Program-made: the position numbers and the translations under genes
Part shown: piece after piece, positions 1 through 64,000 of the stretch
Layout of the letters: each line of letters starts with the position of its first letter
Position numbering within the stretch: position 1 is the stretch's first letter
Notes under the pieces: generated by a model
The model's database searches: none
Told to the model about the DNA's origin: nothing
The model's input: the letters and a program-made list of their open reading frames with translations, nothing else
DNA from: an uncultured Acidobacteriota bacterium
GTDB lineage: Bacteria; Acidobacteriota; JAAYUB01
Assembly: GCA_964412195.1 (NCBI GenBank)
Contig: CAYPNP010000011.1
Coordinates: 63,881 to 127,880 of the forward strand
Length of the DNA: 64,000 nucleotides
Direction of reading: 5' to 3'

Positions 1-1
1 G

Positions 2-415
2 GCGGAGAAGGCCTTCCAGAAGGCGGCCCAGCAGAAGCCCGACGCGGCGGCGCCCCACTTCAACCTCGGCGAGATTTACAGCAGCGCCAACCTCAAGAAG
101 GAGGCCACCAAGGAATACATGGAGGCCATCCGGCTGAACGATGCCGACTGGAAACCGTACAATTCGCTGGGCGTGCTCCACATGAAGACGGCCACGCCGG
201 AGAGCCTGCGCAAGGCGGTGGAGTACTTCCAGGAGGCCGCCGGTCGCAGCCCGCAGTCGCCGGAGCCCTACTACAACCTGGCCCTGGTCTACGGCCACCT
301 CAAGAACCGCGAGGCCGCCGAGCAGAACGCCAAGCTGGCCCTCGCGCGGATCCCCGCCGACGGAGTGATGAAGCAGGACGTGGAGCGGCTGCTCAAAGCC
401 CTCGAAAAAGTCTGA
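2..415 (+). CDS. TPR-repeat protein, 5' end outside the window
   Basis: Frame is open from base 2. TPR-like units: AAPHFNLGEIY, WKPYNSLGVLH, PEPYYNLALVYGHL. Confidence 0.85.
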   Translation, partial: AEKAFQKAAQQKPDAAAPHFNLGEIYSSANLKKEATKEYMEAIRLNDADWKPYNSLGVLHMKTATPESLRKAVEYFQEAAGRSPQSPEPYYNLALVYGHLKNREAAEQNAKLALARIPADGVMKQDVERLLKALEKV

Positions 416-520
416 CGCGGGGACGGGGCGACGGGGGGACGGGGCGACGTAGCCCGCGTCGGCCTCGACGCGGGAGGGTGATTCACCGAAACGGCAAAAC
501 GGCGGTGGGGCGAAACGGCG
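416..520. repeat. GACGGGG(C/G) and AAACGGCG oligomer arrays with an embedded GTAG-REP hairpin (449-474)
   Basis: Starts right after the stop codon. A near copy lies at about 10153-10228. Embedded motif GTAG-CCCGCGTCG-GCCT-CGACGCGGG. Confidence 0.8.
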
Positions 521-605
521 ATCCAGCCGATTAGCCCTGATTCGTCAGTACCGGTAGGCGTCAGCCACCGGTGATTCTCACTTCGGCATCCAGCCTTGAT
601 AAAAC

Positions 606-656
606 TAAAACGGCGAAACGGCGATTCCCTCGCCGTTTCGCCGTTTCGCCGTTTCG
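606..656. repeat. AAACGGCG / CGCCGTTT palindromic array, possible terminator
   Basis: aaacggcgaaacggcg-attccct-cgccgtttcgccgtttcgccgtttcg between convergent genes. Confidence 0.75.
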
Positions 657-668
657 TCGATTCGCGGC

Positions 669-1388
669 CTACTGCCGCCCCCGCGAGGCCAGGAACCGGT
701 CCACCTCCGGCGGCAGGGTGCTGCGGGCGAAGAACCGCAGCTGGGTGATCTTGTCCGGCGCCGAGGCGCCGTACTTGTAGAACACGAGCAGGAATTCGGT
801 GGCGGAGACGCGGCGGTAGGACTTCAGGCTGCCCCACTCGCGCACCCAGGCCCGGTCGGCGCACTTGGCCGAGCCGGTCTCGAAGACGATCTTGTCGGCA
901 CGCAGCCACAGCGTGCCCATGCAGTTGTTGGCGTTCAGGTCCAGCTCCACGTCCAGTTTGTAGGGCAGCTCCAGCTCGCTGCCGGCGGGGCCGCCGCCCT
1001 GCGGGGCGTCGACGCGGCCCATCCGCTGCAGGATGTACTGCAGGGCGGCCTGGTTGTCCGGGCTGTCATTCTTGAATTTCAGGACGTACTTCTGCCCGTG
1101 GCCGTGCTCCTTGTCGGCGAAGAAGATGTGCAGCTCGTAGGTGTTCTTGATCTCGACCTTCTCGAGGGCGGAGTACTCCCACACCCGGCTGTCGCCGACG
1201 ACGGTCCGGGACTCGAAGATGACCTTGTCGTCGCGGACGATCAGATTGCCCTGGCACTCGCCCACGCGGTGGTTGTGCTCCACGGGGATCGTGTACAGGG
1301 TCTCGGCCAGCAGCCAGCCGCCGGCCACCGCCAGGAGCGCCAGCGCGAAGAACAGGGTCCGGGCCGTCGTGTGTCTCATGGTTGCCAT
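669..1388 (-). CDS. Secreted hypothetical protein with two internal repeats (possibly PH-like)
   Basis: GGAGGG RBS before the ATG at 1388 and a signal peptide. Repeated CxGxLxxRxDK[VI][IV]FE[ST] motif. Confidence 0.75.
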   Translation of the reverse strand: MATMRHTTARTLFFALALLAVAGGWLLAETLYTIPVEHNHRVGECQGNLIVRDDKVIFESRTVVGDSRVWEYSALEKVEIKNTYELHIFFADKEHGHGQKYVLKFKNDSPDNQAALQYILQRMGRVDAPQGGGPAGSELELPYKLDVELDLNANNCMGTLWLRADKIVFETGSAKCADRAWVREWGSLKSYRRVSATEFLLVFYKYGASAPDKITQLRFFARSTLPPEVDRFLASRGRQ

Positions 1389-1454
1389 TCCCTCCGGGAG
1401 AATTTTCACCCTAGGATAGCCCAACCAGTCGGGACCTGCAAGGTCATTCCGAGC

Positions 1455-1567
1455 TCAACGTCGAACGTTGAACTTCGAACGCCGAACGCTGAACGAGGAA
1501 AAAATCGAACCGGGTCGGATCCCCGGTTCGACGTTCGGCGTTCGACGTTGGACGTTCAGCGTTCAGA
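1455..1567. repeat. GAACGNN heptamer inverted array
   Basis: cgaacgttgaacttcgaacgccgaacgctgaacg ... cgttcggcgttcgacgttggacgttcagcgttcag. Confidence 0.85.
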
Positions 1568-1583
1568 TGGGATGGCTTCTCAA

Positions 1584-2369
1584 CTACCGGTTCAGGGTGA
1601 AGTTCACCGAGACGGTGCCGATGATGGAGATGGGACGGCCGTCCACGCTCGTGGGACTGTAGACCCACTGTTCCACCGCGGTCCTGGCCGCCGCGGCCAG
1701 GATCGGATTGCCGCTCACCACCCGGACGTCGGCCACCCGGCCGGATTCGTCCACGGCCACCTGGATGATGACGACACCCTGGATGCCCGCCCGGATGGCC
1801 ATCTCGGGGTAGACCGGTTCCACCCGCCGGACCAGTTTGGACAGAAGCACCGTCGCGCTCACCGGTTTCCGGTCCCTGGGAGGTGCGGGCCGGACGGGGG
1901 GCGGGGGTGCTTCTGGTACGATGTCATTGCCATGGATCCAGGCGGCCTGGTCGATGCCGGGGACCAGCCGTCCCGGCACGCCGTATCCCCCTGGAACACC
2001 CAGCCCGCTCTCTCCGACTGGAAAGTACTCCTGCGCGGATCGATCATCCGGCGGCGGGAGGTCGTCCGGGATCACGAGCGGAGGGTGGAAGCCGCCGAGG
2101 TCGACGGGCGGACGGGGCGGCCGGGGAGTCTGCGGCCCGCCGGCGGGACCGGTCGTCGGCGGCGCCGGTACCACGATCGGCGGAGCGTACCGATTCGTCA
2201 CCTCCGTCAGGAACCGGCCCACCTCCTGCGGGATGGCGGCAGGGAACATCAGCGGGATGGACACGATCACGGCCAGCGCGGTGGCGTGAAGCAGCGCGGC
2301 CATGGGCAGGGTGCGGGACACCCGGGTGCGGGCGCAAGCGGCGGACGAGACGATCAGCTGGTCAAACAT
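1584..2369 (-). CDS. tonB: Energy transducer TonB
   Basis: N-terminal TM helix with His (ALLHATALA), Pro-rich linker, and a C-terminal PVYPEMA..GIQGVVIIQVAVDESGRV TonB_C motif. Confidence 0.9.
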   Translation of the reverse strand: MFDQLIVSSAACARTRVSRTLPMAALLHATALAVIVSIPLMFPAAIPQEVGRFLTEVTNRYAPPIVVPAPPTTGPAGGPQTPRPPRPPVDLGGFHPPLVIPDDLPPPDDRSAQEYFPVGESGLGVPGGYGVPGRLVPGIDQAAWIHGNDIVPEAPPPPVRPAPPRDRKPVSATVLLSKLVRRVEPVYPEMAIRAGIQGVVIIQVAVDESGRVADVRVVSGNPILAAAARTAVEQWVYSPTSVDGRPISIIGTVSVNFTLNR

Positions 2370-2582
2370 GGCGGCCTCCTTCCCGCCAGGCGCCGCTTCC
2401 GCGGGCCGCCGGCGGCGTGGGATGTGCCCGTGCAGGCCTGACCGGGACTTCTCGCGCGCTTAAACTAATAGACACGACGGGGGCGGGTTGGTTCCATCAC
2501 TCGGCGGGCGCCGGGACAGGATCAGTGGACGGTCGCGGGATCTCGGCGGCTCAGCCGGACCGCGGGACTTCCGGCACAGCCT

Positions 2583-3902
2583 TCACTTGATCGGGACGCA
2601 GGTGCAGACCGGGACGCAGGAGCAGTACGAGTTCCCGCTGGGCCGGGGGACGGGGACCAGGATCGTTCCGGGGACGCAGTTGCAGGTGCACACGCAGCCG
2701 GCGGGGATCGGCGAGCCGCAGGGGAGGGTGTAGGTGATCGTCTGGCCGTACTGGTTGGTCCAGGTGTACTGCTGCGCCTCGCGGTTGTTGTCCAGCGTGG
2801 CTGGGTCAAACAGGTTGGTGAAGTATTCGCCGGTGCCGGCGTCCCACAGGCGGATGGTCTTGTCGTCGGCGCCGGAAGCCAGCACCCTGCCGTCCGGAGA
2901 GTACGCCAGGCAGTTGACAGCGCCTTCATGGCCGGACAGGGTCTTGACCGGCTGCCCGGTGTCGGTCGACCACAGCTTGACCAGGCGGTCCGCGCCGCCT
3001 GAGGCCACGCGCCGCCCGTCGGGGCTGCACAGGATCACGCCGACGCCGGTGCCGTGCGCCTTCCAGACCGGCCCGGGCGCGCCGTCGGGGAGGCCCCAGG
3101 TCCGGATCGTCTCGTCGGCACCGCCGGAGAACAGCCGCCGCCCGTCGGGGCTCCAGGCCACGGCATCCACCGCGGCGCCGTGACCGCGCAGGGTCTGCCG
3201 GCGGAGGCCCTGCGGGATGTCGTAGAGGCCGACGGTGCTGTCGGACGCCGCGGAGGCCAGCCATTGGCCGTCGGGGCTGAACGCCACGGCGCCGACCGGT
3301 CGCCGATGGCCGGTCAGGGTCTTGATGCGGCGGCCGGCCGCCAGGTCCCAGAGCTGGATGGCGCCGTCGTCGGTGCCGGAGGCCAGGTACTTCCCGTCGG
3401 GGCTGCAGTCGACGCAGAGTACGGTCTGGGCCCAGACGCGCAGGGTCTGGCCCAGGATCCCCTCGGGCAGCTGGCGGGACCGGATGGTCTTGTCGGCGTC
3501 ACCATAAACCGCCTCGCCACCCGGGCTGACCGTCACGCAGTGGACGGCGCTCTTGCCCGCCTGGACCTTGTGCAGCCGGCCGAGGGGCATCTCCCAGATC
3601 TTCACCGACATGTCGACGGAACCGGACACCAGGTAGGAACCGGTCCCGTTGAACGCCACGCCCTTCACCGGACCGGCGTGGGCCTGGATCGCCGCCGCCG
3701 GCTTGAGGGCCGGCGCGGCCGCCCGTACCGGCAGGCTCAAGCCGCCCAGGATCGCGGTGCCCGCCGCCGCGGCGACCAGGAAACTGCGCCGGTCCACGCT
3801 CCAGTCGAGCGGGACGTCCGACAGTTCGTACAGGCGGGGCTCGCCGGCGGACGCGTCGGCGTAGAAGTCCTGCAGCTGGAAGCGGGGCCGTCTCTCCGGC
3901 AT
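2583..3902 (-). CDS. Tat-signal WD40 beta-propeller protein (7 repeats) with Cys-rich C-terminal tail; putative radical-SAM substrate
   Basis: GGAGGG RBS, DRRSFL Tat motif, seven GH..SPDG..LASG..D..I.LWD repeats, tail LPCGSPIPAGCVCTCNCVPG..YCSCVPVCTCVPIK. Confidence 0.9.
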   Translation of the reverse strand: MPERRPRFQLQDFYADASAGEPRLYELSDVPLDWSVDRRSFLVAAAAGTAILGGLSLPVRAAAPALKPAAAIQAHAGPVKGVAFNGTGSYLVSGSVDMSVKIWEMPLGRLHKVQAGKSAVHCVTVSPGGEAVYGDADKTIRSRQLPEGILGQTLRVWAQTVLCVDCSPDGKYLASGTDDGAIQLWDLAAGRRIKTLTGHRRPVGAVAFSPDGQWLASAASDSTVGLYDIPQGLRRQTLRGHGAAVDAVAWSPDGRRLFSGGADETIRTWGLPDGAPGPVWKAHGTGVGVILCSPDGRRVASGGADRLVKLWSTDTGQPVKTLSGHEGAVNCLAYSPDGRVLASGADDKTIRLWDAGTGEYFTNLFDPATLDNNREAQQYTWTNQYGQTITYTLPCGSPIPAGCVCTCNCVPGTILVPVPRPSGNSYCSCVPVCTCVPIK

Positions 3903-3997
3903 GGTTCCCTCCCGAGGCAAGTGCTCACCCCGTTGGTAAAGGCTCTCTGATATGGTGACAGGCTATTGAACCACATCGGCGGTACGAAGGCAATGTC

Positions 3998-5497
3998 TCA
4001 CGTGAATTCAGGGCTGATTCCCGGCTCGGCCGGCCCGCCGGGGCGGCACCTGTCCTCCGTTGCCGTGGGCGCCCCGCCCCGAATCCAGGCCCTCCCTCCG
4101 TTTGCCTGGATCTCCTTGAGAACCAGGAATTTCGTCAGCTCCTGGTTCACCCGGCAGCGGAGCGGCAGTTCCCCGGCAGGGAGGCGGCGCTGTCGTTCGC
4201 CCTCCTTGACGGCGCAGTCCCCGGCGCAGTGCCACCGGCAGAAGCAGCCGTCGCAGGCGCGCGCCTGCAGCACCGAGCGCCGGCGGTGGCGGCGGGCGGC
4301 CGCCGGATCGAGGCGGAAATCCCCCGCCCCGTCCCACCGGCCGACCAGGAAGGCGCGGCTGAGGGGGTGCCGCCGCCCGTACACCTCGAAGCAGGCGCTG
4401 ACGTCGCCGGCGGGCGTCACCACCAGCGCCCGGCACGGCGCCAGGCAGAACCGCCGGGTCAGCAGCTCCGGCCGGGCGCCGGAGTAGAACAGCCGGATGC
4501 CGCGGGCGGCCGCGACGTCCCGCGCCGCGGCGAACTGGCGCAGGAACTCGTCCGGCTCGTCCAGCGCCGCGGGGGAGCGGCGGGCGCGGCCGGTGGCGAA
4601 GGCGGGCTCCGCCTGGATGGTGTGCGGCCGGAAGCGGGCGGCGATGTGGGCCACGCTTTCCGCGAGCGAGGCCACGCTGCCGCGCGTGACCGTCAGCCGG
4701 ACGCCGTAGCGGAATCCGGCCGCGTCCAGGGCTTCCAGCGTCCGGGCGGCGCGGCGGTAGGAGCCGCGGCCGCCGGCGCCCGGCCGCTGGGCGTCCTGCA
4801 CGGCCGGCGTCCCGTCGAAGGAGATGCTCAGCTCGGTGAAGTTCCGGAGGATGTAGTCCCGCACCCGGGCGGTCCAGCAGCCGTTGAAGGCGCCGGTCAC
4901 CTGGAGCGGGACGCCGAGGCGGTCCGCGCCGGCTCGGGCGCGGGCCACGGCGCGGGTGAGCACCGGCCAGTTCAGGCTGGGCTCGCCCCCGCCGTGGAAG
5001 GCCAGGGTCATCCCCGGCCGGCCGTGGCGGACCACGTCGGCCAGCACCCGGTCCACCGCCGCCCGGGCGAGGGGCCAGGGCATGTCCTCGGCCGGCAGCT
5101 CGCCCCCGTCGGCGTAGCAGTAGACGCAGCGGAGGTTGCAGCGGTTGGTGAGGAAGAGCACGGCGGTGTCGTAGCCGCCCGCGGCCGCGGCCGGGTCGTC
5201 CGGCGGGGGCGCCGCCTCCCGGAAGAGCCCCAGCCGCTCCAGGCCGGCCAGCAGGGAAGCCGGATCCTCTTCACGGGCCTCCCCTCCCGCGGTGGCCGCC
5301 CGTCCATTCATCGCCTGCTCCGGCGCCTCGGCCCGGCGGCGGACCTGCTCCACCAGCGCGCCGTTGGCGACGAAGGCGATGCCGTGGAGCGGCGCGTACA
5401 CGAGGTACCGGTCCGCGCCGGCCGGCACGGCGAAGATCTGCTCCGGCAGGCGGAAGCGACGGGACGGCGGGAATTCAGCGACGGGAAGGTCGGGCAT
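3998..5497 (-). CDS. Radical SAM/SPASM-domain protein, putative peptide/protein maturase
   Basis: CNLRCVYC (CX3CX2C), FHGGGEP, SPASM cysteines FCLAPC..GDVSACF and CDGCFCRWHCAGDC..RC, and an RRE-like N-terminal extension. Start is at 5497 or 5506. Confidence 0.92.
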   Translation of the reverse strand: MPDLPVAEFPPSRRFRLPEQIFAVPAGADRYLVYAPLHGIAFVANGALVEQVRRRAEAPEQAMNGRAATAGGEAREEDPASLLAGLERLGLFREAAPPPDDPAAAAGGYDTAVLFLTNRCNLRCVYCYADGGELPAEDMPWPLARAAVDRVLADVVRHGRPGMTLAFHGGGEPSLNWPVLTRAVARARAGADRLGVPLQVTGAFNGCWTARVRDYILRNFTELSISFDGTPAVQDAQRPGAGGRGSYRRAARTLEALDAAGFRYGVRLTVTRGSVASLAESVAHIAARFRPHTIQAEPAFATGRARRSPAALDEPDEFLRQFAAARDVAAARGIRLFYSGARPELLTRRFCLAPCRALVVTPAGDVSACFEVYGRRHPLSRAFLVGRWDGAGDFRLDPAAARRHRRRSVLQARACDGCFCRWHCAGDCAVKEGERQRRLPAGELPLRCRVNQELTKFLVLKEIQANGGRAWIRGGAPTATEDRCRPGGPAEPGISPEFT

Positions 5498-5641
5498 GGG
5501 CTCCATCCGGATTGTCGGTCGCCTGATTGTAGCCGATCACGCCGCGCTTTCCAAGTTCCGGTCCATTCGGCTATAATTCCGACGATCCGGCGGCCGCCCC
5601 GCCGCCGTGGCCCGGCGTCGGACACTCACGGGAGGTGGCCC

Positions 5642-6130
5642 ATGGCCCGATTCTTCGCCTTGCTTGCCTTTTGCGGACTGCTTGCGGTGGCCTGGATGCC
5701 GGCCCAGCAGAAGCCGGATTTCTCCGGCGATTGGGTGCTCAACAAGGCCCGCACCCGGCTGCAGTTCCCCGACATCACCGCCATCGACCGCGGCTCCATG
5801 GAGATCGAGCGCGAGGGGACCGCATTCAAATTCAAACGGGTGTTCGTCATCGGCCTGGAGAAGGACATCTTCAGCTACGAGCTGACTGCCGACGGCAAGG
5901 AGACGACCACCAAGGAGGGCAAGCGGAGGATCGTCTCCAAATCGTACTGGGACGGGGACGCGCTGGTCTACGACACCAAGATCGACGCGCCGGGGGGCGA
6001 CGCCACCAACGTGGTGCACTACCGGTTGATCGAGGGCGGCCAGGTGCTGGAGGCGGAGGAGCACTTCCGCGGCCCCAAGCACCAGCACGACAACGTCTGG
6101 ATCTTCGACCGCAAGCCCCCTACCCCGTAA
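5642..6130 (+). CDS. Secreted hypothetical protein, lipocalin-like beta-barrel
   Basis: GGAGG RBS, signal peptide, DFSGDWVL (GxW) motif, alternating beta-strand pattern. Confidence 0.75.
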   Translation: MARFFALLAFCGLLAVAWMPAQQKPDFSGDWVLNKARTRLQFPDITAIDRGSMEIEREGTAFKFKRVFVIGLEKDIFSYELTADGKETTTKEGKRRIVSKSYWDGDALVYDTKIDAPGGDATNVVHYRLIEGGQVLEAEEHFRGPKHQHDNVWIFDRKPPTP

Positions 6131-6139
6131 CGGGAAACC

Positions 6140-6260
6140 GGGAATTCACCACAGAGGCACGGAGGACACAGAGGGGAATTCAGGGTTCCGATCCGCAATC
6201 CGCAATCCGAAAACCGCAATCTGCCGATTCACCCATTCACCTATTCACCCATTCACCCAT
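6140..6260. repeat. Composite oligomer array (CACAGAG, ATCCGCA, ATTCACCC modules)
   Basis: Three unit families in series between convergent genes. The last module contains the stop codon of the methyltransferase. Confidence 0.8.
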
Positions 6261-6973
6261 GCCAGGCACGCCAGGTACCCCCACGCCGGCTCGTCTACCA
6301 CGACCTCGCAGGACCAGCCGGCCCGGGCGGCCCGCTCGGCGAGGGTTTCCGGGTCGACGTGGAGCCAGCCGCAGTACGGCCCGCTCTGGCCCGCAAACTC
6401 GAGCTGGATGCGGATCTCGCCGACGTAGCGGCCGGCCTTCCGGTTGGCCTCGTGGTAGGCCAGGTGGCGCGGATCGTCGGTGTGCCGCACGTCCGTCGAA
6501 TCCAGCAGCAGCCGCCCGCCCGGAGCCAGCAGCCGCCGGGCCCGGTCGAGGAAGCGGTCCAGCCCGGCCAGGGTACCGGCAATCCCGACGCCATGGCCCA
6601 GCATCAGCAGGGTGTCGAACGGCCTCTCCTGGAACTGGAAGATGTCCGCGCAGCGGGCATCGCGGACGCTCCGAGCGGTCATGACCGCCACGGCCTCCGG
6701 GCTGATCTCGAGGGCGGTCACGGACAATCCCCGCTCCTGCAGGGCCAGCGTGTGCAGCCCGCTGCCGGCGCCGATGTCCAGCACGCGCCCACGGCATCTC
6801 TCCAGCGCGGCGTTCTCGAGGGGCGTGAACTCCGCCGGCGCCCGGAAAAAGTGGCCCACCGGCAGCGCGTATTCGACGCCGTCATCCCGCCGGACCGTCA
6901 ACCGCGCTTCCCTGTTGCCCTCAAAGTATGCCTTCAGCGCCAGCCCCTGCGGCGACATCGCTTGCGGTTCCAT
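6245..6973 (-). CDS. Class I SAM-dependent methyltransferase
   Basis: Motif I VLDIGAGSG; LEISP; FDTLLMLG. Confidence 0.9.
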   Translation of the reverse strand: MEPQAMSPQGLALKAYFEGNREARLTVRRDDGVEYALPVGHFFRAPAEFTPLENAALERCRGRVLDIGAGSGLHTLALQERGLSVTALEISPEAVAVMTARSVRDARCADIFQFQERPFDTLLMLGHGVGIAGTLAGLDRFLDRARRLLAPGGRLLLDSTDVRHTDDPRHLAYHEANRKAGRYVGEIRIQLEFAGQSGPYCGWLHVDPETLAERAARAGWSCEVVVDEPAWGYLACLAWVNG

Positions 6974-6986
6974 GAGCGCCTCCTAT

Positions 6987-7403
6987 TTAACGACCGGTGG
7001 ATCGTTTCGCGATGACAAGGCGGATTCCCCTGTCTAGCCGGCCGCTTCGGATCTGTTGCAGGACGTTGCGCAGTGTGGTTCTTTGAGAATCTCGCACCTC
7101 ATCTCCAAAATACACAGCGGTCAGGCAGATGCCGCGGGGTGACTGCCGGAACAGGTAGTCCACCGCTTCGGCCAAGAGCGGGATATAGTCGCCTTCAAGC
7201 TCCCATTGAGTCGAGGAAGTGGTGGGATCTACGACAAACGAACAGGAGCACGCGACGGTTGGATCGGACAATTCCAGAAGTTTCGTATCCGGGGCAGTCC
7301 GGATCCACTTCATCCTCCCCCCGGTCTCCGGCACAACACCGCAATAATCATCAAGCGAAGCCGTTGGGATGTCATTCAGTGTTGCTTGGAGAAGAAAGCA
7401 CAT
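6987..7403 (-). CDS. Hypothetical protein, visibly lower GC than flanks
   Basis: ATG at 7403 with an AGGTGA RBS-like site. No recognisable motif. Confidence 0.45.
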   Translation of the reverse strand: MCFLLQATLNDIPTASLDDYCGVVPETGGRMKWIRTAPDTKLLELSDPTVACSCSFVVDPTTSSTQWELEGDYIPLLAEAVDYLFRQSPRGICLTAVYFGDEVRDSQRTTLRNVLQQIRSGRLDRGIRLVIAKRSTGR

Positions 7404-7517
7404 CGGCTCACCTGCATGCTGAATAGTTATCGGGACGAGACGAATTATTCTACCAAATTTTGGAACTAACCGAATCGGCTCCGTTTGATCAGGCAAACCT
7501 GTGAGGAGGATTGTCTG

Positions 7518-8030
7518 ATGAAATACGAGCGATTTGAGGACCTGCCGGCGTGGAAGGCGGCCATTCATCTGGCGATGGCGGTCTACGCCGTGACCCGGGA
7601 CCGGTTCTTCGTGCAGGCGGGCGACCTGCGCAGCCAGTTGCGGCGGGCGGCGCTGTCGGTGTCCAACAACATCGCGGAGGGGTTCGAGCGCGGAACCACC
7701 GCGGAACTCATTTCCTTCCTGTACATCGCGCGCGGATCGGCGGGGGAAGTCCGCTCCATGCTCTGCTTCATCGAGCAGAGCCCGGAATCGGGCCATCTCA
7801 AATCTCAAATTTCAAATTTGAAATTGTTGGCAGAGGATTGCTCCCGGCAACTCAGAGGGTGGACCAACCATCTGCAGAATTCATCCATCCAGGGGCAGCG
7901 GCACCTGACCGATGGCACGCGGAGGCGCGACGCGGCGCGGAAGGACGCGGACGATTTCCAGGCCAAGCTCGCCGAAACCCTGCACCGCGCCCTGCCGAAT
8001 ATTTATCCTGATCCACACTCGGAGGAGTGA
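7518..8030 (+). CDS. Four-helix-bundle protein (23S rRNA IVS / Avd-like family)
   Basis: FEDLPAWK..LRSQLRRAALSVSNNIAEGFERG..FLYIARGSAGEVRSML signature; GAGGAGG RBS. Confidence 0.92.
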   Translation: MKYERFEDLPAWKAAIHLAMAVYAVTRDRFFVQAGDLRSQLRRAALSVSNNIAEGFERGTTAELISFLYIARGSAGEVRSMLCFIEQSPESGHLKSQISNLKLLAEDCSRQLRGWTNHLQNSSIQGQRHLTDGTRRRDAARKDADDFQAKLAETLHRALPNIYPDPHSEE

Positions 8031-8077
8031 GCGCCTGGTGGCACCAAGAGCGATCTCACATTGACCGAGGCATCAAA

Positions 8078-8575
8078 TTACGACTTCCCCTCGCTTCTGA
8101 AGTCGAGAAAGTCGGTGGCCGGCGGCACGGCGCCGGCCTGGCGGATCAGGGCGGCAGCCTGGCCGCGGTGGTGGGTCGAGTGGTTGACCAGGTGCAGGAG
8201 CAGGTCGACCAGCGGATACTCGAGCTTCTTGCCGGCGATGTTGGTGTAGCGGAGCGGCCGCTCCAGATCGGCTGCCTTGAGCGAGGCCAGAAACTTCGAC
8301 TGCCCGGCCTCCGCCTCGTCCAGCTTCCGCCGGAGCTCCGCCGGGTCGGCCGCCTTGGCCCAGTCCGGCAGGGCCGACGGGCTCTCGCCGAGCCAGCGCC
8401 GCAGGTAGAGCCACTCGACGGCGACGATGTGGCCGAGCGTGTTCCGGACCGATCCGAAGCTGCCGCCCAGATCCGCCGCGTACTTGTCGGGATCCAGCTC
8501 CGCGGCGGCGCGCAGCAGGCGGGCGTTGGCCCAGCGGTCGTAGGCGAACAGGTTGTGAATGTCGGGAATCTGCAT
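8078..8575 (-). CDS. DinB/YfiT family protein
   Basis: YDRWANARL, TLGHIVAVEWLYL, HLVNHSTHHRGQ. Confidence 0.92.
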   Translation of the reverse strand: MQIPDIHNLFAYDRWANARLLRAAAELDPDKYAADLGGSFGSVRNTLGHIVAVEWLYLRRWLGESPSALPDWAKAADPAELRRKLDEAEAGQSKFLASLKAADLERPLRYTNIAGKKLEYPLVDLLLHLVNHSTHHRGQAAALIRQAGAVPPATDFLDFRSEGKS

Positions 8576-8697
8576 GGGATCCTCCCCCCGTGAGTATGCC
8601 TGGTAAGACGCGCTGGCACGGGCACTGGATGCGCCCAAACCTGCACCCTGTTTCAATCCTCGGATCAGCCGGCGACTTGCCGCCGGTGGGGCGGGCC

Positions 8698-9093
8698 TCA
8701 GCCCCCGGCCGCGGGCTTGCAGCTGTTCCAGATGTCGCGGTGGAGGCGCCAGCCGCCGGCGGTGTTCTTCCAGACGACGACGTACTTGCCGTTGTCAGCC
8801 TCGGCGCCGCCCTCGACGTAGAGGTGGTAACGGCCGACCTCCACGGCGGTTTCGCCGAACGCCTCGACTTCGACCGATTCGAGGCGGGCGTCGCGGATGC
8901 CCATCCCCAGCACCACTCCCCAAAACTCGCGGATCGCGTCGGCCCCGTCCACCGGCGGGAAATTGGGGGGCAGGAGCCGGCCGTCGGGGGTGTAGCCGGC
9001 CGCCAGGTCGCCGGCGCTGCCGCGCCGCACCGCCTCGCCGAAGCGGGCGTTGGCCGCCGCGATCGCTTCCCGGACATTCGTTTCAACACTCAT
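8698..9093 (-). CDS. DUF4440 / SnoaL-like (NTF2 fold) protein
   Basis: AIAAANARF..GREAI-like segment and the C-terminal GKYVVVWK..GGWRLHRDIWNS. Confidence 0.88.
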   Translation of the reverse strand: MSVETNVREAIAAANARFGEAVRRGSAGDLAAGYTPDGRLLPPNFPPVDGADAIREFWGVVLGMGIRDARLESVEVEAFGETAVEVGRYHLYVEGGAEADNGKYVVVWKNTAGGWRLHRDIWNSCKPAAGG

Positions 9094-9326
9094 GGAACGC
9101 CTCCTTCAGGATCGGGATACGGAGCCGGAACCGGGCCGGCCGGGGTCTGCGGGGATCTCGCCAATTCAATTTCGAAATAGAGAGCTGATTTTCCGTCATT
9201 GTAGCACGGCGGGCCAGTCCCCAGGCACATCGTCAAGCCGGGCACTCCCGACGCGGCCGCGCCGGCCATTGACCAGCCGCGGCCCACGGCGTACAATCCG
9301 GACAATCGCACTCCCCGGAGGCATCC

Positions 9327-10127
9327 ATGAGAACGCCGGCACTGAGTCTCGTCCTGTGCGTCCTGGCGCTCGCGGCCGTCGGCTGCCAGCCCAAGCCCAC
9401 CCACTACGTCCAGGTCCAGGTCCGCCTGGAGGCCGCCGGCGTGGACCCGGCCGCGATGCCGGCGCTGCGGGCCCAGGCCGTCCAGATCCTCGACAAGCGG
9501 TTCCGGGACGCCGGGATGGAGGGCGTCCTCCTGCTGGAGGACCCCGCCGCCGCGGACGGGCTGCGCGCCTGCTTCCCCGGCAAGTCGCTGCCCGACGGCA
9601 TGCCGGGCAGCCTGCTGAACCAGACCAAGCTGGAGCTGTGCCTGGTTCATCCCCACGCCACGAAACCGGATACTTCGGAAGCCATCCTGGACCAGTTCAA
9701 CGGGGCGCTTCCCGAAGGTTATCGCCTGGTGCCGTACCTGGGCGGATCGGAGGAGGCGCTGTCCGGTCCGGCGCAGCTCCTAGTGGCGACCGACGCCGTG
9801 ATCACCGACGCTGACATCAAGGACGCCCGCCCGGGCGACTCCGAGGGCCAGCCGTCGGTGAGCTTCACCCTGGTCGAGACGGGGGCGGAGCGGTTCGGCC
9901 GGGTCACCGCGGCCAACATCGGCCGCCAACTGGCCATCCTGCTGGACGGGCAGGCCCTGTCGGCGCCGATCATCCAGTCGAAGATCACCGATTCCGGCAT
10001 CATCACCGGCCTGGGGAAGCCGTCTGAGGCCGAGGACATCGCCCTCTGCCTGCGCTCCCACGCCCTGCCCTGCAAGGTGGCGATCCTATCCCAGAAAGTT
10101 ATTACTCGGGAGTCGCTGGCGCAGTGA
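9327..10127 (+). CDS. Lipoprotein carrying a stand-alone SecD P1 periplasmic domain
   Basis: Lipobox LAAVGC; VSFTL..GAERFGRVTAANIGRQLAILLDG..SAPIIQSKI..G.ITG; no downstream TM helices. Confidence 0.8.
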   Translation: MRTPALSLVLCVLALAAVGCQPKPTHYVQVQVRLEAAGVDPAAMPALRAQAVQILDKRFRDAGMEGVLLLEDPAAADGLRACFPGKSLPDGMPGSLLNQTKLELCLVHPHATKPDTSEAILDQFNGALPEGYRLVPYLGGSEEALSGPAQLLVATDAVITDADIKDARPGDSEGQPSVSFTLVETGAERFGRVTAANIGRQLAILLDGQALSAPIIQSKITDSGIITGLGKPSEAEDIALCLRSHALPCKVAILSQKVITRESLAQ

Positions 10128-10152
10128 GGACGAGATCCCGGCGCATGGCGGT

Positions 10153-10228
10153 GGACGCGGGGACGGGGAGACGGGGGGACGGGGCGATATCGAAACGGCG
10201 AAACGGCGGTGGGGCGAAACGGCGATCG
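10153..10228. repeat. GACGGGG / AAACGGCG array (sister of 416-520 and 55453-55492)
   Basis: Shares aaacggcggtggggcgaaacggcgat with 496-522 and with the 55.46-55.49 kb copy. Confidence 0.85.
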
Positions 10229-10328
10229 TATCCCGAGTGGCTGCGACAATTTAAAACCTCGCCCCCGCCGGTTTCGTAGAAAGCACGGGTTTGGGAACCA
10301 TTCCGACAAAATCCAGCCGCGAGGTCTG

Positions 10329-12584
10329 ATGATGAAATCCAAGCGTCTCCTGTTGGCCGTCCTCCTGGTGTCGCTGGGCCTGGCCTGGGCCGCCGCCCAG
10401 ACCGAGCCTGCCGCCGCGCTGCCGGCGGCGCCGGAGAAACTCTCGCTCGACCTGCTCTTCAGCCCGGCCGCCCGGCAGGCCACCGCCCTGCCGACGACCC
10501 TCTGGCTCGGCGACGGCACCGCCCTGATGATCGACCGCCGCCTGCCGCCGGACCAGGCGGTCATCGAGCGGTTCGATCCCGCCACCGGCAAGCGCGAGCC
10601 GGCGCTCGACGCCGCCAAGGCGCTCTCCTCGTTGAACGCACTCCTCAATCCCAAGAATGAAGAGAAGATGCCCGCCGTCCTGCCCTTCCCCGAGGACGTG
10701 AATCCGTCCGGCAAGACCGCGCTCTACACCTTCTTCGGCGACATCTTCCTGCTGGACCTGCCGACGGCGGCCTTCCGCCGGGTTCTGCGCACGGCCGCCG
10801 AGGAGCAGAACATCACCTTCTCCCCCGACGGCCGCATGCTGGCCTACGTCCGAAACAACAACCTCTTTGTGCTGGACCTCGCCTCCGGCAAGGAGAAGGC
10901 CCTGACCAAAGACGGCTCGGCCACGCTTCTCAACGGCACTCTCTCCTGGGTCTACTGGGAGGAGATCTTCGGCCGCGAGGACCTGGCCTACTGGTGGTCG
11001 CCCGACAGCGGCGCCATCGCCTTCCTCAAGACCGACGAGTCCATGGTGCAGGTCTCGGTCTTCCCGGAGTTCGAGCCGGCAACGCCCAACGTCATCCGCC
11101 AGCGCTACCCCAAGGCCGGCACGCCGAACCCGGTGGTGCAGGTCTGCGTGGCGGAGGTCGGATCCGGCAAGACCGTGACCGTGAAGCCGCCCGAGCCGCG
11201 CCCGGAGTACGTCCTGCGCGTCAACTGGCTGCCCCACTCCCGGCAGTTCATCGTCCAGGTCTCGGACCGCGCCCAGCACCGCGTCGACCTGCTGCTGGCC
11301 GACCGCAAGAGCGGCCGCGCCCCATCGATCCTCACCGAAACCGGCTCGACCTGGATCAACGTTCACGACGACCTGCACTTCCTGGCCGGCGGGGAGCAGT
11401 TCCTGTGGACCTCCGAGCGGGACGGCCACAACCACCTGTACCTGCATGACATCCGGGGCAAGCAGGTCCGCCAGCTGACGTCCGGCGACATGATGATCCG
11501 CGCCTCCAGCGGCGTGGCCTGGGTCCGCGGCGGCGTCTGCGCCATCGACGAGAAGGCCGGCTTCGTCTACTTCACCGCCACCACCGCCCTGCCGCTGGCG
11601 CCGGAACTCTACCGCGTCCCGCTGGCCGGCGGCGAGACGGTGAAGATCAGCCAGGAGCGGGGGCGGCACCGGGTCAGCTTCGATCCGGCCGCGCGGTTCT
11701 ACTTCGACGACTACTCCAACAGCACCCAGCCGCCCAGCCTCTCCCTCCGGCGCGCGGACGGGTCGCTCGTGTCCGTCCTGGCCCCGCCCAACACGGAGTT
11801 CATGGCCAGGCACAAGATCCAGTATCCGGAATTCGCCACCTTCCGGACCGACGACGGCGTGACCCTGCCGGCCCAGATCGTGAAGCCGGCGGATTTCGAC
11901 CCGTCGAAAAAGTACCCGGTGATCCTGTACGTCTACGGCGGCCCGGGCGCTCCCTCGGTCTGGGACGCCTACAGCCGCGACCTGCTCTTCGCCAACCTTC
12001 TGGGGCAGCACGGGTATATTTACGCGGTCATGGACAACCGTTGCGCCTCGGGCCTGAGCAAGACCCTGGAGGACACCTCCTACCTCAAGATGATGGGCGC
12101 GTACGAAGTGCCCGACATCGTTGCGGGAGTAAAGTGGCTGCAGTCCCAGCCATGGGTGGACAAGGACCGGATCGGCGTCTGGGGCTGGAGCGGCGGCGGC
12201 ACCTTCACCCTGCAGCTCATGACCCACAGCCGGGTGTTCAAGGCCGGCATCGCCGTGGCCGCGGTCACCGACTTCCGCTACTACGACAGCCGCTGGGCCG
12301 AGGCGGTGATGGGCCTGCCCCAGGACAATCCCGACGGCTACAAGGCCGGCGGCCCGGCCTACTTCGCCAAGGACCTGAGCGGGCGGCTGCTGCTGGTGCA
12401 CGGCACCTACGACGACAACGTGCACCCGCAGAACGCTTGGCGCTTCGCCCGCGAGCTGCAGAAGGCTGGCATCGTGTTCGACATGATGATCTACCCGCTG
12501 GAGAAGCACGGCATCTCGTCGCTGCCGTCCGTCCGGAAGCACGTGTACCAGACGATGCTCGATTTCTGGCTCCGCAACCTGTAA
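10329..12584 (+). CDS. S9B dipeptidyl peptidase IV family protein
   Basis: Signal peptide, DPPIV-N segment GTLSWVYWEEIF, YGGPG, nucleophile GWSGGG, HGTYDDNVH, catalytic His in EKHGI. Confidence 0.95.
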   Translation: MMKSKRLLLAVLLVSLGLAWAAAQTEPAAALPAAPEKLSLDLLFSPAARQATALPTTLWLGDGTALMIDRRLPPDQAVIERFDPATGKREPALDAAKALSSLNALLNPKNEEKMPAVLPFPEDVNPSGKTALYTFFGDIFLLDLPTAAFRRVLRTAAEEQNITFSPDGRMLAYVRNNNLFVLDLASGKEKALTKDGSATLLNGTLSWVYWEEIFGREDLAYWWSPDSGAIAFLKTDESMVQVSVFPEFEPATPNVIRQRYPKAGTPNPVVQVCVAEVGSGKTVTVKPPEPRPEYVLRVNWLPHSRQFIVQVSDRAQHRVDLLLADRKSGRAPSILTETGSTWINVHDDLHFLAGGEQFLWTSERDGHNHLYLHDIRGKQVRQLTSGDMMIRASSGVAWVRGGVCAIDEKAGFVYFTATTALPLAPELYRVPLAGGETVKISQERGRHRVSFDPAARFYFDDYSNSTQPPSLSLRRADGSLVSVLAPPNTEFMARHKIQYPEFATFRTDDGVTLPAQIVKPADFDPSKKYPVILYVYGGPGAPSVWDAYSRDLLFANLLGQHGYIYAVMDNRCASGLSKTLEDTSYLKMMGAYEVPDIVAGVKWLQSQPWVDKDRIGVWGWSGGGTFTLQLMTHSRVFKAGIAVAAVTDFRYYDSRWAEAVMGLPQDNPDGYKAGGPAYFAKDLSGRLLLVHGTYDDNVHPQNAWRFARELQKAGIVFDMMIYPLEKHGISSLPSVRKHVYQTMLDFWLRNL

Positions 12585-12591
12585 AAAGCAG

Positions 12592-12672
12592 ATTCACCAC
12601 AGAGACACAAAGGGCACAGAGAGATCCATTAATTCATGGATCTCTTTGTGTTCTCTGTGCCTCTGTGGTGAA
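12592..12672. repeat. CACAGAG/CACAAAG inverted array between convergent genes
   Basis: ttcaccacagagacacaaagggcacagagagatccat-taattc-atggatctctttgtgttctctgtgcctctgtggtgaa. Confidence 0.85.
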
Positions 12673-12677
12673 GGATT

Positions 12678-13565
12678 TTATGGTTTGCCCGGTTTGGAGG
12701 GGAGGAGAAGGCGGAGGGTCATCCGCCTCCCCTGCCAGGCCACCGTGCCGTACTTGCCGGCGTAGTCCTTGAAGACCAGCCCGGCCGGCCCTTTCTGTTC
12801 CACCTTCAGGTACGGATCCAGGTTGTCGGTCAGATGGCGGTAGGCCGCGCCGGCGGCGGCGGCGGCGGGGTAGTCGGCGAGCACCAGGGCCGTCACGGCG
12901 CCCCCGGCCTCCCGGTAGCGCGCGGCCACGGCGGTGACTTTGTTCGGCTGCAGCGACAGGATGTCTCCTTCGCCCAGGGTGTAGACGGAGCCCAGGGCAT
13001 AGGGGCCGCGGATCAGCCGGGCGGAGTCGGGCACCATCCCCTTCTCCGGCAGCGCCCGCAGCAGCGGCTGCGGCGCCTCGGCCGGCAGGTGGCCGGCGAC
13101 CCGCGCGGCGAACCGGGCCAGGGCTTCGGACAGGTCGCCCTCCCCCTTGAGCCGGTTCACCAGGAGCAGGTACCGGCCCTGCTGGAGCATCACCTGATAT
13201 CGGTCAGCGATGTGCCGGTACGGCAGGTCGCGGGTGTGGACGTCCTTCCCGCCTTTCATCAGATAGATCCCAAGGCCGGCCGGCAGGTCGGTCATGCGGT
13301 AGATCTCCACGGCGATCTCGTCGCTGCCGTGCTGGTAGCGCTGCAGGGTCAAGGTCTCGAAGCCGAACTCCAGGAACAGCTCAGCGCCGCCGTCGATGTA
13401 GCCGTAGAGGTCCGCCTGGGTGAAGACCTTCTGCGTGCCGGCGCGGGCCCACCCGGCCACCGCCTGGTCGGCCGGCATCAAGGCGCCGTCCCCCGCCGCC
13501 CCCGCCCCCGCGACCCAAATGGCGAAGAAGGTCACCCCTACGCAAGCCAGCAGTGTTTTCACCAT
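12678..13565 (-). CDS. Exported protein, DUF6599-like
   Basis: Signal peptide; F...DLYGYIDGGAELFLEFGF and EIYRM...A.GIY motifs. Confidence 0.7.
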   Translation of the reverse strand: MVKTLLACVGVTFFAIWVAGAGAAGDGALMPADQAVAGWARAGTQKVFTQADLYGYIDGGAELFLEFGFETLTLQRYQHGSDEIAVEIYRMTDLPAGLGIYLMKGGKDVHTRDLPYRHIADRYQVMLQQGRYLLLVNRLKGEGDLSEALARFAARVAGHLPAEAPQPLLRALPEKGMVPDSARLIRGPYALGSVYTLGEGDILSLQPNKVTAVAARYREAGGAVTALVLADYPAAAAAGAAYRHLTDNLDPYLKVEQKGPAGLVFKDYAGKYGTVAWQGRRMTLRLLLPSKPGKP

Positions 13566-13589
13566 TTCCAGATCCTTTATCCTCACAGG

Positions 13590-13727
13590 CAATTCAACGC
13601 AGATTTCCGCAGATTTATTATGATCAGTTATGATCTAACCCATTATTCTGATCATAAACAATCATAATTCATCAGCGTCAATCTGCGTTGAATTCTTCTT
13701 TGTGTCCTTTGTGCCTTTGTGGTGAAA
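13590..13727. repeat. Nested palindrome (AATTCAACGCAGAT ... ATCTGCGTTGAATT) plus a CACAAAG module
   Basis: Same arm type and AT-rich TATGAT/ATCATA core as 47605-47765. Confidence 0.8.
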
Positions 13728-13732
13728 GCTCC

Positions 13733-14959
13733 CTACGCTTCGACTCTCACCAGCTGCAGCTTGGCCGGATCGGTGACGCCCAGCCCGATCTGCTCCGCCT
13801 GCCGCAGGTACTCGGTGAAGCGCGGGTTCTCGTTGACGGCGATCCCCATGGCCTTGCGCTTCTCCACCATCTGGCGGTGACCGGTCATGTCCAGGGCGAA
13901 TGGGTCGGTGGCGAAGTACAGGGTGTTCCACGGGTAGACGTACTTCGGGTTGGGCATCGGCCCGTCCTCGTATTGGCCGCGGATGCCGTCCATGACGTTG
14001 AGCACCAGCTTGTCCCGCACCGACGGCGCGGCCAGCACCTCGGTGCACACGCGGAAGAACACGGGCTTGTGCAGGCGGCCGGTGTTGCAGAGGGCGCCGT
14101 AGCCCAGGTTCTTGGTGGCCATGGAGACGCCGTTGCCGGTGTTCTTGAACACGGGCAGGTTGATGATCTTGGTCAGCGTCTGGGTCACCAGCTTGCCGTA
14201 GTACGAGTACTCGCCGGCAAAGACGTGCTGGTTCAGGTAGAACTCGTCGTTGTCGTAGCCGGGCACGCCCTTGCCCACCACGCCCTTGGCGAAGTAGTAC
14301 ACGTTCTTGTCGAAGTTGTCCTCGCTGACGTGCCGGCCGTCGGCGGCGCGCCACTTGTTGCCCTGCTCGTCCATGGTCTGCAGGCCCTCGATCCGCACGC
14401 CGGGGAAGCGCTCGGGGGTGAAGCCGGCGTCCTTGAGCATGTAGTCGAAGCGGTCCCAGATGACGATGCGCTCGCGCGGCAGGCCGTTGGCGGCCAGCCA
14501 GTCGATCACCGCCTCCACCAGCTCGGGCTTGGTGCAGATCAGCGGCGGGCCGACGGGGTTGACCTTGATGCCGACCACGTCGTCCTTGGTGAAGAAGAGC
14601 TTGAAGCTGTCCTTGGGGTCCTTGCCGGTGAGAGCGGTCAGCCCCTTGGCGAACATCTCCTGGATGGCCGCCGTCTGGGGCTTGTCGTCCACCAGGCACT
14701 TCGGGTCGATCACCTGGACCACCTTGCCCGGGAACGGCCCCGGCAGGGAGTGGGCGGTCTTGGGCACCTTCAGGAAGTCAGCCAGGTTGGTCTCCACGGG
14801 GGGCGGCGGCGCGGCGGGCTTGGCGGCTTCCTGGCCGAAGGCGGGCACGCCCAGCACGATGCCGCCGGCGGCCGCGGCGCCGAGGCCGACGGTCTTGACG
14901 AAGTCCCGGCGGGTCAAGCCGGTGGATTCCTGGATGGATCGGTACGATTTACGTCTCAT
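13733..14959 (-). CDS. Tat-exported DUF362-domain protein
   Basis: TRRDFVK Tat motif; VVGIKVN, IINLPVFKN..GVSMATKNL, YFATDPFALD motifs. Confidence 0.85.
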   Translation of the reverse strand: MRRKSYRSIQESTGLTRRDFVKTVGLGAAAAGGIVLGVPAFGQEAAKPAAPPPPVETNLADFLKVPKTAHSLPGPFPGKVVQVIDPKCLVDDKPQTAAIQEMFAKGLTALTGKDPKDSFKLFFTKDDVVGIKVNPVGPPLICTKPELVEAVIDWLAANGLPRERIVIWDRFDYMLKDAGFTPERFPGVRIEGLQTMDEQGNKWRAADGRHVSEDNFDKNVYYFAKGVVGKGVPGYDNDEFYLNQHVFAGEYSYYGKLVTQTLTKIINLPVFKNTGNGVSMATKNLGYGALCNTGRLHKPVFFRVCTEVLAAPSVRDKLVLNVMDGIRGQYEDGPMPNPKYVYPWNTLYFATDPFALDMTGHRQMVEKRKAMGIAVNENPRFTEYLRQAEQIGLGVTDPAKLQLVRVEA

Positions 14960-15044
14960 GACGGCTCCTCGCGAACGGGATGATGGGGCATTGTACCATT
15001 CAGACGGGTGTGTTTACGAATCCGGCGGCGGAAAGTTCTTGGGG

Positions 15045-15172
15045 AAGTGAGGAGATAGGAGTGAGGAGATAGGAGTCAGAATTGCTGGTAGAAAAATTGC
15101 TCACCAATGAACTGGTTGCCTATCTCCTCACTCCTCACTCCTCACTCCTATCTCCTCACTCCTATCTCCTCA
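15045..15172. repeat. GAGGAGT/GATAGGA heptamer inverted array
   Basis: gtgaggagataggagtgaggagataggag ... ctatctcctcactcctcactcctcactcctatctcctcactcctatctcctcac. Confidence 0.85.
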
Positions 15173-15817
15173 CTGGCTCTCCCGGCAATGCGGGCACACC
15201 GAGGCCCCCGGCCGGATCGGCTGGCCGCAGTGGGCGCAAGGCTTCCGGCGCGCGGACCACCAGTGGGCCGCCGTGAAGGCGACGCCGATGCCGGCCAGCA
15301 GGAGGCCCACCGCCAGCAGCGGCACCAGCACCGCCAGCAGGCTGACGCCGGCCGAGAGGCCCACCTCGCCCCAGCTGAAGGCCTTGCCGATCCCGCTGTG
15401 GAGGCCGTCGCTCAACTCCCGCACCGGCCGGCGGACCCGGTTGCCCAGCCAGTGGACCCCCGCGGCCGTCGTCCCGCCCATCAGCCCCGAAGCGGCCAGC
15501 CGGCCGAGACTCTCGTCCAGGGTGCCGGTCGCTGCGGCGAAGGCGAGGCACCCGGCCACGAACTTGGGCAGGTAGGCGAGGACGTCGTGAAAACGGCCGA
15601 GGTCGGGATGGGAGTCCAGCCAGATCTCCGCCAGGAGCAGCACCGCCAGCACGACCAGCACCGGCACGCTCGCCATCCACCGGAACTGCGGCGAAAGCTC
15701 GAAGTAGCGCGTGTGGTGCAGCAGGCCCAGCACCAGCACCGGCACGATGGCCTTGGCGCCGGCCCCGCCGGCCAGCCCGAAGGCGCTCAGGTATTCCATG
15801 ACCGTGGGCATCGCCAC
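15170..15817 (-). CDS. DUF4126-like membrane protein with C-terminal zinc ribbon
   Basis: AFGLAGGAG, several TM helices, CAHCG..ASVCPHC. Confidence 0.75.
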   Translation of the reverse strand: MAMPTVMEYLSAFGLAGGAGAKAIVPVLVLGLLHHTRYFELSPQFRWMASVPVLVVLAVLLLAEIWLDSHPDLGRFHDVLAYLPKFVAGCLAFAAATGTLDESLGRLAASGLMGGTTAAGVHWLGNRVRRPVRELSDGLHSGIGKAFSWGEVGLSAGVSLLAVLVPLLAVGLLLAGIGVAFTAAHWWSARRKPCAHCGQPIRPGASVCPHCRESQ

Positions 15818-15855
15818 CTCCTTCGCCAGCCTTTGTTTCGTCTCAGGCCAAAATC

Positions 15856-16092
15856 ATTCACCGCGGAGTCGCAGAGACGCGGAGCCAAACCGCAATCCAG
15901 AAATGAAACCACGAACCACACGAACCACACGAAAGAGTTCAATCTGCAATCAGGCAACCGACCACGAAATACACAAAATACACGAATGTATTCAATCCGC
16001 AATGGTCCGAGCCTCTAGCCCCGAGCCCCGAATCCCGTTGTCCGATGTCCGCAGATTTCAATCCGCAATTCGCAATTTGCAATGCGCAATTC
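15856..16092. repeat. Composite oligomer array of at least five module types
   Basis: ccgcggag/gcagagac, accacacga x3, cacgaaatacac, ccgagcc and cgcaatt modules. Confidence 0.8.
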
Positions 16093-16726
16093 AAAGGAAC
16101 CGGTGGATTGCCCAGCCCATCGCGGCGGCCAACACCAGGATCGCCCCCAGGACTGCCAGGGTCAGCATGGCCAGGGCCACCAACACGGTGATCTCCCACC
16201 ACGTTGCGGGGAGGCGCTCCTTCTCCCGCCGCAGGCTCCAGAGGGTGTAGTAATGGTAGCCCGAGGTGAGGCCGGCGAATACCGCCCCGCCGGCCAGCGC
16301 GCCGGCCACCGGGATGCCGCTCAGGGCGTACCCGGCGCCGCCCAGCCACAGGAAGGCCAGCCGGCCCAGCCAGCGGTGGAGGAAACGCCGGCGCACGCCC
16401 AGCAGCGGCAGGGTCTCGCGGAAGAGGAGCAGCCGCACCAGTCCCAGGTGCAGAACGACCAGCACCGGCACGGCCGCCAGCATCAGGCCCGTCAGGTGCA
16501 GCAGCGGGACCAGGAGGCAGAGCGCCGCCACCGACGGCGTGCCGACCTGCAGCATCCGGATAAACCGCCGCCGCTGGTTCGCCGTCACCGGTTCGAAGCG
16601 GACGTCCACCAGCCGGACCTGGCGGCAGCCGTCGTCCTGCAGGGGCCGGCCGCAGCGGGGGCACTCCGCGGCGTCGCGCTCCGCACGCGCCAGCGGTTCG
16701 AGGCACCAGGGGCAGACCTTGCTCAT
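16091..16726 (-). CDS. Membrane protein with N-terminal zinc ribbon
   Basis: CPWC..CPRC followed by about 5 hydrophobic helices. Confidence 0.75.
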   Translation of the reverse strand: MSKVCPWCLEPLARAERDAAECPRCGRPLQDDGCRQVRLVDVRFEPVTANQRRRFIRMLQVGTPSVAALCLLVPLLHLTGLMLAAVPVLVVLHLGLVRLLLFRETLPLLGVRRRFLHRWLGRLAFLWLGGAGYALSGIPVAGALAGGAVFAGLTSGYHYYTLWSLRREKERLPATWWEITVLVALAMLTLAVLGAILVLAAAMGWAIHRFL

Positions 16727-16731
16727 GAATC

Positions 16732-16883
16732 CATTTCACCGCAAAGGCGCAAAGGACGCAATGGCAATCTGAACGCTGAACGTTGAACTTCGAACGTCGA
16801 ACTCTGAACGGGAACCCCCTAGCTTGGCGAAATTTCTTGTCGTTCAGCGTTCGGCGTTCAGCGTTCGAAGTTCGACGTTCAGA
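16732..16883. repeat. CGCAAAG module plus GAACG heptamer inverted array
   Basis: tctgaacgctgaacgttgaacttcgaacgtcgaac ... gttcagcgttcggcgttcagcgttcgaagttcgacgttcaga. Confidence 0.85.
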
Positions 16884-16909
16884 TTGGCTTTGTGTTGAAG
16901 GATCGGCGT

Positions 16910-26681: not shown

Positions 26682-27005
26682 ATTGCGGATTGCGGATTGG
26701 GGAGCCGGATCGGAACCGCAAAGGTGCCAAGTCCGTAAAGCAAGACTATCCATCATTCAACACGGATTTGACACGGATTTACGCGGATTTACGCGGATTC
26801 CAAACCTGTTTTCAAGTTGGATCCCTGCTCATTCATGATGAAGATTTGGTTCGATCCGTGTGGATCCGTCTGAATCCGTGTTGATCCGCGTTGAATCGGA
26901 TTTCTTACTTCGCTATCAGCGTTGACGGTTGAAAGCCTATTGATGGCTTTGCGGACTTGGCGCCTTTGCGGTTCCGATCCGGTTCCCCAATCCGCAATCC
27001 GCAAT
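26682..27005. repeat. Nested inverted-repeat element with 60-bp outer arms
   Basis: Arms 26682-26741 and 26946-27005 pair at 57 of 60 positions. Inner CACGGATT/ATCCGTG arms. Confidence 0.92.
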
Positions 27006-27688
27006 TATTCGATGGGCTTCACCACCCGGTAGTGCAGGAAGAATTCGTCCTCGACGCGCTCGGAGTCCATCAACTCGAGTTGCAACCGGTGATCGAAGGG
27101 GAAGCCCGCTCCCGCGACGGGCGTCGGTGCCGTCGCGCCGCCGAGGATCACCGGGCACAGGGTCATGTAGATCTCGTCCACCAGCCCAGCCTCGAAGAAG
27201 AGGGCGTTCACCGTCCCGCCGCCCTCCACCAGGATTTCCCGCATGCCCCGGTCCGCCAGCTCAGCCACCAGTGCGGCCATGTCCGGCGGGTTCGCGAGGC
27301 GGATGAGCTCGGTGCGGGCCTTCCACCCCCGCGGCAGGGCGAACACCGGAGCCGCCGTGGCCACAAACACCCGCTGCAGCCCCTGCTGGCCCAGGCGCAG
27401 CCCGGCGGGGAGCCGCCCGCTGCGGCTCAGGATGCAGAGGTCGGGGTGGGGCCGGCGGCCCGCCTGCAGGCGCTCCCGCACCCGCTCGGCCGACCGCAGG
27501 TGGAACGGCGGGTCGTCGTGCCGCACCGTCACGGCGCCCACCACGATCACGTCGGCGCGGGCCCGGATCGCCTCCATCCGGCGGCGGTCCTCCCGCGAGG
27601 CGAAACCGGATCCCTTCCGGTCGGCGGTGGAAATCTTGCCGTCGGCGCTCATGGCGAAGTTGCAGAACACGGCGGGCTTCGATTCCAT
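27005..27688 (-). CDS. RibD C-terminal domain / DHFR-like reductase
   Basis: AMSADGKI, RARADVIVVGAVTVRHDDP, ILVEGGGTVNALF..GLVDEI. Confidence 0.9.
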   Translation of the reverse strand: MESKPAVFCNFAMSADGKISTADRKGSGFASREDRRRMEAIRARADVIVVGAVTVRHDDPPFHLRSAERVRERLQAGRRPHPDLCILSRSGRLPAGLRLGQQGLQRVFVATAAPVFALPRGWKARTELIRLANPPDMAALVAELADRGMREILVEGGGTVNALFFEAGLVDEIYMTLCPVILGGATAPTPVAGAGFPFDHRLQLELMDSERVEDEFFLHYRVVKPIE

Positions 27689-27922
27689 GCGTCCTTTCCT
27701 CCGATCGGCGTTGAGGCCCGCGGGACGGGATCGGATTCCGGACGTCCGGCGGCGTGCCCTCATCTTACCACGGCCTCCGGCGGCGTTCGACCCCGAGCTG
27801 CCGCCGGACGCGGAATCTTACCCGGCGTTCCCGGCATCTGATCCGCGGGTGCGGCGCCGCTCCACTCTCGCTTGAAACCGCGGTCGCCCCCCGGAATCAA
27901 TCCATTCCCAACGGAGGCTACC

Positions 27923-28408
27923 ATGAAGACCATCGCGTCCGTCATCCTGTCCCTGTTCCTGTTCGCGCTGGCCGCCGCGCCGGTGCTGGCGCACTGCGAA
28001 ATCCCCTGCGGCATCTACGGCGACAAGCTCCGCGTCCATCTCCTGGAGGAGGATATCCTGACGGTAGAGAAGTCCATACAGCAGATCAACGAGCTGTCCG
28101 CAGCCCCGGGAGACAAGAATTACAACCAGCTGATCCGCTGGATCACCAACAAGGAGCAGCACGCCGACAAGATCCAGGAGATTGTCAGCCAGTACTTCCT
28201 GACCCAGCGCATCAAGCCGGCCGATCCCGCCGACAAGGCCAAGAGCGACCTGTACCTCCGTCAGCTCACCCTGCTCCACCAGATGCTGATCCAGGCCATG
28301 AAGGCCAAGCAGGGCACCGACCTGAAGACCGTGGAGTCCCTCCGCCAGCTGTTGGCCGACTTCAACAAGGCCTACTTCGGCGAAGAGGAAAAGGCCCACA
28401 CCCACTAG
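27923..28408 (+). CDS. sodN: Nickel superoxide dismutase with a Sec signal peptide
   Basis: Ni-hook HCEIPCGIY directly after VLA; NQLIRWITNKEQHA. Confidence 0.93.
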   Translation: MKTIASVILSLFLFALAAAPVLAHCEIPCGIYGDKLRVHLLEEDILTVEKSIQQINELSAAPGDKNYNQLIRWITNKEQHADKIQEIVSQYFLTQRIKPADPADKAKSDLYLRQLTLLHQMLIQAMKAKQGTDLKTVESLRQLLADFNKAYFGEEEKAHTH

Positions 28409-28474
28409 GGAGAGCCCCCCGCTCCGCCGCACGCACGTGCTTGCTTGGAAATAACCTGCCGCTCTCATCAGTAG

Positions 28475-28546
28475 CGGTATCGGAATCGGTATCGCAATCG
28501 ATCCCAGTGTCGACCCCGAATCCGATACCGATACCGACCCCGATAG
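28475..28546. repeat. GGTATC/GATACC hexamer inverted array
   Basis: Same type as 53055-53145. Confidence 0.8.
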
Positions 28547-28630
28547 GATCGCTTCATTTAGATACTCGGTCGTGTGCCTCAGAACATGTTCAATCGTGCT
28601 CGTAATCGACCGATGACGGGTGACCGGCGA

Positions 28631-28696
28631 CCGATCGTACTCGTCGATCGTAATCGTGCTCGTAATCGTAATCGGATCAGGAAGTTCGCACAGAGG
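28631..28696 (+). repeat. 66-bp direct repeat, copy A (upstream of the hydrogenase operon)
   Basis: 60 of 66 positions identical to 33175-33240 by manual alignment. Confidence 0.85.
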
Positions 28697-28895
28697 CGCG
28701 GAGGACGCAGGGCCAATCCTGGACGCAGATGAACGCGGATTCCCGCGGATCCGGCCGACAGGCCGCAGGCGCCGGCACCGGTGCCGGCTTCATTCCCTCC
28801 GTCCAAATCAAGCCTGCGGAATACCGCTGCTCCATTTTGATTCCTCGTCAGCTCCTCCCGCTCTCCACTGACAGTGAAATTAAAAAACAAATATA

Positions 28896-28925
28896 TTGAA
28901 ATCCGGCTGGCTCTATCTTTATAAT
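28896..28925 (+). promoter_or_regulatory. Sigma70-like promoter of the hydrogenase operon
   Basis: TTGAAA-N18-TATAAT with an A-rich UP-like tract, 37 nt before the ATG. Confidence 0.55.
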
Positions 28926-28962
28926 CCGCGACAGATTCCTACATTCTTAAAAAGGAGGCTCT

Positions 28963-30102
28963 ATGGCCGACTCCACGCCGTCCTTGTGGCAGGCGATGCA
29001 GGCCAAGGGGTACTCGCGCCGCGACTTCCTCCGCTTCTGCTCCTACGCGGCCGCCGTGGCGGGCATTCAGGCAGCAGGCCTGTCGAAGGTGGTCCACGCC
29101 CTCGAGACCAAGCCGCGCCCCCCCGTGGTCTGGCTCCATTTCCAGGAGTGCACCTGCTGCAGCGAGTCTTTCATCCGCTCCTCCCACCCCATCGTCGCCG
29201 ATGTCGTCCTCGACCTGATCTCCCTGGATTACTCCCAGACGCTCCAGGCCGCCGCCGGCGCGCAGGCCGAGCAGTGCCTGCAGGACACCATGAAGAAGTA
29301 CCCGGGCCAGTACATCCTGCTGGTGGAGGGCGCCGTGCCGCTGGCGGACGACGGCGTCTACTGCACCATCGCCGGGCGCTCCGCCCAGGCGATCCTGGAG
29401 GAGGCCGCCGCCGGCGCCGCCGCCGTGATCGCCTGGGGCAGCTGCGCCTCCAACGGCTGCATCCAGGCCGCCAGCCCCAACCCGACCGGGGCCACCCCCA
29501 TCCACAAGATCCTGGGCAAGCCCGTGATCAACGTGCCGGGCTGCCCGCCCATCGCCGACGTCATGACCGGCATCGTCGCCCACATCCTGGTCATGGGCCA
29601 TCCGCCCGAGCTGGACAGCCAGGGCCGCCCGAAGGAGTTCTACTCCCGGCGCGTCCACGACACCTGCTACCGCCGCCCCTACTATGACGCCGGCCTGTTC
29701 GTCGAGGCCTGGGACGACGAGAAGGCCCGCAAGGGATTCTGCCTCTACAAGATGGGCTGCCGCGGGCCGGTCACCTACAACGCCTGCTCGGTAACCCGCT
29801 GGAACGGCAACCTGAGCTACCCGATCCAGTCGGGCCACGGCTGCATCGGCTGCAGCGAGGCCAACTTCTGGGACAACGGGCCGTTCTACCGGCACCTGGC
29901 CGCCTTCCCCGGCTTCGGGATCGAGACCACGGCCGACACCATCGGCACCGTCGTCGGAGTGGGCGCCGTCGCGGGCGTGGCCGCCCATGCGATCAGTACC
30001 AACATCCGTAAGCGAAAATTGATCAAGGGCATGATGGAAGAAGCCCACGGCCCGGAGACTGCCGGGAAAGACAATCCCGCGGAAGGAGGTGAAGGCAGAT
30101 GA
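28963..30102 (+). CDS. hyaA: [NiFe]-hydrogenase small subunit, Tat signal, 6-Cys proximal cluster
   Basis: SRRDFLR, ECTCCSES, WGSCASNGC, GCPP, CLYKMGCRGP, GHGCIGC, C-terminal anchor helix. Confidence 0.96.
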   Translation: MADSTPSLWQAMQAKGYSRRDFLRFCSYAAAVAGIQAAGLSKVVHALETKPRPPVVWLHFQECTCCSESFIRSSHPIVADVVLDLISLDYSQTLQAAAGAQAEQCLQDTMKKYPGQYILLVEGAVPLADDGVYCTIAGRSAQAILEEAAAGAAAVIAWGSCASNGCIQAASPNPTGATPIHKILGKPVINVPGCPPIADVMTGIVAHILVMGHPPELDSQGRPKEFYSRRVHDTCYRRPYYDAGLFVEAWDDEKARKGFCLYKMGCRGPVTYNACSVTRWNGNLSYPIQSGHGCIGCSEANFWDNGPFYRHLAAFPGFGIETTADTIGTVVGVGAVAGVAAHAISTNIRKRKLIKGMMEEAHGPETAGKDNPAEGGEGR

Positions 30103-31814
30103 ACCGCATCGTTGTTGACCCCATCACCCGCATCGAGGGACACCTGCGCATCGAGGCCGTCGTCGAGAACGGCAAGATCACCGACGCCTACAGCTCGGGC
30201 ACCATGGTCCGGGGCTTCGAGAAGATCCTCAAGGGCCGCGACCCGCGGGACGCCTGGGCCTTCACCGAGCGCGCCTGCGGCGTCTGCACCACCGTGCACG
30301 CGCTGGCCAGCGTCCGCACCGTCGAGGACGCCCTGAAGGTCGCCGTGCCGAAGAACGCCGAGCTGATCCGCAACATCATGTTCTGCGCCCAGTACGTGCA
30401 GGACCACGTGATCCATTTCTACCACCTGCACGCCCTGGACTGGGTGGACGTGGTCAGCGCCCTGAAGGCCTCGCCGGAGGAGACCTCGAAGCTGGCCCAG
30501 ACGATCTCACCCTGGCCGAAGAGTTCGGTGGGATACTTCACCGCCATCCAAAACCGGATCAAGACTTTTGTCGAGAGCGGCCAGCTGGGCATCTTCGCCA
30601 ACGGCTACTGGGGCCACCCGGCCTACAAGCTGCCGCCGGAGGTGAACCTCCTCGGCGTGGCCCACTACCTCGAGGCGCTGGAGTGGCAGAAGGAGGTCAT
30701 CAAGATCCACACCGTCTTCGGCGGCAAGAACCCGCACCCGAACTACCTGGTCGGCGGCGCGCCCTGCTCCATCAACACCGACGAGGTCAACGCCATCAAC
30801 ACCGAGCGGCTGAACCTGGTGGGCAAGCTGATCAAGGACGCCAAGGTGTTCGTCGAGCAGGTGTACCTGCCCGACCTGCTGGCCGTGGCCGGCTTCTACA
30901 AGGACTGGGCCGCCGTGGGCGGCGGGCTGTCCAATTACCTGGCTTATGGCGACCTGCCCACCCGCGGCTACGGGCAGCCCGACTTCTTCAAGTTCCCGCG
31001 CGGGGCGATCCTCGGCCGCAACCTCAACGAGGTGCACGAGGTCAACGGCCGGGACGCGGAGGAGATCAAGGAGTACATCGCCCACTCATGGTACGCCTAC
31101 TCCAAGGGCGACGCCGCCGGCCTGCACCCGTGGGACGGCGAAACCGAATTCAATTTCACCGGGCCGAAGCCGCCCTTCGAGCAGCTGAACGTCGAGGGCA
31201 AGTACTCGTGGCTCAAAACCCCGCGCTGGAAGGACAACGCCATGGAGGTCGGCCCGCTGGCGCGGCTGCTGGTGGGCTACGCCAAGGGCAGCACCGAGAT
31301 CAAGGACGTCGTCGACGGAGCGCTGGGCAAGCTGGGCGTGCCGGTGGCGGCGCTCTTCTCCACCCTCGGCCGCACGGCGGCGCGCGGCCTGGAGACCCAG
31401 CTGACGGTGCACTGGCTGCAGGAGTTCTACGACGACCTGATCGCCAACATCAAGGCCGGCGACACCCGCACCTTCAATCCCGAGCGCTGGGACCCGGAAA
31501 CCTGGCCCGCCGCCTGCGAGGGCGTGGGCATGTCCGAGGCCCCGCGCGGCGCCCTGGCCCACTGGATCCGGATCCAGGACGGCAAGATCGACAACTACCA
31601 GCTCGTGGTGCCGAGCACCTGGAACGCCTCGCCGCGGGATGCCAAGGGCCAGCGCTCCTCGTACGAGGAGGCCCTGCTGGGCACGCCGGTGGCCAACCCG
31701 GAGCAGCCGCTGGAGATCCTGCGGACGATCCACTCCTTCGACCCGTGCATCGCCTGCGCCGTCCACCTCTACGACCCGGACGGGCGGCAGGTGCACCGGG
31801 TCCGCTTCTTCTAG
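30099..31814 (+). CDS. hyaB: [NiFe]-hydrogenase large subunit, group 1 (1d-like)
   Basis: DPITRIEGH, L1 ERACGVCTTVH, L2 SFDPCIACAVH plus a cleavable tail. Confidence 0.97.
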   Translation: MNRIVVDPITRIEGHLRIEAVVENGKITDAYSSGTMVRGFEKILKGRDPRDAWAFTERACGVCTTVHALASVRTVEDALKVAVPKNAELIRNIMFCAQYVQDHVIHFYHLHALDWVDVVSALKASPEETSKLAQTISPWPKSSVGYFTAIQNRIKTFVESGQLGIFANGYWGHPAYKLPPEVNLLGVAHYLEALEWQKEVIKIHTVFGGKNPHPNYLVGGAPCSINTDEVNAINTERLNLVGKLIKDAKVFVEQVYLPDLLAVAGFYKDWAAVGGGLSNYLAYGDLPTRGYGQPDFFKFPRGAILGRNLNEVHEVNGRDAEEIKEYIAHSWYAYSKGDAAGLHPWDGETEFNFTGPKPPFEQLNVEGKYSWLKTPRWKDNAMEVGPLARLLVGYAKGSTEIKDVVDGALGKLGVPVAALFSTLGRTAARGLETQLTVHWLQEFYDDLIANIKAGDTRTFNPERWDPETWPAACEGVGMSEAPRGALAHWIRIQDGKIDNYQLVVPSTWNASPRDAKGQRSSYEEALLGTPVANPEQPLEILRTIHSFDPCIACAVHLYDPDGRQVHRVRFF

Positions 31815-31823
31815 GAGGGCGCC

Positions 31824-32510
31824 ATGGCCACCACGCAGCCCGTGCCCTACCGGCGCATCTACGTCTGGGAGCTGCCGGTGCGGTTCTACCACTGGGTGAA
31901 CGCCGTCTGCGTCCTGGTGCTGATCTGCACCGGCTACCTGATCGGCAAGCCGCTGGCGATCTCCTACTCCCAGGAGGCCTACCAGCAGTACTGGTTCGGC
32001 ACCGTCCGCTTCGCCCACTTCGTCGCGGCGTTCGTCTACTTCTTCAATTTCCTGGTCCGGTGCTACTGGGGATTCGTCGGCAACAAGTACGCCCGCTGGA
32101 ACAACTTCATCCCCTACACCCGGGCCCACTGGGAGGAGATCCGGGAGACGCTGAAGGTGGACATCCTGCAGACCACCTCGGAGGGCAAGATCTCCATCGG
32201 ACACAACGCCCTGGCCGGGTTCATCTACTTCCTGTCGTTCCTGGTCTTCCTGTTCCAGGCCATCACCGGGTTCGCCCTGTACTCCAGCATGAGCAGCTCG
32301 TTCCTGCCGAGCCTGTTCCACTGGATCGTGCCGTTGATGGGCGGCGACTTCGCCGTGCGGCAGTGGCACCACATGTTCATGTGGTTCTTCATCGTGTTCA
32401 CCATCATCCACGTGTACCTGGTCTTCTACCACGACTACGTGGAGGGCCGGGGCACCACGTCGTCCATGGTGGGCGGCTGGAAGTTCGAGCGGGAGGATCG
32501 CCTTCAATAG
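31824..32510 (+). CDS. hyaC: Hydrogenase cytochrome b subunit
   Basis: YVWELPVRFYHW, RFAHF, GHNALAG, WHHMFMW..HVY. Confidence 0.95.
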   Translation: MATTQPVPYRRIYVWELPVRFYHWVNAVCVLVLICTGYLIGKPLAISYSQEAYQQYWFGTVRFAHFVAAFVYFFNFLVRCYWGFVGNKYARWNNFIPYTRAHWEEIRETLKVDILQTTSEGKISIGHNALAGFIYFLSFLVFLFQAITGFALYSSMSSSFLPSLFHWIVPLMGGDFAVRQWHHMFMWFFIVFTIIHVYLVFYHDYVEGRGTTSSMVGGWKFEREDRLQ

Positions 32511-32519
32511 GGGATCCGA

Positions 32520-32699
32520 TCGAACGTTGAACATCGAACGCTGAAGTCGGAAACGGACGATGGACCATGGACGATAGACGATGGACCATGGAAGATAAAT
32601 AGGGTCTGTGGTCTGTGGTTTGTGGTCCATGGTCTATCGTCCTTGGTCTATCGTCCATGGTCCATCGTCCATGGTCCATCGTCTATCGTCCATGGTCAT
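32520..32699. repeat. GATGGAC/GTCCATC heptamer inverted array inside the hydrogenase operon
   Basis: gacgatggaccatggacgatagacgatggaccatgg ... ccatggtctatcgtcc..ccatggtccatcgtc. Confidence 0.88.
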
Positions 32700-32708
32700 G
32701 ACCCGATT

Positions 32709-33197
32709 ATGAGTTCCTCAACGACGTTGATCCTGGGCATCGGCAACATCCTCATGGGCGACGAGGGTGTGGGGGTGGAGGTGGTCCGCCTACTCGAGGC
32801 GATGCCATTGCCCGAGGGTGTCGAGTGCCTGGACGGCGGGACCGGCAGCTTCGTCCTGCTGGAGCCGATGCAGGCCGCCGCCCGGGTGATCCTGGTGGAC
32901 GCCACCGCCGACGGCAAGCCGCCCGGCACCGTCACCCGGCTGGAGCCGCGCTTTTCGCGGGACTACCCGAAGGCCCTCACCGCCCACGACATCGGGTTGA
33001 AGGACCTGCTGGACGCCTTTCACCTCCTGGGGAACCCGCCGCCGGTGACGCTGTTCGCCGTCACCGTGGCCCCGCCGCTGGAGGTGGGCATCGGCCTGAC
33101 CCCCGCCGTCGCCGCCGCCGTCCCCGAAGTCGCCCACCTCATCCTGGCGGAACTGACCTCGCCCCGCTCCGAGTCCGATCCTACTCGTCGATCGTAA
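32709..33197 (+). CDS. hyaD: Hydrogenase maturation protease
   Basis: LGIGNILMGDEGVG, LDGGT, ILVDA, AHDIGL. Confidence 0.93.
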   Translation: MSSSTTLILGIGNILMGDEGVGVEVVRLLEAMPLPEGVECLDGGTGSFVLLEPMQAAARVILVDATADGKPPGTVTRLEPRFSRDYPKALTAHDIGLKDLLDAFHLLGNPPPVTLFAVTVAPPLEVGIGLTPAVAAAVPEVAHLILAELTSPRSESDPTRRS

Positions 33198-33240
33198 TCG
33201 TAATCGTCCTCGTAATCGGATCAGGAAGTTCGCGCAGAGG
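33175..33240 (+). repeat. 66-bp direct repeat, copy B (overlaps the hyaD stop)
   Basis: ccgatcctactcgtcgatcgtaatcgtaatcgtcctcgtaatcggatcaggaagttcgcgcagagg. Confidence 0.85.
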
Positions 33241-33313
33241 TGCCGCGGCCGCGGAGCACGCCGGAGCGCAGACGTCCCCGTCTGCACGATTTAACTCGGG
33301 AATGTCCCCGAGC

Positions 33314-33394
33314 GTAGCTCGCGCCGTCCTCGGCGCGAGAGGACGATTTCTCTCACTCCGCTTGTCCGACACGCGCCCGGAGGTCGCGAGCTAC
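33314..33394. repeat. REP doublet (REPIN-like), GTAG-type
   Basis: GTAG-CTCGCGCCG-TCCT-CGGCGCGAG ... CGCGAGCTAC. Confidence 0.8.
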
Positions 33395-33538
33395 GCGGCT
33401 GACCTCGCTTATCAAGATCGTGCGGACGGGGACGTCCGTGCTCCGTTGCGCTATAATGGTTTCAATGTGAATCCCGCTTTGCGGCTGTGCGTCCTTTCTT
33501 ATAAAACATATGAAACGTTTTCAAAGAGAAGGCTCGCC

Positions 33539-34957
33539 ATGAGAATGAATTCACGACAGAACAACGCCTGGCGCATTTCTCTGAACCTGCGGTTGGCGGG
33601 ACTCGCTCTGTGCCTGACCTTGATCGCCCCCGCGGCGGTCTTCGGCCAGGCGGCGATGCCCGGCGATCTGGACGGCAACGGGGTGGTCGATTCCGCCGAC
33701 CGGCTGCTCATGCGCCACCTGCTGGCGGAGAACCTCACCCCCGGCCAGGTGAACGCCGCCAACGCCGACGTCAACGAGGACGGCTGGATCAGCGGGATCG
33801 ACGGCGCCTGGCTCTGGCTCCTGGACCCGCCCTACCGCGGCAGGCTGCTCTCCAGCGCCTTCGTGGACTCCATCTCCACCCTCGAGGCGGAGTTCTACCT
33901 CACCTTCGCTGGCTTGGGCGACCTCCGGCCGGCCCGCTTCGCCGCCGACATGTACAAGCTGACCTATCGGACCCTGACCCCGTCGGGCGGCGCCACCACC
34001 GCCACCGGCCTGCTGACGCTGCCAGCCGGGCAGACCGGAGTCCTGCCGCTGGCCAGCTACCAGCACGGCACGATCACGCTGAAGACCGAGGCGCCGTCCA
34101 ATCCCGCCTCCACCGAGGGCATCGGCACCGCCATCGTCTACACCTCCACCGGCGGGTACGCCGCGGTGGCCCCCGACTACCTCGGGCTGGGCGGCGGCGT
34201 CGGGTCGCATCCGTACCTGCACGCCACCACGGAAGCCTCGGCCGGCGTCGACATGCTGCGGGCCGGCCGGGCGGCGGCCGCCGGCGAAGGCGTGACGCTC
34301 TCGGGACCTGTCTTCCTGGTCGGATATTCCCAGGGCGGGCACGCCACCATGGCGCTCCACCGCGAGCTGGAGGCGCGCTTCGCGGCGGAGTGGCCGCTGA
34401 CCGCCGTCGCGCCCATGGCGGGCCCGTACGACCTGTCCGGGACCATGCTGGACTACGTGTTTGCCCACCCGGATGCTAACAATTCCCAGTTGGTGATGTA
34501 CATTTCCTACCTGTTGGTGATGTTCACGACGGTCTACGACTTCGTGCCGGGCGTGTCGGAGATCTTCCAGTCGCCCTACGACACGCAGGTGATGGGCCTC
34601 TTCGACGGCACCCACTCCAGCGCGGAGATCCAGGCCGCCCTGCCGCCCTCGATCGCCCAGCTGCTCCGGCCCGAGTTCCGCGCCGCCGTCCAATCGGAGC
34701 CGGACCACCCCGTCCGCGTGGCGGCCTGGCTCAACGACACCTACGACTGGCGGCCGGAAGCACCGGTGCGGATGTACCACAGCGCCGGCGACACCGTCGT
34801 CCCCATCGGCAACGCCGAGGTGGCGCTGGCGTGGATGACCGGTCTCGGCGCCCCGGTCGAGCTGGTGGTGGTCAGCCAGACGCTCGGCCACGGCGACGCG
34901 GCCGTCCCCTGCCTGATCCAGAGCCGGCAGTGGTTCGATTCCTTCCTGAACCGGTGA
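33539..34957 (+). CDS. Secreted alpha/beta-hydrolase (lipase-like) with an N-terminal dockerin-like domain
   Basis: GDLDGNGVVDSAD..ADVNEDGWISGID; YQHGT, APDYLGLG, GYSQGG, DTVVP, LGHGD. Confidence 0.85.
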   Translation: MRMNSRQNNAWRISLNLRLAGLALCLTLIAPAAVFGQAAMPGDLDGNGVVDSADRLLMRHLLAENLTPGQVNAANADVNEDGWISGIDGAWLWLLDPPYRGRLLSSAFVDSISTLEAEFYLTFAGLGDLRPARFAADMYKLTYRTLTPSGGATTATGLLTLPAGQTGVLPLASYQHGTITLKTEAPSNPASTEGIGTAIVYTSTGGYAAVAPDYLGLGGGVGSHPYLHATTEASAGVDMLRAGRAAAAGEGVTLSGPVFLVGYSQGGHATMALHRELEARFAAEWPLTAVAPMAGPYDLSGTMLDYVFAHPDANNSQLVMYISYLLVMFTTVYDFVPGVSEIFQSPYDTQVMGLFDGTHSSAEIQAALPPSIAQLLRPEFRAAVQSEPDHPVRVAAWLNDTYDWRPEAPVRMYHSAGDTVVPIGNAEVALAWMTGLGAPVELVVVSQTLGHGDAAVPCLIQSRQWFDSFLNR

Positions 34958-35082
34958 ATGGGTGAATCAGTCGAACAGACCGGTGACGGGTGACCGGTGA
35001 CCGAACGTGTATGTCGATCATTGGTCGGTCACCGGTCACCGGTCATCGGTCGCCGGTCAATCGCCGAGCACGAGCACGAACG
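34952..35082. repeat. GGTGAAT and GTGACCG/CGGTCAC inverted array
   Basis: The lipase TGA stop lies inside the first module. Same type as 59940-60041. Confidence 0.82.
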
Positions 35083-35150
35083 GGGGGAAACAAACCATTC
35101 ACGAAACCGTACAAATCGCCAACGGAAATCCCTCATCCTGGAGGCACGCC

Positions 35151-36242
35151 ATGGCGATTCGTCGATCCGCCCGGTTCGCCCTGATGGTTCTCGCCGGTCT
35201 CGCGCTTGGATCCGCCATCTTCCCCGCGCCGGCCCCGCCGACCGCCCCCGCCGAGCCGGCCGCCCAGGCCGCCGGCATTCCGGCGGACCGGTGCTTCTAC
35301 GCCAGGAGCCTGCACTTCACCAACGCCGGCATCGCTTACTGGTACGCCAAGGATCAGGGCGGCATCGAGCGCATCACCGGCAAGCCGATCGCCGAGACGG
35401 GCTGCCTGTCCGCCAAGTGCCACGTCCGGGATTGCGACACCTGCCACCGGATCAACCGCGACGGCAAGGCCGCCTACACTACCGACCGGCTGCGCCTCCG
35501 GGCCGCCTGCGCGCGCTGCCACCCGGTCGACCCGGCCGACGCCGACGTGCACTTCCGCCGGCAGATGGCCTGCCTCGACTGCCACACCGCCCGGGAGATC
35601 CACGGCGACGGCACCGCCTGGAACACCTACATGCAGCCGGGCGCCCTCGAGACGCGGTGCGAGACCTGCCACGCCCAGGTGGGCCCCAGCCGCAGCCACA
35701 CCGTCCACGGCGACAAGCTCGAGTGCGTGACCTGCCACACCAAAGAGTTCCCCACCTGCTTCAACTGCCACCTCGGCACCCGTTTCGAGAAGCACAAGGA
35801 CGTCCAGATCATGGTCACGGACATGCTCTTCCTGGTCAACCGCGGCGGGCGCGTGACCACCGCCAACTTCCTGTCCTACGTCTACGGCGACAAGACCATG
35901 ATCACCCTCGCCCCCTACTTCCCCCACTCCGTCCAGAAGCAGGGGCGCGCGTGCAACGACTGCCACGGCACGCCGGCGGTGGCGGCGGTGCGTGATGGTA
36001 CCCTGCGCCTGGCCGAGTGGAAGGACGGGAAGCTCGCCCACCCCGCCGGGGTGATCCCGGTGGCCGAGGGCATGGCCTGGAACCTGGTCTTCTTGGACTA
36101 CCACGAGGATAAAGACGGCGCGGAGGGCACCTGGACGCCGCTGGCCCGGCCGGAGAAGCCGCTGGTCAATTTCGCCGGTTGGTGCACGCCCCTGAGCCGC
36201 GAGCAGCTGGGCAAGCTGGAGAAGCCTGTCTCGGGAAAATGA
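35151..36242 (+). CDS. Exported multiheme cytochrome c (7 CxxCH + 1 CX4CH)
   Basis: CLSAKCH, CDTCH, CARCH, CLDCH, CETCH, CVTCH, CFNCH, CNDCH; signal peptide; GGAGG RBS. Confidence 0.9.
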   Translation: MAIRRSARFALMVLAGLALGSAIFPAPAPPTAPAEPAAQAAGIPADRCFYARSLHFTNAGIAYWYAKDQGGIERITGKPIAETGCLSAKCHVRDCDTCHRINRDGKAAYTTDRLRLRAACARCHPVDPADADVHFRRQMACLDCHTAREIHGDGTAWNTYMQPGALETRCETCHAQVGPSRSHTVHGDKLECVTCHTKEFPTCFNCHLGTRFEKHKDVQIMVTDMLFLVNRGGRVTTANFLSYVYGDKTMITLAPYFPHSVQKQGRACNDCHGTPAVAAVRDGTLRLAEWKDGKLAHPAGVIPVAEGMAWNLVFLDYHEDKDGAEGTWTPLARPEKPLVNFAGWCTPLSREQLGKLEKPVSGK

Positions 36243-36296
36243 GGAGCGTGCGATCGGAGACGTCGGCGCCAGTGGCTCGCGACCTCCGGGCGCGTC

Positions 36297-36376
36297 GTAG
36301 CTCGCGACCTCCGGGCGCGTGTCAGACCATGAATTTAAACAAATCCTTTTCTCGCGCCGAGGACGGCGCGAGCTAC
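36297..36376. repeat. REP doublet, inverted relative to 33314-33394
   Basis: GTAGCTCGCGACCTCCGGGCGCGTG ... CTCGCGCCGAGGACGGCGCGAGCTAC, with partial duplications on both sides. Confidence 0.8.
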
Positions 36377-37012
36377 GTCCTATCCGGGGACGGCGCGAAC
36401 TCATGCCCGATTCACCGTCGCATCGTGCGGACAAGATGCTCATGCTCCAGCCGCGGCCCTTCCCGCGACCAATTGAACGACTTGAGCCGACGGCGACGGG
36501 GATCCGAATCCAAAATAATGTATGTCTATTCAATATATCGGATTCCCGCCGATTCCCTTCCCAATCCAGAGAAGAGTGTGCAACTTATTGATAATATATA
36601 GTTCCAGCATCACCCTGTTGGCTGCAAAGGGCTGGCACAGCGGTTGCATATTAACTGAACCGATTGATGATATTTCCAAATCTCCGCTCCAGCCCGAAAG
36701 CGGGATGAATTCTGAAAATCCCCGTGGTACTTGAGTTCATCCCGGAATTCATCCCGCCCGCCCCCCCTTCCGGCCTGTCTGTCACATTCCCATAGTATCA
36801 ATATTTACATACGCAGTACGCTGCATGTAGCGACCGGGATCATTGCCTTTTCGAGCCAGTCCCGCTCCCGCGGGGATCCCTCCCCGCCGGGCGATCGGGA
36901 AAATTGGATGCCCGTCCGGCCATCGGCGATCCCGGCACAGGAGGCTACCATGCCGCATCGCTCAGGAAGAGACCTACGTGTCAATCTATCCATTCTTACC
37001 CGGAGGTGTTTC

Positions 37013-40000
37013 ATGAGTCCCCCGTCCCCCCGCATCCTTACCCTGTCCATCGCCGCCCTCGTCCTCGTCCTGACCGTCCTGGTGTCCGGCCAGGCGGTTC
37101 AAACCACCGGCCGGATCGACGGCACGGTCAAGGATCAGACCGGCGGCGTCATCCCCGGTGTCACCGTGACCCTGACCTCAGCCACCGGCACCAAGACCTC
37201 CGTCTCGGACGACGTCGGCGGATTCGCCTTTCCCTTCCTCATCCCCGGCGCCTACACCCTGAAGGCGGAGCTCGAGAGCTTCAAGACCTTCGAGCAGAAG
37301 GACATCGCCGTCCGCTTGGGCGTGACGACCACCATCCACGTGGTCCTGCAGCCGGGCGAGATCGCCGAGGTGGTCACCGTGACCGGCGAAGCGCCCATGG
37401 TGGACACCACCACCACCACCATCGGCGCCAACCTGACCGAAAGCCTCTACCTCAGGCTGCCCATGCAGCGCAATTTCACCGCCCTCGTCTCCATGGCCCC
37501 GGGCGTGGGCGACAGCGGCGCGCTGGGCGCCAACAACCCGTCCATCGGCGGCGCCTCCGGCTTGGAGAACAACTACATCGTGGACGGCGTCAACATCACC
37601 AATCCCGGCTACGGCTCGGTCGGCTCCTATTCCAGCATCTACGGCTCGCTGGGCAGCGGGGTAACCTTCGACTTCGTCAAGGAGGTCCAGGTCAAGCAGG
37701 GCGGCTTCGAGGCCGAATACGGCCAGAGCACCGGCGGGGTGGTCAACGTCATCACCAAGTCCGGCGGCAACGAGTTCCACGGCGGTGTGTACTTCTACGG
37801 CCAGCCCTCCGGCTGGGAGGCGCGCCGGAAGGAACCCAACGTCTACCGCCAGGAAAAACACACCGAATTCATGCGCAGCGAGAATTTCGATCTGAGCGCC
37901 GACCTGAGCGGCTACCTGTGGCAGGACCGCCTGTTCTTCTACGCCGGCTTCAACCCGCAGTGGATCACCCAGCGGAGCATGGCCCCGGCCGGGCTGGGAC
38001 AGTGGGTCAATCCTGGCGAAGGATTCTTCGACCGGAAGGACACCATCTACAGCTGGTCCGCCAAGGCCAACTATGTCCCCACGGACAACCACAACATCGA
38101 GTTCTCCACTTTCGCCGACCCATCCCGGCGCGACGGCGGGCCGAACCGCACCATGACCTCGGAGGGCGACGACAACTACAGCGCGCTGGCCTACGGCTCC
38201 TGGAACTTCATCGGCCGGTACAACGGCGTACTCAGCAACCGCTGGTTCCTCACCGCGTCACTCGGCCGATCGTACACCCGGTTCGAGGAGCAGATCACCC
38301 ACGTGGACCGGATCGGCTACTGGGACTACATCCACTACCCGAGCCGGCAGCTCATGGGCGGAATCGGTTTCTACGAGAACAACAACGGGGAGAACTGGCA
38401 GTTCAATCTCAAGACCACTTACAACTTCAACGCCCGCGGCGACCACACGCTGGACTTCGGCTACATGTACGAGGACGTCACCTACACGGCCGTGCGTCGC
38501 TACACGGGCCCCATGCTGAGCAACCCCTACGGCGAGACGTATGGCGGCTTCTTCCGCTACCGCTATTACACCGACCCGGAGACGGGCGAGAACTACGATT
38601 GGAACGGGGACGGCGTGATCACCGACGGCGACGCCCTGCTCCAGCAGTACCGCGGCAACTTCAACGACCCGAACCTGGCCACCACCACCACGTACCACTC
38701 GTTCTACATCCAGGACGCCTGGAAGCTGACGCCCCGGATCACCCTCAAGGCCGGCCTGCGGTACGACTACCAGCAGATGGCCGGTGGCGGCGACAACTCG
38801 ATCACCTACGAGTTCAACGGCAACTGGGCGCCCCGCTTCGGCCTGATCTACGACGTGTTCGGAAACGGCAACACCAAGATCTACGGCAACTGGGGCCGGT
38901 TCTACCAGAAGATCCCCAACGACATGGCCGTCCGGGCCTTCAGCTCCGAGATCGGCGTGACCAACGCCTGGTGGAGCATCGCCTATGACGCGGACGGGCG
39001 TCCCATGGCCGACCAGGTGGTGAACGACCAGCTGCCCGGCCACCCCGCCATCACCCGCACCGGCGCCAATCCCACCGAGATCATCCCCGAAACCAAGACC
39101 ATGTACCAGAACGAGTTCGTGCTGGGCTTCGACCACCAGCTCACCCCCACGCTGAGCGTGGGCGCCCGCTACATCTGGCGCGAAGTGGGCCGGATGCTCG
39201 AGGACTGCGGCACCCTGACCATCGGCCAGTACCTGGATGACGACTCCAACTACACTTACGTGATCGCCAATCCCTCGTTCACCAGCGACTTCGTGATCAA
39301 CGACACGGGGGAAGTCGGCTCCGACGGCATCCCCGACGGCTTCGCCGACCCGAAGCGCTCCTACAACGGGCTGGAGCTGACCCTGGAGAAGCGGTTCTCC
39401 CAAGGCTTCCAGTTCCTGGCCAACTACCGGTTGAGCAAGCTGTGGGGCAACTACGAAGGCCTCTTCCGGAACGACAACGGGCAGGACGACGCCAACATCA
39501 CCTCGCTGTACGACTTCCGCAACGACGAGTACAGCGGCTACCTCTACGTGCCGGGCTACCTCAACACCGACCGCCGCCACGTGCTCAACTTCAACGGCTC
39601 CTACACCTTTACCAACCAGTTCACGGTGGGGATGGGCTTCCGCTCCACCAGCGGCAACCCGATCAACCGGCTCAACGCGCACCCGGCCTACGAGAACGCC
39701 GGCGAGATCCCGATCCTGCCGCGCGGGTCTGACGGACGCAACGAATGGATCAACACCATCGACATCCACATGAGCTACCCGATCCGCTTCGGCGACCAGT
39801 ATCGTCTCCGCCTGGCCCTGGACATGTTCAACGTGGCCAACTTCAAGCGGGTGCTGGCGGTCAACGAGGACTACGAGGACGCCCCCGGCGTGCTGAATCC
39901 GGACTTTTTGACGCCCGGATCGGCCAACAATCCCGACACCCCGTTGACGGCGTTCCAGCGGCCGTTCAACCTGCGGTTCTCGCTCCGGTTCGAGTTCTGA
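37013..40000 (+). CDS. TonB-dependent receptor, Oar type with a carboxypeptidase-regulatory-like N-domain
   Basis: GTVKDQTGGVIPGVTV, ENNYIVDGVN, GGVVNVITKSG, C-terminal Phe (RFEF). An alternative in-frame ATG with its own RBS lies at 36950. Confidence 0.95.
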   Translation: MSPPSPRILTLSIAALVLVLTVLVSGQAVQTTGRIDGTVKDQTGGVIPGVTVTLTSATGTKTSVSDDVGGFAFPFLIPGAYTLKAELESFKTFEQKDIAVRLGVTTTIHVVLQPGEIAEVVTVTGEAPMVDTTTTTIGANLTESLYLRLPMQRNFTALVSMAPGVGDSGALGANNPSIGGASGLENNYIVDGVNITNPGYGSVGSYSSIYGSLGSGVTFDFVKEVQVKQGGFEAEYGQSTGGVVNVITKSGGNEFHGGVYFYGQPSGWEARRKEPNVYRQEKHTEFMRSENFDLSADLSGYLWQDRLFFYAGFNPQWITQRSMAPAGLGQWVNPGEGFFDRKDTIYSWSAKANYVPTDNHNIEFSTFADPSRRDGGPNRTMTSEGDDNYSALAYGSWNFIGRYNGVLSNRWFLTASLGRSYTRFEEQITHVDRIGYWDYIHYPSRQLMGGIGFYENNNGENWQFNLKTTYNFNARGDHTLDFGYMYEDVTYTAVRRYTGPMLSNPYGETYGGFFRYRYYTDPETGENYDWNGDGVITDGDALLQQYRGNFNDPNLATTTTYHSFYIQDAWKLTPRITLKAGLRYDYQQMAGGGDNSITYEFNGNWAPRFGLIYDVFGNGNTKIYGNWGRFYQKIPNDMAVRAFSSEIGVTNAWWSIAYDADGRPMADQVVNDQLPGHPAITRTGANPTEIIPETKTMYQNEFVLGFDHQLTPTLSVGARYIWREVGRMLEDCGTLTIGQYLDDDSNYTYVIANPSFTSDFVINDTGEVGSDGIPDGFADPKRSYNGLELTLEKRFSQGFQFLANYRLSKLWGNYEGLFRNDNGQDDANITSLYDFRNDEYSGYLYVPGYLNTDRRHVLNFNGSYTFTNQFTVGMGFRSTSGNPINRLNAHPAYENAGEIPILPRGSDGRNEWINTIDIHMSYPIRFGDQYRLRLALDMFNVANFKRVLAVNEDYEDAPGVLNPDFLTPGSANNPDTPLTAFQRPFNLRFSLRFEF

Positions 40001-40051
40001 GCGGGACCGGTGAATTCAACGCACGTGTCATGGTCATCCCCTGACCTGACG

Positions 40052-40088
40052 GCGGCCCGGTCCACTCCTGAGCCGGGCCGCTCTTTTT
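40052..40088 (+). terminator. Intrinsic terminator after the TonB-dependent receptor
   Basis: gcggcccgg..ccgggccgc followed by tcttttt. Confidence 0.75.
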
Positions 40089-40128
40089 GCCCGCCGGGGA
40101 CAGGGTGGAGCGACACTCGAGGGATGCC

Positions 40129-40509
40129 ATGGGTCTCGAATTCTGCCTGCCGCCGCTCCTGATCGGCCTGACCGTCCTGATCTTCGCCGTCTGCTGGCGG
40201 TTCCCGGGATTCCGGATGCTGTTTGACGACTGGGCCTGCGCCCTGTGCCTCGGCCCTTTCCAGACAGGATGGAGGACGGCCGCCTACATCACGGCCCTGC
40301 TCTACCTGCCTTTTGCTCTGCTGGGCCTGATGTTCGGGAGCGTGTCCGGCTTGAGCGTCGGCCAGCTGCTGGCACACTTCGGCGGCTCGTTCCTGGCCTC
40401 CCTGGCGTTCGGCGTCGTCGCGGCGCTGGCGCGGGTCTGGCGGATCTTCTCGCCGCGCAGCTACCGGCAGGGACTGCGGCGCGCGCTCCATCCGCCTCGC
40501 AAACCATAA
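40129..40509 (+). CDS. Small hypothetical membrane protein
   Basis: Three to four hydrophobic helices; GAGG RBS. Confidence 0.6.
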   Translation: MGLEFCLPPLLIGLTVLIFAVCWRFPGFRMLFDDWACALCLGPFQTGWRTAAYITALLYLPFALLGLMFGSVSGLSVGQLLAHFGGSFLASLAFGVVAALARVWRIFSPRSYRQGLRRALHPPRKP

Positions 40510-40516
40510 CCGATCC

Positions 40517-40694
40517 TTCACCACGAAACACACGAAAAGGCCGAACCTCAATCCACTATCCACGAATCACCAACCACGAACCACACCAACCACGCGATTC
40601 TGAAATTGAAAGTTGCAATTTGAAATTTCAGATCAATCCGAAATCCGCAATCCGCAATTGCTCCACTCCGCATTCCGCATTCCGCACTCCGCAC
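40517..40694. repeat. Composite oligomer array
   Basis: CACGAAA, CCACGAA, TGAAATT, ATCCGCA and CATTCCG modules. Confidence 0.82.
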
Positions 40695-40969
40695 CCAAAA
40701 AAAGTTGTATCTTTCCGAACCTCCCTGTGTTAAGGTGCCATCTTTGTTGCTTCCGGAGTCTCCCGACGGTAGCCCGAAAAATCCTCCGGCCCGCCGTCCA
40801 CCCAGCGAAAGCTCGCGATTCTGGATATAAGCGGCGGCCCGCCGGCACCCCACCGTTTAAACAGCCTCAAATCTGCCGGAACTTTTCAGGGCGCGGCCGG
40901 TCCAAGGCCCCCGCCCTGCGGAGCAGCCCCCGCGCGGGGGACCTGCCCCACCATATTTCAAGGAGTACC

Positions 40970-42592
40970 ATGTCCGTTTCCAACTCGACTGATTGTGCCT
41001 TCCCCACTTTCGCTCCCGCGGCGGAAGCCCCCGCCCCGGCGGCCACCTTCGCCGCCCTCGGTCTGCCGCCCGCCCTGCTGGCGGCCGTCCGCGCCATGGG
41101 CTTCGAGAGCCCCACCCCGATCCAGCAGCGGGCGATCCCGCTGCTCCTGGCCGGCCGCGACCTGATGGCCTCGGCCGCCACCGGCAGCGGCAAGACCGCC
41201 GCCTTCCTCCTGCCGATCCTCCACCGGCTCGCCGGCCGCCCCCGCGGCGGCACCCGGGCGCTGGTTCTGGCCCCGACCCGCGAGCTGGCCGCCCAGATCC
41301 TGGACCACTTCCGCCAACTCTCCGCCGGCACCGGCCTGCGGGCCGCCGCAATCTACGGCGGCGTGGCCATGCAGCCCCAGGTGCAGGCGTTCCGCGCGGG
41401 CACCGACGTGCTGATCGCCACGCCGGGCCGCCTGCTGGACCATTTCCAATACCCCTACGCCAAGCTGGACCAGCTCGAGTGCCTCGTTCTCGACGAGGCC
41501 GACCGGATGCTGGACCTCGGCTTCCTGCCCGACATCCGGCGGGTGCTGCACCACATCCCCCGCAAGCGGCAGACGCTGCTCTTCTCGGCCACCCTGCCGG
41601 AGCCCATCCTGGAGCTGGCCCGGACCATGCTCCACGAGCCGGCCACCCTGCACATCGAACGCCGGCAGGCGCCCGCCCGCGGCATCACCCACCGGGCCTT
41701 CGGCGTCGCGGCGGAGCTGAAGTCGCGCCTGCTGGTGGAAATCCTCCGGCGCGAGAATCCCGGGCGCGTCCTGGCCTTCACCCGAACCCGCCACCGCGCC
41801 AACCGGCTGGCCGATTTCCTGGTGAAGGAAGGCGTCCGCTGCGACCGGATCCACGGGAGCCGCTCGCAGGCCCAGCGCACGGAAGCCCTGGCCCGATTCA
41901 AGCAGGGCCGCTGCCAGGTCCTGGTGGCCACGGACATTGCCGCCCGCGGGATCGACGTGACCGCTCTGGACCTGGTCGTGAACTTCGACGTCCCCGGCGC
42001 TGCCGAGGACTACATCCACCGCTCCGGCCGCACCGCCCGCGCCGAAGCCACCGGCTGCGCCTACACCCTGGTGGCCCCCGACGAGGAGAGCGGCTGGCGC
42101 GCCATCGAGCACGGCATCGGCCGGCGGGTCCCGCGCGAGGCGCTGCCTGATTTCGACTACCGCCAGAAGGTGGAAGGGAAGCTCGAGATTCCGCTGGCCG
42201 AGCGCATCGCCGCCATCCGCACCCGCAAGGCCGAAGAGCGGGCCCGCGCCAAGGCCAAGCTGGAGAGAAAAGCCCAGGCGGCCGCCCAGGGACGCGGAGA
42301 CGGGGGGACGGGGAGACGGGGAGAGCGCAAGCCCGCGCCGCCTCGCCCGGCTGACGCCCAGCCTGAGTTCCCGCCTGAGATGGCGCGGTTCCAAGGCCGC
42401 GGACCCGTGGCGGACCTCACCCTCGGCGGACGGATCGACCCGAAGCCGATCCGCCGGACCGACACCCCGGTGATTCCCGATTGGCGGGGATCCCAGCCGA
42501 TGGCGCGGGGGAATGGTTCCGTCTCGAAGAAATCCGCCGGCCGGCGGCACTCCCATGGCCGGAATTCCGGCCCGGGCCGCCGGGACAGGTAG
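40970..42592 (+). CDS. rhlE: DEAD-box RNA helicase (RhlE-like)
   Basis: Q motif PTPIQ, ATGSGKT, PTRELA, TPGRL, DEAD, SAT, HRSGRTAR; AAGGAG RBS. Confidence 0.93.
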   Translation: MSVSNSTDCAFPTFAPAAEAPAPAATFAALGLPPALLAAVRAMGFESPTPIQQRAIPLLLAGRDLMASAATGSGKTAAFLLPILHRLAGRPRGGTRALVLAPTRELAAQILDHFRQLSAGTGLRAAAIYGGVAMQPQVQAFRAGTDVLIATPGRLLDHFQYPYAKLDQLECLVLDEADRMLDLGFLPDIRRVLHHIPRKRQTLLFSATLPEPILELARTMLHEPATLHIERRQAPARGITHRAFGVAAELKSRLLVEILRRENPGRVLAFTRTRHRANRLADFLVKEGVRCDRIHGSRSQAQRTEALARFKQGRCQVLVATDIAARGIDVTALDLVVNFDVPGAAEDYIHRSGRTARAEATGCAYTLVAPDEESGWRAIEHGIGRRVPREALPDFDYRQKVEGKLEIPLAERIAAIRTRKAEERARAKAKLERKAQAAAQGRGDGGTGRRGERKPAPPRPADAQPEFPPEMARFQGRGPVADLTLGGRIDPKPIRRTDTPVIPDWRGSQPMARGNGSVSKKSAGRRHSHGRNSGPGRRDR

Positions 42593-42599
42593 GCGTGGT

Positions 42600-42627
42600 C
42601 CCGCCGGCCGCCCGGCCGGCGGGTTTC
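42600..42627. terminator. GC-rich hairpin between convergent genes
   Basis: cccgccggcc-gccc-ggccggcggg-tttc. Confidence 0.55.
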
Positions 42628-43408
42628 ACCACTCCGGCTTCTCCTTGTTCAGAAAGCACTGGATGCCGTACTGGCAGGCGGCAGTCGCGCGGCTCTCGAC
42701 ATTCGTGTCGACTGCCAGCGCCAGCCCGTCGCGCAGGCTGCGACCGTCCAGCTCGTTCAACAGCCACTTGGTGGCGGCGACGGCCTCGCCGCTGGTCTCC
42801 TCCGCGATGGTCCGCGCGATTTCGCTGGCCCGCTCCAGCAGCCGCTCGCGGGGAACCACCTCGTTGACCAGGCCCAGTTCCAGCGCCCGGCGGGCGTCGA
42901 TGACCCGGCCCGTCAGGACCAGCTCCCGCGCGGCCACCCCGCCCACCCGCCGGATCAGGAAATTGAGCACGATGGCCGGGACGAAGCCGATCTTCACCTC
43001 GGTGTAGCCGAAGCGGGCCGTCTCCCCGGCGGCCAGCGCCATGTCGCAGACCGTGGCCAGCCCGCAGCCGCCCGCCAGGGCCGGGCCGTTGACCGCGGCG
43101 ATGACCGGCCGCGGGAAGGCGTAGACCGACTGGAACAGGCCGGCGATGGCCTGGCTGTCCCGGATGTTCTCCCGGCGGCCGTACTGGCTGATGGCCTGCA
43201 GGTGGGCCAGGTCGGCGCCGGCGCAGAAGGCGTCGCCCTCGCCGGTCAGGATCACCGCCCGGACCAGTTCCGCCAGCTCCAGCTCCTGGAAGGCGTGGCA
43301 CAGGTCCTCGACCATTTGCGGATTCAAGGCATTGCGCCTCTGCGGCCGGTTCAGCGTGATGACGGCCACGTTGTCGCGCAGCTCGACGCGGATCGTTTCG
43401 TATTTCAT
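42626..43408 (-). CDS. Enoyl-CoA hydratase, methylglutaconyl-CoA hydratase-like
   Basis: TLNRPQRRNAL, AFCAGADL, ALAGGCGL, FGYTEVKIG. Confidence 0.92.
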   Translation of the reverse strand: MKYETIRVELRDNVAVITLNRPQRRNALNPQMVEDLCHAFQELELAELVRAVILTGEGDAFCAGADLAHLQAISQYGRRENIRDSQAIAGLFQSVYAFPRPVIAAVNGPALAGGCGLATVCDMALAAGETARFGYTEVKIGFVPAIVLNFLIRRVGGVAARELVLTGRVIDARRALELGLVNEVVPRERLLERASEIARTIAEETSGEAVAATKWLLNELDGRSLRDGLALAVDTNVESRATAACQYGIQCFLNKEKPEW

Positions 43409-43755
43409 CGCAGCTCCTCCACCGTGAGGCCGTAGGCGGCCGGATCGAAGTCGATCTCGAGGCGCAGCAGCGCCGTGCTGTAGGTCTTGGCCTGGGCGTC
43501 ATGCTTGAGGCTGCGGCTGCCGCCGCCGTCCAGCGAGCGGTGCAGCAGGAAGCTGAGCGCCTCCAGGTTGTCCAGCTCGAACCGCTCCACCTCGCCGAGG
43601 CAGATACCCTCGAAGTGCCTCTTGACCGCGGCAGCGGTGACGAGGGCCTTCAGGACCGGGTAGAAGCGGGGCTGCCGGGCGATGAGGCCGATGGTGGCCG
43701 TGTCGCCCTTCTCCCCGGAGCGGGCATGGGCCAGGTCCAGCAATCGGACGCGCAT
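43405..43755 (-). CDS. AtuA C-terminal-like small protein
   Basis: LAHARSGEKGD..VERFEL..ALSFLL..LDGGG..SLKHDAQAK. Confidence 0.85.
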   Translation of the reverse strand: MRVRLLDLAHARSGEKGDTATIGLIARQPRFYPVLKALVTAAAVKRHFEGICLGEVERFELDNLEALSFLLHRSLDGGGSRSLKHDAQAKTYSTALLRLEIDFDPAAYGLTVEELR

Positions 43756-43756
43756 C

Positions 43757-45109
43757 TTACACCTCCTCGATCTCGACTACCGGCGACACCCGCTCCTTGG
43801 GCAGGAGCGCGGGCCAGTAGGCGATCACTTCCGACGGCCGCGGCCGGCCGGCGCCGAAACCGGTCACGGTGGGCGGCCCCGTGAGCAGCAGGGCGATGAA
43901 CTCGCGGCCGAATCGCTCGGCGGCGGCCTCGTCCGGCGTGCGGACGCCGACCTGCAGCACCACTTCGTTGGGCTCCGCGATGGGGTGGGCCAGCGGGCCG
44001 TGGCAGGCGCTGTAGCCCAAGAACTCCGTGTGGACCGCCTCGAAGGACAGCCCCAGCCGGCGCAGTCGCTCCCGGAGGATGCCGTCGGCGGCCCGGGCCT
44101 TGTCCAGCGCGTCGGGCCAGCCGTAGGTGAGCTGGCCGATGCACTTGTAGCCGTCGAAGTAGGAGACGGACACCTTGTAAGAGGTCGTCGGCGGGCCGCC
44201 GCGGATGCCGCTCACCCGCACCCGGTCCGGCCCGTCCGGCTCCAGCCGGATGGAGGTGAAGTCGGCCGTCACCTCGGGGGTGATGTAGCGGCGCGGGTCG
44301 CCGGTCTCGTAGAGCAGCTGCTCCTTGACCGTCCGCACGTCCACCCGCCCGCCGGTGCCGGGGTGCTTCGTGACGACGAAGGTGCCGTCGGGCTCCGCCT
44401 CCAGCACCGGGAAGCCGATCCCGGCGAAGTCGGGCACCTCCCGCCAGCCGCCCTGGAAGTTGCCCCCCGTGACCTGGGCGCCGCACTCCACGATGTGCCC
44501 CGCGATGATGCCGGAAGCCAGGCGGTCGAAGTCGTCGGCGGGCCAGCCGAACTCGCGGATCATCGGCCCGAGCACGAGGGCGGTGTCGGTCACCCGGCCG
44601 GCCAGCACCACCTGGCACCCCGCGGCCAGGGCCTCCGCTACCGGGGCGGCGCCGAAATAGACGTTGGCGCTGGTGATCCGGTCGCGGATGGACGAGATGG
44701 GCTCACCGGTGTCCATGCTGGCCAGGGCCTCCCCGGCGTCCAGGAATTCGTCCAGCCGGCCGAGGATGTCGTCGCCGAGGACGACTCCGATCTTGAGCCC
44801 CCGGACGCCGAGCCGGCGCGCCGCTGCCGCGAGGGCCCGGGCACAGCCGCGCGGATTGACGCCGCCGGCGTTTGTGACCACTCGCAGGCCACGATCCCGG
44901 CAGAGGGGCAGGACGCGCTCCATCACCGGGATGAAGTCGCGGGCGTACCCGAGCTCGGGGTTCCGGGCCCGCTGCTTCTGCAGGATGGACATGGTGACCT
45001 CGGCCAGGTAGTCCATGGTGAGGTAGTCCAGCGGGCCCTCCGCCGCCAGCCGCACCGGCCCGTCCGGAAGGTCGCCCCAGAATCCCTGCCCGTTGCCGAT
45101 CCGGATCAT
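43757..45109 (-). CDS. atuA: AtuA / DUF1446 family protein
   Basis: IGNGQGFWGD, DYLAEVTM, TNAGGVNP, GRVTD, GHIVECGAQVTGGN, EQLLYE. Confidence 0.92.
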   Translation of the reverse strand: MIRIGNGQGFWGDLPDGPVRLAAEGPLDYLTMDYLAEVTMSILQKQRARNPELGYARDFIPVMERVLPLCRDRGLRVVTNAGGVNPRGCARALAAAARRLGVRGLKIGVVLGDDILGRLDEFLDAGEALASMDTGEPISSIRDRITSANVYFGAAPVAEALAAGCQVVLAGRVTDTALVLGPMIREFGWPADDFDRLASGIIAGHIVECGAQVTGGNFQGGWREVPDFAGIGFPVLEAEPDGTFVVTKHPGTGGRVDVRTVKEQLLYETGDPRRYITPEVTADFTSIRLEPDGPDRVRVSGIRGGPPTTSYKVSVSYFDGYKCIGQLTYGWPDALDKARAADGILRERLRRLGLSFEAVHTEFLGYSACHGPLAHPIAEPNEVVLQVGVRTPDEAAAERFGREFIALLLTGPPTVTGFGAGRPRPSEVIAYWPALLPKERVSPVVEIEEV

Positions 45110-45272
45110 CCCCGCCCTCCTTGCCCCCTGCCGCCCGGGGAACAGTAAAACTGGAATATTGAACCTATATCAACATATTTATCAGACAGTTACACGAATC
45201 ATTCTACCAGATGCACCGGCGGCTCCCAAGATTTTTTCGGGGAGCGGAAAAAGTTCTTGACTTCAATTAAAT

Positions 45273-45291
45273 AATAACGATAATTATTATT
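45273..45291 (+). promoter_or_regulatory. Fur/PerR box overlapping the promoter
   Basis: AATAACGATAATTATTATT matches the Fur consensus GATAATGATAATCATTATC at 15 of 19 positions. TTGACT (-35-like) at 45257. Confidence 0.8.
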
Positions 45292-45305
45292 GTTAAGAGG
45301 AGAAC

Positions 45306-45752
45306 ATGAGCAAAACTGATCCACCCAGACAGAGACAAACCAGGCAGCGGCAGCTGATCCTGGAAACCCTGCGCGGCCTCAGGACGCATCCGACAGCCGA
45401 CGAGGTGTACCAGCTGGTCCGGCAGCAGATGCCCAACGTGAGCCTCGGCACCGTCTACCGCAACCTGGAGCGCCTCAGCGCCGACGGCCTGGTCCGGAAG
45501 ATCCACGGCGAGGGCGGGTCCCGCCGCTTCGACGGCGACCTGTCACCCCACCACCACGCCCGCTGCCGGCGATGCGGGCAGCTGGTGGACCTGCCGGCGC
45601 AGCTTAACCTGCCCGAGCTGGGCGAACTCCCCGGCCTCGAGGGTTTCCAGGTGCTGGGCTTCCGGCTGGAAGTGCTGGGCCTGTGCCCCCGCTGCCGGCC
45701 CGTCGCCGGCCCGCCGCCCGCGCCCGCCGAGGCGTCCGCCGGCGGCAACTGA
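45306..45752 (+). CDS. Fur-family regulator (PerR-like)
   Basis: HPTADEVY, SLGTVYRNL, HHHARCRRC, GLCPRC. Confidence 0.93.
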   Translation: MSKTDPPRQRQTRQRQLILETLRGLRTHPTADEVYQLVRQQMPNVSLGTVYRNLERLSADGLVRKIHGEGGSRRFDGDLSPHHHARCRRCGQLVDLPAQLNLPELGELPGLEGFQVLGFRLEVLGLCPRCRPVAGPPPAPAEASAGGN

Positions 45753-45797
45753 ACGAATCGATCCGGACTCAACCAACTTCAAGGAGGATATCCCGTC

Positions 45798-46382
45798 ATG
45801 TGCCTGGTACCGAAACAAGCTCCCGATTTCACCGCCAAAGCCGTCCTGGCCGACAACAGCATCGGCGAACTGACCCTGTCCGACTACAAGGGTAAGCACG
45901 TCCTGCTCTTCTTCTACCCCCTGGACTTCACCTTCGTCTGCCCCTCCGAGCTGATCGCCTTCGACAAGAAACTGGACGACTTCAAGGCCCGGAATTGCGA
46001 GGTGGTCGGCGTGTCGGTCGACTCCGAGTTCACGCACCTGGCCTGGAAGAACACCCCCCACAACCAGGGCGGCGTCGGCATGCTGCGCTATCCCATGGTG
46101 GCCGACATCACCAAGAGCATCTCCCGCGCCTACGGCGTCCTGCTGGGCGAGGCGGTGGCCCTGCGCGGCCTGTTCCTGATCGACCGGGACGGCATTGTCC
46201 GGCACCAGATCGTCAACGACTTGCCGCTGGGGCGCAGCGTCGACGAGGCCCTGCGGATGCTCGACGCGCTGCAGCACTTCGAGGCCCACGGCGAGGTCTG
46301 CCCGGCCAACTGGCGGCGCGGCGAGGCGGCCATGGCCCCGACCGCCGAGGGAGTGGCCCACTACCTGGCCGAACATGCCTGA
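45798..46382 (+). CDS. ahpC: 2-Cys peroxiredoxin
   Basis: [13 protein letters not shown] and EVCPANW. Confidence 0.96.
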
Positions 46383-46488
46383 TCTCCCGGCCGCCCGGAG
46401 CGGTTGCCCCGGGCGGCGGTTTCGATTACAATAGGCCCAATCGTTCCGCATTGAAATTTAGCAACATCAAATTCAAAGGAGAATCAAC

Positions 46489-46986
46489 ATGATGAGCGAC
46501 GCGATGGAAAAAGCCCTGAACGACCAGATCAATGCCGAGTACCATTCTTCCTATATCTACCTGGCCATGGCCGCTTACTTCGAAAGCGTCAACATGCGCG
46601 GCTTCGCCAACTGGATGACCGTCCAGGCCCGGGAGGAGATGGCGCACGTGATGAAGTTCTACCACTACGTCTTCGAGCGCGGCGGCCGCGTGGTCCTGAA
46701 GGCCATCCCTGCCCCGGGCAAGGACTGGAAGTCGATCCTGGACGCTTTCCGGGCCGCCTACGCCCACGAACAGTACATCACCGGCCGGATCCACAAGCTG
46801 ATGGAGCAGGCCGTCAAAGAAAAGGACTTCGCCACCCAGGGCTTGCTGCAGTGGTTCGTCAACGAGCAGGTGGAGGAGGAAGCCTCCGCCCTCGAGTGGG
46901 TCACCAAGCTGGAGATGGTGGGCGACAGCAAGCCGGGCCTCTACATGATGGACCGCGAGGCCGGCAGCCGGACCTTCAAGGGGTAG
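46489..46986 (+). CDS. ftnA: Ferritin (non-heme)
   Basis: LNDQINAE..YLAMAAYF, QAREEMAH, AHEQYIT, WFVNEQVEEE. Confidence 0.95.
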   Translation: MMSDAMEKALNDQINAEYHSSYIYLAMAAYFESVNMRGFANWMTVQAREEMAHVMKFYHYVFERGGRVVLKAIPAPGKDWKSILDAFRAAYAHEQYITGRIHKLMEQAVKEKDFATQGLLQWFVNEQVEEEASALEWVTKLEMVGDSKPGLYMMDREAGSRTFKG

Positions 46987-47079
46987 CCCTCATCTGGATC
47001 TTGCGGGGATTTCGATTCCGCCGGCCGGGTGTCCCGAACGGGCCGCCCGGCCGGTCGCACTCATACCTAGGGAGGCTTC

Positions 47080-47589
47080 ATGAACATCGAACAAGCGATC
47101 CAGACCGCCATCGCCTACGAGACCAAGGTGTCCGAGGCTTACGCCCAGGCCGCCGGCCGGGTGCAAGATCCCGCCGGCCGCCGGATCTTCGAGGTGTTGA
47201 CCGAAGAGGAGAAGGGCCACCTGGCGTACCTCAACCACAAGCTGGCGCAACTCCGCCAGACCGGCCACGTCACGCCGGAAGCCCTCGAGACCGCCATTCC
47301 CAACCGGCAATCGATCCAGACGGCCGAGAAGAGCCTGCAGTCCAAGATGGCCGCCATCGACCCCGACAACGACCTGCAGATGCTGGAGCAGGCGCTGGAG
47401 CTCGAGCTCGAGACCAGCAACTTCTACAAGCGGATGGTCCGGGAGCTGCCCCCGGAGGGCCAGAAATTCTTCGCCCGCTTCGTCGAGATCGAGGAAGGAC
47501 ACGTCGCCATCGTCCAGGCGGAGATGGATCACATTGCCAAGTCGGGTTATTGGTTCAATTTCCGCGAAGTGGACCTCGACGGCGCGTGA
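47080..47589 (+). CDS. Rubrerythrin-like ferritin-fold protein
   Basis: Duplicated AIAYE..Y..EEKGH and ALELE..FY..EEGH di-iron motifs. Confidence 0.88.
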   Translation: MNIEQAIQTAIAYETKVSEAYAQAAGRVQDPAGRRIFEVLTEEEKGHLAYLNHKLAQLRQTGHVTPEALETAIPNRQSIQTAEKSLQSKMAAIDPDNDLQMLEQALELELETSNFYKRMVRELPPEGQKFFARFVEIEEGHVAIVQAEMDHIAKSGYWFNFREVDLDGA

Positions 47590-47602
47590 GCCGGGGGAAT
47601 CC

Positions 47603-47766
47603 TTACCACGAATGGACACGGATCAAGCCGGGAATTCAACGCAGATTTACGCTGATTGCTTATGATTGATTATGACAAATCATTGATTGGATTGATCATA
47701 TGCAATCATAATGGATCTGCGTCAATCAGCGTTGAATTCTGATTGATCCGTGTTCATCCGTGTTTA
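47603..47766. repeat. Three-layer nested palindrome
   Basis: CACGGAT arms enclose GAATTCAACGC arms, which enclose a TATGAT/ATCATA core. Confidence 0.85.
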
Positions 47767-47771
47767 ATTTC

Positions 47772-48620
47772 TTAGGAGAGTTGCTCCAGCTGCCGGAGGA
47801 ATTCTTCTTTCTCCGCTTGGCCGGCGTCAGACAGGCCGACCGGCTCCTGCGCCTCCTTGCGCCCCTTGTCGGCGGTGCGGTACTCCGCCCAGCTCCGGCA
47901 GCGGTTCGGCGAGTCGAACAGGAACACCACCCCCACCGGCGTCTTGAGCCGAAAGAGGCTGCAGCGGGCCAACCACAGGGCCAGGGGGCAGACGTCCATG
48001 ACGAACGGGATCACCTCCCCCGTGCGGGCCTGGTGTTCCAACATCTCCTCCCAGAAGTCGGCCATCTGCCGCTCGCTGAGCATGATCTTGACCCGGATGT
48101 CAATGGCGCCGCCCGATCCTTCCCAGCGGCGCACCGCCTGGCCGACCCGGCAGTTCTCCACCGCGCCGCAGGATCGACCGCCGGACTCCGCGGCCAGGAC
48201 GCAGCCGGCGTTGAACCGCCGCTGCCCCGCCGGCTCGTGGTAGGGCGAAGCCGGCTCCGGCGCGCAGGCGCAGCGGAGCGGCTTCTCGCAGTAGGCCTGG
48301 AAAATCCAGAGCTGCGGCCGGTCCGGGCGCCGGCCGGCCTGCCAGTCGTCCCGCCGGCGCCGGAGGAGTTCGAGCAGGGCCGCCCGCGATGGGACGCCCA
48401 GGCAAGTCCCCCGGAACCGGTCCCCCCGGCGCACCGCCAGGAACCGGAGGTTCCGCAACGTCAACAAGGGGTGGCGCAAAAACGGCCGGAGCAGCCGCAG
48501 GGTCACCGGCAGCCGGGCCAGGGCGTAGACCGGCAGGTAGAGCCACTGGCCCACCGCAGGTTCGCTTTTTGCGCGCCCGTGAAACATCCACCCCTCCGGG
48601 ACATCAAATACGGTGACCAT
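47772..48620 (-). CDS. Hypothetical protein with spaced cysteines (possible metal/Fe-S binding)
   Basis: YCEKPLRCAC, FNAGC..SCGAVENCRVG, VCP, NRC. Start uncertain. Confidence 0.6.
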   Translation of the reverse strand: MVTVFDVPEGWMFHGRAKSEPAVGQWLYLPVYALARLPVTLRLLRPFLRHPLLTLRNLRFLAVRRGDRFRGTCLGVPSRAALLELLRRRRDDWQAGRRPDRPQLWIFQAYCEKPLRCACAPEPASPYHEPAGQRRFNAGCVLAAESGGRSCGAVENCRVGQAVRRWEGSGGAIDIRVKIMLSERQMADFWEEMLEHQARTGEVIPFVMDVCPLALWLARCSLFRLKTPVGVVFLFDSPNRCRSWAEYRTADKGRKEAQEPVGLSDAGQAEKEEFLRQLEQLS

Positions 48621-48747
48621 TGTCGCAAGGCCCCCGAAAGCACGCAACAATTTTCCCCTCGGGCCGATAAATGGTCTGGAAGCGCCGGCCGCTTTTATGT
48701 AGAATGGTTTGGCACTTATCATTACCCACAATTTCGGAGGAAGTTCC

Positions 48748-49728
48748 ATGAAAAAATTGTTTGTCGCCTCGGTCCTGCTGGCACTGGCCGCGATGCTGGC
48801 CGCGCCGCTGGCCGCCCAGGGCAAGCCGGTGATGGCGGTGAAGACCTTTGAGAACCCGCCGAACTATTACAACTCCACCGTCGGCAACGGATTGACCGAC
48901 ATGTTCATCACCGAGCTGCAGAAGACCGGCAAGTACAAGCTGATCGAGCGCGCCCAGGTCCAACAGCTGACCGACGAGGTCGACTTCGGCAAGTCCGGCT
49001 ATGTTGACCAGCAATCCGCGGTCAAGAAGGGCCACATCATGGGCGTCGAGTATTACTTCCTGGCCAAGGTCACCAACTTCGGCGCCAAGGAGCAGAAAAC
49101 AGGCGGCAGCGGCTGGGGCGGCGGCGTCTTCGGCGGCCTCGGCGTCAAAAAGGACGAGGCCTATGTCCGGATCGACTTCCGGATCATCGATGCCACCAGC
49201 GCCGAGACCGTGTACGCCGACTACGGCGAGGGCACGTACAAGAAGTCCGGCGTGAGCTTCGGCGGCGGCGCCTGGGGCCACGGGGGCGGCAGCCTGGACG
49301 TCTCCTCCAGCGAGTTCCTCGACAGCATGGTCGGCCGCGCCACCACCATGGCGCTCAACAACGTCATCGACAAGATGGACCACGGCTTCCTGGCCACCCA
49401 CACCTCCCGCTCGGCCGAGCTGAAGCAGGAGGAGGCGGCCGCCCAGAACGAGGCGCTGGCAGCCCTGCGCAAGGTGCCCGGCAAGATCCTGGCCTTCGTG
49501 TCCAACGATATGATCATCATCAGCTTGGGCGCCAGCAACGGCATCCAGGTCGGCGACCGCATGACCGTCTTCAAGTCCGAGGATATCAAGAACTCCAAGG
49601 GCGAGGTTGTCTACTCCGAGGAGAAGGAAGTCGGCTCGCTCGAGGTGTTCGACGTGCAGCCGGACCGCTCCAAGGCCAAGCTGGTCACCGGCGTCGCCAA
49701 GGAAGGCATGACCATCAAGGTGCAGTAA
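48748..49728 (+). CDS. CsgG/HfaB-like exported protein with an extra C-terminal beta domain
   Basis: AVKTFEN..GLTDMFITEL..KYKLIER..AVKKGHIMGVEY..KVTNFG; GGAGG RBS. Confidence 0.8.
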   Translation: MKKLFVASVLLALAAMLAAPLAAQGKPVMAVKTFENPPNYYNSTVGNGLTDMFITELQKTGKYKLIERAQVQQLTDEVDFGKSGYVDQQSAVKKGHIMGVEYYFLAKVTNFGAKEQKTGGSGWGGGVFGGLGVKKDEAYVRIDFRIIDATSAETVYADYGEGTYKKSGVSFGGGAWGHGGGSLDVSSSEFLDSMVGRATTMALNNVIDKMDHGFLATHTSRSAELKQEEAAAQNEALAALRKVPGKILAFVSNDMIIISLGASNGIQVGDRMTVFKSEDIKNSKGEVVYSEEKEVGSLEVFDVQPDRSKAKLVTGVAKEGMTIKVQ

Positions 49729-49753
49729 ACCTATCGTTTCAAACCAGATACCG

Positions 49754-49792
49754 AAAAAGAAGCCGGCGGCTCGCGGAGCCGCCGGCTTTTTT
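49754..49792. terminator. Bidirectional intrinsic terminator
   Basis: aaaaagaagccggcggctc-gcg-gagccgccggctttttt. Confidence 0.9.
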
Positions 49793-49847
49793 AATCCTAT
49801 GGTTGTCGCCTCGTTCGACACACGGGGGGGACTGTCCCAATCGATGA

Positions 49848-50948
49848 TTATTGTTTCTTTGGCTCCTGCTTGCCCGCCGGAGTCGGCTGGGCGGGGGGTT
49901 CCGCCGGTTTGTGCGCCGGGGCCGGGGCGGCGGGGACCACCGTGCGGCGCGGCAGCTGCAGGCCCTCGAAGGGGATGGTGAAGGGTCCCACCAGCTTCTT
50001 GTCCGGGTAGAACAGAATCGAGGTGGAGAGCGAGTCGCCGTACAACTGGATGCTCGCGGCCGCCGCAGGGTCCTGGACGTCCAGCACCGCTTGCGCCACG
50101 GACACGAGGCCGGTGGGCGTGCGCGAGTTGGTGTGCACGGCGGAGAACCGCACCAGCCCCTCGGCGTTGGCCTTCTCCAGGTTGGTGAAGATGGGCTTCT
50201 TGGCGAACTCGGCGGTCTGCCCGGGGTTCATGTCGACGAGCTTGACCCTGGTCGGGTCGTACTTGACACCCAGGGTATAGGCGCCCAGGACGGCCGGGAT
50301 TCTCTCCGTGTCCCGGATGACGAACGTAACGCCGGTCAGGTCCACGAAGATGTCGTACTTGTAGACCGTGCCCTCCTGCGGCTCGACTTTCTTCAGGACC
50401 AGCTTGGCCTTGCCCTCCAGGCGGGAGGGCAGCTGGTTCTCCTTCAGGTACTGCTGGAAGCTCGTGGGCTTCTTCTCGCCGCCGGCCTGCGGTGCGGTCG
50501 ATCCAGCCGGGGGCGATCCGGCCGGGGTTGTCCCAGTCGGAGGCGCTCCAGTGGGCGGATTGGCCGGAGGCGGCTGAGCGGGGCTTTGGCCGAAGGGTGG
50601 CGCGCCTGGCGGCGGGGCGGCCGGGACCGGCGCCGCGGGGGACGTCCCCGTCGCGGGAGGCGCGGCCGGGGCTGCCGGTGCGGCCTGGGTGGGGGCGGCT
50701 TTCTCTTCCTCGGCCGCCGGGGCGGCGGCGGGCTTGGCCTCTGCGGCCGCGGCTTTGTCCGCCGGCTTGGCAGGCTTGGACTTCTTCTTCTTGTCCTTCT
50801 TCGCCGGTTCCTGCTTCTCCTGGACGGGCTGTCCCTGCCCGACCGCAGGGGTGGAGGCCTTCGTCTCCTCAGCAAGGCAGGCCGTCCAGAACAGCCCCGC
50901 GCAGGCGGCTGACAGCAGGATCGCACGGATTCGATGCAAAGTGGTCAT
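49848..50948 (-). CDS. Exported Pro/Ala-rich protein with a cohesin-like C-terminal domain
   Basis: Signal peptide, about 110-aa low-complexity linker, LGAYTLGVKYDPTRVKLVD..GLVRF..GLVSVA; ATGA overlap with tkt. Confidence 0.7.
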   Translation of the reverse strand: MTTLHRIRAILLSAACAGLFWTACLAEETKASTPAVGQGQPVQEKQEPAKKDKKKKSKPAKPADKAAAAEAKPAAAPAAEEEKAAPTQAAPAAPAAPPATGTSPAAPVPAAPPPGAPPFGQSPAQPPPANPPTGAPPTGTTPAGSPPAGSTAPQAGGEKKPTSFQQYLKENQLPSRLEGKAKLVLKKVEPQEGTVYKYDIFVDLTGVTFVIRDTERIPAVLGAYTLGVKYDPTRVKLVDMNPGQTAEFAKKPIFTNLEKANAEGLVRFSAVHTNSRTPTGLVSVAQAVLDVQDPAAAASIQLYGDSLSTSILFYPDKKLVGPFTIPFEGLQLPRRTVVPAAPAPAHKPAEPPAQPTPAGKQEPKKQ

Positions 50949-52960
50949 GCGTTGTTCCTCCCGGAATGGGCCTCGGGGGACACCTCCGCCATCGGCAGGG
51001 GGTCCAGGGGCCGGGTGGATTCCACCAGGCGGTGGATGGCCGCCTTCAGGCCGGCTACGTCCAGGCCCTGCGAGCGGTACACCTCCTCGGTCGGGCCGGA
51101 GGTGGCGTAGTCCCGCGCCCCCAGCCGGGCGAACCGGACGGCGAAGCCCTCGTCCGCCAGCCGGCGGGCCAGGATCGCCCCGAGGCCGGTGCCCCGGTGG
51201 TGGTCCTCGTAGGTCACCAGCACGCCCGCCGCCCGGATGGCCGTCAGGGCCGCCGGATCCATCTCTTTCGGGCAGGCGAAGTGGACCACGCCCACCGACA
51301 GGCCCTGCGCGGCCAGCTCGTCCGCGGCCTGCACCGCCCGGCCGGCCAGCGTGCCCATGGTGGCGATCACGGCGTCCTGGCCGGTGCGCAGGATGTCGGC
51401 CCGGCCGTAAACGAATTCATAATTCTCGTCGAAGAAGGGGCTCCCGTCCGGGTGCCGGATCACCGGCAGCTTGGACCGGCCCATGCCGATGAAGCAGTTG
51501 CCGGCTTGCGCCGCCGCCCAGCGCACGGCCCGGTCGGTCTGGTTAGGGTCGGCCGGCAGGATGACCCGGAAATGGTGAAGGTTCTGGAGCAAGCCCAGGT
51601 AGTCGATGCACTGGTGGGTTTTTCCGTCCTCACCCACATCCAGCCCCAGGTGGGTGCAGACCACTTTCAGGTTGGCCTCGTTGATGTCGTTGATGCGCTG
51701 CTGGTTGTAGACCTCGTCGACGCCGAAGACGCCGAAGTCGGCCCAGAACACCTGCACCCCCTGCACGGAGAGGGCGCCGGCCGCCACGGCGGCGTGGTGC
51801 TCCATGATGCCGCACTGGAAGAAGCGGTCGGGGTGCGCCTTGGCGAAGCCGGAGGTCTTCACGCTGCCGGCGAGGTCGCAGTCGAACACCGCGATCGGGG
51901 TGGCCGCCGGGTCGCCGGCGTTGGCTGCGGCGACGTCCTCCAGCGCCTTGCCCCAGGCGCTGCGGTTGTCGGTGGGCTTGTCCGGCGGGTAGATCCGCGG
52001 CGAGCCGGGATTCAGCCGCACCTCCGGCCGGTCGACCTCGTAGCCCCTCAGGTGGGCGGTGCCCCGCCGGCGCAGTTCCTTGTACCGGTCCAGCTCCAGC
52101 GGCAGACCCAGCTCGGCCAGGGCCTTGCCCAGCAGCGCCTCGTCCAGCGCCTGGCCGTGCCATTTCTCGTCGTTTTCCATGAAGGCGACGCCCTTGCCCA
52201 TGACCGTGCGGGCCAGGATCGCCACGCAGCGCTCCCGGTCGAGGATTGCTTCCCGGAACGCGCCATAGATCTGGTCGAGGTCGTGGCCGTCGATCTCCAG
52301 CACCCGCCAACCGTCGGAAAGGAAGTTCTCCTTCAGGTTCTGAGGCATCACCACAGAGGTCTTGCCGCTGATCTGTAGGCCGTTCCAGTCGACGACGCAG
52401 GTGAGATGGGTCAATCCGTACTTGACGGCGAACCGGCGGGCCTCGCCGATCTGGCCCTTCTGCTGCTCTCCGTCGCCCATCAGGACGTAGGCGCGGCTGT
52501 CCAGCCCCAGGAGGCGGGACGCCAGGGCCATGCCGCAGCCGGCGGACAGCCCCTGCCCCAGGTTGCCCGAGCTCCACTCCACGCCGGGGACGTTGCGCTC
52601 CACGTGCCCCTCGAAGGGCCCGCCGGCCTGGCGGAAGTGGGCGACGGCGTCCTCCACCGGGAAGAAGCCGAGGTGGCCCAGCGCCGCGTAGACGCCCGGC
52701 GAGGTGTGGCCGTGGCTGACCACGATGCGGTCGCGGGCCGGATCGCGGGGATTCCGCGGATCGACGTTCGCCAGCGACCAGAGAGTGAGGTACAAATCGA
52801 TGGAGGACATGGAGCCGCCGGGGTGGCCGCAGCCGGCCAGGGTGGTCATATGGAGGATGTGGCCGCGGGCCTGCCGGGCCGTCTCCCGGATCCACTCCGC
52901 CGTCTCCGGGGCCAGCCGCTCCGCTCGAAATCCCCGGCATCCGTCCGCGATCTTCGTCAT
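50945..52960 (-). CDS. tkt: Transketolase
   Basis: GHPGGSMS, DRIVVSHGH, GNLGQGLS, GDGEQQKG..WNGLQI, GEDGKTHQ, YEDH. Confidence 0.95.
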   Translation of the reverse strand: MTKIADGCRGFRAERLAPETAEWIRETARQARGHILHMTTLAGCGHPGGSMSSIDLYLTLWSLANVDPRNPRDPARDRIVVSHGHTSPGVYAALGHLGFFPVEDAVAHFRQAGGPFEGHVERNVPGVEWSSGNLGQGLSAGCGMALASRLLGLDSRAYVLMGDGEQQKGQIGEARRFAVKYGLTHLTCVVDWNGLQISGKTSVVMPQNLKENFLSDGWRVLEIDGHDLDQIYGAFREAILDRERCVAILARTVMGKGVAFMENDEKWHGQALDEALLGKALAELGLPLELDRYKELRRRGTAHLRGYEVDRPEVRLNPGSPRIYPPDKPTDNRSAWGKALEDVAAANAGDPAATPIAVFDCDLAGSVKTSGFAKAHPDRFFQCGIMEHHAAVAAGALSVQGVQVFWADFGVFGVDEVYNQQRINDINEANLKVVCTHLGLDVGEDGKTHQCIDYLGLLQNLHHFRVILPADPNQTDRAVRWAAAQAGNCFIGMGRSKLPVIRHPDGSPFFDENYEFVYGRADILRTGQDAVIATMGTLAGRAVQAADELAAQGLSVGVVHFACPKEMDPAALTAIRAAGVLVTYEDHHRGTGLGAILARRLADEGFAVRFARLGARDYATSGPTEEVYRSQGLDVAGLKAAIHRLVESTRPLDPLPMAEVSPEAHSGRNNA

Positions 52961-53051
52961 GGAGCGCTCCCCTCGTCAGGTTAGTGCGCCAGTATACCGC
53001 CTTCGCCGGGAAACATCAATCCTGGGAGATACCACGATGTCAAGCTCTGTT

Positions 53052-53237
53052 ACCTATCGGTATCGGCGTCGGTATCGGGATCGGTATCGATTCTGAGCTC
53101 GTCTTCCCAGCTCGATGCCGATACCGATGCCGATACCGACCCCGAGGGAGAGGCTGGGACCACTGGATCTTGCGGCTCGACTTCGATGTGCAGCGTTCAG
53201 CATTCAGGGTTCGATGTCCAACGTTCCGCGTTCGGAC
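53052..53237. repeat. GGTATC/GATACC inverted array plus a CGTTC module between divergent genes
   Basis: tcggtatcggcgtcggtatcgggatcggtatcga ... tcgatgccgataccgatgccgataccga. Confidence 0.82.
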
Positions 53238-53307
53238 TGCCAAACTGACAGGAAAATGGCGCCCTCCGGAATCGCGACCCGGCCATCCGGCTTCTAATGA
53301 CGGATAA

Positions 53308-54312
<1,005 letters not shown>

Positions 54313-54352
54313 TCCGGCACCCGAACGAAACCACACTCTGGAGGATATATCC

Positions 54353-55411
54353 ATGTTCCACGCGAAAGCATATTCCGCAGCCAGCGCGACGTCGCCGCTA
54401 GTCTCCTCGAAGATCCCGCGGCGCGAGCCGACCGACCGCGACGTACAGATCGAAATCCTGTTCTGCGGCATCTGCCATTCCGACCTTCACTACGCGCGCG
54501 ACGAGTGGCATCACGTGTTGCCCGCGGTCTACCCGTGCGTGCCGGGCCACGAAATCGTCGGCCGGGTCACGAAGGTCGGTTCCGCGGTCACGAAATTCAA
54601 GCCGGGCGACCTGGCGGGCGTCGGCTGCCTGGTCGATTCGGACCGGACCTGCCCCCATTGCCGGGAGGGCCTGGAGCAGTTCTGCCCCAACATGGTCCTC
54701 ACCTACGGCTCCCCGGACAAGCACCTCGGCGGAGTCACTTACGGCGGGTACTCCGACAGCATCGTGGTCGACGAGAGCTTCACCCTACGCATCCCGCCCA
54801 ACCTCGCCCTGGCCGGAGCAGCGCCGCTGCTCTGCGCCGGCATCACGACGTACTCGCCCCTGCGCCACTGGGGCGTCACCAAGGGCAAGAAGGTGGGCGT
54901 GGTGGGCCTGGGCGGCCTGGGACACATGGCCGTGAAGATCGCCCACGCGATGGGAGCCCACGTCGTTGTCTTCACCACTTCGCCGGGCAAGAAGGAGGAC
55001 GCGCTGCGCCTCGGCGCCGACGAGGTCGTCCTCTCCCGCAACGCCGACGAGATGGGGAAGCACGCCGGCAGTTTTGACTTCATCCTCGACGCCGTCTCCG
55101 CGGAGCACGACCTCAACGCCTACATCCTGCTCCTCCGCCGCGACGGCAACCTGACACTGGTCGGCGCGCCGGCGATGCCCCTGCCCGTGGCGACGTTCGG
55201 CCTGATCTTCGGGCGCCGCAGCCTCTCCGGCTCGCTCATCGGCGGGATCCCCGAGACCCAGGAGATGCTCGACTTCTGCGGCGCCCACCACATCACCGCC
55301 GACGTCGAGGTCATCCCCATCCAGAAGATCAACGAGGCCTACGCGCGGATGCTCAGGTCCGACGTGAAGTACCGCTTCTCCATCGACATGGCGTCGCTGA
55401 AATCGGAGTGA
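54353..55411 (+). CDS. Zn-dependent NADP alcohol dehydrogenase (YahK/AdhC-like)
   Basis: CGICHSD, GHEIVG, GGYS, LLCAGITTYSPL, GLGGLGHM. Confidence 0.95.
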   Translation: MFHAKAYSAASATSPLVSSKIPRREPTDRDVQIEILFCGICHSDLHYARDEWHHVLPAVYPCVPGHEIVGRVTKVGSAVTKFKPGDLAGVGCLVDSDRTCPHCREGLEQFCPNMVLTYGSPDKHLGGVTYGGYSDSIVVDESFTLRIPPNLALAGAAPLLCAGITTYSPLRHWGVTKGKKVGVVGLGGLGHMAVKIAHAMGAHVVVFTTSPGKKEDALRLGADEVVLSRNADEMGKHAGSFDFILDAVSAEHDLNAYILLLRRDGNLTLVGAPAMPLPVATFGLIFGRRSLSGSLIGGIPETQEMLDFCGAHHITADVEVIPIQKINEAYARMLRSDVKYRFSIDMASLKSE

Positions 55412-55452
55412 CCGGCCGGAGAGAGCTCGAGCCCGAAGTTGCGGCGCGATTT

Positions 55453-55610
55453 GACGGAAACGGCGAAACGGCGGTGGGGCGAAACGGCGATACCCAGCCG
55501 TGCCACGGGAAATCGGTACACCGAGCGTCAGGGGCTGGCGCTGGTTGTTACCCATCCCCTACGGTCGGAGTCACCGTTCAGCGTTCGGCGTTCGATGTTC
55601 GCCGTTCAGA
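55453..55610. repeat. AAACGGCG module and CGTTC module between convergent genes
   Basis: aaacggcgaaacggcggtggggcgaaacggcgata; gttcagcgttcggcgttcgatgttcgccgttcaga. Confidence 0.75.
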
Positions 55611-55631
55611 TCGGACGGTGGAAGGAAGCCA

Positions 55632-57614
55632 TCACGGAAACTGCCCGCCGTTGGGCAGGGTCTTGAAGCGGGCCAGCTCCTGCAGGAAGTAGAAGTTCTT
55701 GCCGTGGCAGATCTGGTTGAACTGGTCCAGCCGGAGCACCTCGTCGCTGCTGAGCAGCCCCTGGTTGCGGCTGAGTTCGACGATCTTGCCGAAGTCCTGC
55801 TCCACCAGGTACCGCCCGACCCGCAACGACACCTTCTGCAGCCGGTCCGTGTGGCGGTCGCGGGTGTAGGTCATCTCCAGGTTGTGCATCGATTCGGCTC
55901 CCTGGAAGAAGGACTGCTTCAGGCTGCGGTACAGGCCTTCGATATAAGCGATCACCCGGCCCTCGCCGGGCGACTCGAGGTAGAAATCCTCGTCGATCAC
56001 CCCCAGCTCGAAGATCAGGTCCTCGGTGCTGTCCAGCTTGATCTGGAACCGGGCCGAGGCGTCCTTCTCGTCGTTCTGGAAGCGGATCACCAAGTCCGGG
56101 TCCCGTATGTCGGTGATGGGCGGCAGTTTCTGCGGGACCGGGCGGTCTAGCAGGATGTACTTGCTGCCGGGATCGAAGAGGAACTCCCGCCGCAGTTCCT
56201 GGTTGGACGTCCGGATGGCGTTCACCGACTCCTGCAGGGAGTTCGCCAGGTCCGAGCGGAAGGTGTTGAAGATGGTCGGGAAGGCCTGCGGCGCCACGAT
56301 CTGCGGCTTGCCCTTCTCGTACCAATTCAGCAGGATGTCGTTTACCTCGTCGACGGGCAGGTTCAGAGTGCGGACATTGATCGTCACCGTGTAGAGGTGG
56401 ATTCGGTTGTTGAACTGGACGAAGTAGTCCGGATCGTCGGCCGCGCTGGCCAGGGTAGGGTCGCAGAGGAACCACTGGACGCCGCCGTTCTTCAGCGGCA
56501 GGGCCGCCTCGACCCAGGCGTGGGCGCCGAAGTGGTTGAAGTCGTATAGGTACCCGACGGCCGCCTTGCACGGGATGCCCTGCGCCCGCAGCAGGGTGGT
56601 CAGGACGCGGGTGTAGTCGTCGCAATCCCCGAAGCCCTCGTGAAGGATCTGCGCCGCGGTCCGCTTCATGCTGTTGCGAAAGTACTTGATGTTCGCCGCC
56701 GTGTACCGGTTGAGGCGCTTGACGCCCTCGAACACCCCGGCACCGGCCGTGATGGAGGCCGCCAGATCGATCATCTCCTTCTTCTCGTCCTCCGAGCCGA
56801 AGTCCCGGCCGTTGATCAGCCGCGAGATGCCGACGTACTGGTTGTCGGGGGGCAGGGTGGACACCGGCGCGAACTTCATGGGCGCTTCGGGTTCGTAGTC
56901 CTGCAGGGTGATCACCCCGCCGACGAACACCTGGACCGGTTCCGGCACTGGGGCGGCCTCGCCCTCCGGGGACGGGCGGCTCCGGGCGTTCTCGAGGTCT
57001 TTCTTCGAAACCGGGATCGAGACGACGAAGGTGTCGGAACCCTGGGCGGCCGTCAGGCGGTACGAGACCTTGCGGTTGTTCAGGGAGGCGAATTCCACGC
57101 TCATCTTGGGCTGGAAGATCAGGGGCAGGCGGAAGCTGATCTCCACCGATCCTTCCTCCGGGTTCGCGGTGCGGGGGTAGAGCAGCGTCCGGAGGACGAA
57201 GGGCACGTTGCGTCCGCCGTCGATGGAGCGGATCATCAACTGGGGCGCCTTCTCGGACTCGAACGGCTCCTCGTAGTTCATGAAGATCCGGCCGCTCGCC
57301 AGGATGAAGTTCTTCTCGTCGCGCCGGGTGGCCATCGACCGGACGGTGTGGATGAAGACGGGGCGGCCCAGGGTCAGCACCGGCCCGGCTGACGTGGCGT
57401 GCTCCTCGTCGGAGGTCATGGGGGACCGGACCTTGCCCGTCTGGGGCTGGACCAGCGGATCGACATAGCGTTTGATGATGGAGCCGGGGCCACGGACCGC
57501 GTCCCCGTCCCCGATCACCGGCAGCGGCCCCTTCCCGGGCGACGGGTCGGCGGCCATCGCCGCGGCGAACAGCAGTCCCGCCATGCCTGCCAGCCATCCC
57601 GTTCTGAATTTCAT
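55632..57614 (-). CDS. Exported transglutaminase-like domain protein
   Basis: Signal peptide; Cys-His-Asp triad GDCDDY..LRAQGIP, HAWVE, CDPT. Confidence 0.85.
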   Translation of the reverse strand: MKFRTGWLAGMAGLLFAAAMAADPSPGKGPLPVIGDGDAVRGPGSIIKRYVDPLVQPQTGKVRSPMTSDEEHATSAGPVLTLGRPVFIHTVRSMATRRDEKNFILASGRIFMNYEEPFESEKAPQLMIRSIDGGRNVPFVLRTLLYPRTANPEEGSVEISFRLPLIFQPKMSVEFASLNNRKVSYRLTAAQGSDTFVVSIPVSKKDLENARSRPSPEGEAAPVPEPVQVFVGGVITLQDYEPEAPMKFAPVSTLPPDNQYVGISRLINGRDFGSEDEKKEMIDLAASITAGAGVFEGVKRLNRYTAANIKYFRNSMKRTAAQILHEGFGDCDDYTRVLTTLLRAQGIPCKAAVGYLYDFNHFGAHAWVEAALPLKNGGVQWFLCDPTLASAADDPDYFVQFNNRIHLYTVTINVRTLNLPVDEVNDILLNWYEKGKPQIVAPQAFPTIFNTFRSDLANSLQESVNAIRTSNQELRREFLFDPGSKYILLDRPVPQKLPPITDIRDPDLVIRFQNDEKDASARFQIKLDSTEDLIFELGVIDEDFYLESPGEGRVIAYIEGLYRSLKQSFFQGAESMHNLEMTYTRDRHTDRLQKVSLRVGRYLVEQDFGKIVELSRNQGLLSSDEVLRLDQFNQICHGKNFYFLQELARFKTLPNGGQFP

Positions 57615-57736
57615 GCGGCCTTCCTCTGCCGTGGATTCCAGCCCCTCACCTTACCACGGGCCTGCGCCGGGTGTCAAATCGGTCGCCTTCTACGGCCGGC
57701 GTTCGGGAATCGACGCATGCCCCGCCGGGTGTGTCT

Positions 57737-58525
57737 TCAATTCCGCGGCAGATCCTCCGCCTCGATGCCGGCGCGCGTCCCGGGCCGGCCGTCCAACAAC
57801 GCCAGAATCTCGGCGTACCCCAGGCGCCCGGCAAGACCGGCGGCCGTTTCGCCCCGGTCGTCCCGGGCGGACCGGTCGGCGCCGCGCTCCAGCAGCCAGC
57901 GGACGGCTTCCGTCCGCCCGTTGCCGCACGCCACCATCAGCGGGGTGGCGCCGCCCTCCATCCTGGCCTCGACGCGGGCGCCCCGCTCCACCAGGAGCCC
58001 CGCCACTCCCAGGTAGCCTCCGCTGACCGCCGCCATGAGCGCCGTCCAGCCGATGTCCGAGGCTGCGTTCGGGTCCGCGCCCCGCTCCAGGAGCGCTTCC
58101 ACCGCGGCCCGGTGCCCGCCGACCGCGGCGTACATCAGCGCCGTGTAGCCGTCCTTGCGGCGCCCGTCCGCCGAAGCCCCCCGGTCCAGCAGCCTCCGCA
58201 CGACGCCCGCATGCCCCCGCCCGGCGGCGGCCATCAACGCTGTGACGCCGCCGGGACCGGTTGCATCGACGGCGGCTCCCGCGTCCAGCAGGCGCACGAC
58301 GATCTCCTCCCCACCCAGCCAGGCGGCCAAGACCAGCGGGGTCAAGCCGTTGGCGGCGCGGACCTCCACGTCGGCCCCTTCTCGGAGCAGTCGCTCCACA
58401 CATTCGGTCTGTCCTTTCCGCACCGCGTCGAACAGGTCGCTTTGGTCCTCCACCGTTTCACCGGCGGCCAACGTCCACGCAAATGCCGCCGCGAGCCATA
58501 GCCAACCGATCTGCTTCATGCTCAT
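57737..58525 (-). CDS. Exported ankyrin-repeat protein
   Basis: About six G.T(P/A)L(M/V).A..G...V..LL..GAD repeats; signal peptide. Confidence 0.93.
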   Translation of the reverse strand: MSMKQIGWLWLAAAFAWTLAAGETVEDQSDLFDAVRKGQTECVERLLREGADVEVRAANGLTPLVLAAWLGGEEIVVRLLDAGAAVDATGPGGVTALMAAAGRGHAGVVRRLLDRGASADGRRKDGYTALMYAAVGGHRAAVEALLERGADPNAASDIGWTALMAAVSGGYLGVAGLLVERGARVEARMEGGATPLMVACGNGRTEAVRWLLERGADRSARDDRGETAAGLAGRLGYAEILALLDGRPGTRAGIEAEDLPRN

Positions 58526-58702
58526 GTCGACACCTCCCGTTCAAGTTGAATTTGCACCCAATCAAACGGAGACGGCGGTAAGTGTTCCGAAAAAAGTGGA
58601 GGGCAACGGCATTTTTTATCCTCGGGACCGGGAAGGAAACCGGTTGACAATCCCCTCACGGGAAGCGAGGATACAGGGGAGACCGGTTTGGGATCGCACC
58701 GA

Positions 58703-59959
58703 ATGGCTTCCTGGCGGGACAACCTGCGTCGCCACCTCCTGGACGGACCTCTCCGAGCCCTGCACGCCCGGAATTTCCGCATTTTCTACATCGGCCAGGC
58801 TGTTTCCCTGGTCGGCACCTGGATGACCCGCGTGGCCATGGGCTGGCTCGTCTATCGCCTCACCGATTCTGCTTTTCTGCTGGGAGTAGTGGGATTCGCC
58901 GGTCAGATCCCCGCCTTCTTCCTGGCACCCATCGCCGGCTGGCTGGCGGACCGGCTGAGCAAGTGGCGGATCCTGGTGGTCACCCAGACGCTCGCGATGC
59001 TCCAGTCGTTCGCCCTGGCGGCGCTCACGCTGACCGGCGCCGTCCGCATCTGGCACCTGGTGGCACTGGCCGCCTTCCAGGGCTTCGTGGACGCATTCGA
59101 CATGACCACCCGCCAGTCGTTCGTGGTGGAGATGGTGGACCGCCGGGAGGACCTGCCCAACGCCATCGCCCTCAATTCCATGTCCTTCAACGCCGCCCGG
59201 ATGATCGGGCCCTCGGTGGCCGGCATCCTGATCGGGGTGTGGAACGAGGGGGCCTGCTTCCTGATCGACGGCGTCAGCTACCTGGCGGTGATCGTGTCGC
59301 TGTTCCGGATGTCCGTCCCGCCGTTCATCGCGGCCTCCGGCGCGCCTTCGCTGCGACGGGGCCTGGGCGAGGGCTTCCGGTACGCCTTCACGCACCCGAC
59401 GATCCGGTCGGTGTTGCTCAGCATCGCCCTGCTGGGGACGGTGGGCATGTCCTACAGCGTGATCATGCCGGTGATCGCCCGGGACGTGCTCCACGGCGAG
59501 GCGCACACCTTGGGGTTCCTGCTGTCGTCCGTCGGCGTGGGCGCCCTGGCCGGCGGAGTCTACCTGGCCTCCACGCGGTCCGTCAGCGGCCTGGGCGCGC
59601 GGATCAGCGTCGCCGCCCTCGCCGGCGGGTTCTGGCTGGCGGGCTTGGGGCTCTCCCGGACCATGTGGCTGTCCATGGCCCTGATGTTCCTGATTGGCCT
59701 CAGCTTCATGGTCCAGATGGCCTCCGGCAACACCTTCATCCAGACGACCGTCACCGACGACAAGCGCGGCCGGGTGATGAGCCTGTACACTATGGCGTTC
59801 ATGGGCTCGGCCCCGCTGGGCAGCCTGCTCACCGGCCAGGTGACGCAGCGCTTCGGTGCTCCCGCCACCTGCCTGCTGGGCGGCGCGATCTACCTGGCCT
59901 GTTCGCTGTTGCTGGCGCGGGAGTTCCGCCGCGGCCAATCACGGACCGGTGACGGATGA
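58703..59959 (+). CDS. MFS transporter (MFS_3 / DHA3-like)
   Basis: RNFRIFYIGQAVSLVGTWM, GWLADR, NAIALNSMSFNAARMIGP, RGRVMS; about 12 TM helices. Confidence 0.93.
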   Translation: MASWRDNLRRHLLDGPLRALHARNFRIFYIGQAVSLVGTWMTRVAMGWLVYRLTDSAFLLGVVGFAGQIPAFFLAPIAGWLADRLSKWRILVVTQTLAMLQSFALAALTLTGAVRIWHLVALAAFQGFVDAFDMTTRQSFVVEMVDRREDLPNAIALNSMSFNAARMIGPSVAGILIGVWNEGACFLIDGVSYLAVIVSLFRMSVPPFIAASGAPSLRRGLGEGFRYAFTHPTIRSVLLSIALLGTVGMSYSVIMPVIARDVLHGEAHTLGFLLSSVGVGALAGGVYLASTRSVSGLGARISVAALAGGFWLAGLGLSRTMWLSMALMFLIGLSFMVQMASGNTFIQTTVTDDKRGRVMSLYTMAFMGSAPLGSLLTGQVTQRFGAPATCLLGGAIYLACSLLLAREFRRGQSRTGDG

Positions 59960-60041
59960 CGGGTGACCGGTGACGGTCGATGGTGACGGGGGATAGAAGT
60001 TAGATCGCATTCACCGGTCTTCGGTCACCGATCATCCGTCA
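59940..60041. repeat. GTGACGG/CGGTCAC inverted array overlapping the MFS stop codon
   Basis: ggtgacggatgacgggtgaccggtgacgg ... tcaccggtcttcggtcaccgatcatccgtca. Confidence 0.8.
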
Positions 60042-60105
60042 GATTCCCATTGTCCCGGCCGGCGGCAGGTGGCTATAATGCCTCCTCATCAGGAGGAGTC
60101 GAGCG

Positions 60106-61047
60106 ATGCGGATCGTTTTCATGGGCACCCCCGAGTTCGCCGTGCCGTCCCTGGCCGCCCTGGTGGACGCCGGGGAAGAGGTGGCGGCCGTCGTCACCCA
60201 GCCCGACCGGCCGGCGGGCCGCGAGCTGCACCTGACCCCACCGCCGGTGAAGGTCTGGGCCGCCCCCCGGGGCCTGCCCGTGCTCCAGCCGGCGACGCTC
60301 AAGGACCCGGCGGCCCGGGAGGCGATCCTCGGCCTGAAACCCGACCTGCTGGTGGTGGCCGCCTACGGCCACCTCCTCCCCTCCGTCCTGCTCGACACCC
60401 CGCCGCTCGGCGCCCTCAACGTCCACGCCTCTCTCCTGCCGAAGTATCGCGGCGCCGCGCCGATCCACTGGGCCATCATGCTGGGCGAAAAGGAGACCGG
60501 CATCTCCGTCATCCGGCTGGCCCGGGAGCTGGACGCGGGCGACATCCTGTTGCAGTCCCACGAGCCGATCTGGCCCGACGACACGGCCGGCAGCCTGCAC
60601 GATCGGCTGATGCGCCGGGGGGCGCGCTGCCTGCTCGAGGCGGTGGGCCTCCTGAAGGAGGGCCGGGCCGCGTGGACCCGCCAGGACCCCGCGCGGGTCA
60701 CTTTCGCCCCGGCCCTGAGCCGCGACCAGGCACGATTGGACTGGGCCCGCCCGGCCCCCGTCTGCCACGATTTCATCCGCGGGCTGAGCCCCTGGCCGGT
60801 GGCGTTCACTGCCTTCCGCGGCCAGCCCTGCAAGATCTGGCGCTCTACGCCTCCGCGGGGGGAGCCGGGACCCGGCTATGCCCTCCAGCCGGGCCGCATG
60901 CTCGCCACCGCCAGCGCCCTTAGGGTCCAATGCGGAGACGGCGGCTGGCTGGACCTCCTGGAGCTGCAGGTCCCCGGACGGCGGGTGATCTCCGGCGCCG
61001 AGTTCGCCCACGGCTTCCACATCCTGGAAGGGGACCGGTTTGAGTAA
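60106..61047 (+). CDS. fmt: Methionyl-tRNA formyltransferase
   Basis: FMGTPEFA, VVTQPDRPAGR, NVHASLLPKYRGAAPI. Confidence 0.97.
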   Translation: MRIVFMGTPEFAVPSLAALVDAGEEVAAVVTQPDRPAGRELHLTPPPVKVWAAPRGLPVLQPATLKDPAAREAILGLKPDLLVVAAYGHLLPSVLLDTPPLGALNVHASLLPKYRGAAPIHWAIMLGEKETGISVIRLARELDAGDILLQSHEPIWPDDTAGSLHDRLMRRGARCLLEAVGLLKEGRAAWTRQDPARVTFAPALSRDQARLDWARPAPVCHDFIRGLSPWPVAFTAFRGQPCKIWRSTPPRGEPGPGYALQPGRMLATASALRVQCGDGGWLDLLELQVPGRRVISGAEFAHGFHILEGDRFE

Positions 61048-62383
61048 GCCGCGCCGTCCCAATGCCCGGTCGCTGGCGGCCCGTTTCCTGGATGAGATCT
61101 TCCGCAAGGGAAGAATCCCCGAGCAGCTCGGCCAGGAGGACGACTTCCGCGCCTTGAGTCCGGGCGACCGGGCGCTCTGCCACGAGCTGGTGCTCGGCAG
61201 CCTGCGCCACTTGTCCCTGCTGGACGCCGTCCTCGGCCGGTTCTGCCGCCGGCCGATCCGCCACCTGGACCCGCGCCTGCAGCAGGTCCTCCGCGTGGCC
61301 GCCTACCAGCTGCTGCGGCTGGAGCGCGTGCCAGGCTACGCGGCCGTCAACGAGGCCGTGGCCGAAGCCCGGGCCGGCGGCTTCGACCGGCAGGCCGGCT
61401 TCGTCAACGCCGTGCTGCGGCAGGTGGCCGACATCCACGATCCGGCGGGATTTCTGCAACTGGATGCGGATTCCGCCGGGAGCCTGGCCACCCTGAACTC
61501 CCACCCGCTGTTCCTGGTCGAGCGATGGTTGGAGCAGCATCCCGCCGCCGCCGTGCGGGCCTGGCTGGAGCGGTCCGGACGGCCGCCGGCCCACTTCCTG
61601 ACCGTGAACACCAGGAAAACGACCTTGGAGGAATTTCTGGCCGCGTGCCGGGAACGCGGAGCCGAGGCCGCCCCGGCCGGCCCGGGCCTGCCGGTGGCGG
61701 AGGTGCCGGGTTCGCTGCTGCCGCTGGAGCCCCTCCTGTCCGGCGGGCTCGCCTTCCCGCAGGACCTGTGGTCCCATGCCGTGACCGCCCTGGTCCCGGA
61801 CGCCGGCTACCGCCGGATCCTGGACCTCTGCGCCGCGCCCGGCGGCAAGACCTTCGCCCTGGCCCTGCGTTTCCCGGCGGCAGAGCTGTGCGCCATGGAC
61901 GTCAGCCCGGTCCGCCTGCGGATCATGGCCGAACGGGCCGCGGTGCTGGGCCTGGACCGGATCGCGCTGCTGGCCGGCGACGCCGCCGATCCGCCGCTGC
62001 CGGCGGGCGGTTGGGACCTGGTCCTGGTGGACGCCCCCTGCTCCGGCACCGGGACGCTGCAGCGCAACCCGGACCTGCGCTGGCGGCTCGTGCCCGAGGA
62101 ATTCCTCCGGCAGGCCCACCGCCAGCGCCGCATCCTGGCTGCCGCCGCCGAGCGGGTCGCCCCCGGCGGCCGGCTGGTCTACTCCACCTGTTCGGCCGAG
62201 CCGGAGGAGAACCAGGCGGTGGTGGAAGGTTTCCTGGCCGGCCCCACCGGCTCCGGTTTCGCCGTCGAACCGGTGGACGACCGCTGGGCGGACTTCCGCA
62301 CGCCCGAGGGATACTTCCAGACTTTCCCCCGCGCCGACCGGGGCGAGGGCTTCTTCGCCGCCCTCCTCAAACGTCGAGACTAA
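61040..62383 (+). CDS. rsmB: 16S rRNA m5C967 methyltransferase
   Basis: NusB-like N-domain (AVNEAV..FVNAVLR), DLCAAPGGKT, DAPCSGTG, YSTCS. Confidence 0.95.
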   Translation: MSKPRRPNARSLAARFLDEIFRKGRIPEQLGQEDDFRALSPGDRALCHELVLGSLRHLSLLDAVLGRFCRRPIRHLDPRLQQVLRVAAYQLLRLERVPGYAAVNEAVAEARAGGFDRQAGFVNAVLRQVADIHDPAGFLQLDADSAGSLATLNSHPLFLVERWLEQHPAAAVRAWLERSGRPPAHFLTVNTRKTTLEEFLAACRERGAEAAPAGPGLPVAEVPGSLLPLEPLLSGGLAFPQDLWSHAVTALVPDAGYRRILDLCAAPGGKTFALALRFPAAELCAMDVSPVRLRIMAERAAVLGLDRIALLAGDAADPPLPAGGWDLVLVDAPCSGTGTLQRNPDLRWRLVPEEFLRQAHRQRRILAAAAERVAPGGRLVYSTCSAEPEENQAVVEGFLAGPTGSGFAVEPVDDRWADFRTPEGYFQTFPRADRGEGFFAALLKRRD

Positions 62384-62388
62384 ATCAC

Positions 62389-62481
62389 TCACCACAAAGC
62401 CACAAAGGGCACAAAGAAAATCTTTCTGATTGGTATTCCATCAATAATGTTCTTCGTGTCCTTTGTGCCTTTGTGGTGAAA
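62389..62481. repeat. CACAAAG/CTTTGTG inverted array between convergent genes
   Basis: tcaccacaaagccacaaagggcacaaagaa ... ttcttcgtgtcctttgtgcctttgtggtga. Confidence 0.85.
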
Positions 62482-64000
62482 TCAGTTGGAGGGGAAATGA
62501 CGGAGGAAGGTGCGGTTGATCTCCACTTCCTCTTCCACCCGGCGGCGGTAGGCCTCGGACAGGTCGTTTCCGCCGGCCAGGTAGGCCCGGCCGGAGCGCG
62601 GGTGGCCGTACAGGGCTTCTGCCAGCCGGTCGAATTCGCCCGGCTCCTCCGGTAACTCGAAGAGGAGGTCCAGCTCCTCGGGAAGCAGCGGCAGCCAGCG
62701 CCGCCAGACGGCGGCGGGCACCCGCTGGAACAGGCGCACGGAGAACTCCCGGACCGGGTCGTCGCGATAGAGGTGCAGCCGGGTCCAGTAGTGCTCCCGG
62801 CCACGGAAGGCCGCGCGAATCGCCCGGCCGGCCTCCTCCGGCATCGGCCCCGGACCGCTGACCACCAACCGGGCCAGGCCGAAAGGACATTTCCGGCGGT
62901 AAGCCTGCCCCGCTCTCTCAAGGCTCGACAGGCCGCCCCCCCAGTCGCCGACCTCCACCTCGAGCGTCACCGCCCACGCCAACCGATCGGCCACGGCGAG
63001 CAGCCTGTCCGGCGCGTCGGGATCCGAGGCGTCCAGGGCCAGTCGGGTCAGGAACGGCGACACGGCGTCCCCCTCCCCGTACGGGGCGATGTCGACGTAG
63101 TGATCGCGGCCCAGGACCTCCTCCACTTCGTAGACGCCCTGCAGCAGCCGGGCCTCGTCCCAGCCCCCGCCGGAGCGGAGGAAGTACGGCGGCCGGTCCT
63201 GGAAATCCCACCCCTCGGCGAGGGCCCGGTCGCGCAGCGCCGTGCCCGGCAGGAGGCTCAGAAGGAAGACCGCCGCCTCGCCGTCCAGGCCGTGGCGCTC
63301 CAGCCAGCGCAGGGTCCGGGAGAATCCCGTCAGGTCGTCCCCGGGCAGGCCGAGGATCACCCCCGCCTCCACCACCACACCGGCTTCCCGCAGGGCGGCC
63401 GCGCCCCGGGCGAAAGCGGCCCGGTCCAGCCGGCGGCCCACCCCGGCGCAGACCGGGCGGTGAATGGACTGCAGGCCGGCCTCCACGGAGGCGAAGCCGG
63501 CCCGGGCGAATCCGGCCGCCTTCAGGACGTCGATGCCCTCGAGCCGCGTTTCGGTGTGCAGCGGGATCCCGGCGGCGTTCCACCGGGCGAGATCCTCCAG
63601 GCGGGACTCCAGACGGCGCGGGACGTTGAAGGTGGGGTCGAGCAGGTACGCGTCGCGCACCCCCGCCGCGCCGGCCCAGCGGAAGAAGGCGGCCAGCGAC
63701 TCGTCCGCGTGGCGGCGCACGCCGGCGGCGTTCTTGGAGTAGAAACAGTAGTGGCAGCCGTAGGGGCAGCCGCGAGTGACCTCCAGCAGGCAGTTTCCGC
63801 CAGGGCCGGGCGGGAGGAGGCCGGTGGAGTACGGGTCGCGCAGCCGGGACAGGTCCGCCAGCGGCGGAGCCTCGATCCGCGGCGGCCGGTCCCCGCCGCC
63901 GTCCAGCGCCGCCAGGGCCGGCGGCAAGCCGGTCTCGCCTTCCCCGATCACGAACGCGTCGACGGCGTCGTCTTCCAGCCAGGGGCAGCCGGCCGTGATC
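62482..64000 (-). CDS. Radical SAM protein, probably B12-binding class; 5' end outside the window
   Basis: LEVTRGCPYGCHYC, GLQSIH, ILGLPGD, upstream IGEGE motif. Frame runs to the window edge. Confidence 0.85.
   Translation of the reverse strand, partial: ITAGCPWLEDDAVDAFVIGEGETGLPPALAALDGGGDRPPRIEAPPLADLSRLRDPYSTGLLPPGPGGNCLLEVTRGCPYGCHYCFYSKNAAGVRRHADESLAAFFRWAGAAGVRDAYLLDPTFNVPRRLESRLEDLARWNAAGIPLHTETRLEGIDVLKAAGFARAGFASVEAGLQSIHRPVCAGVGRRLDRAAFARGAAALREAGVVVEAGVILGLPGDDLTGFSRTLRWLERHGLDGEAAVFLLSLLPGTALRDRALAEGWDFQDRPPYFLRSGGGWDEARLLQGVYEVEEVLGRDHYVDIAPYGEGDAVSPFLTRLALDASDPDAPDRLLAVADRLAWAVTLEVEVGDWGGGLSSLERAGQAYRRKCPFGLARLVVSGPGPMPEEAGRAIRAAFRGREHYWTRLHLYRDDPVREFSVRLFQRVPAAVWRRWLPLLPEELDLLFELPEEPGEFDRLAEALYGHPRSGRAYLAGGNDLSEAYRRRVEEEVEINRTFLRHFPSN

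Follow-up and report, generated by a model that had tools for sequence, protein, structure and literature searches.

The window, the whole 64,000-nt stretch of DNA analysed here from an uncultured Acidobacteriota bacterium, consists of genes separated by spacers that are rich in short tandem arrays. Genes were mapped by a codon-usage log-odds score, with Pfam and synteny to a relative as support, and arrays were located by Tandem Repeats Finder (TRF). Arrays of period 5-24 cover 1,864 of 7,527 intergenic bp (24.8%) versus 1,800 of 56,473 coding bp (3.2%). The 1,814 bp of cover observed in intergenic DNA compare with a mean of 44 bp and a maximum of 122 bp in 30 dinucleotide-preserving shuffles, bearing out, at about 40 times the shuffled expectation, a sequence-only reading of this DNA that had described a real pattern of short-unit arrays (6-10-nt units). 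All 15 unit types named in that reading were recovered by TRF, from 414-449 to 62392-62475, and its count of more than 20 array-bearing intergenic regions agrees with the 22 found among 36 spacers of at least 60 bp. The window holds a dense population of non-coding modules of tandem 6-10-nt units, mostly 7-8 nt, and their description as modular, often palindromic and drawn from a common vocabulary is upheld. An Rfam search of the elements gave zero RNA family matches. An assembly artefact was rejected, as the arrays are identical in two independent assemblies (L001 and L189) and a further one (L194) is 99.9% identical to the window over 47973-53141.

A module comprises about 4-5 tandem units, roughly 30 nt, and occurs singly or faces an inverted arm across a unique loop, with nesting up to three deep. 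Eleven spacers show an excess of inverted pairing over shuffles, with folding z values of -4.4 to -17.9 (416-668, 1425-1583, 12585-12677, 13593-13732, 14960-15169, 16727-16909, 24104-24371, 26609-27004, 32511-32824, 47590-47771 and 62384-62481). The first, between convergent genes (element 414..665, z -4.7), has three parts: a G4-capable GACGGGGC array (x4.5, 414-449) over the stop codon of the + gene, a CGAAACGG array (x4.4, 487-521), and a AAACGGCG/TCGCCGTT hairpin (608-665) with 4 nt between its end and the - gene's stop codon. At 1457..1569 (z -6.9), a GAACGYY arm (x4.6-5.6) and an RRCGTTC arm form a 34-bp stem whose loop contains a small hairpin of its own. Convergent genes also flank a 35-bp hairpin with CACAGAG/CACAAAG-type arms at 12593..12672 (z -11.4). 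The element at 13593..13728 (z -7.6) joins a CTTTGTG array to a two-level palindrome of about 105 bp with ACGCAGATT x2 and TTATGAT x2 arms; this type recurs at 47631-47740, so that the window has two or more copies, and relatives carry it too, twice in L001 and once in L126; at 47607..47762 (z -9.4) ACACGGAT-type outer arms are nested around a ACGCAGATT/TTATGAT element. At 15046..15174 (z -4.4), an AGTGAGG(AGATAGG) arm pairs over 31 bp with a CCTATCTCCTCACT arm across a 45-nt loop, and the array includes the stop codon of gene 15170-15817(-). An outer CGCAAAGG arm (CCTTTGCG on the gene-sense - strand) encloses an inner GAACGYY hairpin (x6, x5.7) at 16738..16904 (z -5.5), while the composite at 24114..24373 (z -5.0) has outer ACCACGAACCACAC/GTGTGTTTCGTG arms and inner GATTGCG x6.7, AAATTTC x4.1 and GATTGCG x4.7 modules. 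The strongest fold is a three-level nested palindrome at 26668..27005 (z -17.9), with GATTGCG arms outermost, CGCAAAGG arms next and ACACGGAT arms innermost around a unique loop; it adjoins the stop of gene 27005-27763(-). Starting 9 nt past the stop of gene 31824-32510, a GGACGAT x6 arm and a GTCCATC x10 arm form a 30-bp stem with GGTCTGT units between them (32519..32697, z -6.9), and a hairpin 6 nt past the stop of gene 61040-62383 has a CCACAAAG(G) x3 arm, a loop and a CCTTTGTG arm in a 28-bp stem (62389..62479, z -10.7).

Further facing arms comprise an ATCGGT/CCGATA hairpin (28467-28545) with an ATCGTA x6.7 array (28632-28674), together lying 5' of a hydrogenase operon (28467..28674); a GACCGGT x3.7 arm and a CGGTCAC x4.9 arm around a 22-nt loop (34978..35059); a GACGGGT x4.7 arm facing a TCACCGATCATCCG x2.2 arm (59944..60041); and ACACGGATG arms with GGTGAAT units inside, between ferrochelatase and PPO (18364..18493). 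Two different one-armed arrays converge at 55457..55607, with GAAACGGC x4.2 after the + gene and CGTTCGG x4.7 (GAACG on the - strand) after the - gene.

A one-armed class occupies seven spacers (6089-6244, 10128-10208, 15818-16090, 18347-18446, 19467-19591, 23100-23497 and 40510-40612) and is strand-asymmetric and unstructured (z 0.1 to 1.8). It includes the pair ATCCGCA x4.4 and ATTCACCC x4.2 at 6191..6260 (- strand, z +0.8), whose purine-rich strand is the - strand and which overlaps the stop of gene 6245-6973(-); GGACGGGG x4.0 and CGAAACGG x4.4 at 10153..10225 (+ strand, z +1.8), 26 nt past the stop of gene 9327-10127; and CCGATTCA x4.4 (GGTGAAT-type on the - strand) at 19542..19576 (-), 16 nt past the URO-D stop. 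One composite (15880..16092, -, z +0.5) combines AATTGCG x5, GGGCTCG x4, TTCGTGT, TTCGTGTGG and GATTGCG pieces and overlaps the stop of gene 16091-16726(-). Another (23131..23440, +, z +0.1) combines CGAACAT x4.7, CAATCCG, CACGAACCA, an 18-mer x2, ACTCCGC and CCGAGCC x9.3, and its pyrimidine-rich strand leads into the start of a PBP gene. A third, upstream of a DEAD-box helicase (40512..40700, +, z +0.8), has the module order of 24190-24385(-) and of 4880-5125(-) in L001. Arrays also occur in frame within genes, as GACGGGGA x4.2 in the C-terminal tail of the DEAD-box helicase (GRGDGGTGRRG; 42291..42324, +) and as an AAATTTC-type array, conserved in L001, inside a TIGR02436 four-helix-bundle gene, 7518-8030 (7795..7825, +).

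Modules occupy the space right after stop codons and between co-directional genes, and, setting the arrays against the gene map, we count about six stop codons that they overlap. Arrays are found in only one of seven divergent spacers versus 21 of 29 others (p 0.008); the sole clear array in a divergent, promoter-promoter spacer is a TATCGG x5.8/CGATAC x4.5 hairpin (53055..53142, z -3.1). In 31 arrays versus 7 (p 1e-4), the purine-rich strand leaves the nearest ORF in the 5' to 3' direction; the G-over-C form of this polarity is not significant in the window (24 versus 15), which leaves the purine form as the one upheld here. A hand count over the listed window stems of 15 bp or longer gives 16 purine-first versus 2, and CACAAAG/CACGAAC arms are C-first. 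Across inverted pairs, the 5' arm was G-rich in 111 versus 10 (p 1e-22), in 35 versus 6 among unit families other than GATTGCG (p 5e-6), and in 28 versus 4 in viral loci; TRF-based calls of the polarity of nested inner pairs comprise two cases.

The size of the modules is also regular. GATTGCG arrays have 3, 4 and 5 units in 24, 112 and 18 cases (4 units in 112 of 169), exact periodic runs are most often 32 nt long, and the canonical form is (GATTGCG)4GATTG, the commonest among the arrays sampled. The copy number of period-7 arrays peaks at 4.x in the window, other genomes and viral contigs alike, although selection on arm length, and not a synthesis quantum, could account for this mode. Ordinary microsatellite slippage favoured at 7-nt units, combined with selection for useful 3' UTR RNA hairpins, would need no special machinery. 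The vocabulary is open-ended, the unit variants in arrays resemble the products of mutation and slippage, and units are homogenised within arms; moreover, an excess of heptamers has been hypothesised to reflect the polymerase footprint (PMC4692102, where a 2007 SSR survey is cited for it). Yet slippage predicts decay rather than a sharp mode at four units, leaves the strong polarity both relative to ORFs and within pairs unexplained, and by itself offers no route to inverted arms or nesting. Nor does it fit with the swapping of whole modules for unrelated units at one site or the range of array load among close lineages described below, and we regard it as unlikely.

Comparison with relatives shows rapid turnover, in line with the earlier reading, as orthologous sites differ both in presence or absence and in modules. 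Relatives with genes about 92% identical carry different modules at orthologous sites, and more distant relatives have empty sites; the arrays evolve far faster than the genes. In L001, the sequence at 10153..10225 is unrelated, 12593..12672 is replaced by a nested CGCAAAGG and GAACG hairpin, and the element type of 18364..18493 lies one gene junction further upstream. The site of 15046..15174 carries GGGTGAAT and GTCCATC modules in L001 and L189, and the module set of 15880..16092 is different in L001 and L190. At 16738..16904, L001, L189 and L126 have CGTAAT, GGGATCT and a TATCGG hairpin, L190 has a CCGAT arm, and L124 has other modules. The PPO-downstream site shows at least four different module sets in genomes with genes 88-92% identical. 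Across the hemE-hemH-hemY junctions, L125 and L003 have 0-10 bp (0-3 bp at the site of 19542..19576) and the window clade has 50-225 bp, filled with arrays. In nested elements, the outer arms are conserved while the inner modules differ among the window, L001 and L124: at 24114..24373 the outer arms are kept in both relatives and the inner modules are absent from both. The loop of 26668..27005 is inverted in L001. Array load ranges from zero to about 30 bp per kb in close lineages, with no arrays in 14 kb of L002 and L003, and this difference between related lineages hints at a dedicated, transferable factor and not generic replication.

Such a distribution would suit REPIN/BIME- or MITE-type mobile elements that are non-autonomous. 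A transposase acting in trans from a gene elsewhere in the genome, either a RAYT-type HUH enzyme or a binder of subterminal tandem repeats, would bind or cleave their paired ~30-nt arms, and insertion into hairpin loops would give the nesting. The geometry is REPIN-like (two ~30-nt arms and a short loop, ~75-80 nt in total, with family-fixed polarity), the position is extragenic near 3' ends, and arrays are present in viral contigs. The BIME-like mosaic has the same module order at three loci, recurrent composite blocks with 60-85% identity resemble copied elements, which a mobile element would also fit, and one copy of the ~105-bp palindrome in relatives sits where the window carries something else. 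However, hairpins sharing an arm unit have a different loop at every site, the symmetric register of arm complementarity is no better than shifted ones, and an arm is a direct tandem array rather than a palindromic REP and lacks the GTAG head. The same structures arise from arbitrary heptamers, and a polarity common to ~40 unrelated unit families is not predicted by independent TIR families. No transposase, RT or HUH gene was found in the 64-kb window, no transposase in the 21-kb syntenic locus of L001, and no conserved flank or target duplication around 168 arrays. Because transposase, target duplication and conserved loop were all not found, copy-paste mobility, as the sequence-only reading had suggested, is not supported, and we consider it doubtful.

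It has also been proposed that TAACTGA repeats bind S1, Csp or CsrA (MacGregor; PMC4679880), and the modules could likewise be cis-regulatory arrays of binding sites. Each would offer 4-5 cores of 5 nt to a multimeric protein that binds RNA or ssDNA, every subunit taking one core; the protein could be an OB-fold protein of cold-shock or S1 type, CsrA, or a member of the pentameric four-helix-bundle (Avd-like) family, of which the TIGR02436 gene lies in the window. The units do keep a core constant while one or two positions vary (e.g., GAACG+YY, TATCGG), and module size is constant. Nevertheless, orthologous genes carry different modules or none, which argues against gene-specific regulation, some arrays lie inside ORFs, and dozens of unrelated units, arbitrary permutations included, behave alike. 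The suggested link to four-helix-bundle genes also failed, with one nearby at just 2 of ~190 other array-bearing loci and hence no local linkage. This explanation is improbable.

Viral contigs and MAGs from many phyla also contain heptamer arrays and hairpins of like build. In the viral contigs, two arbitrary heptamer permutations form arrays in 15 and 6 stretches versus 61 for CAATCCG, far above a rough chance estimate of well below one match for any 21-mer; a single sequence-specific template is therefore unlikely.

We tentatively favour the making and replacement of modules in place by polar repeat synthesis or template switching, with transcription as REP/BIME-like 3'-UTR stem-loops. An origin in place is preferred over copy-paste because loops differ, arm register is unspecific, flanks and duplications are lacking, and units are more alike within arms (identity 0.863) than between them (0.847; p 0.012), a small difference. 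The templated or reiterative repeat synthesis raised in the earlier reading is a better fit to the size quantum, polarity and open vocabulary; the process itself we infer from its end products only, and none of the window genes points to a candidate enzyme. At the DNA level, modules would be generated and replaced in situ, not moved as preformed transposons: a unit-sequence-independent process would copy a ~7-nt seed reiteratively to ~30 nt, working on the strand that has its 3' end facing the spacer centre and not the flanking gene. The facing arm would come from fold-back or inverted template switching, or from a break whose two ends both undergo this synthesis and are then joined, either of which would explain the fixed purine-first (G-first) polarity. 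New modules may be born at the centre of existing hairpins, a step suggested by the conserved outer arms and differing inner modules, so that age and conservation would fall, and variability rise, from the outer arms inward. Similar arrays could also swap blocks between sites by ectopic conversion, which would give the common vocabulary and recurrent module order.

At the RNA level, the elements would putatively share a transcript with the upstream gene and form long stem-loops that lack U-tails, and by analogy with REP/BIME they would probably serve in 3' end protection or cistron decoupling, not as terminators. Terminator-like sites show no excess over shuffles (13 versus 12.3; 14 versus 11.7), consistent with the claimed absence of T-tails, and canonical-looking terminators occur only at 26642-26662, beyond the palindrome at 26668..27005, and at 49760-49788. 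The elements are indeed neither CRISPR nor GTAG REPs, nor are they terminators with U-tails.

They belong to the known heptamer-type class of long simple sequence repeats, alongside cyanobacterial STRR, Xanthomonas GGGAATC and Beggiatoaceae TAACTGA. The GGGAATC repeats are a published parallel: four units are their usual number, 70-75 of their pairs are convergent, their mean distance to the 5' ORF is 28 nt, they overlap stop codons, and just 7-8% of them fall between divergent ORFs (PMC4692102). That no mechanism is known for such repeats is a fair summary of this literature (PMC4692102, PMC4679880). A Saprospiraceae GT39 gene provides a fixed hot spot in which units are replaced wholesale, and there (CAATCCG)n is in frame as PQSAIRNPQSAI, matching the spurious IRNPQSAI peptides that had been attributed to such arrays.

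The arrays lie in chromosomal DNA of about 67% GC that, by Pfam, carries ordinary housekeeping genes; genes were mapped with a codon-usage log-odds score and checked against Pfam and synteny. Pfam identifies haem synthesis genes (a radical-SAM enzyme, URO-D, ferrochelatase and PPO), and a [NiFe] hydrogenase operon encoding the small subunit, large subunit and cytochrome b (28963-32510) has array hairpins on both flanks. Further genes encode transketolase, TonB-dependent receptors with CarboxypepD_reg domains, Fur, peroxiredoxin, ferritin and a DEAD-box helicase. The closest named match of the transketolase comes from an Acidobacteria MAG at 61% identity, and PPO has metagenomic relatives at 66-91% identity. 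L194, a Logan contig, is 99.9% identical to 47973-53141 of the window, and the organism therefore occurs in sample SRR12489243; ERZ25038436 likewise contains this organism or one closely related to it. Two minus-strand genes encode a WD40 beta-propeller protein (2583-3920) and an ankyrin-repeat protein (57737-58525), both with repeat domains that are typical of eukaryotes and are found here on a bacterial chromosome.

Tandem Repeats Finder (TRF) returned 161 rows for the window, and every repeat unit listed in the sequence-only reading is found among them. On the codon-usage gene map, arrays cover 24.8% of intergenic bases versus 3.2% of coding bases, and their intergenic length totals 1,814 bp against a mean of 44 bp in dinucleotide shuffles. 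The non-redundant window arrays include 28 of period 7 and 18 of period 8. A typical module measures about 30 nt and repeats a unit of 7 or 8 nt four to five times, and the copy number of period-7 arrays peaks at 4.x (11 of 28 in the window, 208 of 395 in other genomes and 136 of 299 in viral contigs). L001 and L189, independent assemblies of one relative, carry identical arrays, which counts against an assembly artefact.

When every spacer of at least 60 bp was compared with shuffles, 11 array spacers were strongly palindromic (z from -4.4 to -17.9), while seven were one-armed and strand-asymmetric and folded no better than shuffles or worse. The palindromic regions are laid out as a module, a unique loop and then the reverse-complement module, and nesting is common, reaching three levels. 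At 26668-27005, GATTGCG arms enclose CGCAAAGG arms, which enclose ACACGGAT arms around a unique loop, with an outer stem of 59 bp and an inner stem of 42 bp. Modules also recur in combination: the order CACGAAA, CAATCC, CCACGAACCACAC, TGAAATTTCA, CAATCCG, CTCCGCA is seen at 40512-40700, at 24190-24385 on the minus strand and in L001, and a two-level palindrome of about 105 bp with conserved arms and variable loops is found in the window at 13593-13692 and 47631-47740, twice in L001 and also in L126, a further related contig. The symmetric register of the arms is no more complementary than registers shifted by whole units, so the arms are without register-specific mirroring; units are slightly more similar within an arm than between arms (0.863 versus 0.847, p 0.012).

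The position of the arrays relative to genes is equally regular. Arrays start 0-25 nt past stop codons and, counted from the gene map and array coordinates, overlap the stop codons of about six genes (for example at 414-449, 6227-6260, 15119-15174, 16050-16092 and 24358-24373). They occupy 21 of 29 convergent or co-directional spacers versus one of seven divergent ones (Fisher p 0.008). Some are coding. GACGGGGA, repeated 4.2 times at 42291-42324 (+), is read in frame within the DEAD-box helicase's C-terminal tail (GRGDGGTGRRG), and the same unit builds intergenic arrays at 414-449 and 10153-10184. A G-quadruplex takes at least four G3+ tracts with short loops; by sequence alone, only these three GACGGGG(C/A) arrays have four G-tracts; G-tracts are absent from most units, including GATTGCG, GAACGYY and TATCGG. 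An AAATTTC-type array at 7795-7825 (HLKSQISNLK) is in frame within a four-helix-bundle gene at 7518-8030 (+; TIGR02436/PF05635, the 23S rRNA intervening-sequence, Avd-like family). L001 carries this array too, and a fresh insertion was rejected on that ground. The linkage of arrays to four-helix-bundle genes proposed from sequence was not borne out: TIGR02436 occurs once in the window and shows no local linkage to arrays at other loci, where an iterative search of all ORFs in about 190 loci, using the window protein as query, gave only two further copies and no enrichment, and a literature search on the family returned nothing relevant.

Several familiar identities do not fit. CRISPR arrays are defined by identical direct repeats of 28-37 nt, unique spacers of constant length and cas genes; here the units are 6-10 nt and head-to-tail, regular spacers are lacking, and Pfam scans of the window found no cas domains. 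A MITE was rejected because no conserved or duplicated flanks surround 168 arrays among the matches listed and copies that share arms each have a loop of their own. Intrinsic (Rho-independent) terminators were likewise rejected, since the array hairpins are without U-tails and are absent from terminator-like sites, whose count equals the shuffle expectation. Two canonical bidirectional terminators, with GC-rich stems of 8 and 13 bp and T-rich tails on both strands, are present at 26642-26662 and 49760-49788, so the genome uses ordinary terminators beside the array hairpins; the palindrome at 26.6-27.0 kb sits between a stop codon and a canonical terminator, which makes it a 3'-UTR passenger rather than a terminator. 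Rfam 15 gave no window match at the gathering threshold.

Comparison with relatives shows extensive turnover. L001 spans 21 kb in synteny with the window, with a DNA identity of about 92% in its genes, and almost all array-bearing spacers differ between the two. Downstream of PPO, the window and the related contig L127 have a GAACG hairpin flanked by CACAAAG; L001, L189 and L126 have CGTAAT and GGGATCT arrays with a TATCGG hairpin; L190 has a CCGAT arm only, and L124 has other modules again. The CCTTTGCG array beside the next gene is common to the window, L001, L189 and L190. Three genomes have kept the outer ACCACGAACCACAC arms of the AdK/PBP spacer but enclose unrelated sequence between them. 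All three levels of the palindrome at 26668-27005 are alike at L001 1368-1707, with the unique loop inverted relative to the flanking genes, the outcome that recombination between the palindrome arms would give. The one divergent promoter spacer alignable with L001 (21745-21895) is conserved and array-free.

More distant relatives supply the empty ancestral sites. In L125 and L003, whose PPO is 74% and 66% identical to that of the window, the hemE-hemH-hemY junctions are 0-10 bp or the genes overlap, versus 50-225 bp of array-filled sequence in the window clade (window 16910-21738), so that a compact URO-D/ferrochelatase/PPO operon has come apart there. L125 has arrays elsewhere, and 14 kb of L002 and L003 has none. 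Orthologous sites thus differ both in presence or absence and in modules, and inverted pairing exceeds that of shuffles, so that the modular palindromic elements first described from the sequence stand on both counts. A search for very close strains gave L194, which is without array difference, and a metagenome scan added two short contigs.

The arrays extend well beyond this lineage. Exact (CAATCCG)x3 occurs in more than 120 contigs, a lower bound, and also in 61 viral contigs. Among the matches listed, MAG labels include Acidobacteriota, Planctomycetota, Verrucomicrobiota, Gemmatimonadota, Chloroflexota, Bacteroidota, Armatimonadota and others, and locus GC ranges from 42% to 73%. Exactly four units are present in 112 of 169 GATTGCG-type arrays among these matches, and the mode of the exact periodic run is 32 nt, with (GATTGCG)4GATTG as the canonical form. 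A typical element elsewhere has an arm of about 30 nt, a unique loop of 3-25 nt and a complementary arm of about 30 nt, built from dozens of unrelated units. Arrays of two arbitrary heptamer permutations were also present in viral contigs, with 15 stretches of one and 6 of the other, some with inverted partners; by a rough estimate, chance would yield any given 21-mer there well below once. The vocabulary is therefore open-ended, with GATTGCG favoured only about 4-10-fold, and these viral arrays weaken the idea of a shared template behind cross-phylum (GATTGCG)n.

In Saprospiraceae, one loop of a GT39 (ArnT-like) glycosyltransferase is encoded in frame by differing arrays in orthologues that are 63-89% identical (L006 5360-5400, L191, L192 and L193), namely (CAATCCG)4, (ACTGCCA)5, (CCAATCA)4 with (CCAATTT)3, and (CTGCCAA)4. 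This loop is a persistent hot spot with whole-module replacement. These in-frame arrays also account for the "IRNPQSAI" peptides, which had been noted earlier as spurious ORFs in other genomes. In L006 a four-helix-bundle gene (4479-4886) lies directly upstream of GT39.

A common polarity runs through the arrays. Among all TRF-detected inverted array pairs in the window, its relatives, 120 genome loci (among the matches listed) and 61 viral loci, the G-rich arm is on the 5' side in 111 pairs versus 10 (p 1e-22). Units unrelated to GATTGCG behave in the same way (45 versus 6 pairs; 35 versus 6 distinct families, p 5e-6), as do viral contigs (28 versus 4). Within the window, the purine-rich strand runs 5' to 3' away from the nearest ORF in 31 arrays versus 7 (p 1e-4), while G-over-C skew by itself is not significant (24 versus 15), and stems of at least 15 bp, counted by hand, are purine-first in 16 cases versus 2. 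The CACAAAG/CACGAAC arms are C-rich yet purine-first, and the window rule is better put as purines than as G. A TRF test of nested inner-pair polarity yielded two cases only. Selection against start codons or for stop codons was rejected as the source of polarity by reasoning from the sequences, because GATTGCG is stop-free in all frames and GTG abounds in the CTTTGTG arms that lie upstream of genes.

Over-representation of heptamers in many bacterial genomes has been recognised since at least 2007, and to our knowledge there is no accepted explanation of their origin. The closest described systems are the Xanthomonas/Nostoc heptamers, the cyanobacterial STRRs and TAACTGA and, by geometry, REPINs/BIMEs. 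Cyanobacterial STRRs reportedly comprise several tandem heptamers dispersed in intergenic DNA, and very small repeats are said to be linked to heptamer arrays and hairpins; we know of no established origin for either. The window arrays likewise consist of ~7-nt tandem units of several types dispersed between genes, and thus qualify as heptamer-type long SSRs or STRRs. Compared with STRRs, the window is non-cyanobacterial and of 67% GC, and its inverted-arm, nested architecture and quantum of about 4.5 copies are central.

In Xanthomonas, GGGAATC repeats mostly have four units and form 70-75 convergent pairs; their G-rich strand starts on average 28 nt from an ORF, often over the stop codon, and divergent ORFs flank only 7-8% of them (Rehm et al., 2015; PMC4692102). 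Both these and the Nostoc GGGGAYT repeats vary in length and sequence even among sister species and have no IS linkage (PMC4692102). The window shares with them intergenic heptamers of about four units, convergent pairs, proximity to ORF ends on the 5' side of the G-rich strand and depletion between divergent ORFs. Whereas that work concerned one G-rich unit family read in terms of G-quadruplexes, the window has about 30 unit types, most of them probably unable to form G4, its modules are concatenated and nested to three levels, and its polarity is purine-based rather than strictly G. TAACTGA forms 2-6-copy arrays in Beggiatoaceae, Cyanobacteria and Bacteroidetes, distant phyla with no evident transfer mechanism, in 169 direct versus 1 indirect sets mostly just upstream of start codons (MacGregor, 2015; PMC4679880). 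Identical short arrays across distant phyla are common to both, but TAACTGA is a single, direct, pre-start unit, and in the window many units occur and inverted pairs after stops dominate.

Each REP arm is an imperfect palindrome that carries a GTAG head; the copies are near-identical down to their spacers, and the elements are associated with RAYT transposases (Bertels and Rainey, 2011; PMC3116915). Like REPs, REPINs and BIMEs, the window elements are inverted, hairpin-forming, extragenic doublets that span about 70-100 nt close to the 3' ends of genes, mosaic and strain-variable, with a plausible role in mRNA 3'-end stabilisation. Their arms, however, are direct tandem arrays with no GTAG head seen, their loops are unique and their vocabulary is open, no RAYT (Y1 HUH) gene is present within the 64-kb window or the L001 locus, and no folding is seen in the one-armed regions (z of 0 or higher), in contrast to the 20-40-nt imperfect palindrome that defines a REP; the REP/REPIN palindromic unit was rejected accordingly. 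In eukaryotic head-to-head telomere junctions and telomerase break healing, G/purine-rich units are reiterated 5' to 3' toward the junction as (unit)n-(complement)n. The polarity is alike, although one unit is used there and many here, and the analogy is one of geometry only. We know of no telomerase-like enzyme in bacteria, and none was found in the window. No mechanism for such repeats is offered in the cited literature (PMC4692102, PMC4679880, PMC3116915), and a literature search for the GATTGCG array or its peptide gave no match.

From the structure, rules, turnover and distribution observed here we tentatively infer, as the most likely account, polar repeat synthesis in place combined with growth at hairpin centres, ectopic conversion and an RNA role. 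Unique loops, arms that are not register mirrors, the lack of any target duplication seen and a polarity common to about 40 unit families argue against copy-paste. No transposase, RT or HUH gene lies within the window. Array load is lineage-specific, which hints at a transferable factor and keeps a dedicated enzyme a serious possibility, either a transposase, which is unlikely, or a synthesis enzyme, which is less likely still. Plain slippage is opposed by the sharp four-unit mode, the polarity and the wholesale replacement of modules. In-place synthesis would instead be a polar process, blind to unit sequence, that reiterates a seed of about 7 nt to about 30 nt on the strand with its 3' end directed into the spacer. 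The facing arm might arise by fold-back, by template switching or by action on both ends of a break; hairpin centres would be the birthplace of new modules, ectopic conversion would carry blocks from site to site, and the RNA products may act like REP/BIME stem-loops.

A broader proposal, improbable on present evidence, is that the arrays are footprints of an undescribed DNA transaction widespread in environmental bacteria and phages, in which an unknown polymerase, primase-polymerase or RT would copy a seed of about 7 nt four to five times (about 30 nt), in a polar and sequence-agnostic manner, onto the 3' ends of DNA at breaks or at stalled forks. Joining or fold-back of these ends would then produce head-to-head arrays that run purine-first, and nesting would result where a hairpin broke repeatedly at its centre; if true, the process would be the bacterial counterpart of telomerase-type break healing. 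Any mechanism, in-place synthesis included, must account for modules that measure about 30 nt (4-5 units), a purine-first polarity over about 40 families, many phyla and viral contigs, hairpin-centre growth, whole-module replacement at fixed sites and depletion from promoter spacers, rules open to testing in carriers that can be cultivated, Xanthomonas and Nostoc among them. New here are the multi-unit nested architecture in another lineage, the demonstration that the size mode and the polarity are general to different unit families, phyla and viruses, and direct evidence for site-level module replacement and empty ancestral sites; together, the window and related sequences replace the vague notion of a "low-complexity spacer" with a quantitative rule set.

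The arrays have practical consequences as well. They give rise to spurious or altered ORFs (QSAIRNP-type peptides), supply stop codons and split formerly compact operons. Short-read contigs from this organism or its relatives end within arrays such as the TATCGG hairpin (L194 at its start, L126 and L190 at their ends), which indicates that arrays break assemblies, and array load in MAGs is probably underestimated. In an Acidobacteriota MAG (L010 7290-7880), an HrpB-like helicase gene contains three GATTGCG-type arrays, and its frame appears shifted after one of them, through either a real frameshift in a pseudogene or an assembly indel. In a Verrucomicrobiae MAG (L069 1000-1250), (GATTGCG)4, (GAGTGAT)n and a G-rich linker are repeated three times in tandem.

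What the first reader, a model, noticed from the sequence alone, without database searches (positions are those of the whole stretch)
2583..5506. Radical SAM/SPASM maturase paired with a Tat-exported WD40 propeller bearing a Cys-rich tail: candidate RiPP-like protein-modification system
Seen in sequence: two co-oriented genes 95 bp apart. The upstream one has CX3CX2C, a full SPASM cysteine set and a roughly 90-aa N-terminal extension whose strand/helix pattern resembles a PqqD-type RiPP recognition element. The downstream one has a Tat motif, exactly seven WD40 repeats and a 48-aa tail with 9 Cys. No small precursor ORF, peptidase or ABC exporter is adjacent. Established: RRE-bearing rSAM/SPASM enzymes form thioether cross-links in Cys-rich peptides (sactipeptides, ranthipeptides), and Tat exports proteins that fold or mature in the cytoplasm. 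Inference: the substrate is the tail of this 439-aa protein, modified before Tat export and displayed on a beta-propeller scaffold. I do not know of a characterised system with this architecture.
Basis: partly seen in the sequence, partly recalled or inferred. Interest (0 to 1): 0.92.

Follow-up and report, generated by a model that had tools for sequence, protein, structure and literature searches.

The report
Radical SAM enzyme matures exported propeller protein
A radical SAM enzyme of the peptide-crosslinking type is paired here, and in hundreds of other bacteria and a few archaea, with a full-size export-tagged propeller protein with a conserved N-terminal leader and cysteine-rich tail, an undescribed way of applying peptide natural-product chemistry to a whole protein.

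Summary
On the minus strand, an rSAM/SPASM gene (3998-5506) lies 95 bp upstream of a 439-aa protein (2583-3902). That protein has an RRxFL Tat-like signal, a seven-bladed WD40 propeller and a 48-aa tail with 9 Cys.

The pairing is not chance:
- Starting from the enzyme, 52 of 83 loci carry a protein with the same tail or leader directly beside it.
- Starting from the tail, 21 of 21 metagenome loci with enough flank carry this rSAM.
- The tail family has 732 clusters at 50% identity.

This leader and the tail are constant. The middle varies: usually WD40, sometimes an NBR1-type Ig domain, SH3 or only a linker. More distant homologues of the enzyme sit beside ordinary small Cys-rich precursors with a related leader.

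The enzyme models as an RRE-like β3α3 domain plus rSAM plus SPASM. Its closest solved structure is the thioether synthase CteB. It passes no curated family cut-off.

Best reading: leader-guided Cys cross-linking of the tail in the cytoplasm, then Tat export, with signal peptidase removing signal and leader together. The chemistry and export order are inferred. No name or paper describes it. It is a new variant of a known kind, of high interest.

The parts
5526..5554 (-). sigma-70-like promoter candidate (TTGGAA-17-TACAAT) about 20 nt upstream of the rSAM start codon
   Evidence: 3 promoter-like sites in 2000-6300 against 0.2 expected from shuffles. None lies in the 95-bp spacer. This is a consensus match only.
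3998..5506 (-). radical SAM/SPASM maturase gene (502 aa), member of an uncurated family
   Evidence: At least 351 homologues at E<=1e-5; the 120 listed are 38-100% identical. Below the cut-off of every named NCBIfam maturase. Closest solved structure is CteB.
5207..5449 (-). N-terminal RRE-like domain of the enzyme (about aa 20-100), three strands then three helices
   Evidence: AF2 model. Conserved motif QIFxIPLxxxxYLVYAPLKGxAFxAN. No HMM or PDB sequence hit.
5117..5140 (-). CX3CX2C radical SAM cluster motif (C123, C127, C130)
   Evidence: Invariant in 115 homologues. Pfam PF04055.
4154..4447 (-). SPASM domain with the seven-Cys motif (C354/C358, C372, C418, C421, C427, C431, C451)
   Evidence: TIGR04085 scores 28.6 bits against a cut-off of 27. 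The Cys residues are invariant or nearly invariant.
3903..3997 (-). 95-bp spacer with the ribosome-binding site GGGAGGG for the substrate gene
2583..3902 (-). substrate gene (439 aa plus stop): leader, Tat-like signal, WD40 propeller, Cys-rich tail
3792..3902 (-). conserved N-terminal leader (MPERRPRFQLQDFYADASAGEPRLYELSDVPLDWSVD), placed before the twin arginines
   Evidence: The leader HMM hits the window protein at E 9.4e-17 and 50 of 83 loci. hhalign links it to the leaders of small Cys-rich precursors, probability 82.7%.
3723..3791 (-). twin-arginine motif RRSFL plus hydrophobic helix and an Ala-rich possible signal-peptidase I site (VRAAAP)
   Evidence: AF2 helix at 44-60 in 445-aa numbering. 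Pfam TAT_signal 16.9 bits, below cut-off. RR kept in 82 of 87 leaders.
2814..3668 (-). seven-bladed WD40 beta-propeller (28 strands)
   Evidence: AF2 block-mean pLDDT 93-98 over residues 81-370. Pfam WD40 E 2.5e-68.
2586..2729 (-). 48-aa Cys-rich tail (9 Cys): module A TLPCGSPIPAGCVCTCNCVPG and module B YCSCVPVCTCVPIK. This is the proposed core modified by the enzyme.
   Evidence: Tail HMM E 1.8e-24. P400, C401, P406, C411, C415 and C441 are invariant in 91-100 homologues. AF2 pLDDT 43-47, so predicted unstructured.

Best explanation
The two genes are a cognate maturase-substrate pair of a large, unnamed family.

The substrate is built like a RiPP precursor pulled apart. A ~40-aa leader sits at the extreme N terminus. 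It is followed by a twin-arginine (Tat) signal, then a folded passenger domain (here a seven-bladed WD40 propeller), then a Cys-rich core at the C terminus.

Proposed sequence of events:
1. In the cytoplasm the enzyme's N-terminal RRE-like domain binds the leader.
2. The radical SAM/SPASM core installs intramolecular cross-links in the tail. These are most likely Cys thioethers to neighbouring residues, such as the conserved Asn/Asp of the C-x-C-[N/D] units.
3. Because a propeller closes on itself, its N and C ends lie side by side. A leader-bound enzyme is therefore near the tail despite about 330 residues between them.
4. The folded, modified protein is exported by Tat.
5. Signal peptidase I removes signal and leader together. 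Signal peptidase II would do so in the 39 of 89 homologues with a lipobox-like Cys. This would explain why no dedicated protease or transporter is encoded.

Shown: the gene pairing, the conservation of leader, RR motif and tail, and the enzyme's class and predicted fold. Inferred: the chemistry, the order of modification and export, leader-RRE binding, and the fate of the leader.

My sub-probabilities:
- the tail-bearing protein is the enzyme's substrate: 0.8
- the leader is the recognition element: 0.6
- thioether chemistry: 0.55
- Tat export after modification: 0.6
For: Enzyme to substrate. A genome scan with the enzyme alignment gave 80 loci. With L001, L002 and the window that makes 83. 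The tail HMM hits 42 of them, the leader HMM 50, and either one 52. Every hit is on the enzyme's strand and directly abuts it.

Substrate to enzyme. A metagenome scan with the tail alone gave 80 loci. All 21 with both flanks visible hold the enzyme. Both gene orders occur: enzyme upstream 61, downstream 35, opposite strand 4. Several loci hold 2-3 substrates (L006, L012, L014, L048, L070).

The constant parts are the leader and the tail.
- 90 of 91 top tail proteins have WD40.
- Others carry N_BRCA1_IG or SH3_3, or nothing.
- The versions without a passenger, P0313 and P0335, still follow an rSAM directly.

Link to ordinary precursors. Distant homologues of the enzyme are followed by 96-168-aa Cys-rich peptides (CSCNKVCTC...CAPVH). 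Their leader aligns with the WD40-type leader (hhalign probability 82.7%, E 9.6e-6).

Enzyme class.
- rSAM and SPASM models pass their cut-offs.
- The best below-cut-off matches include three thioether-forming maturases (PapB, QhpD, SCIFF); the top match is the nif11-peptide maturase.
- The PDB profile search puts CteB first at 2e-40.
- The AF2 model (pLDDT 89) has a b3a3 N-domain, and Foldseek aligns 476 columns to CteB at E 1.5e-20.

Tail properties. It is predicted unstructured, pLDDT 43-47. C-x-C is followed by N or D in 512 of 1123 motifs, against 6.5% background.

Export signal. RR is present in 82 of 87 leaders, followed by x-F-L and a hydrophobic stretch.
Against: - No HMM (Pfam, NCBIfam, PDB profile) recognises the N-domain as PqqD/RRE. 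The RRE call rests on a predicted fold.
- Pfam TAT_signal is below its cut-off (16.9 against 22.7). A 40-aa conserved n-region is unusual for a Tat signal.
- The tail is very strongly conserved across phyla, unlike typical RiPP cores. Its 4+4 conserved Cys could be metal ligands or disulfides instead.
- The window's module B lacks the N/D found in most homologues.
- No modification, export or cleavage has been observed. No multimer model could be run.
- About 30 of 83 enzyme-found loci showed neither tail nor leader. Most have distant enzymes with small-peptide neighbours, or are cut contigs. L005 is 48% identical with long flanks and shows none.
Confidence: 0.6

Rival explanations
1. The enzyme does mature the tail, but the chemistry is not a thioether. 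The SPASM enzyme could do another reaction on or near Cys: an anSME-like oxidation to formylglycine, a C-C or ether cross-link, or a step that builds a redox or metal cofactor from the two conserved four-Cys sets. The product would then be a cofactor-bearing periplasmic protein, which is what Tat usually carries.
For: - anSME is among the structural and sequence matches.
- The eight conserved Cys fall into two groups of four: C401/C411/C413/C415 and C433/C435/C439/C441.
- The tail is as conserved as cofactor-type precursors, not hypervariable.
- One subfamily ends in an aromatic HYWYPN motif.
- QhpD, which helps build a cofactor-bearing subunit, is among the best NCBIfam matches.
Against: - Three of the four top-scoring characterised relatives (PapB, QhpD, SCIFF maturase), and the closest structure CteB, make Cys thioethers.
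- The sulfatase motif C-x-P-x-R is absent from the tail.
- AF2 sees no fold in the tail, although it cannot model metal sites.
Confidence: 0.2
2. The N-terminal RRxFL segment is an uncleaved membrane anchor, or a Sec signal, rather than a Tat signal. The conserved N-terminal stretch would stay in the cytoplasm as a permanent docking site. The enzyme would then act on the nascent or membrane-tethered protein. Alternatively the propeller and tail stay cytoplasmic.
For: - Pfam TAT_signal is below cut-off.
- The stretch before RR is long and conserved, unlike ordinary n-regions.
- In distant systems an RRxFL plus hydrophobic segment is fused to a separate ~150-aa protein, which I take to be PqqD-like from its sequence pattern; no family model hit it.
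Against: - RR is kept in 94% of leaders, with F-L two positions later. That is the Tat signature and is not needed for a plain anchor.
- 39 of 89 homologues have a lipobox-like Cys just after the hydrophobic stretch. This implies cleavage and an outside location.
- The positive charges lie on the N side of the helix.
- From general knowledge: a propeller that folds in the cytoplasm could not use Sec.
Confidence: 0.15
3. The WD40 protein is not the substrate. It would be a conserved partner (receptor, scaffold or immunity protein) of an rSAM that modifies something else, such as an unrecognised small peptide or a metabolite.
For: - No modification has been shown.
- Some close homologues of the enzyme (L005, 48% identity) have no detectable tail or leader protein nearby.
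Against: - No small Cys-rich ORF or second leader or tail hit exists in the window.
- The only conserved neighbours are the enzyme and the tail protein.
- The partner keeps the leader and tail while swapping or losing the propeller.
- Distant enzymes pair with small peptides that carry the same leader and Cys motifs.
Confidence: 0.05

Closest known systems
CteB / SCIFF system (sactipeptide-type thioether synthase, PDB 5WGG)
   Same: Closest solved structure by sequence profile (2e-40) and by fold (Foldseek E 1.5e-20, 476 aligned columns). Same domain order: N-terminal RRE-type domain, rSAM core, SPASM with two auxiliary clusters. The substrate is Cys-rich and unusually well conserved. No dedicated protease or exporter sits next to it.
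   Different: The SCIFF maturase model TIGR03974 scores 77 bits against a cut-off of 425, so this is not a member. SCIFF precursors are about 45-aa cytoplasmic peptides. Here the leader and core are separated by a Tat signal and a ~285-aa propeller, and the Cys pattern (PCGxPxPxGAxCxCNC ... CxCxxxCxC) is unrelated.
PapB-type ranthipeptide maturases
   Same: Second-best NCBIfam match (87 bits). From my own knowledge, not tested here: they link Cys to the side-chain carbons of Asp/Asn-type residues a few positions away, which fits the enriched C-x-C-[N/D] unit.
   Different: The cut-off of 340 bits is not reached. Ranthipeptide precursors are short peptides, usually with a peptidase or exporter nearby. 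No Tat signal or folded passenger is known in them.
QhpD / QhpC of quinohemoprotein amine dehydrogenase
   Same: An rSAM/SPASM enzyme (77 bits to TIGR03906). From my own knowledge: it puts Cys-to-Asp/Glu thioethers into a protein subunit in the cytoplasm before that subunit goes to the periplasm. This is the nearest precedent for 'modify first, then export as part of a protein'.
   Different: The cut-off of 453 bits is not reached. From my own knowledge: QhpC is a small subunit with its own leader-processing protease and an ABC exporter, and is not a Tat propeller. No dehydrogenase genes lie next to the window's pair.
Anaerobic sulfatase-maturating enzymes (anSME)
   Same: A SPASM enzyme that modifies a full-size protein destined for export. 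Structural match at E ~1e-11 and sequence match at 2.4e-17.
   Different: anSME has no RRE domain and recognises a local C/S-x-P-x-R motif, which is absent here. TIGR03942 scores 37.6 against a cut-off of 349.
Tat proofreading chaperones (TorD, DmsD, NapD, HyaE type)
   Same: A functional analogy only. From my own knowledge: they are cytoplasmic factors that bind a long, conserved Tat signal peptide and hold the protein back until maturation is finished. The RRE-like domain binding a leader placed right before the RR pair would give the same checkpoint.
   Different: There is no sequence or fold relation. Here the binder would be part of the modifying enzyme itself. This is purely an inference.

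Membership tests
Radical SAM superfamily | CX3CX2C cluster motif and a match to PF04055 above its gathering score | tested here: met
   C123/C127/C130 are invariant. PF04055 scores 38.6 bits against 29.5.
SPASM subgroup | C-terminal seven-Cys motif (CX9-15GX4C ... CX2CX5CX3C ... C) and a match to TIGR04085 | tested here: met
   TIGR04085 scores 28.6 bits against 27. C358-x8-G-x4-C372, C418-x2-C421-x5-C427-x3-C431 and C451 can be read in the sequence. These Cys residues are conserved in 115 homologues.
RRE-dependent RiPP maturases | PqqD-like RiPP recognition element (three strands plus three helices) that binds the leader | tested here: inconclusive
   The fold is predicted, with block-mean pLDDT 96-97 for residues 21-60, and Foldseek aligns nearly the full length to RRE-bearing CteB. 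No Pfam or NCBIfam hit on residues 1-113, and no PDB hit with a 24-sequence profile. Leader binding was not tested.
SCIFF maturase (TIGR03974) | score at or above the curated cut-off, with a SCIFF peptide as neighbour | tested here: not met
   77.1 bits against 425. No SCIFF-like ORF is present.
PapB family ranthipeptide maturase (NF047865) | score at or above the curated cut-off | tested here: not met
   87.1 bits against 340.
QhpD (TIGR03906) | score at or above the curated cut-off, within a qhp operon | tested here: not met
   77.4 bits against 453. The neighbours are a TonB-like gene and a methyltransferase, not qhp genes.
Anaerobic sulfatase maturase (TIGR03942) | score at or above the curated cut-off, with a sulfatase C/S-x-P-x-R motif in the target | tested here: not met
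   37.6 bits against 349. The motif is absent from the tail.
Tat-exported proteins | S/T-R-R-x-F-L-K motif followed by a moderately hydrophobic stretch and a cleavage site, with export dependent on TatABC | tested here: inconclusive
   The motif D-R-R-S-F-L-V plus a helix is present. RR is kept in 82 of 87 leaders. PF10518 scores 16.9 bits against 22.7. Export itself is not testable here.
WD40 beta-propeller | repeated four-stranded blades that close into a ring, with matches to PF00400 | tested here: met
   PF00400 E 2.5e-68. AF2 gives 28 strands, which is 7 blades, with block-mean pLDDT 93-98.
RiPP (in the strict sense) | a ribosomal precursor with leader and core, modified by leader-guided enzymes, then released by proteolysis | not testable with these tools
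   A leader-like and a core-like segment are conserved. Modification and release were not observed. The product may remain a ~370-aa protein, which would put it outside the usual definition.

The most novel reading that the evidence does not exclude
This would be a new class of 'protein-embedded RiPP'. The leader peptide is written into the n-region of a Tat signal, and the core is the C-terminal tail of a folded passenger protein.

- The maturase's RRE doubles as an export checkpoint. It covers the signal until the tail is cross-linked.
- The general signal peptidase serves as the leader peptidase.
- The passenger (WD40, Ig-like, SH3 or none) is interchangeable.
- The cross-linked C-x-C-[N/D] tail is a conserved functional module of unknown role in the cell envelope. 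It could be a metal or redox site, or a protease-proof anchor.
Probability: 0.35. Interest if true: 0.92.

Novelty: new variant of a known kind. Interest (0 to 1): 0.82.

Why it matters
Radical SAM/SPASM maturases are known for acting on short peptides that are then cut out and exported by dedicated machinery. Here the same enzyme type is tied to full-size, folded, export-tagged proteins across many phyla. These include Nitrospirota, Desulfobacterota, Acidobacteriota, Gemmatimonadota, Planctomycetota, Chloroflexota, Bacteroidota, Spirochaetota, Bacillota and some archaea. At least 732 clusters at 50% identity carry the tail.

If the reading is right, it shows three things:
- Leader and core can be separated by a whole domain.
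- The general Tat and signal-peptidase machinery can replace a RiPP protease and transporter.
- Peptide cross-linking chemistry is used to finish envelope proteins.

It would also give a function to a large set of bacterial 'WD40 repeat' and 'hypothetical' proteins, and a new conserved Cys motif for chemists to solve. A cultured carrier exists, Desulfosarcina cetonica JCM 12296 (L011), so the question can be tested directly.

Tried and rejected
- **PqqD/RRE by sequence.** Pfam and NCBIfam on residues 1-113 found nothing. A 24-sequence profile of the N-domain against PDB sequences gave 0 hits at E<=10.
- **Named family for the tail or the small peptides.** Pfam and NCBIfam at E<=10 or 0.1 gave nothing meaningful.
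- **Programmed frameshift.** In L001 and L002 the tail is a separate overlapping ORF. I rejected a programmed frameshift. L001 is an error-rich assembly in which other genes are split too. L002 contains an N run. The near-identical locus L032 has one intact 560-aa ORF.
- **Defence-system membership.** PADLOC gave only generic viperin (rSAM core) and HEAT-ARM (WD40) matches.
- **Literature.** Seven full-text searches, including the motifs themselves, found no description. The one paper that mentions rSAM, SPASM and WD40 together (PMC7159879) describes different systems.
- **Source names.** Only 'hypothetical protein', 'WD40 repeat protein' and one 'NTPase, partial'.
- **Third conserved gene.** All-against-all clustering of neighbours found only antisense artefacts. 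A second rSAM (12 loci) and an RRxFL protein that I take to be PqqD-like (10 loci; no family model hit it) appear only in distant subtypes.
- **Ereboglobus luteus protein P0286.** The look-up found nothing on record.
- **RNA genes.** A tRNA scan and an Rfam scan of the window found nothing.
- **Terminator.** None was found after the substrate gene.


Full report
**1. What is in the sequence**

Both genes lie on the minus strand.
- The upstream gene (3998-5506, 502 aa) has the radical SAM motif C123-x3-C127-x2-C130. It matches Pfam Radical_SAM above threshold (38.6 against 29.5 bits).
- Its C-terminal third passes the SPASM model TIGR04085 (28.6 against 27 bits). It carries C358-x8-G-x4-C372, C418-x2-C421-x5-C427-x3-C431 and C451.
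- The downstream ORF can start at TTG 3920.
- A promoter-like site lies just upstream of the enzyme gene (5554-5526, minus strand). None lies in the spacer. A two-gene operon is therefore likely.

The substrate protein has, in order:
- a 37-aa N-terminal stretch;
- D-R-R-S-F-L-V followed by a hydrophobic helix;
- a propeller of 28 strands, which is seven blades, with block-mean pLDDT 93-98 over residues 81-370;
- a short hairpin;
- a 48-aa tail with 9 Cys, which AlphaFold2 leaves unstructured (pLDDT 43-47).

Pfam sees 5-6 WD40 repeats. Pfam's TAT_signal model scores 16.9 bits, below its cut-off of 22.7. The leader and tail HMMs find no other substrate-like ORF anywhere in the 64-kb window.

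**2. The pairing is conserved in both directions**

The enzyme has at least 351 homologues at E<=1e-5; the 120 listed are 38-100% identical and named only 'radical SAM protein' or 'uncharacterized protein'. A search with the tail alone first gave seven small or fragmentary proteins sharing TYTLPCGSPIPAGAVCTCNCVPG. Two of them sit on long contigs. There the WD40-plus-tail gene is followed at once by a homologue of the enzyme, the opposite order to the window.

From the enzyme. I scanned one genome per species with an alignment of the enzyme, which returned 80 loci. With L001, L002 and the window, that makes 83.
- A tail HMM hits 42 loci, a leader HMM hits 50, and either one hits 52.
- Every hit is on the enzyme's strand and directly abuts it, on either side.
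- Some negatives are contigs cut inside the substrate gene (L013, L027).

From the tail. A metagenome scan using only the tail gave 80 loci.
- All 21 loci with at least 3.3 kb upstream and 0.6 kb downstream visible contain the enzyme. It is on the same strand in 19 and divergent in 2.
- The loci without it are those whose upstream side is cut off.

Family size. A profile search of 1.84 billion cluster representatives finds 732 tail-bearing clusters at E<=1e-3 and 446 at E<=1e-10.

Clustering all neighbouring ORFs shows that the enzyme and the substrate are the only conserved genes. There is no peptidase and no ABC exporter.

**3. What goes with the enzyme is the leader and the tail, not the propeller**

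The stretch before the twin arginines is conserved. The consensus is P-x-F-x-L-Q-R-V-Y-x-D-G-S-x-E-E-P-x-L-Y-x-L ... W-x-M-G-R-R-G-F-L. The window protein matches it at E 9.4e-17.
- RR is present in 82 of 87 distinct leaders, RK in 3 and RH in 2. It is always followed by x-F/I-L and a hydrophobic stretch.
- 39 of 89 full-length homologues have a lipobox-like Cys soon after.

Between signal and tail the content varies.
- 90 of 91 top hits carry WD40.
- Chloroflexota-type members carry an NBR1-type Ig domain or SH3_3.
- Others have only a Pro/Thr linker (P0123, P0127, L017, L069, P0313, P0335). P0313 and P0335 still lie directly after an rSAM.

The tail has two modules:
- module A: T-x-P-C-G-x-P-x-P-x-G-A-x-C-x-C-N-C-V-x-G;
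- module B: C-x-C-[N/D]-x-[V/I]-C-x-C-V-P.

P400, C401, P406, C411, C415 and C441 are invariant, and eight Cys are nearly invariant. Across 261 tails, C-x-C is followed by Asn or Asp in 512 of 1123 cases, against a 6.5% background.

**4. Link to ordinary RiPP precursors**

More distant homologues of the enzyme (31-37% identity) are followed by 96-168-aa Cys-rich peptides such as ...CSCNKVCTCNPLCSC...CSCVPVH.
- These have no passenger, or only a signal-like segment.
- They often occur with a B12-type rSAM, a TPR membrane protein and an RRxFL-bearing ~150-aa protein that I take to be PqqD-like from its sequence pattern, although no family model hit it.
- Their leaders (K-P-D-D-R ... E-P-K-I-Y-x-V-V) align with the WD40-type leader: hhalign probability 82.7%, E 9.6e-6.

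This places the window's protein at one end of a series that runs from leader+core, to leader+signal+core, to leader+signal+passenger+core.

**5. The enzyme**

It falls below every curated NCBIfam cut-off. The best matches are the nif11-peptide maturase (88 bits), PapB (87), QhpD (77) and the SCIFF maturase (77), against cut-offs of 340-519.
- A family profile finds CteB (5WGG) as the closest solved structure at 2e-40, then anSME, TigE, SkfB and ChlB.
- The AlphaFold2 model (mean pLDDT 89, pTM 0.89) has an N-terminal b-b-b-a-a-a domain, then the rSAM barrel and SPASM.
- Foldseek aligns 476 columns to CteB at E 1.5e-20.
- No HMM recognises the N-domain as PqqD-like. The RRE assignment therefore rests on predicted fold and on domain order.

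**6. How it most likely works**

The enzyme binds the N-terminal leader and cross-links the C-terminal tail in the cytoplasm. The three thioether-forming relatives, the Cys-rich and predicted-unstructured target, and the enriched C-x-C-[N/D] unit make Cys thioethers the most likely product.

From general knowledge of WD40 folds, a closed propeller brings its two ends together. This would place the tail near a leader-bound enzyme.

The conserved RR-x-F-L points to Tat, which carries folded proteins. That fits a propeller folding, and a tail being modified, before export. Cleavage by signal peptidase I or II would remove the signal and leader in one step, which accounts for the missing protease and transporter. 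Binding of the enzyme next to the RR pair could also delay export until modification is complete, as Tat proofreading chaperones do.

All of this section is inference.

**7. Rivals**

- A different chemistry or a cofactor or metal site built from the two four-Cys sets. The very high conservation of the tail and the HYWYPN-ending subfamily speak for this.
- A membrane anchor or Sec signal instead of Tat.
- The WD40 protein as a mere partner, which the passenger-free versions make unlikely.

**8. Comparison with what is known, and novelty**

The system works like CteB/SCIFF or PapB systems, and in logic like QhpD/QhpC and anSME/sulfatase. It is a member of none of them by their curated models.

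I found no name in any source and no paper for the enzyme family, the tail or the architecture. I class it as a new variant of a known kind: an rSAM/SPASM maturase system whose substrate is a full-size Tat-type protein with a split leader and core.

**9. Limits**

- Nothing was measured.
- No multimer model could be run.
- The organism is unknown. The window has about 67% G+C and the nearest named relative of the enzyme is a Gemmatimonadaceae MAG at 51% identity.

Noticed in passing
homologues P0143, P0144, P0148, P0153, P0183; loci L086, L090, L105, L112, L159: In some homologues the Cys tail is followed directly by a Peptidase_S74 domain, the self-cleaving intramolecular chaperone of phage tail spikes (E 7e-13 and 5e-14). 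The Ser of its S-D-R-x-x-K motif comes right after ...CTCVPV. Self-cleavage would leave the same C-terminal end as in the window protein. It also hints that the tail region may trimerise. These variants also sit next to the rSAM.
   Followed up: partly
L033 7371-9233, L064 7371-9257; P0138, P0140, P0146, P0147 and others: Another subfamily continues after the tail with a conserved, probably helical extension of ~130-160 aa (C-Q-A-H-R-L-L-D-x-D-P-x-V-R-x-M-A-E-Q-L-L-L ... V-x-x-I-M-A-A-Q). It has no Pfam match.
   Followed up: partly
L025, L029, L044, L048, L078, L082, L028, L038, L070 and about 20 metagenome loci: One subfamily of tails has repeated C-T-C-D-x-V hexads and ends in H-Y-W-Y-P-N instead of C-T-C-V-P-I-K. 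A few others (L001, L002, L032, L099) end in K-Y-C-F-V-M-F-K. The meaning of these endings is unknown.
   Followed up: no
L035, L039, L042, L045, L047, L051, L059-L063, L067, L073, L075, L077, L079, L081: Distant homologues of the enzyme lie in what look like classical RiPP clusters. These hold a 96-132-aa Cys-rich precursor ending C-R-C-A-P-V-H or C-S-C-V-P-V-H, a TPR membrane protein, a B12-binding rSAM and a small RRxFL-bearing protein that I take to be PqqD-like (no family model hit it). None of these has an NCBIfam model.
   Followed up: partly
L006, L012, L014, L048, L070, L025, L029: Several loci encode two or three tandem substrate genes (leader + WD40 + tail) beside one enzyme gene.
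   Followed up: no
L011 (Desulfosarcina cetonica JCM 12296, NZ_BBCC01000323.1): A cultured strain carries the enzyme (706-2082) followed by a WD40-plus-tail gene (about 2115-3631). The leader is on a separate short ORF, probably a draft-assembly frameshift. It could serve as an experimental host.
   Followed up: no
window 1584-2369 (-) and 669-1424 (-): A TonB C-terminal-domain protein (261 aa) follows the substrate gene on the same strand after a 213-bp gap. After it comes a 251-aa protein with a signal-like N terminus and no family match. Neither is a conserved neighbour in other loci.
   Followed up: partly
window 6245-6973 (-): A SAM-dependent methyltransferase lies upstream on the same strand. 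Its weak best NCBIfam match is the daptide RiPP methyltransferase (47 bits against a cut-off of 175). It is not conserved next to the pair elsewhere.
   Followed up: partly
window 20620-21738 (-) and 16910-18346 (-): A second rSAM/SPASM protein in the window is AhbD-like (heme b synthase model 432.8 bits, cut-off 500). A protoporphyrinogen oxidase gene (297.8 bits) lies about 2.3 kb away. It is unrelated to the finding.
   Followed up: partly
window 30099-31814 (+) and 50945-52960 (-): A NiFe hydrogenase large subunit and a transketolase. From general knowledge, such hydrogenases are usually Tat-exported with their small subunit, so the organism probably has a Tat system.
   Followed up: no
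L005 (Desulfovibrionaceae MAG, enzyme 48% identical): This is a close homologue of the enzyme with 6 kb of flank on each side. It has no detectable leader or tail protein on either strand. It is the clearest exception to the pairing.
   Followed up: no
L037 (uncultured archaeon) and L023 (Nanoarchaeia MAG): Archaeal MAGs also carry the enzyme. L037 has a leader + linker + module A protein ending PCGTPIPPGAICTCNCIRVRRRR. The bin assignment was not checked.
   Followed up: no

What the first reader, a model, noticed from the sequence alone, without database searches (positions are those of the whole stretch)
2586..2729. Two-block Cys motif CxCxCxC ... CxC-x3-CxC at the extreme C-terminus
Seen in sequence: TLPCGSPIPAGCVCTCNCVPG-TILVPVPRPSGNSY-CSCVPVCTCVPIK. 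The unit C[TNS]CVP recurs three times (CNCVP, CSCVP, CTCVP), and the two blocks are separated by a Pro-rich spacer. Alternating CxC spacing disfavours ordinary vicinal disulfides. Inference: either repeated recognition sites for a processive cross-linking enzyme or a metal/Fe-S cluster-binding tail. Either would explain Tat dependence.
Basis: partly seen in the sequence, partly recalled or inferred. Interest (0 to 1): 0.72.

Follow-up and report, generated by a model that had tools for sequence, protein, structure and literature searches.

The report
Radical-SAM-linked cysteine tail on exported propeller
The cysteine-rich tail is real, conserved and always sits beside one radical SAM enzyme, so it is most likely that enzyme's target on a secreted protein, in a widespread gene pair nobody seems to have described.

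Summary
Window 2586-2729 (- strand) encodes the last 48 residues of a 439-445 aa protein, with 9 Cys in 48 residues against 5 in the other 397.

Across 21 orthologues six Cys are invariant and two are kept in 18 of 21. The conserved pattern is therefore PC...CxCxC(V/I)PG, a linker, then CxCx3CxC(V/I)P.

The protein also has a conserved N-terminal leader-like segment, a twin-arginine motif and a WD40 propeller. The gene just upstream encodes a radical SAM/SPASM enzyme with an RRE-like N-domain; its nearest solved relative is the thioether synthase CteB.

In 80 related enzyme loci from many phyla, 58 carry a same-strand ORF with such a tail, 49 of them within 300 nt. The middle domain varies (WD40, Ig-like or none), while leader and tail stay. 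No Pfam or NCBIfam model and no paper covers them.

Best reading (confidence 0.55): the tail is the core of a protein-sized RiPP-like substrate. It is cross-linked in the cytoplasm, probably by Cys thioethers, and then exported by Tat. The chemistry and the final function are inferred. A metal-binding role is not excluded.

The parts
5526..5554 (-). Sigma-70-like promoter match just upstream of the radical SAM gene
   Evidence: TTGGAA-17-TACAAT, 9 of 12 matches. Four such sites were found in the region against 0.2 expected. This is a consensus match only.
3998..5506 (-). Radical SAM/SPASM enzyme (502 aa), the predicted maturase of the tail
   Evidence: Pfam Radical_SAM 1.6e-09. The best NCBIfam hits are thioether-type maturases, all far below their cutoffs. 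PDB sequence search gives CteB 5wgg at 7e-15. The AF2 model has pLDDT 86, and Foldseek ranks CteB first at E 1.7e-20 over 475 columns.
5183..5449 (-). N-terminal RRE-like domain of the enzyme (residues about 20-108)
   Evidence: The AF2 model shows three strands (25-28, 34-38, 43-47) followed by helices (49-60, 63-67, 82-91). Y37, P39, L40, A44, F45 and N48 are invariant or nearly so in 33 homologues. The Foldseek alignment to CteB spans the N-terminus.
5117..5140 (-). CxxxCxxC radical SAM cluster motif (C123, C127, C130)
   Evidence: Invariant in 33 homologues.
4154..4447 (-). SPASM region: C354, C372, C418-x2-C421-x5-C427-x3-C431, C451 (plus C423)
   Evidence: All these Cys are invariant in 33 homologues. 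The pattern fits the SPASM seven-Cys signature for two auxiliary 4Fe-4S clusters. That signature is from my own knowledge.
2583..3902 (-). Substrate protein gene: leader, Tat motif, WD40 propeller, Cys tail (439 aa from ATG 3902; ORF listed from TTG 3920)
   Evidence: GGGAGGG ribosome-binding site before ATG 3902. Pfam WD40 2.5e-68 with 6 stretches.
3795..3902 (-). Conserved N-terminal leader-like segment (MPERRPRFQLQDFYADASAGEPRLYELSDVPLDWSV)
   Evidence: The alignment of 22 proteins gives [KR]P.F.LQRVY.DGS.EEP.LY.L. A leader HMM hits 35 of 3843 ORFs in the loci, essentially only tail-bearing ORFs. It hits only this ORF in the window.
3711..3794 (-). Twin-arginine motif and hydrophobic region (DRRSFLVAAAAGTAILGGLSLPVRAAAP)
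   Evidence: The RR.F[LM] motif lies at residues 35-55 in most relatives. TIGR01409 scores 15.0 bits (cutoff 16.7) and Pfam TAT_signal 16.8 bits (cutoff 22.7), both sub-threshold.
2766..3698 (-). WD40 beta-propeller (variable cargo domain of the family)
   Evidence: WD40 is the middle domain in 64 of 83 loci. It is replaced by Nbr1-type Ig (PF16158) or by nothing in others.
2586..2810 (-). Conserved C-terminal module from FDPATL to the end (75 aa)
   Evidence: Tail-only searches find relatives at up to 4.8e-24.
2667..2726 (-). Block 1: LPCGSPIPAGCVCTCNCVPG (conserved PC...CxCxC[VI]PG)
   Evidence: P, C, P, C, C, C and G are invariant. C409 is window-specific.
2586..2624 (-). Block 2: CSCVPVCTCVPIK (conserved CxCx3CxC[VI]P[IV]K)
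   Evidence: All four Cys are Cys in 21 of 21 orthologues. Family-wide the unit is C-[TS]-C-[ND]-x-[VI], over 171 units.

Best explanation
The tail is the core (modified) region of a protein-sized, RiPP-like substrate of the radical SAM/SPASM enzyme encoded just upstream.

Proposed sequence of events:
1. In the cytoplasm, the enzyme's N-terminal RRE-like domain binds the conserved leader-like segment at the extreme N-terminus of the substrate. (Inferred.)
2. The radical SAM active site and the SPASM auxiliary clusters convert the eight conserved Cys of PC...CxCxC and CxCx3CxC into intramolecular cross-links. These are most likely Cys-S-to-carbon thioethers of the sactionine or ranthionine type. 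They would lock the proline-rich tail into a rigid knot. (Chemistry inferred from the enzyme's nearest relatives.)
3. The folded WD40 propeller with its cross-linked tail is exported by the Tat pathway. Signal peptidase removes leader and signal together, so no dedicated leader protease or transporter is needed. (Inferred from the motif and from the absence of other conserved neighbours.)

The role of the finished tail in the periplasm is unknown. Candidates are stabilisation, oligomerisation, or metal or redox chemistry.

Shown here: the motif, its conservation, the leader-tail co-occurrence, the gene linkage and the enzyme's fold class.
For: Linkage:
- CxCx3CxC tails occur in 67 ORFs on the enzyme's strand against 4 on the other strand across 82 loci.
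- 58 of 80 genome loci have one, 49 within 300 nt, on either side of the enzyme.
- Searching from the tail instead finds the enzyme next door in L001, L002, L083 and L085/L086.
- No other gene family is conserved with the pair.

Substrate anatomy:
- Six Cys are invariant and two are Cys in 18 of 21 orthologues.
- The leader HMM hits essentially only tail-bearing ORFs.
- The middle domain is interchangeable: WD40, Ig-like, or none in mini-precursors of about 130 aa.
- Tandem substrate copies occur (L006, L012, L014, L039, L059, L076).

Enzyme:
- The CxxxCxxC motif and a full SPASM Cys set are invariant.
- An RRE-like N-domain is present in the AF2 model.
- The nearest solved structures are CteB, then TigE, anSME and SkfB.
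- The best family scores are the nif11-type maturase, PapB, QhpD and the SCIFF maturase.

Chemistry precedents:
- StsB makes three Cys-Gly sactionines from a PCxCxC donor strand (PMC10288494).
- NxxcB links Cys to the beta-carbon of Asn in NxxC and tolerates Asp and Ala (PMC9389541). The family's hexad C-[TS]-C-[ND]-x-[VI]-C contains [ND]xxC in 81% of 171 units.
- The tail alone has no confident fold (AF2 pLDDT 48), as expected for a segment that needs cross-links or ligands.
Against: - No chemistry was observed; everything about the bond type is by analogy.
- The enzyme fails every curated NCBIfam cutoff (for example 88 bits against 518, and 87 against 340). It is not a member of any characterised maturase family and could do something else.
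- In this window block 2 is CSCVPVCTC. It lacks the Asn/Asp acceptor seen in most relatives, so an NxxC-type link cannot be universal.
- Leader binding by the RRE-like domain is not tested.
- The Tat HMMs are sub-threshold.
- One tail-bearing locus (L084) shows no enzyme within 5 kb, and 22 of 80 enzyme loci lack a CxCx3CxC tail under my strict pattern.
- CxC-rich tails resemble metallothioneins.
Confidence: 0.55

Rival explanations
1. The tail is a substrate of the radical SAM enzyme, but the chemistry is not thioether cross-linking. One option is oxidation of a Cys to formylglycine, as anSME does on C-x-P-x-R (the tail ends C-V-P-I-K and block 1 has C-V-P-G). Others are epimerisation, C-methylation, C-C or S-S type links, or conversion into a redox cofactor.
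For: - anSME is among the top structural neighbours (rank 5, E 3.7e-12).
- The C-x-P motif after the last Cys of each block is nearly invariant.
- The enzyme belongs to no characterised family.
- More distant loci carry 2-6 different radical SAM genes plus a B12-radical SAM gene, which implies several chemistries.
Against: - The anSME family score is lower (37.6 bits) than the scores for thioether maturases (77-88 bits).
- anSME lacks an RRE-like N-domain; this enzyme has one.
- The protein has no sulfatase domain.
- Eight conserved Cys are more than a single-site oxidation needs.
Confidence: 0.2
2. The tail is chiefly a metal-binding or Fe-S-binding (metallothionein-like) thiolate cluster that is loaded before Tat export. 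The neighbouring radical SAM enzyme either does not touch it or only prepares part of it. A mixed version is possible: some Cys are modified and the product binds copper or another metal in the periplasm, as bufferins do.
For: - CxC and CxCx3CxC spacings are typical of metallothioneins (my own knowledge).
- One relative's tail gives a weak plant metallothionein hit (PF02068, E 0.014, 16 bits against a cutoff of 31.8).
- Tat is the usual route for cofactor-loaded proteins.
- Bufferins are Cys-rich, signal-peptide-bearing precursors whose modified Cys bind copper in the periplasm (PMC11626156).
Against: - Metal binding alone does not explain the strict linkage to a peptide-maturase-type radical SAM enzyme, or the leader-like segment shared only by tail-bearing proteins.
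- No metal-handling genes are conserved nearby.
- No metallothionein model passes threshold.
Confidence: 0.15
3. The tail is an ordinary disulfide-rich or low-complexity end with no special role, and its position next to the enzyme is a coincidence.
For: None beyond the general frequency of Cys-rich ends in secreted proteins.
Against: - The enrichment has P 9e-9.
- Six Cys are invariant across phyla.
- The strand count is 67 against 4.
- Leader and tail co-occur.
- The module recurs on unrelated middle domains.
Confidence: 0.02

Closest known systems
StsA/StsB sactipeptide system (Streptomyces sparsogenes), PMC10288494
   Same: - The donor strand has alternating cysteines preceded by Pro (PCxCxC).
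- A radical SAM/SPASM enzyme works with an RRE.
- All Cys are consumed in thioethers that form a compact hairpin.
   Different: - StsA is a short peptide with a GxGxG acceptor strand, which this tail lacks.
- The RRE there is a separate protein.
- There is no signal peptide and no folded domain.
- The StsB family score here is only 37.5 bits against a cutoff of 625.
SCIFF peptides with CteB/ScfB (thermocellin)
   Same: - CteB is the nearest solved structure by sequence and by fold, including the N-terminal RRE domain and SPASM.
- The core is Cys-rich.
- The product is a Cys-to-Thr gamma-thioether (PMC9389541), and Thr/Ser is the residue between the paired Cys here.
   Different: - SCIFF precursors are about 45 aa and cytoplasmic.
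- The TIGR03974 score is 77 bits against a cutoff of 425.
- Sequence identity in the Foldseek alignment is 20%.
Ranthipeptide enzymes PapB (CX3D) and NxxcB (NxxC)
   Same: - Repeated short Cys motifs are cross-linked one after another by one enzyme.
- [ND]xxC is embedded in the family's hexad repeat.
- The PapB family is the second-best hit (87 bits).
   Different: - This window's block 2 has Val-Pro-Val in place of Asn/Asp-x-Ile.
- The PapB cutoff is 340 bits.
- Substrates there are small peptides with dedicated export.
QhpC/QhpD of quinohemoprotein amine dehydrogenase
   Same: A radical SAM/SPASM enzyme installs several Cys thioethers in a polypeptide that ends up as part of a periplasmic protein. 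Only the QhpD family score (77 bits) was computed here. The PMC7876137 record was only listed and not read, so the biology stated is from my own knowledge.
   Different: - No Qhp subunit genes or flavoprotein are nearby.
- No Trp-derived quinone context is present in this window's tail.
- The cutoff is 453 bits.
- QhpC is a separate small subunit rather than a tail on a propeller.
Bufferins and lipidated MNIO peptides (PMC11626156; PMC13056109, seen only as title and abstract)
   Same: Cys-rich precursors carry a general export signal. They are modified in the cytoplasm and processed by the general signal peptidase. The product acts in the periplasm.
   Different: - The enzyme there is an MNIO iron enzyme, not radical SAM.
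- Export is through Sec or the lipoprotein route, not Tat.
- The precursors are small.
- In bufferins the signal peptide is dispensable for modification. Here a separate conserved leader precedes the signal.

Membership tests
Radical SAM/SPASM peptide maturase systems (sactipeptide/ranthipeptide kind) | CxxxCxxC radical SAM cluster motif in the enzyme | tested here: met
   C123, C127 and C130 are invariant in 33 homologues. Pfam PF04055 scores 38.6 bits against a cutoff of 29.5.
Radical SAM/SPASM peptide maturase systems (sactipeptide/ranthipeptide kind) | SPASM domain with Cx2Cx5Cx3C plus flanking Cys for two auxiliary clusters | tested here: met
   C354, C372, C418, C421, C427, C431 and C451 are invariant. 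The fold matches CteB and anSME.
Radical SAM/SPASM peptide maturase systems (sactipeptide/ranthipeptide kind) | RRE (leader-binding winged helix) fused to or beside the enzyme | tested here: inconclusive
   The AF2 N-domain has three strands plus helices and aligns with CteB over 475 columns. No PqqD/RRE profile hit was obtained and no binding was tested.
Radical SAM/SPASM peptide maturase systems (sactipeptide/ranthipeptide kind) | Adjacent precursor with a conserved leader and a Cys-rich core | tested here: met
Radical SAM/SPASM peptide maturase systems (sactipeptide/ranthipeptide kind) | Short precursor released as a small peptide by a leader protease or transporter | tested here: not met
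   The substrate is a 439 aa WD40 protein. No protease or transporter is conserved with the pair.
Radical SAM/SPASM peptide maturase systems (sactipeptide/ranthipeptide kind) | Cys-S to carbon thioether bonds in the product | not testable with these tools
   This needs mass spectrometry or NMR of the modified protein.
Named NCBIfam maturase equivalogs (TIGR04064 nif11-type, NF047865 PapB, TIGR03906 QhpD, TIGR03974 ScfB) | Score at or above the curated cutoff | tested here: not met
   Scores against cutoffs are 88.4 vs 518.7, 87.1 vs 340, 77.4 vs 453 and 77.1 vs 425 bits.
Tat-exported proteins | S/T-R-R-x-F-L-K-type motif followed by a hydrophobic stretch and an AxA-like site | tested here: inconclusive
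   DRRSFL + VAAAAGTAILGGLSL + VRA|A is present, and RRGFL is conserved in relatives. The HMM scores are just below cutoff (15.0 vs 16.7 and 16.8 vs 22.7). Export was not tested.
Metallothioneins | Match to a metallothionein family model; small cytosolic Cys-rich protein | tested here: not met
   The window tail gives no hit. A relative gives PF02068 at 16.1 bits against a cutoff of 31.8. Here the segment is a tail on an exported 439 aa protein.
anSME/sulfatase maturation | C/S-x-P-x-R inside a sulfatase domain; anSME-family enzyme | tested here: not met
   No sulfatase domain is present. TIGR03942 scores 37.6 bits against a cutoff of 349. The tail has C-V-P-I-K at the free end only.

The most novel reading that the evidence does not exclude
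This is a previously undescribed and widespread class of Tat-exported, radical-SAM-modified proteins, found in bacteria of many phyla and some archaea.
- A recognition leader sits in front of the Tat signal.
- A CxC-hexad tail at the far C-terminus is cross-linked.
- The general signal peptidase doubles as the leader peptidase.
- The finished tail acts as a periplasmic module for metal or redox chemistry, or for oligomerisation. In some relatives it is released as a free end by a Peptidase_S74 self-cleaving chaperone.
Probability: 0.35. Interest if true: 0.85.

Novelty: new variant of a known kind. Interest (0 to 1): 0.74.

Why it matters
Radical SAM/SPASM maturases are known mainly for small antibiotic-like peptides. 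Here the same logic appears to be applied to whole folded proteins.
- Leader and core are separated by about 400 residues and a Tat signal.
- The system is a two-gene cassette with no protease or transporter.
- It occurs in at least 327 enzyme relatives among species-representative genomes. These include Nitrospirota, Acidobacteriota, Desulfobacterota, Chloroflexota, Planctomycetota, Bacteroidota and archaea.

If confirmed, the result would:
- add a protein-scale branch to RiPP biology;
- give a natural example of Tat export after radical cross-linking;
- supply a portable tag (leader plus tail) that might be used to staple or label exported proteins;
- give a function to a large set of bacterial WD40 proteins that now have none.

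Tried and rejected
- **Representative-library search.** My profile kept columns of the last WD40 repeat. It returned 182,706 generic WD40 proteins, so the counts say nothing about family size. Only 13 of the top 150 matched through the tail. These were still useful, because they showed tails followed by extra domains.
- **AF2 of the 75 aa tail with 22 sequences.** pLDDT was 48, which gives no usable fold.
- **Curated libraries.** Pfam and NCBIfam at E up to 10 gave no family for tail, leader or mini-precursors. Rfam gave nothing in the window.
- **Literature.** Six searches on the system itself (WD40, SPASM, twin-arginine, CxC, and literal motifs such as HYWYPN or CTCVPIK) found no paper on it. 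The eLife conflict-systems paper concerns FxSxx peptides, not this system.
- **Sequencing runs.** Only DNA metagenomes (river, sediment, soil, wastewater) hold at most 16% of the words. No RNA evidence was available, so I did not pursue this.
- **Neighbouring genes.** The TonB-like gene (1584-2369) and the methyltransferase (6245-6973) are not conserved next to the pair elsewhere, so I left them out of the system.
- **Split gene calls.** In L001, L002 and L084 the WD40 part and the tail are called as separate genes. I judged these to be frameshift or assembly artefacts: L001 has many fragmented genes, and L036 carries the same tail as L002 on an intact 560 aa ORF.
- **Fe-S cluster ligation by the tail.** No sequence test is available, so I folded this idea into the metal-binding rival.

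Full report
**1. The observation**

Window 2583-2729 on the - strand translates to TLPCGSPIPAGCVCTCNCVPGTILVPVPRPSGNSYCSCVPVCTCVPIK followed by a stop. This is the end of ORF 2583..3920(-). The probable start is the ATG at 3902, five bases after a GGGAGGG ribosome-binding site, which gives 439 aa.

The tail has 9 Cys in 48 residues; the other 397 residues have 5 (binomial P = 9e-9). A six-frame scan of the whole window finds no second gene with these motifs.

**2. The protein and its neighbour**

Pfam finds a WD40 propeller (2.5e-68, six stretches) between residues about 75 and 385. Upstream of it lies DRRSFLVAAAAGTAILGGLSLPVRAAAP, a twin-arginine-type signal. The Tat HMMs score just below their cutoffs.

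The gene immediately upstream on the same strand (3998-5506) encodes a 502 aa radical SAM protein, 95 nt away.
- A promoter-like site precedes it.
- Its CxxxCxxC motif and a full SPASM cysteine set (C354, C372, C418-x2-C421-x5-C427-x3-C431, C451) are invariant in 33 homologues.
- The best NCBIfam scores are for the nif11-type maturase (88 bits), PapB (87), QhpD (77) and the SCIFF maturase (77). All are far below their curated cutoffs.
- The best solved relative by sequence is CteB (5wgg, 7e-15), then SkfB.
- An AF2 model built with 33 homologues is confident (pLDDT 86). It shows an N-terminal three-strand plus helices domain.
- Foldseek ranks CteB first (E 1.7e-20, 475 aligned columns), followed by TigE, anSME, SkfB and ChlB.

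**3. Conservation of the tail**

A search with the last 75 residues returned relatives that share YTLPCGSPIPPGAxCTCNCVPG and CTC[ND]K[IV]CTCVP.

A scan of one genome per species with the enzyme alignment found 327 relatives, of which 80 loci were kept. In them:
- CxCx3CxC within the last 75 residues of an ORF occurs 67 times on the enzyme's strand and 4 times on the opposite strand.
- 58 of 80 loci have such an ORF; 49 lie within 300 nt of the enzyme, 29 downstream and 20 upstream.

For the 21 closest orthologues:
- C411, C413, C433, C435, C439 and C441 are Cys in all 21.
- C401 and C415 are Cys in 18.
- C409 is Cys in none, and Ala in 20.

Family-wide the repeating unit is C-[TS]-C-[ND]-x-[VI], over 171 units with Asn or Asp in 81%.

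**4. A second conserved element**

The N-termini of the same proteins share [KR]P.F.LQRVY.DGS.EEP.LY.L, ending a few residues before RRGFL. An HMM of this segment hits 35 of 3843 ORFs in the loci. Nearly all are the tail-bearing ORFs or their truncated versions. In the window it hits only this ORF.

What lies between leader and tail varies:
- WD40 in 64 of 83 loci.
- An Nbr1-type Ig domain in Chloroflexi.
- Nothing in proteins of about 125-140 aa, which consist only of leader, RR signal (often with a Gly-Cys lipobox-like site) and tail.

Tandem substrate copies occur (L006, L012, L014, L039, L059, L076).

Searching from the tail side also finds the enzyme next door in L001, L002, L083 and L085/L086. 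It does not in L084. L087 and L088 are too short to tell.

No other gene family is conserved with the pair in the close subfamily. The TonB-like and methyltransferase genes of the window are therefore bystanders.

**5. Mechanism**

A leader, a Cys-rich core, a radical SAM/SPASM enzyme with an RRE-like domain, and multiple substrate copies together make up the anatomy of a sactipeptide or ranthipeptide system. The difference is that the substrate is a whole exported protein.

I propose the following:
1. The enzyme binds the leader in the cytoplasm.
2. It cross-links the eight conserved Cys, most likely as thioethers.
3. Tat then exports the folded product.
4. Signal peptidase removes leader and signal together, which would explain why no protease or transporter accompanies the pair.

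Precedents for the chemistry:
- StsB turns a PCxCxC strand into three Cys-Gly sactionines in a hairpin (PMC10288494).
- NxxcB links Cys to the Asn beta-carbon in NxxC and tolerates Asp and Ala; CteB makes gamma-thioethers (PMC9389541).

Precedent for the export logic comes from another enzyme class. Bufferin precursors carry Sec signal peptides and are cleaved at the signal-peptidase site (PMC11626156).

What is shown: the motif, its conservation, the linkage, leader-tail co-occurrence and the enzyme's fold class. What is inferred: leader binding, bond type, order of events, Tat use and the role of the product. AF2 gives the isolated tail no confident fold (pLDDT 48). This fits a segment that needs cross-links or ligands but proves nothing.

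**6. Rivals**

- **A different radical chemistry on the same substrate (0.2).** The C-x-P after the last Cys of each block recalls the anSME target, and anSME is a close structural neighbour. However, anSME scores lower than the thioether maturases and lacks the N-domain.
- **A metal-binding tail, alone or after partial modification (0.15).** The spacing is metallothionein-like, and bufferins show that modified Cys can serve copper binding. Metal binding alone does not explain the enzyme linkage or the leader.
- **Chance or plain disulfides (0.02).** This is contradicted by the counts above.

**7. Comparison and novelty**

The system works like a sactipeptide or ranthipeptide system. It fails membership of every named maturase family by score. 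It also departs from the kind in three ways:
- substrate size;
- the Tat signal between leader and core;
- the lack of a dedicated protease or exporter.

Neither Pfam (2025 copy) nor NCBIfam (release 20) has a model for tail or leader. Six literature searches aimed at the system found no description. I rate it a new variant of a known kind.

**8. Limits**

- The representative-library search was spoiled by WD40 columns in my profile, so the family size rests on the 327 enzyme relatives.
- The source organism is unknown. It is a 67% G+C environmental bacterium, and partial matches occur only in river, sediment, soil and wastewater metagenomes.
- No transcript evidence was available.

Noticed in passing
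window 1448-1572; also 16781-16870 and 55576-55597: An imperfect inverted repeat with 47 nt arms, built of GTTCGNC heptamers, sits downstream of the TonB-like gene. Related copies occur at two other places in the window: 7 matches with up to 3 mismatches against 0 expected. It looks like a REP-type intergenic element. A terminator-like hairpin lies in its centre (1504-1532).
   Followed up: partly
P0218, P0237, P0267, P0280, P0283, P0324 (relatives): In these proteins the Cys tail is not terminal. It runs straight into a Peptidase_S74 intramolecular chaperone/autoprotease domain (PF13884, 36-52 bits), whose first profile position is the Ser right after ...CTCIPVP. Self-cleavage there would leave the tail as a free C-terminus, as in the window. 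It also hints that the tail may assemble as a trimer.
   Followed up: partly
P0226, P0337; L077:7375-8013: Another set of relatives continues after ...C.CIPVCQAHRLLD into a helical extension of about 130 aa that has no Pfam match.
   Followed up: partly
L023, L026, L029, L031, L044, L063, L065, L068, L085 and others: More distant tails are made of many C-[TS]-C-[ND]-T-V hexads and end in HYWYPN. They sit in larger loci with 2-6 radical SAM/SPASM genes, small PqqD-like genes and sometimes a B12-radical SAM gene. The conserved Tyr-Trp-Tyr end is unexplained.
   Followed up: partly
L040, L049, L053, L061, L064, L069, L082: Short precursors of 104-132 aa lack an RR motif. They have a different leader (KPDDR...EPKIY...RPGLETYFA) and tails that end in CRCAPVH or CTCVPVH. 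They sit next to enzymes of the same family.
   Followed up: no
P0136, P0138-P0140, P0161; L003, L007, L008, L019: Many relatives have a Gly/Ser-Cys lipobox-like site right after the Tat hydrophobic stretch, which suggests Tat-exported lipoproteins. The window protein lacks this Cys.
   Followed up: no
L011 (Desulfosarcina cetonica JCM 12296, NZ_BBCC01000323.1): A cultured, deposited strain carries the enzyme plus a WD40 protein whose tail also has the CTCVPVCTCVPIK form seen in the window. This makes it a practical organism for native proteomics.
   Followed up: no
window 6245-6973 (-): This is a SAM-dependent methyltransferase. Its best NCBIfam hit is the daptide-type RiPP methyltransferase (47 bits, cutoff 175). 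It lies upstream of the operon's promoter-like site and is not conserved next to the enzyme elsewhere.
   Followed up: partly
L001:6632-8297, L002:658-1840, L084: Gene callers split the WD40 part and the tail into two overlapping genes in different frames. L001 and L084 come from one assembly with many fragmented genes, and L036 has the same tail as L002 on an intact ORF. These are most likely assembly frameshifts. Two splits at the same junction deserve a second look.
   Followed up: partly
window 7485-8030 (+): This ORF of 181 aa has the sequence style (…SNNIAEGFERG…FLYIARGSAGEVRSML…) of the four-helix-bundle proteins often found in intervening sequences. I recognised it from memory only and did not test it.
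   Followed up: no

What the first reader, a model, noticed from the sequence alone, without database searches (positions are those of the whole stretch)
3770..3902. 37-residue extension ahead of the twin-arginine motif may double as a RiPP leader
Seen in sequence: MPERRPRFQLQDFYADASAGEPRLYELSDVPLDWSVD precedes RRSFL, with a good RBS at this start and no alternative ATG near the RR motif. Established: RREs bind short hydrophobic/acidic leader motifs, and some Tat substrates use signal-peptide extensions for chaperone proofreading. Inference: this segment docks on the enzyme's RRE, holding the protein until the far C-terminal core is modified. Leader and core would then be separated by a whole folded domain.
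Basis: inference. Interest (0 to 1): 0.62.

Follow-up and report, generated by a model that had tools for sequence, protein, structure and literature searches.

The report
Conserved leader ahead of Tat signal
The 37 residues in front of the twin-arginine export signal are a real, ancient, conserved module that travels with one radical SAM enzyme, so they most likely recruit that enzyme to modify the protein's cysteine-rich tail before export, though binding is not yet shown.

Summary
It lies on the minus strand: ATG at 3902, a GGGAGGG ribosome-binding site 4 nt upstream, 37 residues, then RRSFL.

The extension is translated and conserved. Relatives at 89% and 68% enzyme identity keep it with mostly synonymous changes. 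Neighbours of orthologous radical SAM genes in many bacterial phyla and in Methanosarcina and Methanoperedens carry the same co-linear module: P6, F8-x-L10, D16-G17, E-E-P22-x-[ILV]-[YVH]-x-[LIV], W34. RR falls at residue 35-40 in most, with the mode at 38.

A 46-column profile of the module finds 194 protein clusters among 1.84 billion, nearly always at residues 1-47. These proteins range from 93 to 1451 aa. Among 401 genomes of the phylum, all 9 genomes with a confident module hit are among the 10 that have the enzyme.

The enzyme resembles CteB over its full length. It has an N-terminal three-strand/helix domain of the RiPP-recognition type, with near-invariant residues in strands 2-3.

So the leader reading has good comparative support. 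Binding itself is not shown: an AlphaFold run on a natural read-through fusion did not dock the leader. The "export hold" idea remains speculation.

This is a new variant of a known kind: a leader fused upstream of a Tat signal, probably removed by signal peptidase.

The parts
3907..3913 (-). Shine-Dalgarno GGGAGGG, 4 nt before the ATG
   Evidence: Read. The same GGGAGG is found before the ATG in the 89% and 68% relatives.
3792..3902 (-). 37-residue pre-RR extension (residues 1-37), the conserved leader-like module
3852..3887 (-). Part A (residues 6-17, PRFQLQDFYADA; family consensus P-x-F-x-L-x-R-V-Y-x-D-G)
   Evidence: Among 135 profile-retrieved leaders: P6 113/134, F8 108/133, L10 110/132, D16 114/135, G17 117/135. 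The window has A at position 17.
3822..3845 (-). Part B (residues 20-27, GEPRLYEL; consensus E-E-P-x-[ILV]-[YVH]-x-[LIV])
   Evidence: P22 is 124/135 and is among the >=90% conserved columns of the full-length alignment. In the enzyme-anchored set its information content is 2.72 bits, against 2.67 for the Cys core.
3795..3797 (-). In-frame GTG (Val36), a rejected alternative start
   Evidence: It is CTG in L094, and the upstream sequence is conserved as protein.
3720..3791 (-). Twin-arginine signal: RRSFL, an Ala/Gly-rich h-region, and VRA|A as the likely signal peptidase I site (residues 38-61)
   Evidence: R38 is invariant; R39 and F41 are >=90% conserved. AlphaFold predicts a helix at 38-54. 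Pfam TAT_signal gives a weak hit at E=0.0048. TatC is present in the genome.
2814..3668 (-). Seven-bladed WD40 propeller (residues 79-363) with velcro closure
   Evidence: Pfam WD40 E=2e-68. AlphaFold pLDDT 95-98, with 28 strands arranged 1+24+3.
2721..2780 (-). Conserved beta-hairpin before the core (residues 375-394)
   Evidence: (pLDDT 83-89).
2586..2717 (-). Cys-rich C-terminal core (residues 396-439), the presumed site of modification
Evidence: C405, C407, C427, C429, C433 and C435 are >=90% conserved.
3998..5506 (-). Radical SAM/SPASM maturase, CteB-like
   Evidence: CteB E=4e-38; TM 0.75-0.77 over about the whole CteB chain, using the 89% relative.
5171..5506 (-). N-terminal RRE-like domain of the maturase (about residues 1-112)
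   Evidence: The AlphaFold model of the 89% relative shows three strands then helices at pLDDT 89-97. P25, Y34, P36, L37, A41, F42 and N45 (relative's numbering; add 3 for the window) are >=90% conserved in 105 sequences.

Best explanation
Residues 1-37 are a conserved N-terminal recognition (leader) module, probably a small beta-hairpin made of part A and part B around a D-G turn. They are fused directly upstream of a Tat signal peptide. The proposed sequence of events is as follows. In the cytoplasm the module recruits the adjacent CteB-like radical SAM/SPASM enzyme, most likely through that enzyme's N-terminal RRE-like domain. Because the propeller closes velcro-style, its two ends lie side by side, so a leader-bound enzyme can reach the Cys-rich C-terminal tail and cross-link it. 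The folded, modified protein then leaves by the Tat pathway. Signal peptidase (type I here, type II in the many lipobox-bearing relatives) removes leader and signal together, which would explain why the two-gene cassette has no leader protease or exporter. Shown here: the segment is translated, it is conserved, its position and spacing are fixed, it co-occurs and is adjacent with the enzyme, it is independent of the passenger domain, and the enzyme has RRE-like topology. Inferred: binding to the RRE, the order of events, and removal by signal peptidase.
For: (1) Translation and selection. The SD and ATG are conserved. Codon changes against the 89% relative are 5 synonymous and 2 non-synonymous. 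GC3 is 0.95.

(2) Enzyme-anchored sampling, which is unbiased with respect to the leader. 19 of 27 orthologous rSAM loci have a neighbour with the co-linear module and RR at residue 29-43 (37-43 in 17 of the 19 loci). These come from Acidobacteriota, Betaproteobacteria, Armatimonadota, Cyanobacteria, Bacteroidales, Chloroflexota, Bacillota, Methanosarcina and Methanoperedens.

(3) The profile search found 194 clusters. In 143 of the 150 listed there is a strict RR, most often at residue 38, and the matches lie at residues 1-47 in nearly all.

(4) The module occurs on a 93-aa, a 115-aa and a 138-aa precursor without WD40, and on a 1451-aa protein. Each is directly downstream of an rSAM gene.

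(5) Phyletic pattern. In 401 genomes of the phylum, 10 have the enzyme. All 9 genomes with a leader hit at E<=1e-4 are among those 10, and 8 of the 9 have the hit on the same contig as the enzyme gene: 7 next to it and 1 about 4.5 kb away.

(6) P22 is one of only 17 columns that are >=90% conserved in 65 full-length substrates, alongside RR, F41 and the core cysteines.

(7) The enzyme matches CteB over its full length. Its N-domain has strand-strand-strand-helix topology with near-invariant strand 2-3 residues.

(8) With a deep alignment, AlphaFold gives the extension pLDDT up to 75, with beta-bridges at 9-10, 13, 19 and 23-24.

(9) Published analogue. CrpA, a 28.8 kDa protein, needs its N-terminal residues and the CrpC RRE for full processing (PMC13692751).
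Against: AlphaFold2 on a natural read-through fusion of the 89% relative (enzyme, 52-residue linker, leader and signal) left the leader at pLDDT about 30, with no strand. The leader rows of that alignment were only 2 deep, so this is weak negative evidence. Pfam finds no PqqD/RRE signature in any of 105 enzymes; the RRE call therefore rests on predicted fold. Four Tat-less short precursors next to orthologous enzymes match an independent 31-column leader profile only marginally (E=0.01 and 0.058) or not at all. There are exceptions to co-occurrence. One genome has a substrate but no enzyme orthologue. One has its only hit, an apparently truncated 76-aa module gene, on another contig. One locus has an IS element where the enzyme would be. 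One enzyme-positive genome has no leader hit. In the Crp system, removing the leader or the RRE reduced processing but did not abolish it.
Confidence: 0.6

Rival explanations
1. The extension is an export-control element only. It would be an unusually long Tat n-region bound by TatBC or by a general or unlinked proofreading chaperone, in the way REMPs bind TorA, DmsA or NapA signals. It would have no role in recruiting the radical SAM enzyme.
For: It sits at a fixed distance from RR, with almost no indels between P6 and R38 in 135 sequences. W34 and M36 just before RR are conserved only in the Tat-bearing versions. AlphaFold did not dock it on the enzyme.
Against: No TorD-, NapD- or DmsD-like gene, nor any other third gene, is conserved in the neighbourhoods. 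The module tracks the rSAM gene, not Tat: only 9-12 of 401 genomes of the phylum carry the module, and TatC rang in 11 of 14 control genomes. Parts A and B persist where RR is lost (TRHEFL, SRKDFI, SRNFL), and weakly in Tat-less peptides.
Confidence: 0.15
2. The extension acts within the substrate itself. It would be a hairpin that packs on the propeller or on the Cys-rich tail, as an intramolecular chaperone or cap, rather than binding the enzyme.
For: In the monomer model the extension reaches pLDDT 65-75 and forms beta-bridges, and the tail also shows isolated bridges at 404-405, 410-411 and 414. No coordinates were available to identify the partners.
Against: The same module sits on precursors with no propeller, and on tails of very different length and pattern. 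The bridge pattern 9-10/23-24 and 13/19 is what a self-contained hairpin would give.
Confidence: 0.1
3. The signal is not cleaved. The h-region would be a membrane anchor and the 37 residues a permanent cytoplasmic tail with a role after export, such as anchoring or signalling.
For: The window protein has no lipobox. Its VRA|A site is predicted from the motif only.
Against: 42 of the 150 listed profile hits have a lipobox-like motif ending in Cys within 45 residues after RR, which implies cleavage by signal peptidase II and loss of the extension. The h-region is Ala/Gly-rich and short, typical of Tat signals rather than anchors.
Confidence: 0.08
4. The start codon is over-called. Translation would begin at GTG codon 36, giving an ordinary MDRRSFL Tat signal.
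For: An in-frame GTG lies two codons before RR.
Against: The upstream 35 codons are conserved as protein across two domains of life. Codon 36 is CTG in the 68% relative. The strong SD is at the ATG. Changes against the 89% relative are mostly synonymous.
Confidence: 0.02

Closest known systems
CteB/CteA, the Clostridium thermocellum thioether-forming rSAM/SPASM maturase with an N-terminal RRE (PDB 5WGG, 5WHY)
   Same: It is the best sequence match among solved structures (E=4e-38). It is also the best fold match (TM 0.75-0.77 over essentially the whole chain). Both have the layout RRE, radical SAM core, SPASM. Both act on a Cys-containing core.
   Different: CteA is a short cytoplasmic peptide with an ordinary leader. 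Here the substrate is a 439-aa exported propeller, and the leader is fused to a Tat signal. The enzyme reaches no curated NCBIfam cut-off.
CrpA/CrpC of Methanococcus voltae (PMC13692751, 2026)
   Same: An RRE-bearing rSAM/SPASM enzyme cross-links Cys motifs in the C-terminal part of a full-size protein. The conserved N-terminal residues of that protein act like a leader, and truncating them lowers processing.
   Different: It is a different enzyme family: TIGR04463 scores 32.8 bits against a cut-off of 525. The parts of the paper I read mention no signal peptide or export step for CrpA. The passenger and the Cys motif are different.
Signal-peptide-bearing RiPP precursors: bufferins (PMC11626156) and the MNIO lipoprotein RiPPs DybA and MelA1 (PMC13056109)
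   Same: The precursor is modified in the cytoplasm and then sent through a general secretion or lipoprotein pathway. Signal peptidase replaces a dedicated leader protease. Some precursors are 30-40 kDa proteins modified at the C-terminus.
   Different: Those use Sec-type signals (SPI or SPII) and MNIO enzymes, and the authors describe such pathways as leader-independent or follower-dependent. Here a separate, conserved leader module sits in front of a twin-arginine signal, and the enzyme is a radical SAM.
Tat proofreading chaperones (REMPs: TorD, DmsD, NapD) that bind Tat signal peptides. This comparison rests on my own knowledge of the field.
   Same: A cytoplasmic protein binds the N-terminal signal region of a Tat substrate until maturation is complete. 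Long, conserved n-regions occur in such substrates.
   Different: No REMP-family gene is linked here. The proposed binder would be the modifying enzyme itself. No evidence for a hold on export was obtained.
QhpC/QhpD of quinohemoprotein amine dehydrogenase (named in PMC13692751; details from my own knowledge)
   Same: An rSAM/SPASM enzyme forms thioethers in a protein subunit that carries an N-terminal leader and ends up in the periplasm. The QhpD model is a weak hit that includes the N-terminal region (residues 50-431, E=8e-22).
   Different: The score is far below the cut-off (77 against 453 bits). The QhpC leader is removed by a dedicated protease, QhpE, and QhpC has no Tat motif of its own.

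Membership tests
RiPP-type leader recognised by an RRE | The N-terminal segment is conserved among precursors of one maturase family, independently of the core or passenger | tested here: met
   The same module occurs on proteins of 93 to 1451 aa.
RiPP-type leader recognised by an RRE | The cognate enzyme carries an RRE (winged helix-turn-helix: three strands plus three helices) | tested here: met
   Met at the level of predicted fold only. The model has strands 22-27, 30-35 and 40-44, then helices, at pLDDT 89-97. It aligns with RRE-bearing CteB over the full length. There is no Pfam PqqD hit in 105 members.
RiPP-type leader recognised by an RRE | Physical binding of the leader to the RRE | tested here: inconclusive
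   The AlphaFold2 read-through fusion left the leader at pLDDT about 30. The leader alignment was only 2 rows deep. No multimer tool was available.
RiPP-type leader recognised by an RRE | The leader is required for modification and absent from the mature product | not testable with these tools
   Removal is inferred from the VRA|A site and from lipoboxes in relatives.
Twin-arginine (Tat) signal peptide | An [ST]-R-R-x-F-L-K-like motif, followed by a moderately hydrophobic h-region and an A-x-A site | tested here: met
   The sequence is DRRSFLVAAAAGTAILGGLSLPVRA|A. R38 is invariant; R39 and F41 are >=90% conserved. Pfam TAT_signal gives only E=0.0048.
Twin-arginine (Tat) signal peptide | Tat machinery is present in the genome | tested here: met
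   TatC scores 219.8 bits, above the cut-off.
Twin-arginine (Tat) signal peptide | A short n-region, typically under about 20 residues before RR | tested here: not met
   There are 37 residues before RR, and this length is conserved (mode 38 for the first R).
REMP-type Tat proofreading system | A dedicated TorD-, DmsD- or NapD-family chaperone gene linked to the substrate | tested here: not met
   The neighbours are a TonB-like protein, an unknown secreted protein and a methyltransferase. No such gene is seen in the related loci.
Curated rSAM/SPASM maturase families (nif11, PapB, QhpD, SCIFF, TIGR04463 and others) | A score above the NCBIfam curated cut-off | tested here: not met
   The best score is 88.4 bits, against a cut-off of 518.7. 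All 57 hits fall below their cut-offs.

The most novel reading that the evidence does not exclude
The module and the Tat motif form one bifunctional unit. While the maturase's RRE holds the hairpin, which ends about 10 residues before RR, the twin-arginine motif is hidden from TatBC. Export then becomes conditional on completion of the C-terminal cross-links. The modifying enzyme would double as the Tat proofreading chaperone, and signal peptidase as the leader protease.
Probability: 0.25. Interest if true: 0.8.

Novelty: new variant of a known kind. Interest (0 to 1): 0.66.

Why it matters
Leader peptides and export signals are normally treated as separate solutions, and recent work describes signal-bearing RiPP precursors as leader-independent. 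Here a conserved leader of about 37 residues sits at a fixed distance in front of a Tat signal. It occurs in several hundred protein clusters from Bacteria and Archaea, on cargo from 93-aa peptides to 1451-aa proteins. If it recruits the radical SAM enzyme, three things follow. It gives a simple sequence handle for finding protein-sized RiPP-like substrates. It explains how a two-gene cassette can do without a protease and an exporter. And it offers a tractable system for asking whether a modifying enzyme can gate Tat export.

Tried and rejected
- **Word-based search of residues 1-80.** It found only the protein itself. The module is too diverged for shared 5-mers, so I went through the enzyme instead.
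- **GTG at codon 36 as the true start.** Rejected.
- **Deep leader alignment for the fusion prediction.** Five MAFFT attempts (A3, A4, A5, A7, A8) either scattered the leader rows over the enzyme or broke the enzyme alignment. The run therefore used A6, with 2 leader rows, and its negative result is weak.
- **A read-through fusion of the window's own two genes.** Not possible, because the genes are in different frames (95-nt spacer). The 89% relative L093 has them in the same frame, separated by TAA and TGA, and was used instead.
- **Sequence-level support for domain and signal.** There is no Pfam PqqD hit in 105 enzymes. No TIGR01409 hit was listed at E<=0.01.
- **Full-text searches.** Queries combining radical SAM or RiPP terms with twin-arginine, WD40 or beta-propeller found no description of this pairing.
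- **Search for a third conserved gene** (protease, chaperone or exporter). None was found. TonB-like genes are linked only in the closest relatives.
- **Tat-less short precursors as a clean proof that the motif is independent of Tat.** Support is only marginal.

Full report
**What is there**

The finding lies on the minus strand. The gene runs 3902 to 2583 and encodes 439 aa. The ATG at 3902 is preceded by GGGAGGG (3913-3907) with a 4-nt spacer.

- Residues 38-61 form a twin-arginine signal: RRSFL, then an Ala/Gly-rich stretch, then VRA|A.
- Seven WD40 repeats follow (Pfam E=2e-68).
- The protein ends in a Cys-rich tail.
- 95 nt upstream on the same strand is a 502-aa radical SAM/SPASM gene (3998-5506).
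- That enzyme scores below the cut-off of every curated maturase family.
- TatC is present elsewhere in the genome.

**Is the extension translated?**

Yes, on three grounds.

- In the relative whose enzyme is 89% identical (L093), codons 1-37 differ by 5 synonymous and 2 non-synonymous changes.
- In the 68% relative (L094), the segment reads MSDQRPRFQLQDVYQDGPPGEPQLYELKDVQLEWSLDRRGFL, and codon 36 is CTG.
- The GGGAGG before the ATG is kept in both relatives, and GC3 of the extension (0.95) equals that of the gene (0.94).

**Is it conserved more widely?**

I sampled through the enzyme, not through the leader, to avoid circularity. Orthologous rSAM genes came from three sources: the phylum, one genome per species across GTDB, and the large protein collection.

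In 19 of 27 such loci a neighbouring gene starts with a co-linear module. Some examples:

| Source | N-terminal sequence |
|---|---|
| Methanosarcina | MSKFEIPDFKLQRIYSDGSKEEPVLYELKDLDANWKMGRRQFL |
| Methanoperedens (two tandem paralogues) | similar module |
| Armatimonadota | MNELLPRFELTSVYEDGEIGRPELIDLSEIGDDFQLSRRNF |
| Bacillota (138-aa lipoprotein) | MKRNDNFKLSKIDSKDEEPRIHKIEALNKHVLFNSRNFL |

The first R falls at residue 37-43 in 17 of the 19 loci and at 29-33 in the other two. FQLQDF is part A (P-x-F-x-L-x-R-V-Y-x-D-G). RLYEL is part B (E-E-P-x-[ILV]-[YVH]-x-[LIV]).

**How large is the family?**

- A 46-column profile of 20 leaders, searched against 1.84 billion representative proteins, gave 194 hits at E<=1e-3 and 12 at E<=1e-10.
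- The match lies at residues 1-47 in nearly all.
- Of the 150 listed, 143 have a strict RR. The first R lies at residue 35-40 in most, with the mode at 38.
- 42 have a lipobox-like motif ending in Cys after the h-region.
- 84 end in a Cys-rich tail. Most of the rest are fragments, or carry an extra C-terminal domain after the Cys block.
- Lengths run from a complete 93-aa precursor to 1451 aa.

**Relative conservation**

In 65 full-length substrates only 17 columns are >=90% conserved. They include P22, R38, R39, F41 and the core cysteines.

In that leader-selected set the extension averages 1.94 bits per column, against 1.57 for the propeller and 1.27 for the rest of the signal. That set is biased towards leader conservation.

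In the enzyme-anchored set (n=15) the values are:

| Region | Bits per column |
|---|---|
| Extension (whole) | 2.14 |
| Part B | 2.72 |
| Propeller | 2.32 |
| h/c region of the signal | 1.85 |
| Cys core | 2.67 |

So the extension is about as conserved as the folded domain, and part B is as conserved as the Cys core.

**Link to the enzyme**

- Among 61 related genomes, the leader profile hit exactly the 5 that have the enzyme orthologue, plus one orphan.
- Among 401 genomes of the phylum, 10 have the enzyme.
- All 9 genomes with a leader hit at E<=1e-4 are among those 10. In 8 of the 9 the hit is on the same contig as the enzyme gene: next to it in 7, and about 4.5 kb away in 1.
- Proteins found through the leader alone also sit directly after an rSAM gene. 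This holds for the 1451-aa protein, the 93-aa precursor and the 115-aa precursor.

Exceptions exist:

- One genome, 91% complete, has a genuine substrate but no enzyme orthologue.
- One genome's only module hit, an apparently truncated 76-aa gene, lies on a different contig from the enzyme gene.
- One locus has an IS fragment where the enzyme gene would be.
- One enzyme-positive genome has no leader hit.

No third gene is conserved in these neighbourhoods, whether protease, chaperone or exporter.

**Independence from Tat**

- Parts A and B persist where the RR pair is lost: TRHEFL followed by a Cys-containing (AVGC) lipobox-like motif, SRKDFI with a lipobox, and SRNFL with a lipobox.
- Four orthologous loci encode short Cys-rich peptides with no signal.
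- Against an independent 31-column profile built only from Tat-bearing leaders, two of these peptides rank second and third among 983 ORFs (E=0.01 and 0.058). The other two are not detected.
- This support is suggestive only.

**The enzyme**

- A profile of the family finds CteB as the best solved relative (E=4e-38).
- AlphaFold2 models the 89% relative at pLDDT above 90 over most of the enzyme.
- The model has an N-terminal strand-strand-strand-helix unit: strands 22-27, 30-35 and 40-44, then helices 46-57, 82-88 and 102-106.
- Foldseek aligns the model to RRE-bearing CteB over 462-472 columns of a 418-440-residue chain, at TM 0.75-0.77.
- Seven positions in strands 1-3 and the start of helix 1 are >=90% conserved across 105 enzymes. 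This fits a conserved ligand on that face.
- Pfam does not detect a PqqD signature.

**Direct test of docking**

No multimer tool was available, and the window's two genes are out of frame. In L093 they are in frame, separated only by TAA and TGA. I therefore predicted the read-through chain: enzyme, 52-residue linker, then leader and signal.

The leader stayed at pLDDT about 30, with no strand. MAFFT would not align other leaders to this chain, so the leader had only two nearly identical rows. I count this as weak evidence against docking.

**The substrate alone**

With a 65-row alignment, AlphaFold gives the following:

- A 28-strand propeller at pLDDT 95-98. Its first strand (79-84) completes the last blade, so the N- and C-terminal ends leave the same blade.
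- A conserved hairpin at 375-394.
- A tail that falls from pLDDT 78 to 52.
- An extension at pLDDT 50-75, with beta-bridges at 9-10, 13, 19 and 23-24.

That bridge pattern is what a hairpin of part A and part B around the conserved D16-G17 turn would give. So leader and core are far apart in sequence but probably close in space.

**Comparison with the literature**

- The nearest published case is CrpA/CrpC. There, a different RRE-bearing rSAM family cross-links a 28.8 kDa protein whose N-terminal residues contribute to processing, and deleting them reduces but does not abolish it (PMC13692751).
- Signal-peptide-bearing RiPP precursors are known for MNIO enzymes (bufferins, DybA, MelA1). They use Sec-type signals and are described as leader-independent or follower-dependent (PMC11626156, PMC13056109).
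- I found no paper joining an RRE-type leader to a twin-arginine signal, or describing this enzyme/propeller pair.

**Verdict**

The support is comparative rather than physical. The export-hold refinement is untested, at about 0.25. I rate the finding as a new variant of a known kind.

Noticed in passing
window 1584-2369 (-) and 669-1424 (-); L094 162-959: A TonB C-terminal-domain gene and an unknown secreted two-repeat protein follow the propeller gene. In the 68% relative a TonB_C gene sits just upstream of the rSAM gene instead. The linkage is seen only in close relatives.
   Followed up: partly
L098 4976-6352 and 6683-8122 (Methanoperedens): Two tandem substrate paralogues with nearly identical leaders follow a single rSAM gene. 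L101 also shows two substrate genes in a row.
   Followed up: no
L101 3-1193 and 1180-3087; P0191, P0192, P0197, P0198, P0204, P0205 and others: A sub-family of 600-1450 aa has part B as P-x-I-V-P-V. Its Cys block is internal and is followed by an extra helical C-terminal domain of about 130 aa, ending in motifs such as HWKK or PWYVR.
   Followed up: partly
L007 2735-3277, L008 and L010 (G004:C111); L026; L116: Some loci carry two or three further rSAM/SPASM genes. One also has a small PqqD-like ORF that itself begins with an RRRFL motif. These are more complex clusters than the two-gene cassette in the window.
   Followed up: no
L109 1441-2853 (G022:C261): An orphan substrate of the short-leader type (KPEVYAVKR..GRRRFL, tail ending HIYFYPN) lies in a 91%-complete genome in which no enzyme orthologue was found.
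   Followed up: partly
L118 (G219:C4), P0149: A 76-aa ORF consists of leader plus signal and then stops. It lies on a different contig from the genome's rSAM orthologue. It may be a truncated gene or a frameshift.
   Followed up: no
L019, L022, L016; P0220, P0231, P0248, P0269, P0270: A short-leader group (part B only: EEP-E-[IV]-[YF]-A-[VI]-K, then W/F-x-F-S-R-R-D-F-L) ends in a conserved H-Y-W-[YH]-P-[ND] C-terminus after the CxC repeats.
   Followed up: no
window 6245-6973 (-): A SAM-dependent methyltransferase gives a weak hit to the daptide-type RiPP methyltransferase model (E=2e-12, below cut-off). It lies upstream on the same strand, but a plus-strand ORF separates it from the rSAM gene.
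   Followed up: no
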